Shown here one piece after another: positions 1 through 64,000 of a DNA stretch of 64,000 bases. The position numbers were made by a program, and so were the translations under genes. This DNA comes from Phaeosaccion multiseriatum (Eukaryota; Protista; Ochrophyta, other classes): assembly GCA_965112735.1 (NCBI GenBank), contig OZ218955.1:1302001-1366000 (forward strand), read 5' to 3'. Under the pieces are notes generated by a model that worked only from the letters and a program-made list of their open reading frames with translations, was not told the DNA's origin and searched no databases. Positions within the stretch are counted from its first letter, which is position 1. The number at the start of each line of letters is the position of its first letter.

Positions 1-327
1 TGCCAATCAGCCTCGAAGGCCGTGTTCACCTGTGGTCAGTTTCAGGTTCAGTTTCAGTTCCAGCTCATTGAGATTGGTATTGACATGAATGTGAGATTGG
101 CATGGAATGCATCCTCTGTGGTTAAGTCGCACGAAACGAGTCCAAGCAAGTTAGTTGCCTGCCAGCTGGTGCCGTCCGAAAGACAGAAAGAAGCCTGACC
201 AACCATCGACTATTGACTAGCGAGTTTTGAGCCATGACACTATGACTGACTGATTGACGGACTGACTGACTCACTGACTGACTGATTGACGGACTGACTG
301 ACTCACTGACTGACTGACTGACTGACT

Positions 328-359
<32 letters not shown>

Positions 360-2283
360 GACTGACTGACTGACTGACTGACTGACTGACTGACTGACTG
401 ACTGACTGACTGACTGACTGACTGACTGACTGACTGACTGACTGACTGACTGACTGACTGACTGACTGACTGACTGACTGACTGACTGGCTGACCTTGAT
501 CTTGGAGAGCAGCTGTGAGTGCATGATGTGCCTCATGCCGTGGGCCTTCTCTCGAGCTACGGCGGCCTCTCGGTCCGCGATGGCGCGTTCTTTCCGCTTC
601 TTCATGTCGTCAAGGGCCCTGTGTGTATTTGGCGTTGCATACGGTTACATACGTTACAATAGGACCGAGCGAGCACACACGCGTCTTGTGTGTGAGTATA
701 TGGGTGTGTAGGTGTGGATACGTTTGGGTGGGCGGGTGCAGGTGTATGGGTTGGCTTGTACGTCGTGAAAGGGATATGCGAGGGGTGCGCCGCCGCAGGC
801 GGAAGAGCGAGACTTGCGTACACACGGCAGCACAAGAAGGCGATGGTGGTGGGTATTCGAGAGGGGTCATTCCGAGTAGGCAGGTATGGTACGCACTCAC
901 TTGAACTCTTCTGACAGAGCTTCTGTCTTGCGCTTCTCCGTGTGCGGGCTGGTGTTGAAGGCGATGTACATCCAGCGATCGCTGTCAGTTGTTGCGTTGT
1001 TGATTGTGGGGGACACCCATGGTGGGCAAGTAGAGAGAAAGAGAGAGGGAGAGAGAGGGAGGGAGAGAGAGAGAGAGAGGGAGACAGCGAGAGGAATGAG
1101 CAAAAAACCCAACGCCTGCGATCTCCTCACATACGCATCATGTGTACATGCCTCAATCCGGCGACAGCAGCCCCCTGCTCCTGGTGCACCCACGCAAACA
1201 CACAAACAGGCACGCACGTACGCACGCACGCACCCACCCACGCACCCACCATTCCGGAGTGCCGATGTGGTCCACCGCGATGCTATTTGTGAGTCGTATT
1301 CGGACCATCTCTCCGTCCTTCAGCTCGTCAGCGAGGAGCTTGTCGGGGTGGTAGAAGGGGGTCTCATGTGTCCACACACGAGAGGGGAGCAGTTCGGAGC
1401 TGGCCAGTGGTGAGCGCATGCACGGTGTGAGCTCCCGGTGTCTGTGGGAGGAGGAGGAGGAGGAGGAGGAGGAGGAGGAGGAGGAGGAGGAGGAGGAGGA
1501 GGAGGAGGAGGAGGAGGAGGAGGAGGAGGAGGAGGAGGAGGAGGAGCAGCAGCAGCAGCAGGAGGAGGAGGAGGAGGAGGAGGAGGAGGAGGAGGAGGAG
1601 GAGGAGCAGGAGGAGGAGGAGCAGGAGGAGGAGGAGGAGGAGGAGGAGCAGGAGGAGGAGGAGGAGGAGGAGGAGGAGGAGGAGGAGGAGGAGGAGGAGG
1701 AGGAGGAGGAGGAGGAGGAGGAGGAGGAGGAGGAGGAGGAGGAGGAGGAGGAGGAGGAGGGGATGGCACCACAAGGGATCGAGGCGGCGAAACGGGTAGA
1801 AGACGCAGAGCACAGTAGGTATGAGCCATCGGACTGGCACGGAGTGAAGTGGGAAACTATCCGCAGGGGGGCGGGAGGGCCGTGGTGGTGAGCTCACTTG
1901 AGCATGTAGTAGCCCCCCCCCCTCCACCCCTGGCTGTTCAACCCCCCCCGAAAGGTCTACCCGAGTCAACAGCTCTCAGCGCTCTCAGTACCGACCTGCG
2001 ATGTCCGCGAATTCGGGACTGCATGGTGAAGCGGTGTGCAGCTGCCAGACCGAGCCACTTGAACGTCTTGCGCCCGTCCCCGCAGGGCAGGTTCATGACC
2101 AGCTCCTCCGACCCGAACTCGATGCAAACCTGCTCGACGATAGGACAAGAGCCCAGTGTATTGCAGTGTTGTAGGCATCGAGGGCAATAGAGAAGGGAAG
2201 GCCGAGCGCAATGACAAATGTGTCAGTCAAACACAATCCTGTCTTGAAGTCCTCTCGAAGCCATTCTGTACCTTGACTTTCAT
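1..2283 (-). CDS. Multi-exon hypothetical protein, 3' end runs off the window
   Basis: Exons bounded by GT/AG that read as continuous protein: MKVK (2283-2272) | VCIEFGSEELVMNLPCGDGRKTFKWLGLAAAHRFTMQSRIRG.. (~2129-1900) | ..TPFYHPDKLLADELKDGEMVRIRLTNSIAVDHIGTPEW (~1440-1251) | DRWMYIAFNTSPHTEKRKTEALSEEFK (~981-901) | ALDDMKKRKERAIADREAAVAREKAHGMRHIMHSQLLSKIK (618-496) | VNTAFEADW (<30). Start codon uncertain and no family recognised. Confidence 0.6.
243..495. repeat. (CTGA)n tetranucleotide microsatellite (intronic)
   Basis: Visible tandem actg/gact run directly after the minus-strand donor at 495. Confidence 0.95.
1447..1760. repeat. (GAG)n trinucleotide microsatellite with CAG interruptions (intronic)
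   Basis: Visible run. It accounts for the poly-E/G/P/L ORFs in the track. Confidence 0.95.
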
Positions 2284-2704
2284 AGCAGCCCTTCTGCTTG
2301 GGCCACGCCTCAGCTCAACTTGATTGGCGTCCTTTTGCTTTTCACAACTCTCCCCTCTGAGCATCCAAGCGCGCTTGTCCGACGGCGGGGCTTTGAAACT
2401 GTACGTTTTGGTGCGTGGATGCGAAAGGGGCACCTTCCAGGCCCTTTTCGCGGCTCCTTTCACTGCTGCCCTCCTCCCAGCTCATTCTCTAGCTACAGCC
2501 TGCTGCTGCTATTTCGCAGGACCTACGCTTTTGGCTTACAGCACCACATCGTCGCCACACATCATGCTGGCGGACGCACACCCTTTAGATACCTGACCAT
2601 GTTGGAAGGGAAGCGCAGCTCAATTGACTGACGAACTTATGTGATACACACCTCTTGCTCCTCTCCTCTTTTTCCCGTGTTCACCCTCCCCCGGGCCAAT
2701 CGTC

Positions 2705-3790
2705 TTGAGCAAGCCATCTCCGCCCGGCGGGCAGAGCCTCCACCAGCAGTGGGTGGAAGCGGCCGTGAGGGCCCTCCTTCGCAAGAACGGCAGGAGGAAA
2801 GCATGCTTGGACGATCCCCTCAATGAGTATAGAGAAACGGCTCTAGTGGTGGCCTCTAGGGACGGGGCTTCTGGGGCGGTGTGCGCTCTTCTCTCTGCCG
2901 GTGCGAGAGGTCAAAGAAGGGGTGCGGAGTCGGAGGGCGGAGGAAGAGGCAGCGGCGAGCGCCAAGGCGAGCTGCTTGACTTCCCAGATGCACCAGCAGT
3001 GGGCTGAGGAGGGGAGAGGGGGAGGTGGGGGGGGAAGGGAAGGAGGTGGAGGGGGAGGAAGGGAAGGAGGAAAAGGAGGATGGGGGGGAGGGGGTGAGGT
3101 TGTGGTGCGCCAGGGTGGATTCTGAGAATGGTAAGGGCCACACACATACACACACATGACAAATAGATGGAGCGAAGGTGGGTTATACAGCCTTGCTCTT
3201 CGCCTCCGGGGTCGGCCATCCTACTGTGGTGCAGCAGCCTGTGTCTGTCTGCCGGCGGGAATGTGAAGTAGGCGAGGAAGACAGCGGCGGGGGACGGCGC
3301 TTCATGAAGCTTCTTTTCGAGGACATGACGGGGTGGCGCAGCAGCTGCCCTGCACTGGTGCAGATTTCGAATGGATTGCTCTAGACGGGGCCACAGCTTT
3401 GTTTTTGGCCTCCCGGGACGGGCATCATTCAGTTGAGCGCAAGTTGCTGCGTCGGCAGGCGCTGATCCCATCATGTGATGGCAGAGATACTGAACACACA
3501 CGCCCCTTGTTGTTGTTGGCCCCAACTGACGGGCACCACAGGGTCATGCAGCTGCTTCTCACCTCTAGGGCAGATGCGAATGTGGCAACCCACGCGGGTG
3601 TGCTTCCCCTTGGTGATGCAAGCTCGAAGGGATACGAACTTGCAGTAAAGCAGCTCCTGTCTTTTCATGCTGGAGTCGACGGCCGTGCTTGTAACGGGTT
3701 GGGAAAAGCTGCGCTGATCTGATGACGGCATCTCTCAGAGAGGGCACCCAAGGGTTGTGCGAAGCCTACTCAGAGCTGATGCAGAGGTGC
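2705..3790 (+). pseudogene. Decayed ankyrin-repeat gene (A0), distant member of the local family
   Basis: Fragments in different frames: VRALLRKNGRRKACLDDPLNEYRETALVVASRDG (cf. family VRKLVSKHGKASLDQPI), GYTALLFASGVGHPTVVQQ, GATALFLASRDGHHSV, GVLPLGDASSKGYELAVKQLL. Frameshifts and stops separate the fragments. Confidence 0.65.
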
Positions 3791-4616
3791 ATATGATTGG
3801 CGACAGGGAGTTTAGAGCAATGCTCTCGGGTTGTAAATAGTCAGCTACTGGTACGTGTATTAATACAGCTTAACCCGAGAGCAAGCCTGCTGGCCGCTCT
3901 GTCCTTACACAACCCGTTGGTGGTGAAAGTAGTAGACGTATGCAGCCATTGGTACAACAACAGAATATAAAGTGGGTGGGGTTTGGAACGACTGCAGAGG
4001 GAGGCAAAATTAAGCCCAACCGAGTAGCTCAGCTCAGCTCAGCTCAGTTCAGCTCAGCTCAGCGAGGCAAGCGCCAAGGGGGCTTCCCTACTTGCCAACA
4101 CTGAACAGCAAAAATGCGCAACACGGTTGGCAACGCCCGCCCCCGCACTACCCTCTAATCCGTACACACAAAAGAGAGGAGGGTGGGCAAGCAAGAAAGC
4201 GGAGCAAACAAACAAGCACTTTCCTCCTCCTCCTCCTCCTCCTCCTCTTCCTCCTCCTCCCCCTCCTCCTCCTCCCGGCAACGACTGTAACGACCATTGT
4301 ACCCCGGCGCACCACACCCCCTCCAAGAAGGGCCCACTTTACTTCTCATGCTACACTTTACTTCCGTGCGTCCCTCGGCGGTGGTGGAGGGAGGGGGAAT
4401 GGAAATGCGGGGGAAAAGGCGGGAAAAGGGAAGGGAGAGAAAGTCCTACTTTACATCCACCGTCTTCTCAGCCAATCAAAAGACGAGCCGTGAACAACAC
4501 CCGACCTTCTCCGACAGGTCATATCAGAGTCTCTCAGACTCTCTCAGCCTGGTGTCAGATCAGGCCCTCTCAACGTAAGCTTACGTAATGCTCCCCCCCC
4601 CCCTAGACCCTCATTC

Positions 4617-9802
<5,186 letters not shown>

Positions 9803-10246
9803 CCTCCCCCCCCTTCCTTGCCTTTGCCTTTCACTCTGGACCAATCAGCCCACTCGTGCCAAAATTGTAGCTCTCTTCCCGTCTCCAAGGAGGCGGCTTA
9901 CCTGGGTTGAGTGCTACTGTAGCCTAGAGGATTGAGTGCTACTGTAGCCGAGAGATGTGCTTCCGTGGGGGGGGGGCAAACTCGGGCAAACTCGGTTCAA
10001 AACAAGTCTCTGGGTTCGCAGGCAATGAGGACAGAGACAGCAACCAGAGGAACTTTCACTCCTTGGCAAATCGTTCCCACTGTAGGCAGAACGTGTCCAG
10101 GGAGAGGTTGACAGAACGACGGCCAGGACGATAATATTATACATACCAGGACCGAAAGAGGTTGAGGAAAGGAGTAAGGCAACGAATTTTTTCCTCCTTT
10201 ATACGCCTCTTCTGAGAACTGAGTTGTGGTGCTTGCTCACGTTACG

Positions 10247-11799
10247 ATGGCGCAGAATATAGCCCCCGAGGTAAGGGTGGAGGTTTTTGTGATGGGACGG
10301 GTCTGTAAAAGAAAATGAGAGCGGGAGACCCTGTTCCATTCCTTTTCCCACCACTCCTCCTTCCTTTCTTTTTCCTTTCTCTTCAGGCTGTGCGACTCCG
10401 TCAGGCCATCAGCGTGGTGGAAAGCCTCTCCAGTGTGAAAGCGCAGGTTAGGAAGCTTGTATCAAGGCACGGTAAGGCGATCTTGGATCAGCCTGTCGAC
10501 GAAGAAGGCTGTCCGGCTATGATATGGGCTGTGGGATGCAACCGACTGGATGTCGTTGACCTTCTGCTGCAGGAGGGGGCCTCCTTCAGCACCGGGGGAG
10601 GGTCGCACGGGACCACGCCATTGATAGAGGCTAGCTTTCGGGGACACAACGAAGTGGTGAGGCGGCTGTTGGATATCGGGGCCCGTGTAGACCAGGTCGA
10701 TCTCAACGGGATGACGCCTTTGATTGCGGCTGCCACTAAAGGGCGCTTCACAACTGTGCAGCACCTCCTTCTGGCGGGGGCCGGTGTCAATGCTGCTGAT
10801 AATGAGGGATGTACTTCGATCTGGATGGCATCTCAGAATGGGCACACCTCCGTGGTGGAGCAGCTCATTGCAGCGGACGCGGATGTGGACAGACCCAGCC
10901 ATCGCGGAGTGACTCCACTCTTCGTGGCGTCCCGCGACGGGCATGGGAGTGTGGTAAAGAAGCTCATTGGGGCCAACGCCACCATCGACAAGGCTGGTGA
11001 CCAAGGCTTGACTCCACTCTTCGCAGCCTCGGCGCACGGTCACGCGTCCATCGTGCAGCAGCTTCTCGATGAGCATGCCAACGTGCATGCCAGGAACAGC
11101 AAGGGCTGTACTCCTCTCACAGTCGCTGCTCACAGAGGACGCTTGGCCGTGGTGAAGTTCCTTTTGGCTGCAGGGGCGGATGTAATCGCGTCTAACCTCG
11201 AGGGCTTCACTCCTCTGCACATGGCTGCTCAAGAAGGTCACGACGCCGTGGTGGAGCAGCTTCTTTCTGCGGGAGCAAAGGTGGAGACAAGGGCCAACAA
11301 CGGTGCAACACCCCTCCACATGGCTGCTCTACAAGGTCACGACGCCGTGGTTAGGCGCCTTCTCTCCGCAGGAGCAAAGGCGGAGACAACGGCAAGCGAC
11401 GGTACAACACCCCTCCTCCTTGCTGCTCAACAAGGTCACGACGCCGTCGTCGCTCGTCTCATCTCTGCGGGATGCCCGATCGATGCCCAGAGATCGAACG
11501 GCTGCACCCCACTGCATACCGCCATCTACTATGGCCACCATGGCATTGCACGGCAGCTCCTGTCGGCCGATGCCTCGGTGGACAAGGCCTTGGCTGCGGC
11601 ACGGCGGAATGGACTGAGCCCTGAGATTGAGCAGCCGCTCAGAGACGCAGCAGCGGCCTTCTTCCGATCGCAGAGTACACTGGACCTGATGCGAAGGACC
11701 GATCCGACCTTCGGCAAGGAGAGGGGGATGCCGCCGCTGGAGAGGCCCTGGAGTGTCGGGAGCGAGACGTGGGAGAGCATGGCGGAGGAAATGAGCTGA
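10247..11799 (+). CDS. Ankyrin-repeat protein A1 (11 repeats + conserved tail, ~478 aa)
   Basis: Exon 1 10247-10270 (MAQNIAPE|GT), acceptor CAG at 10386, exon 2 10387-11799 in frame. 11 G-x-TPL..AA..GH units, ending RDAAAAFFRSQSTLDLMRRTDPTF..PPLERPWSVGSETWESMAEEMS. Confidence 0.9.
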
Positions 11800-12387
11800 G
11801 AGGGGAAGGAGAGACGAGGGGGGGGGGTCCTAGGAATGGCGCCATGCCGCAGCATGAGCGAGAAGGGCGGGAAGCCTTCGCGCAACGAGGACGCAACGGG
11901 GACGAGGCATGCAATAGCAGACTGACTGAGTGGCACGTATGTGAAAGCGGGAGAGCAGGCAGCACGATGGGTGATAAGGAGGGGTGCGGTGGCTCGCGCC
12001 TGACGACGCTTGGAGAGAGGCGTCGTGCTCCGTTCGTCAGGGAAGGAACGAGGGGGGAGAGGGTAGAAGGTGTGGTGCAGAGGGGCAGGGGACCGCAGAG
12101 AGAGAGTGCCTCTATGCACAGTGCGAGCGAAACAATAGTGGGCGGTGCTATAGACGTGCTACGATAAAAGGGCATTTGTTTTTGTTTTACAACATTACCC
12201 TTTGCTAACATAAACACAATGAAAGCAAACTCCGAGATCTGTGCCGTCCTCTCATCTGTGCTTCAGATTCAAAAAAAGGCTCCTCGCTTGTAGTGGGGCA
12301 CGTCTGGGTGAGGAGCGGTTTTGTCTTGAGTCAGAAAGGAGCCTGCAAGGTTGCCGCCGGCTCTTGCCTAGCTTATCATTGCGTTTG

Positions 12388-12906
12388 GCGGACACAGGGA
12401 CCAACGATGGTGCAACACCCCTCCTTCTTGCTGCTCAGGAAGGTCACGAGGCCGTGGTGGAGCGGCTTCTTTCTGCCGGAGCACGGGTGGAGACAGCGGC
12501 CAACGACGGTATAACACCTCTCCACCTTGCTGCTGAAGAAGGTCACGAGGCCGTGGTGGAGCGGCTTCTTTCTGCGGGATCCCCCATCGATGCCCAGATA
12601 TTGGACGGCAGCACCCCTCAGCTTCTCGCCATCTCCAAGGGCCACCATGGCACTGTGCGGCAGCTCCTTTCGGCCGATGCCTCGGTGGACAAGGCCTTGG
12701 CTGGGGCACGGAGGTACCATCTGGCCCCCGTAATGGAGCAGCGAATCAGAGATACGGCGGCAGCCTTCTTCCGATCTCAAAGCGCATTGGACTTTATGCG
12801 AAGGACTGACCCGACCTTCTGGAAGGAGAGGGGGATGCCGCCGCTGGAGAGGCCCTGGAGTGTCGGGAGCGAGGTGTGGGAGAGCATGGCGGAGGAAATG
12901 AGCTGA
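12388..12906 (+). pseudogene. 5'-deleted ankyrin cassette A2 (last 3 repeats + conserved tail, frame open)
   Basis: The family upstream element (ctcgcttgtagtggggcacg..gtcttgagtcag, ~12280-12375) is fused directly to internal repeat sequence GTNDGATPLLLAAQEGH. No exon 1 and no N-terminal repeats. Confidence 0.75.
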
Positions 12907-14091
12907 AAGGGCGAAGGAGCACCGAGGGAGGAGCGCTACGAGGGACGGCAGGCCGCAACACGAGCGAGGTGGGCGGGAGTGCTTGGCCTTCGAGCAACAA
13001 CGGGGACGGGCTATCACGAGAAAGCACCTGGAGCAGCGGTGCATGGTGACCGGAGAGCCAGCAGCGCGAGCGGTGCGAAGGAGGTGGTTCTGCTCTAGGG
13101 CCTGAGGACGCTTGGAAGGAGCTCCGTGCGTCGTTCGACAGGGAAGGAGGGGCATGTGGTGTGGGGGCTCAATGGACCGCAGAGGGAGGGTGCCTCTGTA
13201 GAATGGCTGTGCGAGCGGAACAATAGAGGGTGTGCTCTAGACGTTTGAGGGTTTTGAAAGGTGGGGCTAGGCCAGCGAGGGGAGACTTTCTTCTACGTAA
13301 GGCGCACGCGCACACATACGAGTAGTAGTAGTAGTAGTAGAAGAACCGAGAAAGTGGAAGAGTGGGCCTCGCTCACGCCACAATCATGAATACAGAAAGC
13401 CTTCCGCGCTGTGAGTCGTCGAGCGGTGCCTTCACTTACAGTAGAGCACCCGAGTCACACACGTCTCGCTACCCTTTTTGAAAGGCATTGGCTTAGCATT
13501 AAAAGGAAAAAGGGAGGGAAGAGTTTGGGCCATTGACATGGGGCGATTCTTGGCGACGGCTTCAACAACGCCTCTACATTGTAGGTGTCAAAGGGACGAA
13601 GGGAAGACCGCAACAGGCATAGAGTGACAAGCTTTTGGCCTGAACCCTCCTCCCTCTTCATTTAGTGGGTGGGGCACGGCTGGGGGAGGAGGGGCTTGTC
13701 TATTGGTCACCCCCGCTCTCTCTCTCTCTCTCCCTCGCCCGACTCGCGCTGTTGCGTTGCCTCCTTTCCACAGAAGGTCCTGATAGGCAGAGCGCGACAA
13801 GCTACTGAGAGAGCCCTCCTTCCTCTTCGCTTGCAGTGTGGCTCGTCTGGGGGGGGGAGGGGAGCTTGTCTTGAGGCAGGAAGGGGCTAGCTTGGTTCCG
13901 CCCGCTCTCAACTAGCTCAGCGCTGCTTTGGCCTCCTTCCCCCCTTTTTTGGGTAGTCAGAGTAAGTGAGAGTCGTCCCTCCTGTCCGTCTTCGTGCGAC
14001 ACGCTTGGGAGAGGAGGGCATCGCCTGGTTTCCTCTGACTATCAGCCACCCCCCGCCCCCAACGCTCCTCCTGAGAGAGACTGATCATCAT

Positions 14092-15699
14092 ATGGCGCAG
14101 CAGGCCGTATCGTCCGAGGTAAGGCGCAACAGGGGCTCGCTCTGTGGTCTGTCGTAGGAACAAGGTGGATAATGCGGGACGAAGTTATGCTCTCTCGTGG
14201 GAGTGCTCGCGGTAGGCTGAGAGACACATCAATGTTTCTTCCAGCACAGCGTGCCCAGCGTGATCTTTTATGCGTTAACGCGTCGCTTGCGTCTCCTTTA
14301 ACACTAGGCACGGCAACTCCGCAAGGCTATCGACAGAGGAGAGAGCTTCGAAGCGGTGAAAGCGCTGGTCAGGATGCTCGTCGCAAAGCGCGGCAAGGCG
14401 AGCTTGGATCAGCGTATCGACAAGGAGGGCTTTACCCCTATGATGTCGGCTGCGTCACATGGTCGAGGGGACATATTGCTGCATCTGCGGCAGAACAACG
14501 CCTCGCTCAGCCTTGGGGGAGGGCCGCACGGTAACACGCCACTGATAGAGGCTAGCGCGAAAGGACATAGCCAGGTGGTGAGGTGGCTGGTGATAGTAGG
14601 AGCCGATTACAACCAAACGAATCACTACGGGGCAACGCCTTTGATTCATGCGGCAGCGAGCGGGCATTCCACGACTGTGCAGCAGCTCCTTTCGGTACGG
14701 ACTGATGCCGATCCCAGCGAAGCCGAGAGGCCGGGATTCTCTCCGATATGGCTGAATTCTGCACAGCCTGGTGTCAATGTCAACGCAGCCGAGAGGCAGG
14801 GATTTACTGCGATCTGGCTGGCTTCTCAAAATGGGCACACCTCCATCGTAGAGCAGCTCATTGCAGCCGACGCGGATGTGGACACACCCGACCATCGCGG
14901 AAGGACTCCACTACTGCAGGCGTCAATGCACGGGCGTGAGAGAGTGGTGCAGGCGCTCATCACGGCCAAAGCAAACATCGACAGGGCCGATGACAGAGGC
15001 TTCACTCCACTCTTCGCAGCCTCACTGCAGGGCCATGCTTCCATCGTTCAACAGCTTGTCGATGCGGGTACCAGCGTGGACGCCAGGACCAACACGGGTA
15101 CCACTCCCCTCATGACCGCCATTCGGAGTGGGCACTTGATGGCGATGGAGATACTTTTTGCGGCGAGAGCCGATGTACATGCACGTGACACCCAGGGTCG
15201 GAGTGCTCTGCATTTTGCCGCTCAAGAAGGTCACGACGCCGTGGTGGAGCGGCTCCTCTCTACAGGAGTGAATGTGGAGACAGCGACCAAAGATGGCTTC
15301 ACTCCTCTTCACTATGCCGCCCAAGGAGGTCACAACGATGTGGTGGAGCGCCTTCTCTCGCAAAATGCATCCGTGCGAACAGGGGCCAAATACGGCGCAA
15401 TTCCCCTTCACTATGCTGCGCAGAATGGGCACGAGGCCGTCGTTGCTCGTCTCATCTCTGCGGGATCTCCCATTGACGCCGAGACGATGGGCGGACACAC
15501 CCCGCTGCTTGTCGCCTTGTGCACTGAGCAGCCGGGCACTGTACGGCAGCTCCTCGCAGCCAATGCTTCGCTGGACAAGGCCTTGGCTAAGCTTGCTCAA
15601 CAGCGGAGCCACGCACGGGCTAGGGGAGAGCGGAATCAGTTGGACCCCGTGGTTGAGCAACGACGTGAACAGGCGCGCCGCGCGTCGCTCGACACGTGA
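14092..15699 (+). CDS. Ankyrin-repeat protein A3 (11 repeats, divergent, lacks the conserved tail)
   Basis: Exon 1 14092-14118 (MAQQAVSSE|GTAAGG), acceptor TAG at 14307, exon 2 14308-15699 in frame. The C-terminus diverges after ASLDKALA. Confidence 0.87.
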
Positions 15700-16486
15700 T
15701 GAGGCGAGCAGGAAGAGAGTGATGAGCGAGCAGGAAGAGAGAGGTGTGGGGCAGGGGAGCTGCGGTAGTAGACACAGAGGAAACGTACAGAGCTAGTGAC
15801 AGTATGATATGCACACAAGTGAAAGTAGCGGGAGAAGGGAATGGGGGAAAGCGGCGAAAAAACAGTCGAGAGCAAAAAATGATACTTGTCTTTGCATTGG
15901 CTGATGGAAAGGCCCTCTGTACCACCACGGGTCGTCGTCGAGTGGGGTGTATTCAGTTCAGCCGAGAGCGTCACTCTCGAGTGGACTCGCACTGCCTCTG
16001 CTCGGCAATGGGTCTCCGAGTCACGGCCATCTCGCTGTCCCCCATTGGGACCTCTCGCCCCTCCGCCCCCCCACACCGGGGAGACTTCGTCCAGCAAAAT
16101 TGCTGCCCTTCGCAGCTGAGAGGGCTTGGGCACCTTCCCAAGGGACAGGGCTGCGAATGTGTACAGAGCCATTGGCAACGCTATTGACTCTGGGGAGAGC
16201 TGTGCTTCCTCTTCGCTATTCACTTTGAGTACGACGCACACCCTGGGGAAGGAGGGGCTCCGCTCCCCTGGGGAGGTTGCCTGGTCAGCAGTATGCGCTC
16301 CTCCTGTGGCGGACCAAGCCCACGCCGTCAAGCCATCACCATGCAGCAGCAGGCTTCGGCCGCAGCCTCTGCCCGGTCTGTCCAAGGGCAAGGGGCGGGG
16401 AGGTAGACGCCAAAAGCCATGGTACCTACAGTCACAATGCCGCCTCGTGAGCAATCATCCGGTAATCAGATGATCCGATCGCTGAG

Positions 16487-19413
16487 TCATGTGCAAGGCA
16501 CCCATGCCGGACTACTCGGCCCGTCGCCTGCTGCCGCTGCTACTCCTGGCCCTCCCCGCCACCCCTCGTCCTTGTCGGCGGGATGGCAGCACACGGTCAG
16601 CGATGGCGCCGACGCGAAGGAGGGCCACGCGCATGCCTGGGCGGCGTCTGACGGTTTCACAGCTGGCGTTTTCAGATTGGGACACTCTGAGGCGGAGAAC
16701 AGGTCACACGCCTCGCAGGAGCCGTCGCTCGAGGAGGGCGGTGTGGAAATCGCCACGTCCTGTGTGTGTGTGTGTGTGTGTGTGCGTGTGTTGTGTGTGT
16801 GTGTGTGATGCGTTAGGGTGCGGGGCATTCGATCGGTTGGGTGGAAAGAGCGGAACGGGTGAAGGGGGTGAAGGGAGTGAAGAAGGGAGGGAGGGATGGG
16901 AAAGGAGGACGCCAAGGGAGGGGAAGGGGCGTGTGAGTGTGAGCAAGAGAATGGACACACCAAGAGCCCATAGGGGGAAGCGTTGAATCAGCCAACTCTT
17001 CAGAGAGAGCCCGAAGAGCCTCTTCCTCCTCGTCCTGTCCTTCTCTCGCTCGCGCCTCCTCACCTCGAGGGAATACACTCGAACGTAGTCCACCTCCAGC
17101 ACCTGCGGCACGCTCTCCAGCCACTGGGCAGAGGGGGCAGCGCGTCCGCCTGTCCTGGCGGTAAGCGGTCCTCCCACGGCCAGGTTGAGGTTGATGGAGA
17201 AGGGCCGATCGAAGGGGGCGGGGCGGTGGTGCACGCGATCATCCTCGGACGCCTGCGTGAACCACTGCCGCTCTGTATGCGTTAGTTCTCCGTCGATACG
17301 CCATCTGTGACCGGCCGGAGGGGGCGTGCGGATGAGAAATCGACACATGTGGTGGATGGTGTAGCATGCGCCGCTCGTGAAGCCCCCCTTTCATCAGGCC
17401 CCGCGTCGCCCACCCCTCATACCACCACACACATCCTCACCCACCTAATCTCTTCCGGAGTCCACTCTACCGCATACACGTGGACGCCGTCGACGGTCTC
17501 ACGCAGGGGCGTCACCATCTCCCTCTTCCTTCCGTACGGCCAACCCTGTCCATAGTTGATGCGCGACGCCACCTCCGTCTGGTCGTTGGCCGCCCCCAGC
17601 AGCTTGATCTCGCCGGACTGGGGCCAGCCTCCGTACTCGCCCACGAGCGTCGGGCAGGCCTCCCCGGTAGCGTCCACGTCTGAGCGTGGGGAGCAAGGAC
17701 AAGGGCGACGGCAAGGGTGAGCAAGGACGATGGACAGTCGCAGCAGCAGCAGCAAGAGGCCGGAGGGAGGGAGGGAGGGAGGGAGGCCCCTTGCCTCTCT
17801 CAAAGAGCAGCAGGCCTCTCTCAGAGGGTGTGCAGCAGTGGGCAATGTAAGGTAAGGCACCGCATGCTTTGTCCTTACTGCGGCGTCGGACGGCGGCGTC
17901 TTGTGCTTCCCCTTTCCTTCTCGCGCCACTCCTGCCGCCCTCTGCCCATCTCTTCCCCATGCCTCTGGGGCGAGCAAAGCCGGTGATGGGGGCTTGAGGA
18001 TGGCCAACTCTCGCTCTACCCGGTTAGACTCGCTAGACTGAGCTAATGACTCCTCAGTCTCACCCGCTTGCGTGCAAAACGCACTCTCCTCGTTCACTGG
18101 AGCGTGGAGGAGCCAAATGTTGGACCAAATGCCCTGCCCCCCCTGGGGGAGCTTGACCCTGGCCTCGAGAACTCCGTATGTGAAGTCAAACTTCGTTACT
18201 GTGGAGAGTTTGGCGGAGGTAAAAGGGAAACTCTGCAGGCCATCAGCGGGGTCGATGGTGTACTGACACGCCTCCGCCCCGTGCTTCTCCACGCAATCAG
18301 TGAGCAGCTAGAGGGGGGGGAGAGCGTAGGCGAGAGAGAGGGATGGAGAGAGGAGTGGGGGAGAAAAAGAGGGAGAGAGAGTAGTAGTAGTAGTAGTGTA
18401 TGAGGGTGTGTGTGTGAGAGAGGGGGAGAGAGCGAGGAAGAGGGACTGTGTGCGAAGGAGGGAGAGAGATGGACCGACACAGCGAGTAGAGCCAAGTGTA
18501 GGTGGGAAGCAGAAAGGATAGGCCAGTGCTGTACCGGAGCTTCAACCCCCCCCCATTCGCGCCATTTGCATCTCCGCACCTTCATGTGAAGCTTTCCGTC
18601 CTCCACCCAAGAGTTGTCCGTGGAGGCCGAGAAGTACTGAGAAGGGAGGCAAGCAGGGCAGGATGTGAGATGTAAGGGCGTCACTTCACGTCCACCAAAA
18701 TGGAACAGGCGCGTGTGGGGGGGAGAGATGGAAAGGGGGGTGTATCTACAACAGAGGCTCCCTCGCATAGAGGGAGGGGGGCTTAATTAAACCCTGAAAG
18801 AAGAGGTGTGAGGCATTGCAAGCAGCCACGCACCTACCTCGTGCTCCCCGCTGCCCCAGCCGCAGATGCGCGGGGTGGGCTCGTACTGGCAGCCGTTGCC
18901 GACCATCCGCGTCCATTTTGTCTCGTCGAGAGAGTCGCCTTGAAAGTCATCGAAGAAGATGGTGGCGGCGCAGCGATCGTACGCAGCATCCATGCCTGGG
19001 GCCTTCCAGCCGCAGTACCTGCACCCGCTATCTTCGATACAGCCCCGACCTGACGTGGCCACATGCAGCAGATAATCAATCCGTGTGGGGGGGTTGATTA
19101 GGAGAGGTTTCGTGCCTTAGAGAGGGGAGAAGGAAGCGTACAAGCCAAGTTCATCAGGTAAATGCAAGCCCTTCTCCAGCTTACCACCAGGGCAGCCCAC
19201 GGGATCGAAGACGCAGCGAATTTCCCCATAATAGCCTGTTTGGTGTGCACATTCACCCAAGCCCAAGTCGTAGCAGTCGTCTGTGGAGGAGGGATCGGAA
19301 GGGTGATTCTCTTCTACGCTGAGGCTCGGTACTTCGCGTCTGAGCCGAGACGACGTAGCAGCGAGCGACACAAGCAGAAGCAGGAGCAGCAACTTCGTCT
19401 GTGCTTCATGCAT
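16487..19413 (-). CDS. Secreted GH16 (beta-1,3-glucanase-like) protein with Cys-rich N- and C-terminal modules; catalytic motif degenerate
   Basis: Signal-peptide-like KLLLLLLLVSLAATSS, Cys-rich CVFDPVGCPGGGRGCIEDSGCRYCG, then IFFDDFQGDSLDETKW..CGWGSGEHEYF, FTSAKLST..FTYGVLEARVKLPQGGQGIWSNIWLL, GGWPQSGEIKLLG, HVYAVEWTPEEIRWRIDG, APFDRPFSINLNLAVGG, LEVDYVRVY. About 7 exons with GT-AG boundaries. Confidence 0.88.
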
Positions 19414-19576
19414 CAACTCGTCAACCGCTGTGGACTCCTTGAGCAAGCTTCAAGGTTTACAATTGAAGGACCAACATGTGAAGGATACGTGAAGAGCGAC
19501 GGGCTCACAATGATTCACTTCCTCTACTCACAACCTTCTCTCGCCTCCTCAGTTTCCATTTCTGAAAGCACAAGGC

Positions 19577-21902
19577 ATGCAACCCATCACCGTGCGGCAG
19601 GAAATATGCCTCGAGGTACGACACTGCCCCGGGTTTTCTCCAAGATGAAGGGGCGGAGTATGGTAGTCACCAGTCAACGAGTCTTTAAGGAGCGAGGGGG
19701 AGAAGGGGGGTGCCCAGCGATGTTTCCTTCAGCCCAGCCCATCCCAACCCATAGTCTTACCCTTACAGCTGTCTCATTGCTCTTTCACTCCACCAGGGAA
19801 GGCGACTCTATCTGGCCATCGTTGGAATGGTAAGCCTCTCCACTATGAAAGCGTTGGTTAGGAAGCTCGTCGCCAAGCACGGCAAAGCGATATTGGAGAA
19901 GCCTATCGACGAAGAAGGCTATACGGCTATGATATGGGCTGCGAGACGCGGTCGGCTGGACGTTGTGGACCTTCTGCTGCAGGAGGGGGCCTCCTTCAGC
20001 ACCGGGGGAGGGTCGCACGGGATCACGCCATTGATAGAGGCTAGCCGGCGGGGACACAACGAAGTGGTGAGGCGGCTGTTGGATGTCGGGGCCCGTGTAG
20101 ACCAGGTCGATCTCAACGGAGTGACGCCTTTGATTATGGCTGCCGCTAATGGGCGCTCCACAACTGTGCAGCACCTCCTTCTGGCGGGGGCCGGTGTCAA
20201 TGCTGCTAATAATGAGGGATGTACTTCGATCCGGGAGGCTTCTCAGAATGGGCACACCTCCATCGTGGAGCGACTCATTGCAGCGGGCGCGGATGTGAAC
20301 AAAGTAGACGACATCGGAATGACTCCACTCGTCCTGGCGTCCCAATTCGGGCATGGGGGTGTGGTGCAGCGGCTTATCACGGCCAACGCCAAGATCGAAA
20401 GGGCTGATGAGAGCGGCCACACTCCACTGTGGGCAGCCTCGGAGTACGGGCATACGTCCATCGTGCAGCAGCTCCTCGATGTGTATGCCAACGTGGAGGC
20501 CCAGAGCCACAAAGGCTTTACTCCTCTCATGATCGCTGCTCACAGAGGACGCTTGGCCGTGGTGAAGCTACTTTTGGCTGCAGGGGCGGACGTACTCGCG
20601 TCCGACGTCGAGGGCGCCACTCCTCTGCACATGGCCGCTCATGAAGGTCAGGAGGCAGTGGTGGAGCGGCTTCTTTCTGCGGGAGCAAAGGTGGAGACAG
20701 CGGACAACGGTGGTGCAACACCCCTCCACATGGCCGCTCAAGAAGGTCACGACGCCGTGGTGGAGCGGCTTCTTTCTGCGGGGGCAAAGGTGGAGACAGG
20801 GACCCCCCATGGTGTAACACCCCTCCACCTTGCTGCTCAAAAAGGTCACGAGGCCGTGGTAGAGCGGCTTCTCTCTATGGGAGCAAAGTTGGAGACAGCG
20901 ACCAACAATGGTACAACACCCCTCCACCTTGCTGTTGTAGGAGGTCATGAGGCCGTGATGGAGCGGCTTCTCTCTATGGGAGCACGGGTGGAGACAGCGA
21001 CTAACAGTGGTGCAACACCCCTTCACTGGGCTGCTGAAGAAGGTCAGGAGGCAGTGTTGGAGCGCCTTCTCTCTGCAGGAGCAAAGGTGGACACAGAGGA
21101 CAGCGATGGTGCAACACCCCTCTACCTTGCTGCTCAAAATGGACACGAGGCCGTGGTGGAGCGGCTTGTCTCTGCAGGAGCAAAGGTGGAGACAGCGAAC
21201 AAAAATGGTAAAACACCCCTCCACCTTGCTGCTGAAAACGGTCAGGAGGTCGTGGTGGAGCGTCTTCTCTCTGCAGGAGCAAAGGTGGAGACAACGAACA
21301 AACAGGGTGCAACACCCCTCCACTTTGCTGCTGGAAAAGGTCACGAGGCCGTGGTGGAGCGGCTTCTCGCTGCAGGAGCAAAGGTGGAGACAGCTGAGAA
21401 CGATGGTGTAACACCCCTCCACCTTGCTGCTCATGGAGGTCACGAGGCCGTGGTGGAGCGGCTTCTCGCTGCAGGAACAAAGGTGGAGACAGCGAGTAAC
21501 GATGGTATAATACCCCTCCACATGGCCGCTCAACAAGGTCAGGAGGCCGTCGTCGCTCGTCTCATCTCTGCAGGATCCCCGATCGATGCCCAGAGATCGA
21601 ACGGCTGCACCCCACTGCTTTCCGCCATCCTCAACAATCATCCCGGCACTGCACGGCAGCTCCTCTCGGCCGATGCCTCGGTGGACAAGGTCTTGGCTGG
21701 GGCACGGAGGCATCAACTCGGCCCAGAGTTTGAGCAGCGGCTCAGAGACGCAGCAGCGGCCTTCTTCCGATCGCAGAGTACGCTGGACCTGATGCGAAGG
21801 AGTGACCCGACCTTCTGCAAGGAGAAGGGGATTCCGCCGCTGGAGAGGCCCTGGAGTGTCGGGAGCGAGGCGTGGGAGAGCATGGCGGAGGAAATGAGCT
21901 GA
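19577..21902 (+). CDS. Ankyrin-repeat protein A4 (18 repeats + conserved tail, ~714 aa)
   Basis: Putative exon 1 19577-19615 (MQPITVRQEICLE|GT), acceptor CAG at 19796, exon 2 19797-21902 in frame. A block of highly similar 99-bp repeats spans ~20610-21600. Confidence 0.9.
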
Positions 21903-23370
21903 AGTCAAGAGTAGTTTCAGGCCATGGGGAGTATGGGCATACCACGATGCGATGCCAGAGAGGCACCGTCCATGGCACTTTCAGATCGACTTGGCGGGAA
22001 TGACTTTGGGATCGAAGCAAAAGGAACGGGGTCGGGGGGGGGGGGGGGGATTCAACAGGTGTAGTAAACAGATTCACATAGGGGTAGCTAACAAATAGGT
22101 TCAATACAGTGCTCGAGTTTTGTTAGGCGAAGGATTTTGTTCGGGTAAGATGCACATCGGGAGTTCCGCTCGCTCGGGTGGGCGGAGGCATTCCAAAATC
22201 GAGATACGATATGCCCATAAGGTTCTTGGGTCGGGCGCCGCAGGCGGGCACAGCAATTGGTCGTAGATTGGAGGGGGCACAATTCCCCTAATCTCCGGCA
22301 CAAGCGCATACGCGAAGGTGATGCCAGCAGTGGGGTGCTGTGCTCGGGTGGAGGCAAAGGCAAGCCACACGATCATCGAGGCAGCTGCTGTGCAGTCCAG
22401 TCGAAGCAATACCCACTCACTCACACTCACACTCACTCACTCACTCACTCACCCTCACTCACTCACCCACTCACTCACTCCCGTCATCGAGCAGAGTCTT
22501 GTGAGCCACCGCTGCTCCCTCCATTGGTTCCTATCGTCTTCACAAAGGCTTGCCTTCGGCGAGAGCAACACTCCGCTACAACGTAACCATCAGCGCATGT
22601 CTGTCGTGGGATCGTCCTATCCATCTTCACTTGAAAAAGAGGCAAACGAACTCGGTCCCCACCCCCCCCCCGAGGCGAGAGGACTTCTATGGGGCTTACG
22701 TAAGCCTTCTGCAGACCCTTATGTAGGCCTTTGGTTAGTCCTCACGTACACCTCTGTTGGCCTGTGGAAGGGTCAGGTCAGGACTTGGAGGGTGTCGACG
22801 CCAAGCAAGTGCCAAGCATTGACTTAACAGTAGCTCTTGTATCCTCAGCTTTCTCGCGTGCAACTAAAGAACCTGAGTAGCATGGATGTTGGTGCTCGCG
22901 TTAGTTTGCATTACTGCTACAAACCTTAAGGCCTTACTCTTGGGGGAGGAAAAGGGGTCAGGACCTGGAGGGGCCTAACGCTCCAGCAGTTTCAGTCTCA
23001 GTTTCAGTCTCGATGCCCCCCCCCTCCTCCCCGTGGTGGACCTGCCCTTGATCGCGCTCATACACGCCCAGTGGGCGGGGCAAAGTGGTAAGAGACGACT
23101 GAGGACTGAGGCGTGGGGACTGATGTCTGACCACTGATAACTGAGCAACTGAGCACGTCAGGACGCGAGGCCGTCTTCCCTCAATCAACTCTCCCTTCCC
23201 CCCCCCAAAGCCCAGGCGTAAAAGCCGCCCGTGAGGAGACGAAGAAGGAAGAGAGGGGGGAGAGGGAAGGACCAGCTGTTGGAGGGAATGCTTGCTGCAA
23301 TCACTCACCCAACTTCCTCCGCCATATGCACTGGGCAACACATGGCGCGTCGCTCGTGCTCGTCTGTACA
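21903..23370. repeat. ~1.5-kb duplicated 3' flank of A4 (second copy ~26373-27905 after A5)
   Basis: Both copies start gaagtcaagagta.. at the ankyrin stop and share long near-identical stretches, including (CACT)n and ccatcttcacttgaaaaagaggcaaacgaactcgg. Confidence 0.9.
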
Positions 23371-24486
23371 CACGGCCGACGATGATTCGAGTCAAGACGT
23401 ACGGAGGAGATGGGCGGGAAAGCTTCGCGCGTCGAGAGCGAAGTATCATGGAACATCACATCGAGCAGCGGTACATGGCGGCGGGAGAGTGAACAGCGAG
23501 AGCGGTGCGAAAGAAGTGGTGCTTCTCTAGGGCCTGAGGACGCTCTGGAGAGGGGCGCCATGGGTCGTGTGTGGCACAGGGGGTGCTGCTGCCTCGACAA
23601 AGTGTGAGTGGGGGGGTTGCTGCATGAACCTGCAGACTTCGTATGGGTTTTACTCTTCAAAGGAGGGGGGCAGGCTAGGTAGGAGGCGTTCTAGGCGCGC
23701 GCGCACACACACACACACACACACGCACACACAAGTTGGCAATTGAAGGACACTACACGTCGCAGATAAGTGTATATCCGAGAGGAAAACTTGAGGGGCC
23801 CTCTTGGACAAGCCTGTGTATGGAGAAACGCCCGTGTGTCGTGTCGCGAGTCGTCAAGCGGTGCAATCAACGGGAGCGAGAGCGACGCTGTCGACTGGCC
23901 TTGCACTCGCTCTGTGCCATCCATGGGTCTCCGAGTCACGCACGTCTCGCACCCACCCCCCACTGTGAAAGGCATCAGACAGATAGATATAAGTGAATTC
24001 CCTCACATGGGGAAGGACCCACAACCCCGACGAGAAAGGAAGAAATGGCTGCCTACGCCTGGGCCATTGACATATTCTGGGCTCCGTGCCTCTTCATTTG
24101 TATGCGGGAATGTAGCAAAGGGAAAGGACCCTGATAGGCAGAGCGTGGAAAGCTCTTGAGAGAGCCCTCCTTACTCTTCACTTGTAGTGGGGCACGCCTG
24201 GGGAGGAGGGGCTTGTCTTGAGTCAGGATTTGGTCGGCTTGGTTCCCCCCCGCTCTCACCTAGCTTAGCGCCGCGTTGGCCTCTCCTTGTACAGAGAGTA
24301 CGAAGAAAGGACCGTGACAGGCTGTGAGGACAACGCGGCGAGGGAGCCCTCCTTCCCCGACACTTTTCGTGCGACACGCCTGAGGGGGACGGGCATCGCC
24401 TGCTTGGTTCCCCCGGTTTTCTCTTCCCCCCGCTCTCGCCCTCTCCTGCGAGAGGCTGGGGATCGGCAGGTCAACCCGTCCTCACC

Positions 24487-26372
24487 ATGCCTCAGCAGGC
24501 CAGAGCACCCGAGGTAAGGCACAGCAGGGGCTCGCTCGGTGACCTGTCGTTGGAGCGAGGTAGATCATGTGAGGGTAGCGAGCGGAAATGAGTCTCCCTT
24601 TCGAAGGGGAGCGCGCCCAGCGTAAGCGGATGACAACGTGGGAGGGCCTTTGACGAAATGCTCCTCCAGTCCAGTGTACTGAGCGCGATTCGCCATTCCC
24701 CACCTTTGCTTGTCGCCCTCACTGCCTTCTCTCCCGAACGCTGCACGCATGGACAAGCAAGATGCAACGACTCTGTCAGGCCATCGCTGGAATGGAAAGC
24801 CTCTCCACTGTGAGAGCGCTGGTTAGGAGGCTCGTCGCCAAGCACGGCAAAGCGATCTTGGAGAAGCCTGTCGATGAAGAAGGCCTTACGGCTATGATAT
24901 GGGCTGCGGTTTGCGGTCGGCTGGATGTGGTGGACCTTCTACTGCAGGAGGGGGCCTCCTTCAGCACCGGGGGAGGGTCGCACGGGACCACGCCATTGAT
25001 AGAGGCTAGCCGGCGGGGACACAATGAAGTGGTGAGGCGGCTGTTGGATGTCGGGGCCCGTATAGACCAGGTCGGTCTCGAAGGGTTGACTCCTTTGATT
25101 GTGGCTGCCGCTAAAGGGCACTTCACAACTGTGCAGCACCTCCTTCTGGCAGGGGCCGGTGTCAATGCTGCTGATAATAGGGGATCTACTTCGATCTGGC
25201 TGGCTTCTCAGAATGGGCACACCTCCGTCGTGGAGCAGCTCATTGCAGCGGACGCGGATGTGGACAGACCCGACCATCACGGAAGGACTCCACTTTTCCT
25301 TGCGTCCCGATTCGGGCATGAGGGTGTGGTGCAGCGGCTGATCAGGGCCAACGCCAACATCGAAAGGGCTGATGAGAACGGCCACACTCCACTGTGGGCA
25401 GCCTCGGAGTGCGGGCATGCGTCCATCGTGCAGCAGCTTCTCGATGAGCATGCCAACGTGGAGACCAGGAGCAACAAGGGCACTACTCCTCTCGTGATCG
25501 CTGCTCACAGAGGACGCTTGGCCGTGGTGAAGTTACTTTTGGCTGCAGGGGCGGACGTACTCGCGTCTGACCCCGGGGGCTTCACTCCTCTGCACGTGGC
25601 CGCTCAAGAAGGTCACGAGGCCGTGGTTAAGCGGCTTCTCTCTATGGGAGCACGGGTGGAGACAGCGGAGAAACATGGTGCAACACCCCTCCACCTTGCT
25701 GTTAGAAAAGGACACGAGGCCGTGGTGGAGCGGCTTCTCGCTGCAGGAGCAAAGGTGGAGACAGTGGACAACCGTGGTACAACACCCCTCCACCTTGCCG
25801 CTGAACAAGGTCACGACGCCGTGGTTAAGCGCCTTCTAACTGCGGGAGCCAGAGTGGAGATAGGGAGAACCGATGGTGTAACACCCCTCCACCTTGCTGC
25901 TGGAAAAGGTCACGACGCCGTGGTTAAGCGCCTTCTCTCTGCAGGAGCAAAGGTGGAGACAGCGGGTAACGATGGTGTAACACCCCTCCACCTTGCTGCT
26001 CAAGAAGGACACGAGGCCGTCGTCGCTCGTCTCACCTCTGCCGGATCCCCGATCGATGCCCAGAGATCGAACGGCGTCACCCCACTGCTTGCCGCCATCT
26101 ACACTAATCATCACGGCATTGCACGGCAGCTCCTCTCGGCCGATGCCTCGGTTGACAAGGCCTTGGCTGCGGCACGGCGGAATGGACTGGGCCCTGAGAT
26201 TGAGCAGCCGCTCAGAGACGCAGCAGCGGCCTTCTTCAGATCCCAAAGCGCACTGGACCTTATGCGAAGGACCGATCCGACCTTCGATAGGGAGAAGGGG
26301 ATTCCACCGCTGGAGAGGCCCTGGAGTGTCGGGAGCGAGGGGTGGGAGAGCATGGCGGAGGAAATGAGCTGA
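24487..26372 (+). CDS. Ankyrin-repeat protein A5 (13 repeats + conserved tail)
   Basis: Exon 1 24487-24513 (MPQQARAPE|GTAAGG), exon 2 24762-26372. The acceptor is AAG, which is less canonical, and there is an in-frame ATG at 24762. Confidence 0.88.
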
Positions 26373-27905
26373 AGTCAAGAGTACTTTCAGGCCATGGGGA
26401 GTATGGACATACCACGATGCGATGTGAGAGAGGCACCGTCTATGGCACATTCAGAGCGACTTGGCGGGAATGACTTTGCGAGCGAAGCAAAAGGAACGGG
26501 GTTGGGGGGGGGGGGGGGATTCACACAGGGGTAGCTGGCAAATAGATTCAAAACAGTGATTGAGCTTGTGAGGCGAAGGACTTTCTTTGGGTACGACGCA
26601 CATCGGCAGTTCCGCTCGCTCGGGTGAGCGGAGGCATTCCAAAATCGAGATACGATATGCCCATAAGGTTCTTGGGTCGGGCGCCGCAGGCGGGCACAGC
26701 AATTGGTCGTAGATTGGAGGGGGGCAGCGCCCCAGATAAACCACAAAGTAACACACAGCGGAAGTGGTCGTAGATTGGAGGGGGCACAGTTCCCCTGATA
26801 GCCGGCACAAGCGCATACGCGAAGGTGATGCCAGCAGTGGGGTGCTGTGCTCGGGTGGAGGCAAAGGCAAGCCACACGATCATCGAGGCAGCTGCTGTGC
26901 AGTCCGGTCGAAGCAATACCCACTCACTCACTCACACTCACACTCACTCACACTCAATCACTCACTCACCCTCACTCACTCACCCACTCACTCACTCCCG
27001 TCATCGAGCAGAGCCGTGTGAGCCACCGCTGCTCCCTCCATTGGTTCCTACCGTCTCCACAAAGGCCTGCCTTCGGCGAGAGCAGCACTCCGCTACAACG
27101 TAACCATCAGCGCATGTCTGTCGTGGGATCGTCCTATCCATCTTCACTTGAAAAAGAGGCAAACGAACTCGGTCCCCACCCCCCGCCGAGGTGAGAGGAC
27201 TTCTATGGGGCTTACGTAAGCCTTCTGCAGACCCTTATGTAGGCCTTTGGTTAGTCCTCACGTACACCTCTCTTGGCCTCTAGAAGGGTCAGGTCAGGAC
27301 ATGGAGGGTGTCGACGCCAAGCAAGTGCCAACCATTGACTTACCAGCAGCTCTTGCGGCCTCAGCTTTCTCGCGTGCAACTAAAAAGCCTAAGTGGCATG
27401 GATGAAGTAGCTTTTGCATTACTACTATACCTAAAGGCCTTACTCTTGGTGGAGGAAAAGGGGTCAGGACTTGGAGGGGCCTACCGCTCCAGCAGTTTCA
27501 GTCTCAGTTTCAGTCTCGATGGTATCCCCCTCCCGCCCCCGTGGTGGCCCTGCCCTTGATTGCGCTCATACACGCCCAGTGCGCAGGGCACAGTGGTGAG
27601 AGGGCATTGAGACTTAGTAAGAGGCGACTGAGGACTGAGGAGTGGGGACTGATGTCTGACCACGGACAACTGAGCAACTGAGCACGTCGCTCAGGACGCG
27701 AGGCCGTCTTCCCTCAATCAACTCTCCCTTCCCTCCCCAAAGCCCAGGCGTAAAAGCCGCCCGTGAGGAGAAGACGAAGGCAGAGGGGGGGTACAGGGAA
27801 AGACCAGCTGTTGGAGGGAATGCTTGCTGCCAAACACTCACCCCACTTCCTCTCCCATGAGCACTGGGCAACATATGACGCGTCGCTCGTGCTCGTCTGT
27901 ACACA
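26373..27905. repeat. Second copy of the A4/A5 3' flank duplication
   Basis: Aligns by eye to 21903-23370 and carries an extra internal duplication of ggtcgtagattggagggggca at ~26705 and ~26767. Confidence 0.88.
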
Positions 27906-28125
27906 TGAGGGAGTACATTGGGCATGCCCCTATGCCTCTGCCAAGCTGTCAAGGCGCCCCTCTCTGTCTGTTCTGCTGTCTTCCTCCTCTGCTGACTCTC
28001 TCTCTCCCTCCGTCTCGGTCTGTGTCCCTTCCCGCCTCAGCTCTCTTTGGACTCTGTGTTTGTCCGCCGCGCGAGTTCGTTCCTGCAATGGCATTCCGAA
28101 AATTGTGCAGCACAGGAGACATATA

Positions 28126-28467
28126 GAGGGAGGGAGGGAGGGAGGGAGGGAGGGAGGGAGGGAGGGAGGGAGGGAGGGAGGGAGGGAGGGAGGGAGGGAG
28201 GGAGGGAGGGAGGGAGGGAGGGAGGGAGGGAGGGAGGGAGGGAGGGAGGGAGGGAGGGAGGGAGGGAGGGAGGGAGGGAGGGAGGGAGGGAGGGAGGGAG
28301 GGAGGGAGGGAGGGAGGGAGGGAGGGAGGGAGGGAGGGAGGGAGGGAGGGAGGGAGGGAGGGAGGGAGGGAGGGAGGGAGGGAGGGAGGGAGGGAGGGAG
28401 GGAGGGAGGGAGGGAGGGAGGGAAGGAGGGAGGGAAGGAGGGAGGGAAGGAGGGAGGGAAGGAGGGA
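28126..28467. repeat. (GGGA)n microsatellite
   Basis: Visible run. Source of the (GGRE)n and (PPSL)n ORFs. Confidence 0.95.
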
Positions 28468-28775
28468 GGAGAGCACGTTAGAGGTGGCCGCGCAGAGGGG
28501 AGCAAGCGTGAGAGGTGGCAGGCAAGAGTGCAGCGCTTGGCAGTGGAGGACAAGGCCAGAGGGCGGGGTACAGGCCCGTCTGTACCCCTCCTCACTACCC
28601 CCTGCCTTCTGCTGCTCTCTATTCCTCCGTCTCTGTCCCTCTTCTCCGCCCCTCCTCTTTTACTCCTCTCTGCCCCCCTTCCTGCGCAATACTCGAATGA
28701 ACAAATGGACCCAGACAAACCAACCACTAGTTTTTCCTCCCTCGTACGTAAGGTCTAACGACTGCGTAAACTGTG

Positions 28776-31700
28776 TTACGTAAAGTTACGTGTGGTGACG
28801 TGCCTGTGTACGAGCTCCTCGATGCGCTCCAGCTCCTGCACCCGACAAGCGCAAAAGCAAGGAGGAAGGGGAAGGAAAAGGGGGAAGAGGGGAAGAGGGG
28901 AAGGGAGGAGAGGGGGGAACGGAGGAGAGGGGGGAACGGAGGGAGAAGGGGGAGAAGGAGAGGAGATGAGGAGGGAAAGGAGGAGGCGACGATTGATAAG
29001 GCAAACGAACCACATTGAGCAAGCGCGGCACGGAATGATGGACAACACCCCCTACATATACTGCATCTCAGGGTGGGCGTTTGTGAGTGTCAGCCAGGCC
29101 TCTCCTCCCCTTCCTCCATCCTTTCGGGCCGCCTCTCCTCCCCTCCCCTCCTCTCCCCTCCCCTCCCCTCCCCTCTCTTCCTCCCACTCACCGGCAGGTC
29201 GGCGCTAACGTCATTCATTCTCAAATCCAGGCTGACGAGCGACGAATTGGTCTCAAGAGAAAGGCTAATAATCTGCATGTCGTCGTTACCAAGCTCGTTG
29301 CAGCTGAGATCCAACACGGCAAGGCTCTTCTGGGAGTCTCTTAGGATGATGGAGAGGGTAGTGGCGGTTTCGTGGCCAATACTGCTGCCGCTGAGGTTGA
29401 GATTGGTGATGGTGTTGCTGTCTCGCATGCCTTCGAGGAGCATGCGTCCACCGTCATCTGTGAGTCGGTTCAAACGGAGGTTGAGGTCCACGAGGGAGTC
29501 GTTGCTGTTGTGGGTTGCGTTGGGCGTCAAGGGATGGGGCGAGGGGAGGGACGGGGGGGGGGGGTAGGGGAGGGAGGGAGGAGGGTTGAGGAGGACAAAC
29601 AGTGGATCCATATCGAGAGAAAGCCTAGTAGTAGAAATGGTTGTAGTAGTAGTAGCCCCGTCCTCCATCCCTCCTTCCCCCCCTTTCCCTCACTCCCCTC
29701 CCCGGCCCTCTCCCTCCCTCCCCCTCTCCCTCCCTCTCCTCCCTCCCTCCCCTCCCCCCCTCCTTCCACCCCTCCCTCCTCCCCCTCCCCCCATTCACCA
29801 TCCAACCCACTCACTGTCGAAGCGCCCTGCCCAGGTACCGCCCCCCCTCCGCGTGTATCTGATTGTCAGCAAGGTTGAGGCTCGCCAACACGCTGTCGGT
29901 GCCCAGCAGCTTGCTCAGCAGTCGGGCGCCGTGGTTGGTGATTTTGTTGTGACTGACGTCGAGGTAGGTGATGGTGTTGTTGCGGATGAGGCCTGTCATG
30001 AGCATACGGAGCAAGTCGTCGTCGATCAAGTTGCCCTTCGTGTTAGAGGTGGGGGGGGTGGGGGGGTGGGAGTGCGATGTTAGTTTGTTAGAGAGGGATG
30101 GAGGGAGGTATAGAGGGAGGGAGGGGAGGAAGGGAGGGAGGTAGGGAAGGAGGGAAACGCAAGACAATACATGAAGAATTCTCCCTCCCTCCCTCTCTTC
30201 CTCCCTCCATCAATCCATTCATTCACCCTTAAGTACAAAGTAGGGTCTTCCTGTGTATATATCCATATACCTGAAAGATGAGTGCGCAGAGGTTGGGTGT
30301 CTGGTGAATGGCCTTGGCGAGGCTCGCAGCGTCGCTAATCTTCATGCCGAACAGCATCCTCTCGTACTTCATGCCAATACTCTTGACCCCGTATGTAACG
30401 TCCAACGTCGTGAGGTTGGGCAGCGCCTCGCACACCGCCTGCATGTTCGGGTGGGAGAGGAGTTGCTTCACTCTCACTGTGAAGACGTAGTCCTGACAGC
30501 AGCGCAGGAAGGCAAGCAGGTCTTCGAATGTGTCTCCGTTGTTGCCATGGTTAGCGATGCTGCCGCCTGCTGTCGTACCACCAACTATCGCACCACGACC
30601 ACTACTCGCCCCATTGGCATTGGTGCCGCTGGTGTTGGCTTGTGCGAGGGAGCTGTCGGCAGGGGGTGCGGAGGCGGAGGCGACTTGGTCGTTGTTGTTC
30701 AGAGAGGAGGTCGAGGAGGAGGTGGAGGAGCGCTTTTCTCTGCTGGTGAAGGCCTCGATACGAGCAGCTACGTGCGACTCGAAGAATAGCTGTGTTTGTC
30801 CAGAGGAGAGGCGTGAATGTCCACAGGAGATGGGATGTGCATGTGTGTGTGTGGGGGGGAAGAGGAGACAGAATATTGGGGTTTAGGGGGGAAGCAAGGG
30901 ACGAGATAACGCACGCACACACACAGGGAGAGAGAGAGCTAGGCAAACAAGCCAGACAGAAGACAGATGAGGAAAGGGCACAATGAGAGAGATGGAGACT
31001 AACATCCACCCACTCATCCACCCACCGACTCACTCCGTCACCCTCTCCGTCCCTCCGTCCCTCCGTCCCTCCCTTCCTCACTCGCACCTGCTTCCAACTA
31101 AGTCCGTGCTGATTTAAGTGGCACTTCTGCCATCCAAGCTGCTCCACACAGCGGCGCTTCCAATAGTTCTCGTCAAACACATACAATGCGCCAATCTGGA
31201 GGCAGCAGAGGGGGAGGAGGAGGGAGGAAGGAAGAGGGGGGAGGGGGGGGGATGGTCAATACTGCATGTGTCTTTGCAAAGGCACAGTGAGGCCGAACGG
31301 GAGAGAGATTCGAAAACGGGTTGGGTGCTGCACCAGGAAGGGTCGGGTGGCAGCAGCAGGGGCAGCAGCGCGCGAGAGAGAGAGGGCAAGAGAGAGACGA
31401 CAGAGAGAGAGAGAGAGAGACGAGAGAGACACGATAGGTGTGGATGGATGGAGAGGGGGAGAGAGTAAGAGAGTGAGGTGCCGCAAGGCGGGGGGTTGTT
31501 GCCATACCTTGGGGTCAAGATCTATGGACAGGTTGTCTGTTATTTGGCGCAGGAAGTTTGCCCCGATGCCTTGCTTGGCGCTTGTGCCCTCACACACGGG
31601 AAGCTGCTCGAAGTTGGCGACGATGACCTTGACGCACTTGGCAGTCAGCTTCTCGTGGGAGGGGTTGTTGCGCAGGGAGGTGTCAAAGGCCTTGTCTTCG

Positions 31701-31883
31701 ATTGGCGTCTGTAGAGCAGCGGAGTAGGAGTTGGTGATACAGCAGCAGGTGGGACAGAGATGCACAGGAGCGAAGGTGTCACCGACCAACAGACCAGCCA
31801 GCTTGCTCTAGTTGTAGCTGCGTGTGTTGAGGAGGAGTGAAGCGCCGAACCGCTAACGTGTCTGCTCTGTCCATCATCTTCAT
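28776..31883 (-). CDS. TCTE1: Dynein regulatory complex subunit 5 / TCTE1-like leucine-rich-repeat protein
   Basis: Spliced exons: LTAKCVKVIVANF..ITDNLSIDLDPK | YVFDENYWKRRC..HGLSWKQ | LFFESHV..QLLSHPNMQAVCEALPNLTTLDVTYGVKSIGMKYERMLFGMKISDA | GNLIDDDLLRMLMTGLIRNNTITYLDVSHNKITNHGARLL.. | NDSLVDLNLRLNRLTDDGG.. | ELERIEELVHRHVTTRNFT*. First exon and start uncertain. Confidence 0.85.
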
Positions 31884-34714
31884 GGGAGGAAGAAGAGCCT
31901 GCAAATACTTGTTCACCACTCCAGTCTACTATGCACACGCCCCATCGCCAAACAAGGAAGATGCGTACCGGGGAAGTGGCCAAGCTCTCCCAGACTGCCC
32001 AAGTCCAGAATACTCACCAAGAGCCAGGTCAAGCGTCGCCTTCTCGTCCCTCCTCCCCTCCATTCCCACCTACCCTTCTACGTCCCTCCCCCCCCTCCCT
32101 GCCCGGTCACAACCACGAAAAAGACTTCTACCCCACACTCACCTGGAAAGCTCGGGGTCTAAAGCGCTTGACCTGATCCGCCAGTGAAGACACGTCCGTC
32201 GTGCTCCCCACACTCAGTCCCATACGCATCGCCATTTTGCTGCTGCTCCTGCTCCTTCTCCTGCCGCCACCCCACTTTCCCTCCTCTTAGCTCCCCCACA
32301 ACCCCCCCTCCTAGAAACCTTCAACAGCTAACTGTTCTTGGCGTGCCTGAGGAGGCACAAATGCGGACGCCCCCCTCCCCAGCACGCTCTCTTTTGCTTT
32401 CCAGCTTGTTTCTTCCTCTTCTGCTACTGCCGCCGTTGCTGCTTCTACTGCTGCCACTTGTGCTGCTTCTTCTTCTTTTGGTTCTTCTGCTTTGTCTTAG
32501 TATACTGCAGGTGCTGACTGCCAACACACTTAGGTCACAGACGCAGCAGTCTGGTTCTTCGCAACCGTTTTCGGATTCGATCGCCAGCACTTCCGCCATC
32601 TGTGAGGACCCCCTCCTGTGTTGGGGGGCGGCCGAAAGGCGTCGGCGTCGCACACTGAGACAAGAAATACATCTTTCTTCTGCCCGTAGTCAAGCCAAGG
32701 GAAACCAGCAGGTGGAAGGACGAAGGAGCGACTATGGCGGACAAGGCGAAGAGCACGACGGAGGGTACGGGGGGAAAGAAGAGCGCCCCTTCAACCAAAG
32801 GAGGCGTGAGCGTGGGCGTAGCGGGCGTCATGCTAGTCCTTGGTATTGTGTTCGGCTGGTTGGTTGGTAAGTGTGTGTAGGGAGACGAGCTTGCACAGAC
32901 GCTCGAAAGGAGGTATCGTACCTCGGAGCGGAGCGAAGTGTCCGTGCAGCAAGCAGCACGACACAAAATGGAAGAACAGAAGGGCGCTCCAAGGAAACCT
33001 CGGGAAAAGTCTAGTGAGGCACGAGATGTGAAGTGTCGCGAAGGTGAAGGGAAGCAGACATGCTCTTTGTTGGTCTCACTACGTCAGGACCAACGGACCT
33101 GACTGCCGTACTGTCCAACTTGAAGACATGAATGAGATGCAGCTTCTTCGATGTCGATCATGAGAAAGTCAAGGGAGCTCAGCTCCGCAGCAGCCAAGAT
33201 GCTCTTACGGATACGCTGCTCTTTGCGTGTGACACCAGGCAGGGCAATTGAAATCCCAGGAGCGGCCAAGCCATAGCAGTCGTGTACACAACCGAACACG
33301 GGCAACCCTACCCGATCCAGTACGAATACATCCCCCAGTGTCTTCTGAGTCTCGGAACGGACAGCAAAGACCGGCTTGCGAGCTACTTGGATTCGGCAAC
33401 GCGCCATGCTGCCCCAAGTAGCTCGTGAGCTCGGCTTTGCTGTCTGCTTCGACCGTCAGAAATACAGGGTTTTGTCATACTGTGTTGTACTTGGTGCATT
33501 CAAGCATTCAAGGCCCGGGCCGTGTGCACGACTGCTGCTGCTATTGGCCAGCCGCTGTGGGATTGGATTGGATTGGAAGCCCAGTTCGGAAGGCATCGTA
33601 CTGGCCATGGGAACATGGCGCCCCAGTTGTGATGGCAGCCCCATTGGGTAGGCGGAGGCTGCTGTCTCTGCCACTGCTGCGGGAATGCTGCACTCGACAC
33701 GGCTGCTTGGTGGGTGGATGGGTTGATGGGTTGGTGAGTGGGTGGGTTGGTTGGTTGGGTGGTGGGTTGGCTTCTAACAGCATCGTGCGCCATTGGCAAT
33801 GTGATGAGGGGATCTTACCCAGAAGGAGAGAGAGACACACGCAAACGGAAGAGAGAGGCCCAGTCAGCTGGTGACCAAGAAAACTTATTTTACTTTGTAA
33901 ATTGTACGCATTACGAAGTAAAAACAAGCTCAATAGAAGCCTCCAAATAACCAACACTTATCAGACCAGCCAACGGGAAGGCTCAGCACCACCACACCGC
34001 CTTCCACGCACGCACTTACGTAAAATCCGCTTACGCCGCCCCACACTTAAGAGGAGCAATCGAATGTCCGAATGTCCGATGTGTCGCATCCGTGACAGTG
34101 ACTCGTGCTGCTGCCGCCTGCAAGCCTGCTGCTGCTGCCTATATGCCTGCTGCTGCTGTTGCTGCCTATATGCCTGCTGCTGCTGCTGCTGCTGCTGCTG
34201 TTGTTGTTGTGGTTGTTTGCTGATGCTATTGGGTTGGTGTGTGCAGCTATGCTGCTGCTAGTGTAGACCCAGGCCACGAATCAAAACTGGAGCCGAGGTG
34301 ACTGCACTGTCACACAACAAGCACACCGTGTGTCAACCCACGACACACTCACCGCCAGCAGCCAAGAGAATGCTTCGGCTGCCATCCAGCGCAAGGCCTC
34401 TCTCCTCTTCCCTATCTCTGGTTTCCTTGTTTGACTGGTGCTGAGTAGGGTCGAATAACTGAAAAAATGAACGTCTCTCTTCTCACCACCTCCTCATTCT
34501 CTTCTCTCGCTCTTTCCACCCTTCCCCTCTTGAGCAAGGCCAACTGCTCCTCCTCATTTACAAGCCTCAAACAAGCTTTCCTCCTCCTCCTCCTCCTCCT
34601 CCTTCTCCTTTCGTCTTCTCCATCCACTCTCACAGCCCCCATCCGCCCCAGGCCTCGGCTCACGCCCCCTCCCAAGGTTTCCGACAGGCGGTGCACGTGT
34701 ACGCGTGACGCAGG

Positions 34715-37505
34715 CTAAGTCGCAAATCCCTGTGCGACTCCTACCGCCCCCCCTCCTCCTCCTCCTCCTCCTCCTCCTCCTCCTCCTCCTCCGGGTGCTA
34801 ATGGGGCTCCTGGCGCTGCAGTGGCCTGTGCTTCTGTCGCTGTTGCTGCTGTTGCTGTTGTTGTTGTTGCTGCTGCTGCTGCTGCTGCTATCTCTGCCTC
34901 CCTGGCAGCTACTGCCTGCATCCGTGCAACCTCCGCCTAAACCAGCAGCAACACGCACACCACACCACATCACATCACATCACAAGACGGTGGGGTGGGG
35001 GGCAATAGGAGGGGGGGGGAGAGAGAGATTCTTCAGTGCAGGGTGGGGGATGCAAGCGGACGGGAGGAGGGGAGGAGGGGAGGGTGAGGGGTGTCCCTGA
35101 CCTTGGCCAAGGCGACTACATCACATCCACTGCCATCCACTGCCATCCACGGCCGTATCTCCCCTGAGGATCTTGGACCAAGTAAAGTAGTCTCACCTGG
35201 AGCTGCTCTGGGCTGAGGCACATTCTGACGTAGACAGCGTTCCGCCGCTCCTCCTTGTCCCCCACTGCTTGGAACTGCGCCTGTGGGGAAGGCAAGGGCG
35301 GGGGAGGGAAGGAAGCAGAGAGATGTCAGCTCCTCTCTCTCTCTCTCTCTCTCTCTGTCACTCCCTCATGCTCTCTCTCTGACCCCAGGGCCCTCACCCC
35401 CTCTCCCACCCCTCGCCCATCTCACCCCCTCCCCTCCACCTCCACCTCCCTCTCCCCTCCCCTCTCCTCCACTCTCCCCTCTCCCCTCCCTTCCCCTCCC
35501 TCTCCCCTCCGTACCTGAGCTAGCTTCTGCTGGAAGGTGCTGTCTGCTGGCACCAGTGCAGACAGCGCCGCGAGAGAGATGCGATTTTCTGTAGTTGGGT
35601 TGGGATTGATTGGTGTTTGGTTTCGTGCTTAATGGTACGTCTTCAGAAATCGAAATCGAAAAAATTTGTACATGCCCTCTCTACGCGTAGCCCATTCCTG
35701 GGCTGAGCTCAAACAAACTGAAGCTACTGAGGTGTCCGTTACGATGACGAACCTGTGGCGGTGGAGATGACGTCCTCCACGGCGCGCTTAAAGAGCACAG
35801 ACGCGTAGCCCCGCTTGCGGTACTCGGCTAGCACGCACAGTCTACGGGGGGGGTGTGTATACGTGGGTGTAGGTGTGTGTGAGAGTGTGTGAGTGGACGG
35901 CAGGGGAAGCAGCCGGGAGAGGAAAGGAGAGGCGAAATACAGAGGCTAACACTCTCTCCTTCACACTCAAGACTAGGCGGACTCCTTTGCCCTCTCTCTC
36001 TCTCTTTCTCTACCTTTCTATTTTGATTGAAACCACGACCTCTCTCGCTCTCTCTCGCTCTCTCTCCCTCTCACCGTGTGCTTGAGCATACCCCCCCCCC
36101 CCCCCGTCACCACCAAGTGCCGTGACAAAAGCAACCAGCACAGTGTAGCGTCCCTCTGCACCCACAGATCGACAAGCCCTAAGTTCTCTGCCCTCTGCTC
36201 CCTGCTGACAGGCTTTCTTTTCTCCTACCTCCTTTCCTCTTTCGTAAGTCTTACCTGTCGAAAGTAGCGATTTGTTGGCCATTTCCTGCATCCTCCACCC
36301 TCCACCGCAAATACCCAACTGGCGCATCACCAACTGTGAGTCAGAGCAAGGGGCAGCGTAAGCAAAGGCGAGGAGGGAAGAGGAAGGAAGACTATGACTC
36401 TCCAGACGGCCCTGGCGCTGCTCTACCCCCCTCTGCCCATACGCTGCCCTCACGTAGGCACAGGTACTTACGCTGCATGATGATGTGCCTGCTGGTCTTG
36501 TCCACAGCGTCAAACTCAAGCTGACAAGGGAAGAGAACAGGAGAGCGGAGTAGCAGAGCAGAGCAGGGCATGCAGTGTAGAGAAGAGTGGAGGACGTAGA
36601 GTAGGGCCCGGGAGGGAGGGGGTGAGGGAGTGGGCGAGTGGGGAAGAGAGAGGAGGTGAGGCAGGAGTCGGAGTAGGAGTAGGAGAGTAGTCAGAGCACA
36701 CACACACACTAGTAATAGCTAGTAGAAGGAGAAGGAGGAGGAAGAAGGAGGAGAAGGAGGAGGAAGAGGGAGAAGGAGGAAGGAAGGAAGGAAGGAGGAG
36801 GAGGAGGAGGAGGAGGAGGAGGAGGAGGAGGAGGAGACGAAGAAGAGAGAGGAAATACGATACGGGTAATACCTCACTTACCTCATATGGAAGACCTCCT
36901 TCCTCTACAAAGACACGCTTGCGCATTATTCTGACTAGAGCGAAGTAGGCGGCGTAGCGCTCGCTAGTTGTTGAGCTCTGGGTTGGCGGAGGGGGGGAGG
37001 AGGAGGGAGAGAGGGAGGAGAGCGAGGGAAGGGAGAGAGCGAAAGAGAGGAGCGAGGGAAAGCGAGAGAGAGAGAAATGAGAGGGAGAGAAAAGTGAGAG
37101 GGAGAGAGGAGAGTGTGTGAGAGATGGAGGGAGAGGAAGAGGAGAGGGAAAGAGAGCGAATGAGGGAAAGAGAAAAGAGACAGTGATGTGAAAAGCATTC
37201 ATTTCACTCAGAGCCACCCTCCCCTACCCCCCAACACCATGGGCTACACTGAGTCCACTCCATACCTGATCAAAAATGCGGAAGTTGATGCCTGACTGGG
37301 GCTGATGGGTGGAGAGCATCTTGAAAATGCGGCCCTTGCCCTGGTGCCCACACACGCTGCACTTGTCCTCCTGGTGGTGGGGATGGTTACAGACGTTACA
37401 CATCGGAGGGGGGCCTACCCCCCTCTGCTGTTGCTGCCGCTGTAGCTGGGGCTTTAGCTGGGGGGGGGGCTGCGGCGGTTGTCCTATCCCTCCCTGCATC
37501 ATCAT
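34715..37505 (-). CDS. GNAT-family (ElaA/YjcF-like) acetyltransferase with N-terminal Cys/His cluster
   Basis: Phase-consistent exons: CNVCNHPHHQEDKCSVCGH.. | IMRKRVFVEEGGLPYE | LEFDAVDKTSRHIIMQ | LGDAPVGYLRW..FDR | LCVLAEYRKRGYASVLF (motif A) | ENRISLAALSALVP.. | AQFQAVGDKEERRNAVYVRM. The last low-complexity exon (34915-34715) is less certain. Confidence 0.8.
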
Positions 37506-37892
37506 CCCCGCCCTTTACCTTCCCACCACCCCCCGCGAAGCAAGCGCCCCCACTCCTTGTTGGTCAGACACTCTCCTGAAGTGCCGAGCTCGTGGATCAA
37601 CCTCGATTAACACAGAACGAGGCAGGTTGTAGATTGGAAAAAGGTTGAAGGGCCTTGTTTCTCGAGACGTAAGTTCCCCCTCTCCTCCACAGTGCCAGAA
37701 CTAGCTTCGTGTTTCAACAGCAGAGGACTCCTGCAGAGTTATGGTTGTCTCTACACGCTCTTGGTCTCTTGTCTTTCGGCAGACAGAGAGCGCTACAGCA
37801 GCGAAGGGAAAAATTTGAATTTACGTAATGGTACATAGTTTCCGTTTCAGTATCGTAAAATCGTATGTGAAATATCTATACACTTTTGCTTT

Positions 37893-38895
37893 ATGCGGAT
37901 TGCCCCTTTACAAAGCCTCCTGTGCCGTGTGCTTCTAAGCAGTGGCAGCATCAGCAGAGGAAGCATCCGTATCAGCAGCTCCAGCCCCACCACCACCGGC
38001 ATCAGCAGGTGTAGCGTCCGGCACTTTGCATCCGCGACGGATCTGTCGACCCAACCCAACATGACGACCTTCCGCTTGACGGCGAGGGGAGCGAAGCTCA
38101 TCATTTCCGAGGGAGATCTCACGCAATGGCAAGGTCAGCGAGAGGGTGGAGGGGAGCTGGAGCTTGTCTTCTCTTTCTTTTGGACGCGCTTCCCCTCAGC
38201 CCTCCCAAAGGGAAACAATAATGGGGGGGGGGGGGGGGTGGTTTTACTTTGCGCGTCTCTTCGCCTCCCTTCGTCGCGCAGCCCGATGGTCCTAGCCCCT
38301 CTCGACACCCACCCTTTCCCTGCGCTTCTCTCTCCGCGTGCACGGCAGGGGATGCCATCGTGAATGCCGCCAACGAGCGTATGCTGGGCGGAGGCGGGGT
38401 GGACGGGGCGATTCATCGCCGGGCGGGCCCTGGACTGCTTGAGGTACCCCCCCATTCGTATGTGCATGGGACAAACACCAACCTCCCTCCCTGATTGACT
38501 CACTCACCCTCCCTGACTCCCTCCGGCACTCATCCAATCAGTCTTGTCCCTCTGTGGGATCCCGATCAAAACTCCTCATTTCCTCTCTCCTCTCCTCTCA
38601 TTCCTTCTACACGTACTCTACTCACCTCTCTTCACCCTGCTCTACGCGTACTCTCATCCCCTTCCCGTATTCACACCTTCTCTCCTCTCATCTCTCTCCT
38701 CTCCTTGCCAGGCGTGCAAGGCGGTGCCTGAGGTCAGGAGGGGCGTACGGTGTCCCGCAGGGGAAGCACGCATCACCGAAGGCTTCAACCTACCCGCCAC
38801 ACATGTCATTCACACTGTAGGTACGTGGGAAGTCGAGGCAGACACCGACACAGAGTCAAGTCACATCTTGGTGGGCTTGATCTGCTCTCTTCTCC

Positions 38896-38974
<79 letters not shown>

Positions 38975-39635
38975 GGGAGGTGATTGCGCGTTTTTCATCC
39001 CTACCTGCCTGTCGTCCTCTTAATGCTGTTCTACTCCCTTTTTCCTTCTTCAGCTCCTGCTACTTCACCTGCTTGCTACTGACAGCTCCTGCTACTTCAC
39101 CTGCTTGCTACTGCTGCTGCGCGCACCCCGCCCATTCTTCCCTCCACCTCGCTCGCGCCTCTTGCCCCCTGCCCTGCGCCCCCCCCTCCCCACCATCCCC
39201 TCATTCCTCGCCCCTCACCCCTCACTTGTAAAAGGCCCTCGCTTCAAGAGCCACGATTCCTCCGGGCCCGTCCTGGCCAATGCGTACCGAAATTCCATGC
39301 TCCTCGCCAAGGAGGCCAGTCTCAAGACCATCGCCTTCCCCGCCATCAGCTGTGGCGTGTATGGCTATCCTATCCGGGCAGCTGCTGAGGTTGCCCTCTC
39401 TACCGTGAAGGAGGTTGCCGAGGAGTGGGAGGGGCTGGAGGCGGTGGAGTTTGTGCTGTTTGGGGTGGACACGCTCATGCCTTTTTCCCGTGTGGCACAG
39501 CTGCTTTTTGAGGAGTGGAGGGATGATGAGCCTTGTAATGGTGACGATAGCGATGTCGCTGATGTGAAGCCGGGGAAGGAGGGGGAGCAGGAGGGTGGAA
39601 GCAACGGAGAGACGGGGAGGAATGGAGATCTATAG
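37893..39635 (+). CDS. MacroD/YmdB-type macrodomain protein (ADP-ribosyl hydrolase / O-acetyl-ADP-ribose deacetylase) with possible organellar transit peptide
   Basis: 4 exons: ..[12 protein letters not shown] | [31 protein letters not shown] | [26 protein letters not shown] | [26 protein letters not shown]. The N-terminus is Arg/Ser-rich with no acidic residues. Confidence 0.92.
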
Positions 39636-40900
39636 CGGTGCCGCCGTCCCCAACCACCTCACCACCACCACGTGCGAACGAGCAACAAGGGGCAGGCCAT
39701 CAGAGACGTGAAAGTCATCAAAGTCCATCCGGTCTCCAGCAGCTGCGGCCACCCAAGAGCAGCAGCAGCTGCTGCGAGGGGAGGAGAGGGCGGGAGCTGC
39801 ATGGGTGGTGGCAAGGGCCGCACACGCCTAGGGAAGAGGGCAGCGGCAAAGCCGGCGATGGTCCTTACTTCGTTGGCTCTTGTACAGGAGGGATGGACGG
39901 ACAACACATGTCTTGTAAGTACAGTAAGTAAAGTGACGGGATGAGCATCCGGACGTTTGACGACAGTCTGTGGAACACCTGAAGCACCAACGAACCCCCC
40001 CCCAAGAGAAGCACATGGAGCCCGACTCATGGATACTGTGGTAGATCTGTCTCCTGTGTGTGCATATTGGACTTGTAGGGGCATCCCTCATCCAAATTCT
40101 TGGCAATTGGCCATCCCTCGTCGTGTACATAGGAGAGAGACACCACAGAAGGATTTTTTAACTTTTACTCGCATAAATAATGCTGAAATCTGAAATGAAA
40201 TGAATACACAGAAGCTCGTGGACGAGAACCATGCCCCATCCGCTCTCACGCACTTGTCGGGTGAGTGAGTGAGTTATGCTCAACGGGTGCGGCTTCCCTT
40301 TGCCTCGGCACGAGCACCGCCCCCCCCCCCCCCCCCTGGCCTGTCCTTCTCTCCTTCACGTAAGCGATGGTATGCCAATGAGGACAATGCGCTGTTCCCA
40401 ACATATCCCCCCTTTTTTTGGTGATAACTATGCTATTATTACAAAAAAAGACTTGAAGCAAACTAACGAGACAAGCTGGCGACCACCCGCGCACGTAACA
40501 GACCAGCCAGTGGCAGCAGCCAGGTATGGCGGTGATGATGTCCGACCCAAAAGGAGGTCTTGGTCCTATGCACGTTGACTTGGGTCAGCCACCAGCCCAC
40601 CCAAGCAGCTCCACCACCCCTCCCAGCACCCCTCTTCATCTAAGCCCAACTACCAACCACTCACTGTGAGCCGCTCGGGTACACCAGTGACTCCCCCCCC
40701 CGACCTTCGCCTTTGCTTTGCGCCTCGCCAGATGATGACCTCAGCCGCTTTTCTCGCTCTGAGAAAGAGCCCTTTCCTGTCAAGCCAATCTGCCATACGC
40801 GGTACCTCTCTCGCATCGCACCCGTCGGGTGAGCAAGAGCGGTACTCTTCTGTCTACGAGTGGTCTTGTCCACCCCCATCTCCCGACTCATCAAGCCCAT

Positions 40901-42563
40901 TCAGCTCATTTCCTCTGCCATGCTCTCCCACACCTCGCTCCCGACACTCCAGGGCCTCTCCAGCGGCGGCATCCCCCTCTCCTTGCAGAAGGTCGGATCG
41001 GTCCTTCGCATAAGGTCCAGAGTACTCTGCGATCGGAAGAAGGCTGCTGCTGCCTCTCTGAGCGGCTGCTCAATCTCGGGGCGGAGTACATTCCGCCGTG
41101 CCGCAGCCAAGGCCTTGTCCACCGAGGCATCGGCCGAGAGGAGCTGCCGTGCAATGCCATGGTGGCCATAGTAGATGGCGAGAATCAGTGGGGTGACGCC
41201 GTCCGATCTTTGGTCGTCGATGGGTGACCCGGCAGAGATGAGACGAGCGACGACAGCCTCGTGTCCGTTTTGAGCAGCAAGGTGGAGGGGTGTTATACCG
41301 TTGTTGGTCGCTGTCTCCACCTTTGCTCCTGCAGAGAGAAGCCGCTCCACCACGGCCTCGTGACCGTTTTGAGCAGCAAGGTGGAGGGGTGTCGCACCGT
41401 CGCTTTTCCGTATCTTCACTCTGGCTCCCGCAGAAAGAAGCTGCTCCACCACGGCGTCGTGACCTTCTTGAGCAGCCATGTGCAGAGGAGTGAAGCCCCC
41501 GGGGTTAGACGCGAGTACGTCCGCCCCTGCAGCCAAAAGTAACTTCACCACGGCCAAGCGTCCTCTGTGAGCAGCGATCATGAGAGGAGTGAAGCCCTCA
41601 TTGTTCCTGACCTCCACGTTGATATGCTCATCGAGGAGCTGCTGCACGATTGACGCGTGACCCTGCTCCGAGGCTGCGAAGAGTGAAGTGAAGCCTTGGT
41701 CATCAGCCTTGTCGATGCTGGCGTTGGCCCCAATGAGCTTCTGTACCACACTCCCATGCCCGTCGCGGGACGCCACGATGAGTGGAGTCATTCCTTGATG
41801 GTCGGGTCTGTCCACATCCGCGTCCGCTGCAATGAGCTGCTCTACGATGGAGGTGTGCCCATCTTGAGCCGCCTGCCATATCGGAGTCGCTCCAGTCTCA
41901 TCGGCAATATTGACATCGGCCCCCGCCGAGATTAGCTGTTGCACTGTCGTGGGATGCCCCATGATGGCAGCGTAACCCAAAGGCGTTACCTCGTTGACAT
42001 TGGCTTGGTCTACAGCGGCTCCGATGTCCAACAGCCGTCTCACCACCTCGTTGTGTCCTTTCGCTACAGCCAATAGCAGTGGCGTGTTCCCGAGCGAACC
42101 CCCCCGAACGCTGAACGAGGCTCCTTCCTGCAGAAGAAGGTTCAGGACATCCAGCCGACCGCATGACGCAGACAATATCATAGCGGTGGGGCCATGTTCG
42201 TGGATAGGCTGATCCAAGCTCGCTTTACCGTGCTTTGAGACAAGCTTCCTCACCCGTGTATTCACACTGGAGAGGCTTTCCATCCCACTGATGGCCTGAC
42301 AGAGTCGACGCGCCTGCCATGGAGTGTGTGCAAAGCGTTGAGAAAGATAGATAATGAGAACGACACGCCAGGTGGGATTGGACCAGGCTGGGCTCGGCCG
42401 GGCTAGAGGGGAAACCATCGATTCAAGAACCTAACACTCCGTCTCTCTTTGAGAGACTCACTCCTGCTCGCATCTCTCGCATCATCCGCCTTATTCCTAC
42501 TACACACCACAGAGAGAATCCCTGCTGTGCCCTTACCTCGGGCGGAATGGCCTGTTGGGCCAT
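40901..42563 (-). CDS. Ankyrin-repeat protein A6 (11 repeats + conserved tail, ~479 aa)
   Basis: Exon 1 42563-42537 (MAQQAIPPE|GTAAGG), exon 2 42313-40901 in frame. Confidence 0.9.
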
Positions 42564-42689
42564 GGCAAGGTGAGTAGGACCGGCAGCTCTTCGTTGCTCG
42601 TCCCTACGCCTCCACCCTCCTGAGACGGACCGCAGAGCTGAGGCAAGAGAGAGGGGGTCTCTTTCAAATGCGTTGCCACCCAGTCACTC

Positions 42690-43175
42690 ACTCTGCCTAT
42701 CTTGGCCCTTGCCCTTTCTCTCTGTGCAATGAGGCCAAAGCAGCGCTAAGCTAGGTGAGAGCGGGGGGGGGGGAACTAAGCCGGCCCCTTCCTGCCTCAA
42801 GACAAGCCACGCCCCACTACCAGCGAAGAGGAAGGAGGGCGCGCTCAACACCGTGTCACGCTCACTCACTCTGCCTATCTTGGCCCTTGCCCTTTCTCTC
42901 TGTGTAATGAGGCCAACACGACTGAGGGAGGGGGGGGGGACAAAGCCGCGGGGGGGGGAGCCGGCCCCTTCCTGACTCAAGACAAAATCCCTCCTCCTCC
43001 AGGCGTGCCCCACAACAAGCGAAGAGGAAGGAGGGCTCTCTCAACAGCTTGTCACGCTCTGCCTGCCGGTGCTTCCCTTCATTGGTTTCACGCCTATACA
43101 ATAATGAGGTGTGCTCTCTCATAGAGCCGAGAATATGTCAATGGCCCAGGCGTAGGCAGCCATTTCCTTACTTTC
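42690..43175 (-). promoter_or_regulatory. Conserved upstream module of the ankyrin family (~170-bp unit, tandemly doubled here)
   Basis: The unit ..gaggccaa.gcagcgctaagct..ttcctgactcaagacaa..ccctcctcctccaggcgtgccccacaacaagcgaagagg.. occurs twice upstream of A6, A7 and A9 and once upstream of A8, A5, A3 and A2. It is followed by gagccgagaatatgtcaatggccc. Regulatory role inferred from position only. Confidence 0.55.
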
Positions 43176-43177
43176 CT

Positions 43178-43852
43178 CCTGGTGGGTGCAGGCCGCGACT
43201 TATCACACCGCCATGTTCTCCTCTATCGAGTACATGTTCAAGCAGAAATTCACCTCCCGCGTTGGACACGAGAGCTCGGAGTACTTCCTCCCCCCGCACA
43301 ACATGGCCAGGACCTTCCGCATGGATGCCACCCTCCCCCGGGGCGCCCACGCCGGAGCCCGCGACCCAGCCTTCGCCCACATGGGCATATCTGGTGTCCG
43401 TGTGGCGCAAATTTAAGACCGTCCTACAGATGTTGTTGCTCAGGGTCGGATCGCGCACCGGGAGCGGCAGCAGCTTCTAGCGAGACCCGCAAGGAGCGGC
43501 ACGACGCCAACACCTACACGACCGAGAGCATGTTCGCCTCACCACCTTCGCCATCGAGACCCACACGGACGACTCGGCGCACAAGTGCAGTCACTCCTAC
43601 ACGCCCTCGCCGAGCACTGCGTCTCCCGAACGGGCCGGACTGGCTCCTCCACCACCAAGGGCCACGTCATGACAAGGCTTCGCCGTCTCGTCAGCTGCAG
43701 CCACCAGATGCGGCTCTCGGAGCGAGAGCACGCCTTCCTGGGACGGCTCAATCGCGGCGCCGGACCAGCGCTCCACCCCCCCCCGACCAGGCGGGGGAGT
43801 AACAGGCCCCTCGTGGGCCCCAGAGAGAAGCACCCGCACTCACACACCAATG

Positions 43853-43888
<36 letters not shown>
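43178..43888 (+). mobile_element. Relic 3' end of an RLE-type (CRE-like) non-LTR retrotransposon, copy 1, with internal micro-inversion
   Basis: Frameshifted translation HTAMFSSIEYMFK..FRMDATLPRGA..GAAAASSETRKERH..FAIET..LLHALAEH, ending in a (CA)n run. Confidence 0.7.
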
Positions 43889-43889
<1 letters not shown>

Positions 43890-43920
43890 TTCCAGTTTCT
43901 TAGGTGCCTTCCCTGGGTGC

Positions 43921-44170
43921 CGTGAATGAGTGAGTGAGTGAGTGAGTGAGTGAGTGAGTGAGTGAGTGAGTGAGTGAGTGAGTGAGTGAGTGAGTGAGTG
44001 AGTGAGTGAGTGAGTGAGTGAGTGAGTGAGTGAGTGAGTGAGTGAGTGAGTGAGTGAGTGAGTGAGTGAGTGAGTGAGTGAGTGAGTGAGCGAGTGAGTG
44101 AGTGAGTGAGTGAGTGAGTGAGTGAGTGAGTGAGTGAGTGAGTGAGTGAGTGAGTGAGTGAGTGAGTGAG
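43921..44170. repeat. (GTGA)n microsatellite
   Basis: Visible run. Homologous runs occur at ~50246-50270 (short) and 61628+ (very long). Confidence 0.95.
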
Positions 44171-44174
44171 GGAG

Positions 44175-45890
44175 TGCGCACCCTTCAACTGGATAGCACG
44201 GCTGTGGCCTGTCATACTTGTGCCTCTCTCCCTCTGCGTCAACCTCAGTACCCTGCGTGAAGCAGCCACCAGCCCCTGGATCCTGGAGTCTGAATGAAGT
44301 GAGACACACCCACACACCGCAGCCGTTGAAATGAAGCGGGAGTGATGACAAGGATCGATTCCCTCGCTGGTGCGCCCATGCTCTTGTTTCAGAAAGTTTA
44401 AGCGGGAACGGTTAAGTAATAAGTATTGACAAAGTTTAACTACGGCTACACTAGCCTACGATGCCGATACCGCGCAAAGTCGCACAGGTTCAGTTTCAGT
44501 TGATCCGATCGATCCCAATGGCCTTCAACAAGGCCCTGGCCTCGTTGAGGGACGAACAGACCGAACTTCCGCCGCACTCTCTGTGTGCGTGCTTGCTTGG
44601 GTGCGTACAGGTGTGCGTGCGTCCGTGCATGCGTGCGTGCGTGCGCGCGCCCTCCCCTCCCCCCGGGGGATTCGCTCCTTCATCCCCGGAGGTGAGGGAA
44701 GGAGGATGGACCATTGAGGTGTATCTACTGCCGTTGCGGCCCGAGGGGGGAGGCTGCACTCACTCGTGGCTGTGGCTGGGGCTGTATTACCAACTCCTTC
44801 ACTGCCGAGTGAGTGGGAGGCCAGGCAGCAAGTCGGCTGCTTGGGCTCTCTCTCTCTCGCCCACTCGCTCGTTCGCTGCCCTTCCTTGCGGCCGCTGCAT
44901 CTGCTGATCGAACTGCTGCTTGCTGCTGCTGCTCATTGGGGGTCGCAATCCCCGACGAAGTATATTGCTGCTGCCGCTGCTGTATCACCAACTGCTCCAC
45001 CTGTCCACCTGGAGCTCCTCCTCCTCGAGAAGACCGGCCATTGAGTGGCGATGAGAGGCCGCCTTACTCCTCCTGCCTGCCCGCATGCCGCCTTTTGGCG
45101 TGGTGTCTCTGCGTCTATCTTTCTCTAGTCAAGATCGATCTTCGAGAATACTTTTCGTCGTTGTCGAAGTACCATGCCGTAAAACTGCCCCTCTCCCTAT
45201 GGAGGTGTCGAGGAAACGGCAAATTGGGTATCGGCAACCCCACACGCAAGAAGCTGCTGCCCCCGAGAGGCCAAGCGCCGCGAGACCATTGGGCTAAGCG
45301 GGGGGCAAGGCCGTTGTCGTGCTACTACTGCTTGCAGCGCCTCCTCTCCTGCTGCTATTGCTGCTGCTGCTGCTTCGCTTCCCCCGAGGTGGGGAGGAGA
45401 GCGTCGTCGGGCACGAGGCAGTCGAGTGCTAGGGGAGTGAGGGTTCAGAGCAGCCTGCTCACCACCGTGTGTAAGAGAGGGAGGACCGTGAGGAGGAGAG
45501 AGCGAGAGCGACCGAGAGAGAGAAAGACGCAGAGAGAGAGCGAGCAAGACGGAGACACACACACAGAGAGAGAGAGAGAGAAAGTCCAGCACGCTTCCAT
45601 TTTAGTATCTTTCCATTTTAGTATCTTTGAGAGCTGTAACAAGAATCATGTATTCAAAGACGAAGGGCAAGAGTGAGCATAAGGAGGTGCGTGGCCACTG
45701 CGGCGCTGAGAGGCGGATGCAGGACGGTGACGTGACTTCCTCTACTGCTGCGCCTACTACTCACGCTCCGCCGCCGTAGAGCGGCCCTTCCTGCTGCTCA
45801 AGTCACCCTACCACAGGCCTCGTGCAAGCGAGCACACGCGTCACTTTCTCTCCTCTCCAAGTCACCCCCGCCCCCCCCCCCAAGTTTAGG
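44175..45890. repeat. Duplicated spacer of the tandem ankyrin units (second copy ~50275-52010; distal part also ~57370-57890)
   Basis: Shared blocks such as cccttcaactggatagcacggc, gatcccaatggccttcaacaaggccctggcc and gaagggcaagagtgagcat..ggtgcgtggccactgcggcgctgagagg. Confidence 0.88.
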
Positions 45891-45898
45891 CCCTTACT

Positions 45899-47562
45899 TC
45901 AGCGCATTTCCTCCGCCATGCTCTCCCACACCTCGCTGCTCACACTCCAGGGCCTCTCCAGCGGCGGCATCCCCCTCTCCTTGCCGAAGGTCGGGTCGGT
46001 CCTTCGCATCAGGTCCAGTGCGCTTTGAGATCTGAAGAAGGCTGCTGCTGCGTCTCTGAGCCGCTGCTCAATCTCACGGCCCAGTCCATTCCGCCGTGCC
46101 GCAGCCAAGGCCTTGTCAACCGAGGCATCGGCCGAGAGGAGCTGCCGCGCAGTGCCGTGATGATTAGTGTAGATGGCGAGAAGCAGTGGGGTGGCGCCGT
46201 TCGTTTTCTGGGCATCGATCGGGGATCTGGCAGAGATGAGTCGAGCGACGACGGCCTCGTGTCCGTTTTGAACAGCAAGGTGGAGGGGTGTTGCACCATG
46301 GTTGTCCGCTGTCTCCACCTTTGCTCCTGCAGAGAGTAGGCGCTTAACCATGGCGTCGTGACCTTCTTGAACAGCAAGGTAGAGGGGTGTCCTACCGTCG
46401 TTGGTCGCTGTCTCCACCTTTGCTCCCGCAGAAAAAAGCTGCTCCACCACGGCGTCGTGACCTTCCTGAGCGGCGAAGTGTAGAGGAGTGGCGCCCTCGG
46501 GGTGAGACGCGAGTACGTCCGCCCCTGCAGCCAAAAGTAACTTCACCACGGCCAAGCGTCCTCTGTGAGCAGCGATTATGAGAGGAGTAAAGCCCAGGTT
46601 GTCCCTGGCCTCCACGTTGGCATGCTCACCGAGGAGCTGCTGCACGATGGACGCGTGACCGTAGTCCGAGGCTGCGAAGAGTGGAGTGAAGCCTTGGTCA
46701 TCAGCCTTTTCGATGTTGGCGTTGGCCCCAATGAGCTCCTGCACCACACTCCCATGCCCTTGGCGGGACGCCACGATGAGTGGAGTCATTCCTTGATGGT
46801 CGGGTCTGTCCACATCCGCGTCCGCTGCGATGAGCTGCTCTACGATGGAGAGGTTCCCATCAAGAGCCGCCAGCCGTATCGGAGTCGCTCCATGCTTATT
46901 GGCAATATTGACATCGGCCCGAGCCGAGATTAGCTGTTGCACTGTCGTGGGATGCCCGAAGAAGGCAGCTAAACTCAAAGGCGTTGCCTCTTTGACATTG
47001 GCTTGGTCTACAGCGGCTCCGATGTCCAACAGCCGTCTCACCACCTCGTTGTGTCCTTTCGCTACAGCCAATAGCAGTGGCGTGTTCCCGACCGAACCCC
47101 CCCGAACGCTGAACGAGGCTCCTTCCTGCAGAAGAAGGTTCAGGACATCCAGCCGACCGCATGACGCAGACAACATCATAGCGGTCAAACCCCCCTCGTT
47201 GATAGGCTGATCCAAGCTCGCTTTACCGTGCTTTGAGACAAGCTTCCTCACCCGCGCATTCACACTGGGGGTGCTTTCCATCCCTGTGATGGCCTCACGG
47301 AGTCGGCGCGCCTACCATTATGTGCAGAGCGTAGGGAAAGGCAGGCGGTGAGAACGACACGCAAGGTGGGATTGGACCAGGTGGGCTCGGCCGGGCTGGA
47401 GGGGAAACCATCGATTCAAGAACCTCAGCCGAACACTCCGTCTCCCTTTGAGAGACTCACTCCTGCTGGCATCTCTCGCATCATCCGCCTTATTCCTACT
47501 ACACGCCACAGAGAGAGCCCCTGCTGTGCCCTTACCTCCGGTGGGATGGCCTGCTGCGCCAT
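45899..47562 (-). CDS. Ankyrin-repeat protein A7 (11 repeats + conserved tail)
   Basis: Exon 1 47562-47536 (MAQQAIPPE|GTAAGG), acceptor TAG, exon 2 47311-45899 in frame. Confidence 0.9.
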
Positions 47563-48009
47563 GGCAAGCTGAGTTGCTGAGACAAGAGAGGGAGGCCTCT
47601 TTCGAACACGCTGTCACCCAGTCACTCGCTCTGTCTGTCGCGAATCCTGTCGCGGCCCTCGCATTTACTCCCTGTGCAATGAGGCCAAAGCAGCGCTAAG
47701 CTACGTAATAGAGGGGAACCAAGCCGGCCCCTTCCTGACTCAAGACAAATCCCTCCTCCTCCAGGCGTGCCCCACAACAAGCGAAGAGGAAGGAGGGCCC
47801 GCTCAACACCGTGTCACGCTCACTCACTCTGCCTATATTGGCCCTTGCCCTTACTCTCTGTGCAATGAGGCCAACGCAGCGCTAAGCTAGGTGAGAGCGG
47901 TGGGGGATAACTAAGCCGGCCACTTCCTGACTCAAGACAACATCCCTCCTCCTCCAGGCGTGCCCCACAACAAGCGAAGAGGAAGGTGTCATGCCTACGC
48001 AACGTCAAA

Positions 48010-49439
48010 TGTTGAGAGTCAGTATTATGTCAATGAGCCAAGGAGAGGCGCCCCGAGACAGAGATGTGATCGATCGATTCCCAGCAGGTTAGTCGTTTAG
48101 GATGGCTCAGGGATAGAGCTAATAGAGACAAGGCTGGCTGCCAGGCTGGCTTTGGGGTTGCTTTTACCTTGTCCATGCGTCTACTCCTATCCTATGTGGA
48201 GAGCAAAAGCAACATGACTCTTCACAACCCCAAAGATCCCGAAGGCAGCTGACCTTGGCAAGAGGCTCAGGCAGCAGCTCGGTAGCTTTCATTTTGCCGA
48301 GAGCGGTGCCTTAGACAGCGGGCATGGCTTTCGAGTGTGGCAGCAGTGCGGCTGTTGCTGCTGCACGGAAATTTTCTGCTGGAGCTTGGTGGGCAGTGGA
48401 GACAGAGAATTGCCGGGAGCGGTGCCTTACACAGGCACAGCTCCCGAGTGTAGCAGCAGCGCCTTACATTAGTTGTTGTTGTACGGAGTTTGCTGGGCAG
48501 AGGAGACAAAAGAAAGATCCTCACAAGGCTGCTTTAGAGGCTGTGTGGATGGCTTGCAGGTACACCAGTAAACACTTTAGCAGTCAGCACGAGTGGCGCG
48601 CAATGAAGCTTTGGCGACACGAGTGGCGAGAAGGAACGGAGCGAGAGATGAGTATGCCGAGAGCAGGGCCTTGCAGCGGGGTGCGGCTTTCGAGTGTGGC
48701 GGCACCAAGTCTGTTGCTGCTGCACGGAGCTTAGTGGCCAGTGGAGAGAGAGAATCATATGAGAGCAGTGTGCTGCAGCGGCCCGGCTTTCGCGTGCAGC
48801 AGTGAGGAATCGCTGCGACACGGAGCTTGATTGGCGACAGAGAAGGATACTCCCAAGGTTGCTTTAGGGACTGTCTGGGTGCCTTGTAGGCACACCAGTA
48901 AACACTTTAGCAGTCAGCATTAGTGGTGCGCAACGAGGCTTTGGCAACGCTGGTGGCGAGTAGGAGTGGAGATTGATATTGCACGGGTGAGTTTGAGTCA
49001 TGGGATTTTCTCATCCGTGAGCATGTGTGGGTGAGTTTGAGTCATGGGACTTTCTCATCAATGCAGCAGGATATGTGTGGGAGGAGCGGTCGCACATATC
49101 TGTGTGAGTTTTGCATCTTTCTCATCCGTTTTTTTGGAAGCAGCATAGAGGCTTTTGCTGCAGTCGAGCTTCAGCAGGTGAAACCGCTTGAGTTGCGTGG
49201 CAACAGTCTTGTCAGGGGCGTGTTAGAAGTGCAGGGATGGCTGACGGGGATGTTGAAAGTCAGTATTATGTCAATGGCCCAGGCCCAGGCAGATAGGCGG
49301 TGCGTGGCCCGTTTCTCACTCACCTCCCAGCAGGTTGCTCAGGGATAAAGCTAATAGAGCCAAGGCTGCTGCCAGGCTGGCTTTGGGGTTGCTATTACCT
49401 TGTCCATGCGTATAGTCCTATCCTATGTGGAGAGCAACG
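48010..49439 (+). mobile_element. Putative non-autonomous LTR-like (TRIM-like) insertion
   Basis: ~190-205-bp imperfect direct repeats at 48010-48214 (TGTTG...CAACA) and 49251-49439 (TGTTG...CAACG), with a short purine-rich stretch before the second. The interior is non-coding. The segment is absent from sibling units. No PBS or TSD seen. Confidence 0.5.
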
Positions 49440-49529
49440 TGACGTTCTACACTAATGAAGAGGCGTGAGAGACATGGAGCCGAGAATATGTCAATGGTCT
49501 AAACGTAGGCAGCCTCTTTCTTGCTTTCC

Positions 49530-50213
49530 CTCCTGGTGGGTGCATGCCGAGACTTACCACACCGGCATATTCTCCTCTATCGAGTACATGTTCAAGCACA
49601 ACTTCACCTCCCGCGTTGGACACGAGAGCTCGGAGTACTTCCTCCCCCCGTACAACATCGCCAGGACCTTCCGCATGGATGCCACCCTCCCCCGGGGCGC
49701 CCTCTCCAGAGCCCGCGACCCAGCCTCCTTCGCCCACCCGGCGCACATGATCGATCTAACCCTGAGCAACAACATCTGCAGGACGGCCTTGAATTTGCGC
49801 CACACGGACACCAGACCGGGAGCGGCAGCAGCTTCTAGCGAGACCCGCAAGGAGCGGCACGACGCCAACACCTACGACCGAGAGCTTGTTCGCCTCACCA
49901 CCTTCGCCATCGAGACCCACACGGACGACTCGGCGCACAAGTGCAGTCACTCCTACACGCCCTCGCCGAGCACTGCGTCTCCCGAACGGGCCGCACTGGC
50001 TCCTCCACCACCAAGGGCCACGTCATGACAAGGCTTCGCCGTCTCGTCAGCTACAGCCACCAGATGAGGCTCTCGGAGAGAGAGCACGCCTTCCTGGAAC
50101 GGCTCAATCGCGGCGCCGGATCAGGGCTCCATCCCCCCCGACCAGGCGGGGGAGTAACAGGCCCCTCATGGGCCCCAGAGACAAGCACCCGCACTCACAC
50201 TCACACACACACA
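49530..50213 (+). mobile_element. Relic 3' end of RLE-type non-LTR retrotransposon, copy 2
   Basis: Longest open frame: FRMDATLPRGALSRARDPASFAHPAHMIDLTLSNNICRTALNLRHTDTRPGAAAASSETRKERHDANTYDRELVRLTTFAIETH, followed by a +2 (AC) frameshift. Confidence 0.72.
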
Positions 50214-52017
50214 CTTTCAGTTTCTTAGGGACTTCCTGGGTGCCATGAGTGAGTGAGTGAGTGAGTGAGTGGAGTGAGTACCCTTCAACTGGATAGCACG
50301 GCTGCGGCCTGTCATACTTGTGACCTCTCCCTCCCTCTCTCTGCGTCAACCTCAGTACCCTGCGTGACGCAACCACCAGCCCAGAGGAGGCCCATACGAG
50401 CCCCTGGATCCTGGAGTCTGAATGAAGTGAGACACACACACATACCACAGCCGTTGAAATGAAGCGGGAGTGATGACAAGGACTGACTCCCTCGCTGGTG
50501 CGCCCATACTCTTGTTTCAGTAAGGTTAAGTAAGCAGTTCTACATGGCTACACTGTAGCCTAAGATGCAGATGCCGCTGCACAGTCGCGCAGGTTCAGTT
50601 TCAGTTGATCCGATCGATCCCAATGGCCTTCAACAAGGCCCTGGCCTCGTTGAGGGACGAGCAGATCAAACTCTTACCGCATTGTCTGTGTGCGTGCATG
50701 CTTGGGAGCGTACGGGTGTACGTGCGTGTGTCGGTGCGTGCGTGCGTGCGTGGGTGCGCGCCCCCTCCCCCCCCCCGTGGGATTCGCTCCTTCATCCCCA
50801 AAGGAAGGAGGATGCACCACCGTGGCGCATCTACTGCCGTTGAGGCCCGAGGGGGGGGGCTGCACTCACTCGTGGCTGTGGCTGGGGCTGTAGTACCAAC
50901 CCCTTCACTGCCGAGTGAGTGGGAGGTCAGGCAGCAAGTCGGCTGCTTGGGCTCTCTCTCTCTCTCTCTCTCCCACTCCCTCGTTCGCTGCCCTTCCTTG
51001 CTACCGCTGCATCGGCTGCTGCTGTATCGCCAACTGCCGCTGCTACGGCTGCTCATTGGGGTCGCAATCCCCGACGATGTACATTGCTGCTGCCGCTGCT
51101 GTATCACCAACTGCTCCACCTGTCCACCTGAAGCTCCTCAGCTGCTCGAGAAGACTGGCCATTGAGTGGCGATGAGACGCCGCCTTACTCCTCCTGCCTG
51201 CCCGCATGCCGCCTTTTGGCGTGGTGTCTCTGCCTCTATCTGTCTCTGCTCAACATCACTCTTCGAGAATACGTTTGTCAATGTCAAAGTACCATGCCGT
51301 AAGACTGCCCCGGAGAGCGAGGAAACGGCAAATTGGGTATTGACAACCCCAAGCGCAAGAAGCTGCTGCCCTCGAAAGGCTGAGCGTGGGAAAGGCCGAG
51401 CGCCGCGCGACATTGGGCTAAGCGGGGGTCAAGGCCGTTGCCGTGCTACTGCTTGCAGCGGCCGGCTCCGCTGCTGCTGCTCTTGCTGCAGCTGCTACTT
51501 CGCTTCCCCCGAGGTGGAGAGGAGAGCGTCGCAGGGCACGAGGCAGTCGACTGCTGGGGGAGTGAGGGTTCAGAGCAGCCTGCTGACCACCGTGTGAAAG
51601 AGAGAGAGGGACCGTGAGGGGGGGAGAGAGGGACCGTGAGGGGGAGAGAGCGAGAGAGAGAGAAAGACGCAGAGAGAGAGAGACAGAGAGAGAGACGGAC
51701 AGACAGACCGAGAGAGAGAGAATCCAGCACGCTTCCAGTGTAGCTCGAATAATATTTCTCTTAGATTGAATGTAAGGCGAAGGGCAAGAGTGAGCATGAG
51801 GAGGTGCGTGGCCACTGCGGCGCTGAGAGGCGGATGCAGGACGGTGACGTGACTTCCTCTACTGCTTCGCCTGCCACTCACGCTCCGCCGCCGTAGAGCG
51901 GCCCTTCCTGCTGCTCAAGTCACTCTACCACAGGCCTCGTGCAAGCGAGCACACGCGTCACTTTCCCTGCTCTCCAACTCACCCCCGCCCCCCCCCCCAA
52001 CGCTCAGGTCCTTGCTT

Positions 52018-53684
52018 CTAGGGCATTTCCTCCGCCATGCTCTCCCACGTCTCGCTCCCGACACTCCAGGGCCTCTCTAGCGGCGGAATCTCCCTCTCCT
52101 TGCCGAAGGTCGGATCGGTCCTTCGCATCAGGTCCAGTGCGCTTTGAGATCGGAAGAAGGCTGCTGCTGCGTCTCTGAGCCGCTGCTCAAGCTCGAGGTG
52201 GAGTTGATGTCTCCGTGCCACAGTCAAGGCCTTGCCCACCGAGGCATCGGCCGCGAGGAGCTGCCGCGGAGTGCCATGGTGGCCATAGCAGATGGCGAGA
52301 AGCAGTGGGGTGGCGCCGTTCGTTTTCTGGGCATCGATCGGGGATCCGGCAGAGATGAGACGAGCGACGACGGCCTCGTGTCCTTCTTGAGCAGCAAGGT
52401 GGAGGGGTATTGTACCGTTGTTGGTCGCTGTCTCCACCTTTGCTCCCGTAGAAAGAAGCTGCTCCACCACGGCGTCGTGACCTTCTTGAGCGGCCATGGG
52501 CAGAGGAGTGGCGCCCACGAGGTCAGACGCGAATACGTCCGCCCCTGCAGCCAAAAGTACCTTCACCACGGCCAAGCGTCCTCTGAGAGCAGCGTTCATG
52601 AGAGGAGTACAGCCCTCATCGTCCCTGGCCTCCACGTAGGCATGCTCATCGAGAAGCTTCTGCACGATGGACGCATGCCCGTACTCCGAGGCTGCGCAAA
52701 GCGGAGTCACGCCTTGGTCATCAGCCTTTTCGATGTTGGCGTTGGCCCCAATGAGCTTCTGTACCACACCCCCATGCCCTTTTTGGGACGCCATGATGAG
52801 TGGAGTCACTCCGAGATGGTCGGCTTTGTCCACATCCGCGTCCGCTGCAATGAGCTTGTGCACCACACTCCCATGGCCGTTTTGGGACGCCACAAAGAGT
52901 GGAGTTGCTCCGTGATGGTGGGGTCTGTCCACATCCGCGTCCGCTGCAATGAGCTGCTCTACGATGGAGGTGTGCCCACAGAGAGAAGCCTCCCATATCG
53001 GAGTCGTTCCCTCCGCATCGGCAATATTGACATCGGCGCCCAACGAGATTAGCTGTTGCACTGTCGTGGGGTGCCCACAGCAGGCAGCCGCATTCAAAGG
53101 CGTTACATCCCCGGTATTGGCTTGGTCAACGGCGGCTCCGATGTCCAACAGCCGTCTCACCACCTCGTTGTGTCCTTTCGCTACAGCCAATAGAAGTGGC
53201 GTGGTCCCACACGCTCTCCTCCCAACGCTAAACGAGGCCCCTTCCTGCAGGAGGAGGTTCAGGACATCCAGCCGACCGCATGACGCAGACAACATCATAG
53301 CGGTCAAACCCCCCTCGTTGATAGGCTGATCCAAGCTCGCTTTACCGTGCTTTGAGACAAGCTGCCTCACCCGCGCATTCACACTGGAGGTGCTTCCCAT
53401 CCCTGTGATGGCCTGACAGAGTCGACGCGCCTGCCATGGAGTGTGCAAAGCGTTGAGAAAGATAGGCAATGAGAACGACACGCAAGGTGGGATTGGACCA
53501 GGCTGGGCTCGGCCGGGCTGGAGGGGAAACCATCGATTCAAGAACCTAAGCCGAACACTCCGTCTCCCTTTGAGAGACTCACTCCTGCTGGCATCTCTCG
53601 CATCATCCGCCTTATTCCTACTACACACCACAGAGAGAGCCCCTGCTGTGCCCTTACCTCGGGTAGGATGGCCTGCTGCGCCAT
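52018..53684 (-). CDS. Ankyrin-repeat protein A8 (11 repeats + conserved tail)
   Basis: Exon 1 53684-53658 (MAQQAILPE|GTAAGG), exon 2 53430-52018 in frame. It has an extra repeat in the N-terminal block and one fewer in the variable block. Confidence 0.9.
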
Positions 53685-54331
53685 GGCAAGCGGAGTGGGA
53701 GCGGCAGCTCTTCGTCGCTAGCCCCCCCGCCTCCACCCTCCTGAGACGGACCGCAGTGCTGATACGAGAAAGGGGTTCTCTTTCAAACGCGTTGTTACCC
53801 AGTCACTCGCTCTATCTATCGCGGACCTTGCCCCTTCTCTCTGTGCAATGAGGCCAACGCAGCGCTAAGCTGCTGCTAGGTGTGAGAGCAGGGGGGAACC
53901 AAGCGGCCCCTTCCTGACCCAAGACAGATCCCTCCTCCTCCAGGCGAGGCCCACTACAAGCGAAGAGGGGGGAGGGCTCTCTCAACAGCTTTTCACGCTC
54001 TGTCGATCACGATCCTTCCCTCTACATATTGCTTAGAGGCATGGAGCCCAGAATATGTCATCGTCATATGGGGGCCTCTTAAGCAACGCGTCACCTCCTT
54101 TCTCTCTCGTAAGTGCAGCCCCTGGGACATCCGGGGACTTGGCTCCCACAGCACTCGCTGGGAGGACAGAAGCTGGGTGAGTTTGCTCCTCTCTTTCCTC
54201 CGGTTTCGAGGCAGCGGCCGCGTCGACGGAGCTCTGACACGTTCGTCTCTTCGCCTGTCATACAAGCTTCTTCGCCCCTTCCCAGCGCAGCCCAGACCGT
54301 CCCTGCTGTATCTACTTCGCTCAGAAAGAAG

Positions 54332-57322
54332 ATGAGCACACTCAGCAGCATCATCGATGAACCCATTCTCCTGTCTTCCATTCACGGGCGGGATCGCAGA
54401 CAGACGCGAAACATAGGAAAGCGCGATCTTGAGGAAGTAGTCAAGCACGGCGTACGACAAAAGTCGCACAAAGACCCCAAGACAGGCCTCCATCGCTGGA
54501 AATACACCTTTGCCAACATCGTGTTCATCACAGACCACAGCAGCACCAAGGAGGTCACCTCCTGGGTCCTCCCTCTGGACATACATCCCGTGCCCGTGAC
54601 GGGAACGGATGAGTGCAATCATGACCTGCTCAAGGAGGGGCTCTTGAACAGCCCGGAGATGTGCACGAGCCACACTGTGCTCGTGGTGGATGCCAGCGGG
54701 TCGATGAGGACCTGCGATGTGGAGAACTACAAGACTAGATCAGATGCTGTCTACGGGACGCTGGCCCTCGACCTTCTGGGGAAGCAGCTTGACGCGCTTC
54801 AGGTCAGCGGCACCGATGTGGTCTCTCTCATCGAGATGCACGAGGAGTCACACCTCATCTTTGACCGCGAGCCGCTCACCAACGTCCTGTACAATCGCCT
54901 CCTGAAGCGCAAACACGCCGTCAAGCCTTCCTACGGAGGCAACTTCTTGCCGGCCCTTCGCATGGCCCAAGATATTCTCAGCACTGGCCCTGGGAAGTAC
55001 AGTCGGAGCTGCGCACTCCTGCTCTTGTTCCTCTCGGACGGCAGGTATGTGATGGTATGGCGACGACAGAGCGCTTGTGCACCCACATCCTACCTTTGCC
55101 GCATTCAGCCTCCGAATGAGTCCACTCCATCTCCCTTACGCATTCACCCCCTTTCTCCATCACTCACTCTGTTCTAATGACTTGTGCTTCGCTCTTCTAA
55201 AGGCCTAGCGACAAGAAGCTTGGCGGCAATCGGGACAAGACCATCGAGGATCTCACTGGGCAGATTGCCGGCACATTCCGGGAGCGACTGCAGATGGAAA
55301 CCATCGCCTTCGCAAACACGCAGCAGTGCGACGTCAGCCTGCTGCAGAGAATGGCCGATGCCGCCACGGCCAACGGAAGCAAGGGGAGCTTCAACTCCAC
55401 CGGGCTCTGCGCCACTACCCTCAGTTCGGTGGTGAGCAGGTTGAGCTCCAATCTGTCTATGACGCGGAGTCAGATGACCGCGAGGGATGACGGGGGGCCG
55501 AGTCGGAGGGGCCCGGCTCGTGTGGTCGAGAGGGAAGCGCAGCATGCTTCATCATCATCATCGTACCGCCGCGAGCAAGGTCACCTCGTTTCAAGGAACC
55601 CTTTTTTGCCGGCCTACTCGTGCTGCTCCAATGTGTGCGAGGACACAGGCTGGAGAGTCTACACCGAGAACGTATCGCGTGCTGTGTGGACGCCATTGTC
55701 GTCGAGTGGGGAGCCCGGGCAGAGGAGAAACAGAGTGCAGAGCAGGGGGAAGAGCGAGTGGGTGTATGAGCCGTTGCTGAGCCCGGCTGCATGCGGTGTT
55801 GCGATCCGAGCCAGGAGCATCGGTGAGGGCTGCGAGCGCATCGTCTTTCAGATGAAGGAGATTGCCCCATGTCCAGCCAGCTGCGATCTCAGCCACGTGG
55901 ACGGCCGTTTCGCGCTTGTGGGCCCCGATATGGTGGGGAAGGAGAGCAGATATGTGGAGGAGGAGCAGGCCAAGCTGCGCTTCCACAAGACCTTTTGCGA
56001 CACGCAGCAGTGGTCACAGACGTACGCGGAGATGTTCAATCGCCAGGTGCATAGACACACGCGTACACACACACACACATGGACGCGCACGCACACACAA
56101 GCTCACACACCCACGCACGCACACACAAAAAAAAAATCAACCGTTGAATCATTGCTTCCTCCCCCCAGGTTGACCTCACATTCTCTCTTCAAGGCGGGGC
56201 GGCAGGGGCTCAAACCATTGCTCACGTCACATTCTTGGAGCCGAGCGTGTACGTCTTCACGGACCCCGCCAGCAAGTAAGTACATCCACGCATGTGTCAA
56301 AGCAGAACGTACCTGTGTTCACTGTGAATCCCACTGCTGCTCCGTGGTGGTTGCTGATGCCTCGCCCTTCTTCCGCCAGCTACGAGCGCGGCGTGTTGGC
56401 GGAGAAGAGGCTAGACGTGAGTAGGTATGCCAAATGGAACTCCAACAATGGCTTTGTGCTGGGGGCTGCTCCGCCCCCTCGAGACCACGTGCACGTCTCG
56501 GCTCTGCTGGAGAGCCTTAGCCAGTGTCGAACTGAGAGGCGACAACCTGCAGCCTTGATCGGTCTGTCGCAGCCACAGCAGCAGCAGCAGGGGCATCTCG
56601 CTCCGGTGGCAGAAGGAGACTCCTCCGAGGAGGAAGAGGAGGACGACAGCGACGACGACGACGCGTATGCCCAGGGGGTTAGGCAAAGTCCGGCAGCAGG
56701 AAAAACAGCAGCGGCAGCAGCAGTATCAGGAGGAGGAGGAGGAGGAGAAGAAGGAGAAGAAGGAGGAGAAGGAGGAGAAGGAGAAGGAGGAGGAGGAGCT
56801 GCCGCGGGGGCAAGGGCACCAGCACTGACAACAAACGCCGCCGCGGTGAAGCTCGAGGACTTCCCGCAGGCCTTCTCGCACTTCTCGTACCGCAAGAGCA
56901 GCAGGAGGAAGTTGCTCGTGTGCGACCTGCAGGGCGTGCTAGACGAGTCGGCCTCTCCATCGCTGTTCGAGCTCACGGACCCGGTCATCCACCACATATC
57001 CAGGTCGTCGGAGCGGAAGAAACGGTTCGGGCGGACCGACCATGGGCGCACGGGAGGTAAAAAATGAAGCCAAGGAGGAATAGCAAAGGTTCCTGTCCTT
57101 TCCTCCCGTCTTCTTGCCCTCTGAATCTACGCCTCACCCAGCCACGCACACACAAACGCACCCCGTCCCCCCTTCCCTTCCTTTGCAGTGAGCAAGTTCT
57201 TCAAAACGCACAAGTGCAACGCTGTGTGCCGCATGCTGGGCCTGCCGCCGGACACTGGGGAGGAAGATCCCTCCTCTTCGCCGAAGGGCACCAACAATCC
57301 CAAGAGGAAGCAACGACGTTGA
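54332..57322 (+). CDS. Alpha-kinase (eEF2K/MHCK-type) with vWA domain and small N-terminal DUF4258-like domain
   Basis: vWA: VLVVDASGSM (MIDAS), GGNFLPAL, LLLFLSDGRP. Kinase: IGEGCERIVF, VGKE, FLEPSVY, AEKRL..YAKWNSNNG, PQAFSHFSY, LLVCDLQG, LTDPVIH, FGRTDHG, FFKTHKCNAVC. Exons 54332-55044, 55203-56046, 56169-56275, 56380-57056 and 57189-57322 are phase-consistent. Confidence 0.9.
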
Positions 57323-57891
57323 ACCATCCTGAGGCCTACCCATCCCGAGCTGGAGCCGCTCCACCGCCCGAGGGGAGGAGAGTGTCGCAGGGCACGAGGC
57401 ACTCCACTGCTGGGGGTGTGAGGGGTTCCACTCAGGGGCGTGAGGGTTCAGATCAGCCTGCTGACCACCGTGAGTAAGAGAGAATAGGACCGTAAGAGAG
57501 AAAGACAGAGGACTGTGAGGGAGAGAGAGAGAGCGACCGAGAGAGAGAGAGACAGAGAGGGAGAGGGAGATAGACGAAGGCACACACTGAGAGAGAGAGA
57601 GTCAGCACGCCTTCCATTGTAGCTCGAATAATATTTCTCTTAAATTGAATGTAAGGCGAAGGGCAAGAGTGAGCATGAGGAGGTGCGTGGCCACTGCGGC
57701 GCTGAGAGGCGGATGCAGGACGGTGACGTGGCTTCCTCTACTGCTGCGCCTGCTACTCACGCTCCGCCGCCGTAGAGCGGCCCTTCCTGCTGCTCAAGTC
57801 ACTCTACCACAGGCCCCGTGCAAGCGAGCACACGCGTCACTTTCTCTCCTCTCCAACTCACCCCCGCCCCCCCCCCCAACGCTCAGGCCCT

Positions 57892-60232
57892 TCAGCGCAT
57901 TTCCTCTACCATGCTCTCCCACACGTCGCTCCCGACACTCCAGGGCCTCTCTAGCGGCGGAATCCCCCTCTCCTTGCCGAAGGTCGGATCGGTCCTTCGC
58001 ATCAGGTCCAGTGCGCTTTGAGATCGGAAGAAGGCTGCTGCTGCGTCTCTGAGCCGCTGCTCAAGCTCGAGGTGGAGTTGATAACTCCGTGCCACAGTCA
58101 AGGCCTTGTCCACCGAGGCATCGGCCGAAAGGAGCTGCCGCACAATGCCGTGATGATTCATGTAGATGGCGAGAAGCAGAGGGGTGCTGCCCTCCGATCT
58201 TTGGTCGTCGATGGGTGACCCGGCAGAGATGAGACGAGCGACGACGGTCTCATGACCTTGTTGAGCAGCAAGGTGGAGGGGCGTTGAGCCGTCGTTGCCT
58301 GCTGTCTCCACCTTTGCTCCTGCAGAGAGAAGCCGCTTAACCACGGCGTCGTGACCTTCCCAAGCAGCAAGGTGGAGGGGTGTCGCACCTTCGGTTCTCC
58401 CTATCTCCGCTCTGGCTCCCGCAGTCAGAAGGCCCTTAACCACGGCGTCGTGACCTTGTTCAGCGGCAACGTGGAGGGGTGTTGTACCGCGGTTGTCCGC
58501 TGTCTCCACCTTTGCTCCTGCAGAGAGAAGCCGCTCCACCACGGCCTCGTGACCTTCCCAAGCAGCAAGGTGGAGGGGTGTTGCACCACGGTTGGACGCT
58601 GTCTCCACTCTGGCTCCCGCAGTCAGAAGGCGCTCCATCACGGCGTCTTGACCTTCGCTAGCAGCAACGTGGAGGGGTGTTGAGCCGTCGTTGGCTGCTG
58701 TCTCCACCTTTGCTCCTGCAGAGAGAAGCCGCTCCACCACGGCGTCGTGACCTTGTATAGCAGCAAGGTGGAGGAGTGTTAAACCATCGTTGTCCGCTGT
58801 CTCCACCTTTGCTCCTGCAGAGAGAAGCCGCTTAACCACGGCGTCGTGACCTTGTTTAGCGGCAAGGTGGAGGGGCGTTGTACCGCGGTTGTCCGCTGTC
58901 TCCACCTTTGCTCCTGCAGAGAGAAGCCGCTTAACCACGGCCTCGTGACCTTCTTGAGCGGCGAAGTGGAGGGGCGTTGTACCGCGGTTGTCCGCTGTCT
59001 CCACCTTTGCTCCCGCAGAGAGAAGCCGCTCCACCACGGCCTCGTGACCTTCCCAAGCAGCAAGGTGGAGGGGTGTTGCACCGTCGCTTTTCCGTGTATC
59101 CACTCTGGCTCCCGCAGTCAGAAGCTGCTCCACCACGGCGTCGTGACCTTGGTGAGCGGCGAACTGTAGAGGAGTGAAGCCCTCGGGGTGAGACGCGAGT
59201 ACGTCCGCCCCTGCAGCCAATAGTAGCTTCACCACGGCCAAGCGTCCTCTGTGAGCAGCGACTTTGAGAGGAGTAAAGCCCTCGTTGTTCCTGACCTCCA
59301 CGTTGGCATGCTCATCGAGAAGCTGCTGCACGATTGACGCATGCCCATACTCCGAGGCTGCGTGAAGGGGAGTGAAGCCTTGGTCATCAGCATTGTCGAT
59401 GGTGGCGTTGGCCCCAATGAGCTTCTTTACCACACTCCCATGCCCGTCGCGGGACGCCACGAAGAGTGGAGTCATTCCGCGATGGTGGGGTCTGTCTACA
59501 TCCGCGTCCGCTGCAATGAGCTGCTCTACGATGGAGGTGTGCCCATCTTGAGCCGCCAGCCATATCGGAGTCGCTCCATGCTTCATGGCAATATTGACAT
59601 CGGCCCCCGCCGAGATTAGCTGCTGTACTGTCGTGGGATGCCCCATGGTGACAGCGTAACCCAAAGGCGTAACCTCGTTGATATTGACTTGGTCTACAGC
59701 GGCTCCGATGTCCAACAGCCGTCTCACCACCTCGTTGTGTCCTTTCGCTACAGCCAATAGCAGTGGCGTGTTCCCCCACGATCCCCGAACGCTGAACGAG
59801 GCCCCTTCCTCCAGAAGAAGGTTCAAGACATCCAGCCGACCGCATGACGCAGACAATATCATAGCGGTGGGGCCATGTTCGTGGATAGGCTGATCCAAGC
59901 TCGCTTTACCGTGCTTTGAGATAAGCTTCCTCACCCGCGCATTCACAGTGGAGAGGCTTTCCATCCCACTGATGGCCTGACAGAGTCGACGCGCCTGCCA
60001 TGGAGTGTGCAAAGCGTTGAGAAAGATAGGCAATGAGAACGACACGCCAGGTGGGATTGGGGGGGGATAGAGGGAAACCATCGTTTCAAGAACCTAAGCC
60101 GAACACTCCACCTTCCTTTGAGAGACTCACTCCTGCACGCATCTCTCGCATCATCCGCCTTATTCCTACTACACACCACAGAGAGAGCCCCTGCTGTGCC
60201 CTTACCTCGGGCGGAATGGCCTGTTGCGCCAT
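57892..60232 (-). CDS. Ankyrin-repeat protein A9 (18 repeats + conserved tail, ~709 aa)
   Basis: Exon 1 60232-60206 (MAQQAIPPE|GTAAGG), exon 2 59994-57892 in frame. Confidence 0.9.
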
Positions 60233-60847
60233 GGCAAGGTGAGTAGGACCGGCAGCTCTTCGTTGCTCGTCCCTCCGCCTCCACCCTCCTGAGACGGACC
60301 GCAGAGCTGAGACAAGAGAGAGGGGGTCTCTTTCAAACGCGTTGTTTCCCCCGTCACTCACTCTGCCTATCGCGGCCCTTGCCCTTTCTCTCTGTGCAAG
60401 GAGGCCAAAGCAGCGCTAAGCTAGGTGAGAGCGGGGGGGAACCAAGCCGGCCCCTTCCTGCCTCAAGACAAGCCACGCCCCACTACAAGCGTAGAGGAAG
60501 GAGGGCGCGCTCAACACCGTGTCACGCTCATTAACTCTACGTATCTTGGCCCTTGCCCTTTCTCTCTGTGTAATGAGGCCAACGCAGCGCTAAGCTAGGT
60601 GAGAGCGGGGGGGGGGGCTAAGCCGTTCCCTTCCTGACTCAAGACAAAATCCCTCCTCCTCCAGGCGTGCCCCACAACAAGCGAAGAGGAAGGAGGGCTC
60701 TCTCAACAGCTTGACACGCTCTGCCTGCCGGTGCTTCCCTTCATTGGTTTCACGCCTATACAAAAATGCAAAAATGAAGAGGCGAGAGAGACATAGAGCC
60801 GAGAATATGTCAATGGCCCAGGCGTAGGCAGCCCATTTCTTGCTTTC

Positions 60848-61560
60848 CTCCTGGTGGGTGCAGGCCGCGACTTGTCACACCGCCATGTTCTCCTCTATCG
60901 AGTACATGTTCAAGCACAACTCCATCTCCCGCGTTGGACACGAGAGCTCGGAGTACTTCCTCTCCCCGCACAACATCGCCAGGACCTTCCGCATGGATAC
61001 CACCCTCCCCCGGGGCGCCCACGCCGGAGCCCGCGACCCAGCCTTCTTCGCCCACCCGGCGCACATGATCGATCCAACCCTGAGCAACAACATCTGCAGG
61101 ACGGCCCTTGAATTTGCGCCACACGGACACCAGCCTGGGAGCGGTAGCAGCTTCTAGCGAAACCCACAAGGAGAGGCGCGACGCCAACACCTACACGACC
61201 GAGAGCTTGTTCGCCTCACCACCTTCGCCATCGAGACCCACGGACGACTCGGCGCACAGGTGCAGTCACTCCTACACGCCCTCGCCGAGCACATAGTCTC
61301 CCGAACGGGCCGCACCGGCTCCTCCACCACCAAGGGCCACGTCATGACAAGGCTTCGCCGTCTCGTCAGCTGCAGCCACCAGATGCGGCTCTCGGAGCGA
61401 GAGCGCGCCTTCCTGGAACGGCTCAATCGCGGCGCCGGATCAGGGCTCCATCCCCCCGACCAGGCGGGGGAGTAACAACCCCCTCGTGGACCCCAGAGAC
61501 AAGCACCCGGACTCACACACCAACGCGCGCACGCACACACACACGCACACACACGCACAC
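60848..61560 (+). mobile_element. Relic 3' end of RLE-type non-LTR retrotransposon, copy 3
   Basis: Retains the frame FAIETHGRLGAQVQSLLHALAEHIVSRTG..MTRLRRLVSCSHQMRLSERERAFLERL. Frameshifted upstream, with a (CA)-rich end. Confidence 0.72.
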
Positions 61561-61627
61561 TTTCAGGGGATTCCTATTTAGTCAATAAATAATCTCTCCT
61601 GGATGCTGCCAGCCTTCCCTCGGTGCC

Positions 61628-64000
61628 GTGAGTGAGTGAGTGAGTGAGTGAGTGAGTGACTGAGTGAGTGAGTGAGTGAGTGAGTGAGTGAGTGACTGAG
61701 TGACTGAGTGAGTGAGTGAGTGAGTGAGTGAGTGAGTGAGTGAGTGAGTGAGTGAGTGAGTGAGTGAGTGAGTGAGTGAGTGAGTGAGTGAGTGAGTGAG
61801 TGAGTGAGTGAGTGAGTGAGTGAGTGAGTGAGTGAGTGAGTGAGTGAGTGAGTGGTGAGTGGTGGTGGTGGTGGTGGTGGTGGTGGTGGTGGTGGTGGTG
61901 GTGGTGGTGGTGGTGGTGGTGGTGGTGGTGGTGGTGGTGGTGGTGGTGGTGGTGGTGGTGGTGGTGGTGGTGGTGGTGGTGGTGGTGGTGGTGGTGGTGG
62001 TGGTGGTGGTGGTGGTGGTGGTGGTGGTGGTGGTGGTGGTGGTGGTGGTGGTGGTGGTGGTGGTGGTGGTGGTGGTGGTGGTGGTGGTGGTGGTGGTGGT
62101 GGTGGTGGTGGTGGTGGTGGTGGTGGTGGTGGTGGTGGTGGTGGTGGTGGTGGTGGTGGTGGTGGTGGTGGTGGTGGTGGTGGTGGTGGTGGTGGTGGTG
62201 GTGGTGGTGGTGGTGGTGGTGGTGGTGGTGGTGGTGGTGGTGGTGGTGGTGGTGGTGGTGGTGGTGGTGAGTGGTGGTGGTGGTGGTGAGTGAGTGGTGG
62301 TGGTGAGTGGTGGTGGTGGTGGTGGTGGTGAGTGGTGGGTGGGTGGGTGGTGGTGAGTGAGTGAGTGGTGGTGAGTGAGTGGTGGTGAGTGAGTGAGTGA
62401 GTGAGTGAGTTGAGTGAGTGAGTGAGTGAGTGGGTGGGTGAGTGAGTGAGTGAGTGAGTGAGTGAGTGGTGAGTGGTGGTGAGTGAGTGAGTGGTGAGTG
62501 GTGAGTGAGTGAGTGAGTGAGTGAGTGAGTGAGTGAGTGAGTGAGTGAGTGAGTGAGTGAGTGAGTGAGTGAGTGAGTGAGTGAGTGAGTGAGTGAGTGA
62601 GTGAGTGAGTGAGTGAGTGAGTGAGTGAGTGAGTGAGTGAGTGAGTGAGTGAGTGAGTGAGTGAGTGGTGGTGAGTGAGTGAGTGAGTGAGTGAGTGAGT
62701 GAGTGAGTGAGTGGTGGTGGTGAGTGGTGGTGGTGGTGGTGGTGGTGGTGGTGGTGGTGGTGGTGGTGGTGGTGGTGGTGGTGGTGGTGGTGGTGGTGGT
62801 GGTGGTGGTGGTGGTGGTGGTGGTGGTGGTGGTGGTGGTGGTGGTGGTGGTGGTGGTGGTGGTGGTGGTGAGTGGGTGGGTGGGTGGTGGTGAGTGAGTG
62901 GTGGTGGTGGTGGTGGTGGTGGTGGTGGTGGTGGTGGTGGTGGTGGTGGTGGTGAGTGAGTGAGTGAGTGGTGGGTGGGTGGTGGTGGTGAGTGGTGAGT
63001 GAGTGGTGGTGGTGGTGGTGGGTGGTGGTGGTGGTGGTGAGTGGTGAGTGAGTGGTGAGTGGTGGTGGGTGAGGTGAGTGAGTGGTGAGTGAGTGAGTGA
63101 GTGAGTGAGTGAGTGGTGGTGGTGGTGGTGGTGGTGGTGGTGGTGGTGGTGGTGGTGGTGGTGGTGGTGGTGGTGGTGGTGGTGGTGGTGGTGGTGGTGG
63201 TGGTGGTGGTGGTGGTGGTGGTGGTGGTGGTGGTGGTGGTGGTGGTGGTGGTGGTGGTGGTGGTGGTGGTGGTGGTGGTGGTGGTGGTGGTGGTGGTGGT
63301 GGTGGTGGTGGTGGTGGTGGTGGTGGTGGTGGTGGTGGTGGTGGTGGTGGTGGTGGTGGTGGTGGTGGTGGTGGTGGTGGTGGTGGTGGTGGTGGTGGTG
63401 GTGGTGGTGGTGGTGGTGGTGGTGGTGGTGGTGGTGGTGGTGGTGGTGGTGGTGGTGGTGGTGGTGGTGGTGGTGGTGGTGGTGGTGGTGGTGGTGGTGG
63501 TGGTGGTGGTGAGTGAGTGGTGGTGGTGGTGGTGGTGGTGAGTGAGTGGTGAGTGGTGGTGAGTGAGTGGTGAGTGGTGGTGAGTGAGTGAGTGGTGAGT
63601 GGTGAGTGAGTGGTGGTGGTGGTGAGTGGTGGTGAGTGAGTGGTGGTGGTGGTGGTGGTGGTGGTGGTGGTGGTGGTGGTGGTGGTGGTGGTGGTGGTGG
63701 TGGTGGTGGTGGTGAGTGGTGGTGGTGGTGGTGGTGGTGAGTGAGTGGTGAGTGGTGAGTGGTGAGTGAGTGGTGAGTGAGTGAGTGAGTGAGTGAGTGA
63801 GTGAGTGAGTGAGTGAGTGAGTGAGTGAGTGAGTGAGTGAGTGAGTGAGTGAGTGAGTGAGTGAGTGAGTGAGTGAGTGAGTGAGTGAGTGAGTGAGTGA
63901 GTGAGTGAGTGAGTGAGTGGGTGGGTGGGTGAGTGAGTGAGTGAGTGAGTGAGTGAGTGAGTGAGTGAGTGAGTGAGTGAGTGAGTGAGTGAGTGAGTGA
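61628..64000. repeat. Compound (GTGA)n/(GGT)n simple-sequence array, >2.3 kb, runs off the window
   Basis: Visible alternating blocks built only from G, T and A. Confidence 0.95.

Follow-up and report, generated by a model that had tools for sequence, protein, structure and literature searches.

The 64-kb window, that is the whole stretch of DNA analysed, harbours a group of ankyrin (ANK) genes, eight of them intact and one, A2, truncated, arranged in two inverted sub-clusters with A1 to A5 on the plus strand and A6 to A9 on the minus strand. The genes consist of a tiny exon 1 followed by a single long exon with all repeats and the tail. The latter exon encodes the N-cap and seven repeats specific to their position, then a block of one to nine similar units, and after these the penultimate and capping repeats and a constant tail, whereby the ANK repeat spacing is strictly 33 aa.

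10247-11799, plus strand: A1, exon 1 10247-10270, exon 2 10387-11799 (1413 bp), 11 ANK repeats and tail
12397-12906, plus strand: A2, truncated; a single block repeat, the penultimate repeat, the cap and the complete tail, in an open frame
14092-15699, plus strand: A3, exon 1 14092-14118, exon 2 14308-15699 (1392 bp), 11 repeats, tail absent
19797-21902, plus strand: A4, exon 2 (2106 bp), 18 repeats and tail
20613-21503, plus strand: nine 99-bp block units of A4
24487-26372, plus strand: A5, exon 1 24487-24513, intron 24514-24761, exon 2 24762-26372 (1611 bp), 13 repeats and tail
25578-25973, plus strand: repeat block of A5
40901-42563, minus strand: A6, exon 2 40901-42313 (1413 bp), exon 1 42537-42563, 11 repeats and tail
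45899-47562, minus strand: A7, exon 2 45899-47311 (1413 bp), exon 1 47536-47562, 11 repeats and tail
52018-53684, minus strand: A8, exon 2 52018-53430 (1413 bp), exon 1 53658-53684, 11 repeats and tail
57892-60232, minus strand: A9, exon 2 57892-59994 (2103 bp), exon 1 60206-60232, 18 repeats and tail
58291-59181, minus strand: nine block units of A9
11566-11796, 12673-12903, 21669-21899 and 26139-26369, plus strand: 77-codon segment of the constant tail
40904-41134, minus strand: 77-codon segment of the tail of A6
45902-46132, 52021-52251 and 57895-58125, minus strand: further copies of the 77-codon tail segment

Eight complete paralogues and a truncated cassette had been claimed in the original prediction and are found at their places; every exon 2 length is reproduced exactly, and repeat mapping confirms the approximately seven position-specific N-terminal repeats, the capping repeat and the presence of the tail except in A3. 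A tiny exon 1 had been proposed throughout, which holds for seven genes (24-27 bp, MAQQAIPPE-type with a GTAAG donor) but not for A4, the sole candidate of which (39 bp at 19577-19615) is unlike the other first exons and uncovered in the sequencing run X5. A8 attains the exon 2 length of A1, A6 and A7 by one additional N-terminal repeat and the loss of one block repeat, leaving a single block repeat. The most divergent member is A3, with 58% identity to A6 and a 24-aa insertion in repeat 3; its downstream DNA contains no tail remnant. In the case of A2, neither N-terminal repeats nor an exon 1 were found.

All eight long frames are intact despite 10-20% DNA divergence among the copies, and as the copies are this far apart and possess distinct flanks, an assembly artefact was set aside. 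Unique stretches inside the A4 array are reproduced without difference by contigs of three runs, which may derive from the source sample and, at approximately 120-300 bases, are too short to report on array length. With respect to expression, two contigs of run X5 pass directly from one side of the predicted A5 intron to the other, leaving out exactly its 248 bases (GT..AG), with 58 letters on the shorter side of the joint, and the depth in this run tracks the exons. Because these contigs lack precisely the predicted intron, at least one member is probably expressed and spliced, whereby X5 is a single public run with its type only guessed ('DNA?') and its contigs were placed at a likeness of at least 90%, so that the joint could stem from a close paralogue instead.

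The Pfam families PF00023 and PF12796 match four members with E-values of 1e-68 to 1e-132, and the TPLH-type 33-residue repeats assign the proteins to the ANK superfamily. Only ANK-type families scored above threshold in these four members, with no NACHT/NB-ARC, TIR, HET, death-fold or signalling domain, in agreement with the predicted stand-alone ANK family devoid of NACHT/NB-ARC. In the AlphaFold2 model of A6 (mean pLDDT 88), an unbroken ANK solenoid extends to residue ~393, its helix pairs recurring at intervals of 33 residues, and solenoid and tail make up the whole protein as modelled. Foldseek aligned this model with ankyrin-R/B (TM up to 0.79, rmsd 1.8-3.9), while the best PDB matches are DARPins (35-42% identity) and ankyrin-R/B. 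A search for orthologues with the specialised N-terminal repeats retrieved only generic ANK proteins of 28-43% identity. Since neither a signal peptide nor a membrane segment was detected in the proteins, with no hydrophobic segment outside the ANK helices, any recognition would be intracellular.

The expandable block of 99-bp repeats had been described as nearly identical; a block of one to nine units is indeed present, but its units are less alike, with a DNA identity of 68-99% (mean 81%) and a protein identity of 55-100% (means 0.70 for A4, 0.67 for A5 and 0.72 for A9). Internal conservation falls short of >85% across at least 100 aa, a single 100-aa window in A9 reaching 0.86. That the units are more alike in DNA (81%) than in protein (~70%) we count on the side of selection. 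The arrays in A4 and A9 grew independently, by intragenic duplication of 99-bp units; array comparison gave no A4/A9 diagonal, units 9 and 14 of A9 are 99% identical, and units 9-11 of A5 match units 14-16 of A9. Sequence patches have also been exchanged between paralogues by gene conversion, with clustered four-taxon site patterns (p=1e-4), silent divergence uneven along the gene, and the 3' two-thirds of the genes partly homogenised between the plus and minus clusters. Repeat-number variation and recombination, as originally proposed, are thus borne out by these independent expansions and recombination patches.

The copies differ mainly at residues lining the concave ANK groove, while purifying selection acts on both the scaffold and the tail. 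As binding surface, six positions per repeat were fixed beforehand, namely DARPin positions 2, 3, 5, 13, 14 and 33, those randomised by DARPin engineers. Pooled from three independent pairs, pN/pS is 2.06 at this canonical surface (Fisher p=6e-9), unlike the scaffold (0.43), as expected from the predicted hypervariable binding surface; the tail in the same pairs shows 0.64. Nei-Gojobori counts, made on recombining paralogues, gave a surface dN/dS(all) of 1.3-3.65 in 28/28 paralogue pairs and a scaffold omega of 0.33-0.73, a range high enough that some members may be drifting. Among A6 to A9, intron divergence (0.04-0.11) is lower than dS (0.10-0.20) and far lower than surface dN (0.23-0.54); as introns diverge less than silent sites, the surface excess does not originate from depressed silent-site divergence. 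The naturally hypervariable sites are those randomised in DARPins, with positions 1, 9 and 10 in addition. Judged from the sequence, the combination of a fast groove with a constant tail is the signature of a recognition-protein family.

The tail, 66-77 aa in length, occurs in eight copies, in seven full genes and A2. Its predicted helices give way to a disordered, acidic end that contains two tryptophans (PPLERPW...WESM), the last ~30 residues being disordered in the AlphaFold2 model, and upon folding on its own it reached a pTM of 0.38, too poor for a fold search. The overall omega is ~0.3, and purifying selection acts even on the tail of A2 (omega 0.2-0.3 at dS 0.42-0.55). As the last 30 codons are conserved also at silent sites (pS 0.11-0.12), part of the tail constancy may be due to gene conversion rather than constraint at the protein level.

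No relatives of the tail were recovered by a word-indexed search of 5.8 billion proteins, in IMG/VR viral contigs or in JGI metagenome contigs, and a full HMMER profile search of 1.84 billion representatives produced one spurious match to a repetitive protein. A profile search against PDB sequences gave nothing relevant and comparison with ESM Atlas features nothing usable (scores at most 0.85). Seven tails compared with Pfam at E up to 10 retrieved just DUF6862 and ULD_3 at E ~0.2, and no SOCS_box, F-box, PRANC or BTB. A giant-virus origin of the locus was set aside, as the tail has no viral relatives, the GC content matches that of the flanking DNA and the genes share a conserved spliceosomal intron.

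Cumulatively, we favour, with a probability of roughly 0.6, a lineage-restricted, tandemly duplicated family of intracellular ANK binders, adaptor-like in nature, that combine a variable groove with a constant docking tail. Each paralogue would bind a different protein target through its groove, while the tail, as a docking peptide, would couple all members to one common partner. Such a docking unit would comprise a helical extension of the cap and the conserved, disordered, acidic and tryptophan-containing end; this role of the tail is putative and derives from conservation and predicted disorder. The proteins would be interchangeable adaptors, probably employed in biotic conflict, for example against viruses, pathogens or selfish elements.

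An innate-immune or allorecognition receptor repertoire, in which each ANK protein senses a non-self ligand and responds via its tail as a NOD-less analogue of the fungal HET-E/NLR arrays, is the alternative that survives best, and still an unlikely one. Diversifying selection on the binding surface, varying repeat number and recombination between members constitute the same evolutionary regime as in fungal NLR repeat domains (PMC4986451), and possible conflict-type genes (a Macro domain, a vWA plus alpha-kinase and a GH16-like gene) are located nearby. These neighbours are, however, single genes without a demonstrated link, the proteins lack the effector and signalling domains looked for above, internal repeat conservation lies under the 85% criterion, and adaptors, inhibitors or decoys fit the signature equally well. 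In its boldest form, which we regard as doubtful, a NOD-less intracellular repertoire would comprise hundreds of germline 'natural DARPins', each binding a different non-self protein and reporting via the one orphan tail to a common effector.

That the members are substrate adaptors of a ubiquitin ligase, with the tail as a cryptic ligase-docking box comparable to a SOCS box or PRANC and each paralogue marking a different target for degradation, is improbable: the layout of an N-terminal ANK array with a short constant C-terminal module is shared, but the Pfam and PDB searches revealed none of the boxes, and the tail model consists of helices and disorder at low confidence. Alternatively, the tail might occupy its own ANK groove as an intramolecular autoinhibitory ligand, as in ankyrin-R/B, since the top structural matches include AnkB/AnkR repeats in structures that contain their own autoinhibition segments (4rlv, 5y4f, 5y4d) and the tail end is both conserved and disordered. 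A hypervariable groove is difficult to reconcile with a specific cis interaction of a constant tail, though, and the AlphaFold2 model leaves the tail undocked with a pLDDT below 50, which makes this very improbable. Least credible is an ordinary ANK expansion of redundant, drifting or dying paralogues under relaxed constraint and devoid of a recognition function, for which the high scaffold omega, the missing tail of A3, the unconvincing exon 1 of A4 and the truncation of A2 could speak, but relaxation cannot raise dN above dS, surface dN amounts to double dS and exceeds intron divergence several-fold, the long frames have stayed intact, the tail is constrained even in A2, and run X5 contains a spliced product.

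To our knowledge, the recognition of viruses and pathogens by photosynthetic stramenopiles is largely uncharted, and the published candidates, LRR-ROCO and NB-ARC-TPR, lack functional proof. The cluster presents the signature of a recognition repertoire in a directly testable form, as the proteins are short, soluble and single-domain with a defined variable surface, and the ~66-aa constant tail can be used both as a bait with which to identify a shared partner and as a probe for the size of the family. Should the tail turn out to be a docking motif, it would represent a new type of adaptor module; otherwise, the locus is still a clean natural example of the diversification of an ANK surface via repeat duplication, gene conversion and selection. 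A NOD-less repertoire of natural DARPins, if true, would be an immune architecture undescribed in any eukaryote; a literature search for a stand-alone ANK family of this kind in algae found no description.

Among known systems, lamprey variable lymphocyte receptors (VLR) arise from an incomplete germline gene that is somatically completed from flanking repeat cassettes. The eight ANK genes are, in contrast, complete in the assembly, and the sole partial copy, A2, bears its own tail under purifying selection. In ASB proteins (SOCS box) and the ANK-PRANC proteins of poxviruses and insects, which are expanded and fast-evolving, a variable ANK array is followed by a constant C-terminal module of ~50-70 aa. 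The architecture described here is alike, but at E up to 10 no match to a SOCS box, F-box or PRANC emerged for its tail.

The fungal NLRs (HET-E, HET-D and the NWD family) resemble the ANK family in that their repeats differ in number and are exchanged both within and between members, and in that surface residues are under positive selection (PMC4986451), but the ANK proteins possess neither a NACHT/NB-ARC NOD nor an N-terminal effector domain and end in an orphan C-terminal tail, and the variation recorded in them here is between paralogues rather than alleles. Fungal NLRs with high-internal-conservation repeats are defined by an amino-acid identity above 85% over 100 aa or more (Dyrka et al., 2014, PMC4986451), and the original likening to such HET-E/NLR arrays fails at a mean of ~70% protein identity. 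The brown-algal LRR-ROCO and NB-ARC-TPR families, equally fast-evolving repeat-protein families, are described as diversifying by exon shuffling and have been put forward, short of functional proof, for a role in pathogen recognition (Zambounis et al., 2012, PMC3341825). The present family differs from them in the type of repeat, in having no ROCO or NB-ARC domain and in carrying all repeats in one uninterrupted exon of 1392-2106 bp. In comparison with DARPins and consensus ANK, the block unit is close to the ANK consensus, and the natural hypervariable positions overlap with the randomised ones; in contrast to the engineered binders, these are natural genes with 11-18 repeats, of which seven are specialised N-terminal repeats, and their products continue into a helical extension at the C-terminus and the constant tail.

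Nine long ankyrin (ANK) reading frames or fragments, A1 to A9, are found in the window. Its DNA looks eukaryotic: GC content is 55-64%, microsatellites are long and the introns are of the spliceosomal type. A1-A5 are encoded on the plus strand and A6-A9 on the minus strand, which puts the two sub-clusters in convergent orientation on either side of a 14.5-kb spacer. A scan for an ATG...GAG/GTAAG exon located a short first exon of 24-27 bp, 110-250 bp upstream of seven of the ANK frames; the sole candidate for A4 is a 39-bp exon (19577-19615) unlike those of the other genes. With the common acceptor context, exon 2 measures 1413 bp in A1, A6, A7 and A8, 1392 bp in A3, 1611 bp in A5, 2106 bp in A4 and 2103 bp in A9, by which the lengths stated in the original prediction are reproduced exactly. 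Pfam recognizes ANK-type families only in these proteins, which should be intracellular as they possess no hydrophobic segment outside the ANK helices. The cluster of ANK paralogues is real and intact, and it is probably expressed.

Evidence for expression comes from public sequencing data, as the locus is present in five runs of one organism, the contigs of which were compared over 19500-25499. In X5, a run that differs from the others in sample and study and whose type is given as 'DNA?' by guess, two contigs carry a joint 24513/24762 (GT..AG; shorter side 58 letters) that omits exactly 24514-24761, the predicted A5 intron. Sequencing depth in X5 tracks the exons: it is 0 ahead of A4, ~6 in the bin that covers the A5 intron, and falls from ~1300 to ~40 at the A4 stop. 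Exon-shaped depth and intron-less joint together indicate that X5 behaves like a transcriptome; the candidate first exon of A4 has no cover in this run. The modelled splicing, and with it expression, therefore probably holds for one or more members, be it A5 itself or a paralogue with 90% likeness or more. Three other runs, which may derive from the source sample, contain only contigs of 120-300 bases, too short for array lengths, thousands of which pile on the repeat block at 90-99% likeness, as fits a very large family genome-wide.

The predicted proteins consist, from N- to C-terminus, of a helical N-cap, seven position-specific repeats, an expandable block of one to nine 33-aa units, a penultimate repeat, a capping repeat and a constant 66-aa tail. 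The block comprises one unit in A8, two in A1, A3, A6 and A7, four in A5 and nine in A4 and A9, with A8 reaching the common length through one additional N-terminal repeat and one block unit less. A3 contains a 24-aa insertion and ends early; a remnant of the tail was sought 3' of the gene and not found. The partial copy A2 and four other gene fragments among the ANK genes are located as follows.

12397-12906, plus strand, A2, partial copy with three repeats and the full tail
7353-8078, minus strand, protein-kinase ORF
17417-18292, minus strand, GH16-like ORF between A3 and A4 (Pfam E 3e-8, profile positions 30-65 only)
38544-39023 and 39105-39635, plus strand, two ORFs each matching part of the Macro domain (E 2e-8 and 3e-13)
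54113-55177 and 56294-57067, plus strand, vWA ORF and alpha-kinase ORF between A8 and A9

The two Macro ORFs, just 3' of A6, are probably one intron-split gene, the Macro domain being an ADP-ribose binding/hydrolase domain, and the vWA and alpha-kinase ORFs probably form one gene as well. No functional link of the GH16-like, Macro, vWA/alpha-kinase or protein-kinase ORFs to the ANK genes was found.

The evolutionary argument concerns the distribution of amino acid changes over the repeat. The surface class was set in advance to the six positions of each repeat at which designed ankyrin repeat proteins (DARPins) are randomised (2, 3, 5, 13, 14 and 33), and the nine positionally orthologous repeats were compared between genes. 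Surface dN exceeds overall dS in 28 of 28 pairs by 1.3-3.65 fold, with scaffold dN/dS at 0.33-0.73 over paralogue pairs, values that are counting estimates on recombining paralogues. In the pooled, phylogenetically independent pairs A4/A5, A6/A9 and A7/A8, surface pN is 0.276 versus a pS of 0.134 (ratio 2.06, Fisher p=6e-9), the corresponding ratio being 0.43 for the scaffold and 0.64 for the tail, or near 0.4 for the tail against its own silent sites. Silent sites are not artificially slow, as intron divergence among A6-A9 (0.04-0.11) lies below dS (0.10-0.20) and far below surface dN (0.23-0.54). Across the 31 block units, dN at the eight positions that vary most is 0.69 versus a scaffold dS of 0.34, a comparison that counts for less as this class was picked after viewing the data. 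These positions (2, 33, 11, 6, 32, 7, 10 and 31 in our own numbering) lie in the first helix and at the tip of the beta-turn, the parts of the repeat by which the concave groove is lined. As judged from these paralogue comparisons, diversifying change is focused on the groove.

The arrays also change in number and composition. The 99-bp units, originally described as near-identical, turned out to be merely similar, with 79-86% matches in Tandem Repeats Finder and, within the blocks of A4, A5 and A9, a mean identity of 78-81% for DNA and 67-72% for protein. These block means fall below the >85% identity over at least 100 aa which defines the high internal conservation of fungal NLR repeats (PMC4986451); a single window, in A9, reaches 0.86. 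That DNA identity is higher than protein identity indicates an excess of amino-acid-changing differences. When A4 and A9, each with 18 repeats, are compared unit by unit, no diagonal emerges in the identity matrix, so that the two arrays expanded independently; units 9 and 14 of A9, 99% identical, mark a recent event. Units 9-11 of A5 match units 14-16 of A9 at 91-95% identity, so that either the order has been retained or exchange has occurred between these opposite-strand genes. Repeat number, as read from the gene sequences, has changed within the family.

Gene conversion among the paralogues is likewise evident from sequence patterns. Among A6-A9 the nearest paralogue shifts along the gene; 38 of 55 informative four-taxon sites support (A6,A9),(A7,A8), and the other 17 occur in runs (permutation p=1e-4). 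Silent sites differ between the two inverted clusters by 0.36-0.45 over repeats 1-3 and by 0.065-0.21 over the stretch that begins with repeat 5 and ends at the stop, so that homogenisation across 30-40 kb seems to have affected the 3' two-thirds.

The 3' flanks of A4 (22249-23372) and A5 (26754-27905) are duplicated with 90% identity. X5 depth is ~180 at 22900-23700, overlapping the A4 flank, so the duplication unit may carry a transcribed element along with it. Microsatellites in the window are very long, with GTGA tracts at the edges of duplicated ANK units.

243-494, (TGAC)63
1447-1760, (GGA)105
28126-28469, (GAGG)86
43922-44176, (GTGA)64
61628-64000, 2.4-kb (GTGA/GTG)n at the window end, GC skew 1.0

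The tail is conserved, its eight copies sharing 80-94% protein identity with an overall omega of ~0.3. In A2, for which an upstream exon was not found, the frame is open and the tail has an omega of 0.2-0.3 at a dS of 0.42-0.55, which indicates purifying selection; A2 is thus probably not a dead fragment; it may be a small functional gene in its own right or supply the final exon of a different one. As modelled by AF2 (mean pLDDT 88, pTM 0.79), A6 has an ANK solenoid to about residue 393, followed by three helices at 398-438 with falling confidence and by ~30 final residues with pLDDT <50 which contain the invariant motifs PPLERPW and WESM; folded alone, the tail gives a like picture at low confidence. 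Conserved, acidic, Trp-bearing and disordered in the model, the tail end would resemble a short docking motif. In each tailed gene the last 30 codons (40904-40993, minus strand, in A6) also show conservation at silent sites, with a pS of 0.11-0.12 versus 0.24-0.31 in the helical part of the tail, to which gene conversion or RNA-level constraint may contribute. No relatives of the tail were found in a word-indexed protein search, in Pfam at E up to 10, or in PDB sequences, Atlas features, viral contigs or metagenome contigs; a full profile search, run over 1.84 billion representatives, returned one spurious repetitive match only, and no tail-like peptide occurs in the window beyond the eight copies. 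The specialised N-terminal repeats match generic ANK proteins only (28-43% identity). Judged by the tail and these repeats together, the family is lineage-restricted within the reach of public data.

Cumulatively, we favour, with a probability of roughly 0.6, an evolving ANK cluster encoding adaptors, in which the variable groove would bind different targets in each paralogue and the constant tail would dock all members to one partner. The evolutionary part is very likely, and the docking tail is put forward tentatively. The immune or allorecognition role of the original prediction seems unlikely, as the proteins lack a signalling domain. A ubiquitin-ligase adaptor, which would require the tail to hold a cryptic box, is somewhat less likely still, and an autoinhibitory tail is improbable. 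Least probable is plain drift of paralogues, contradicted by dN > dS and by the intact frames.

A literature search found no paper describing such a stand-alone ANK family in algae. What is new here is that the family stands alone, that its tail is an orphan and that it occurs in this host lineage. In evolutionary regime the family is like the repeat domains of fungal NLRs, and in layout, an ANK array with a constant C-terminal box, it is like the ASB and PRANC proteins.
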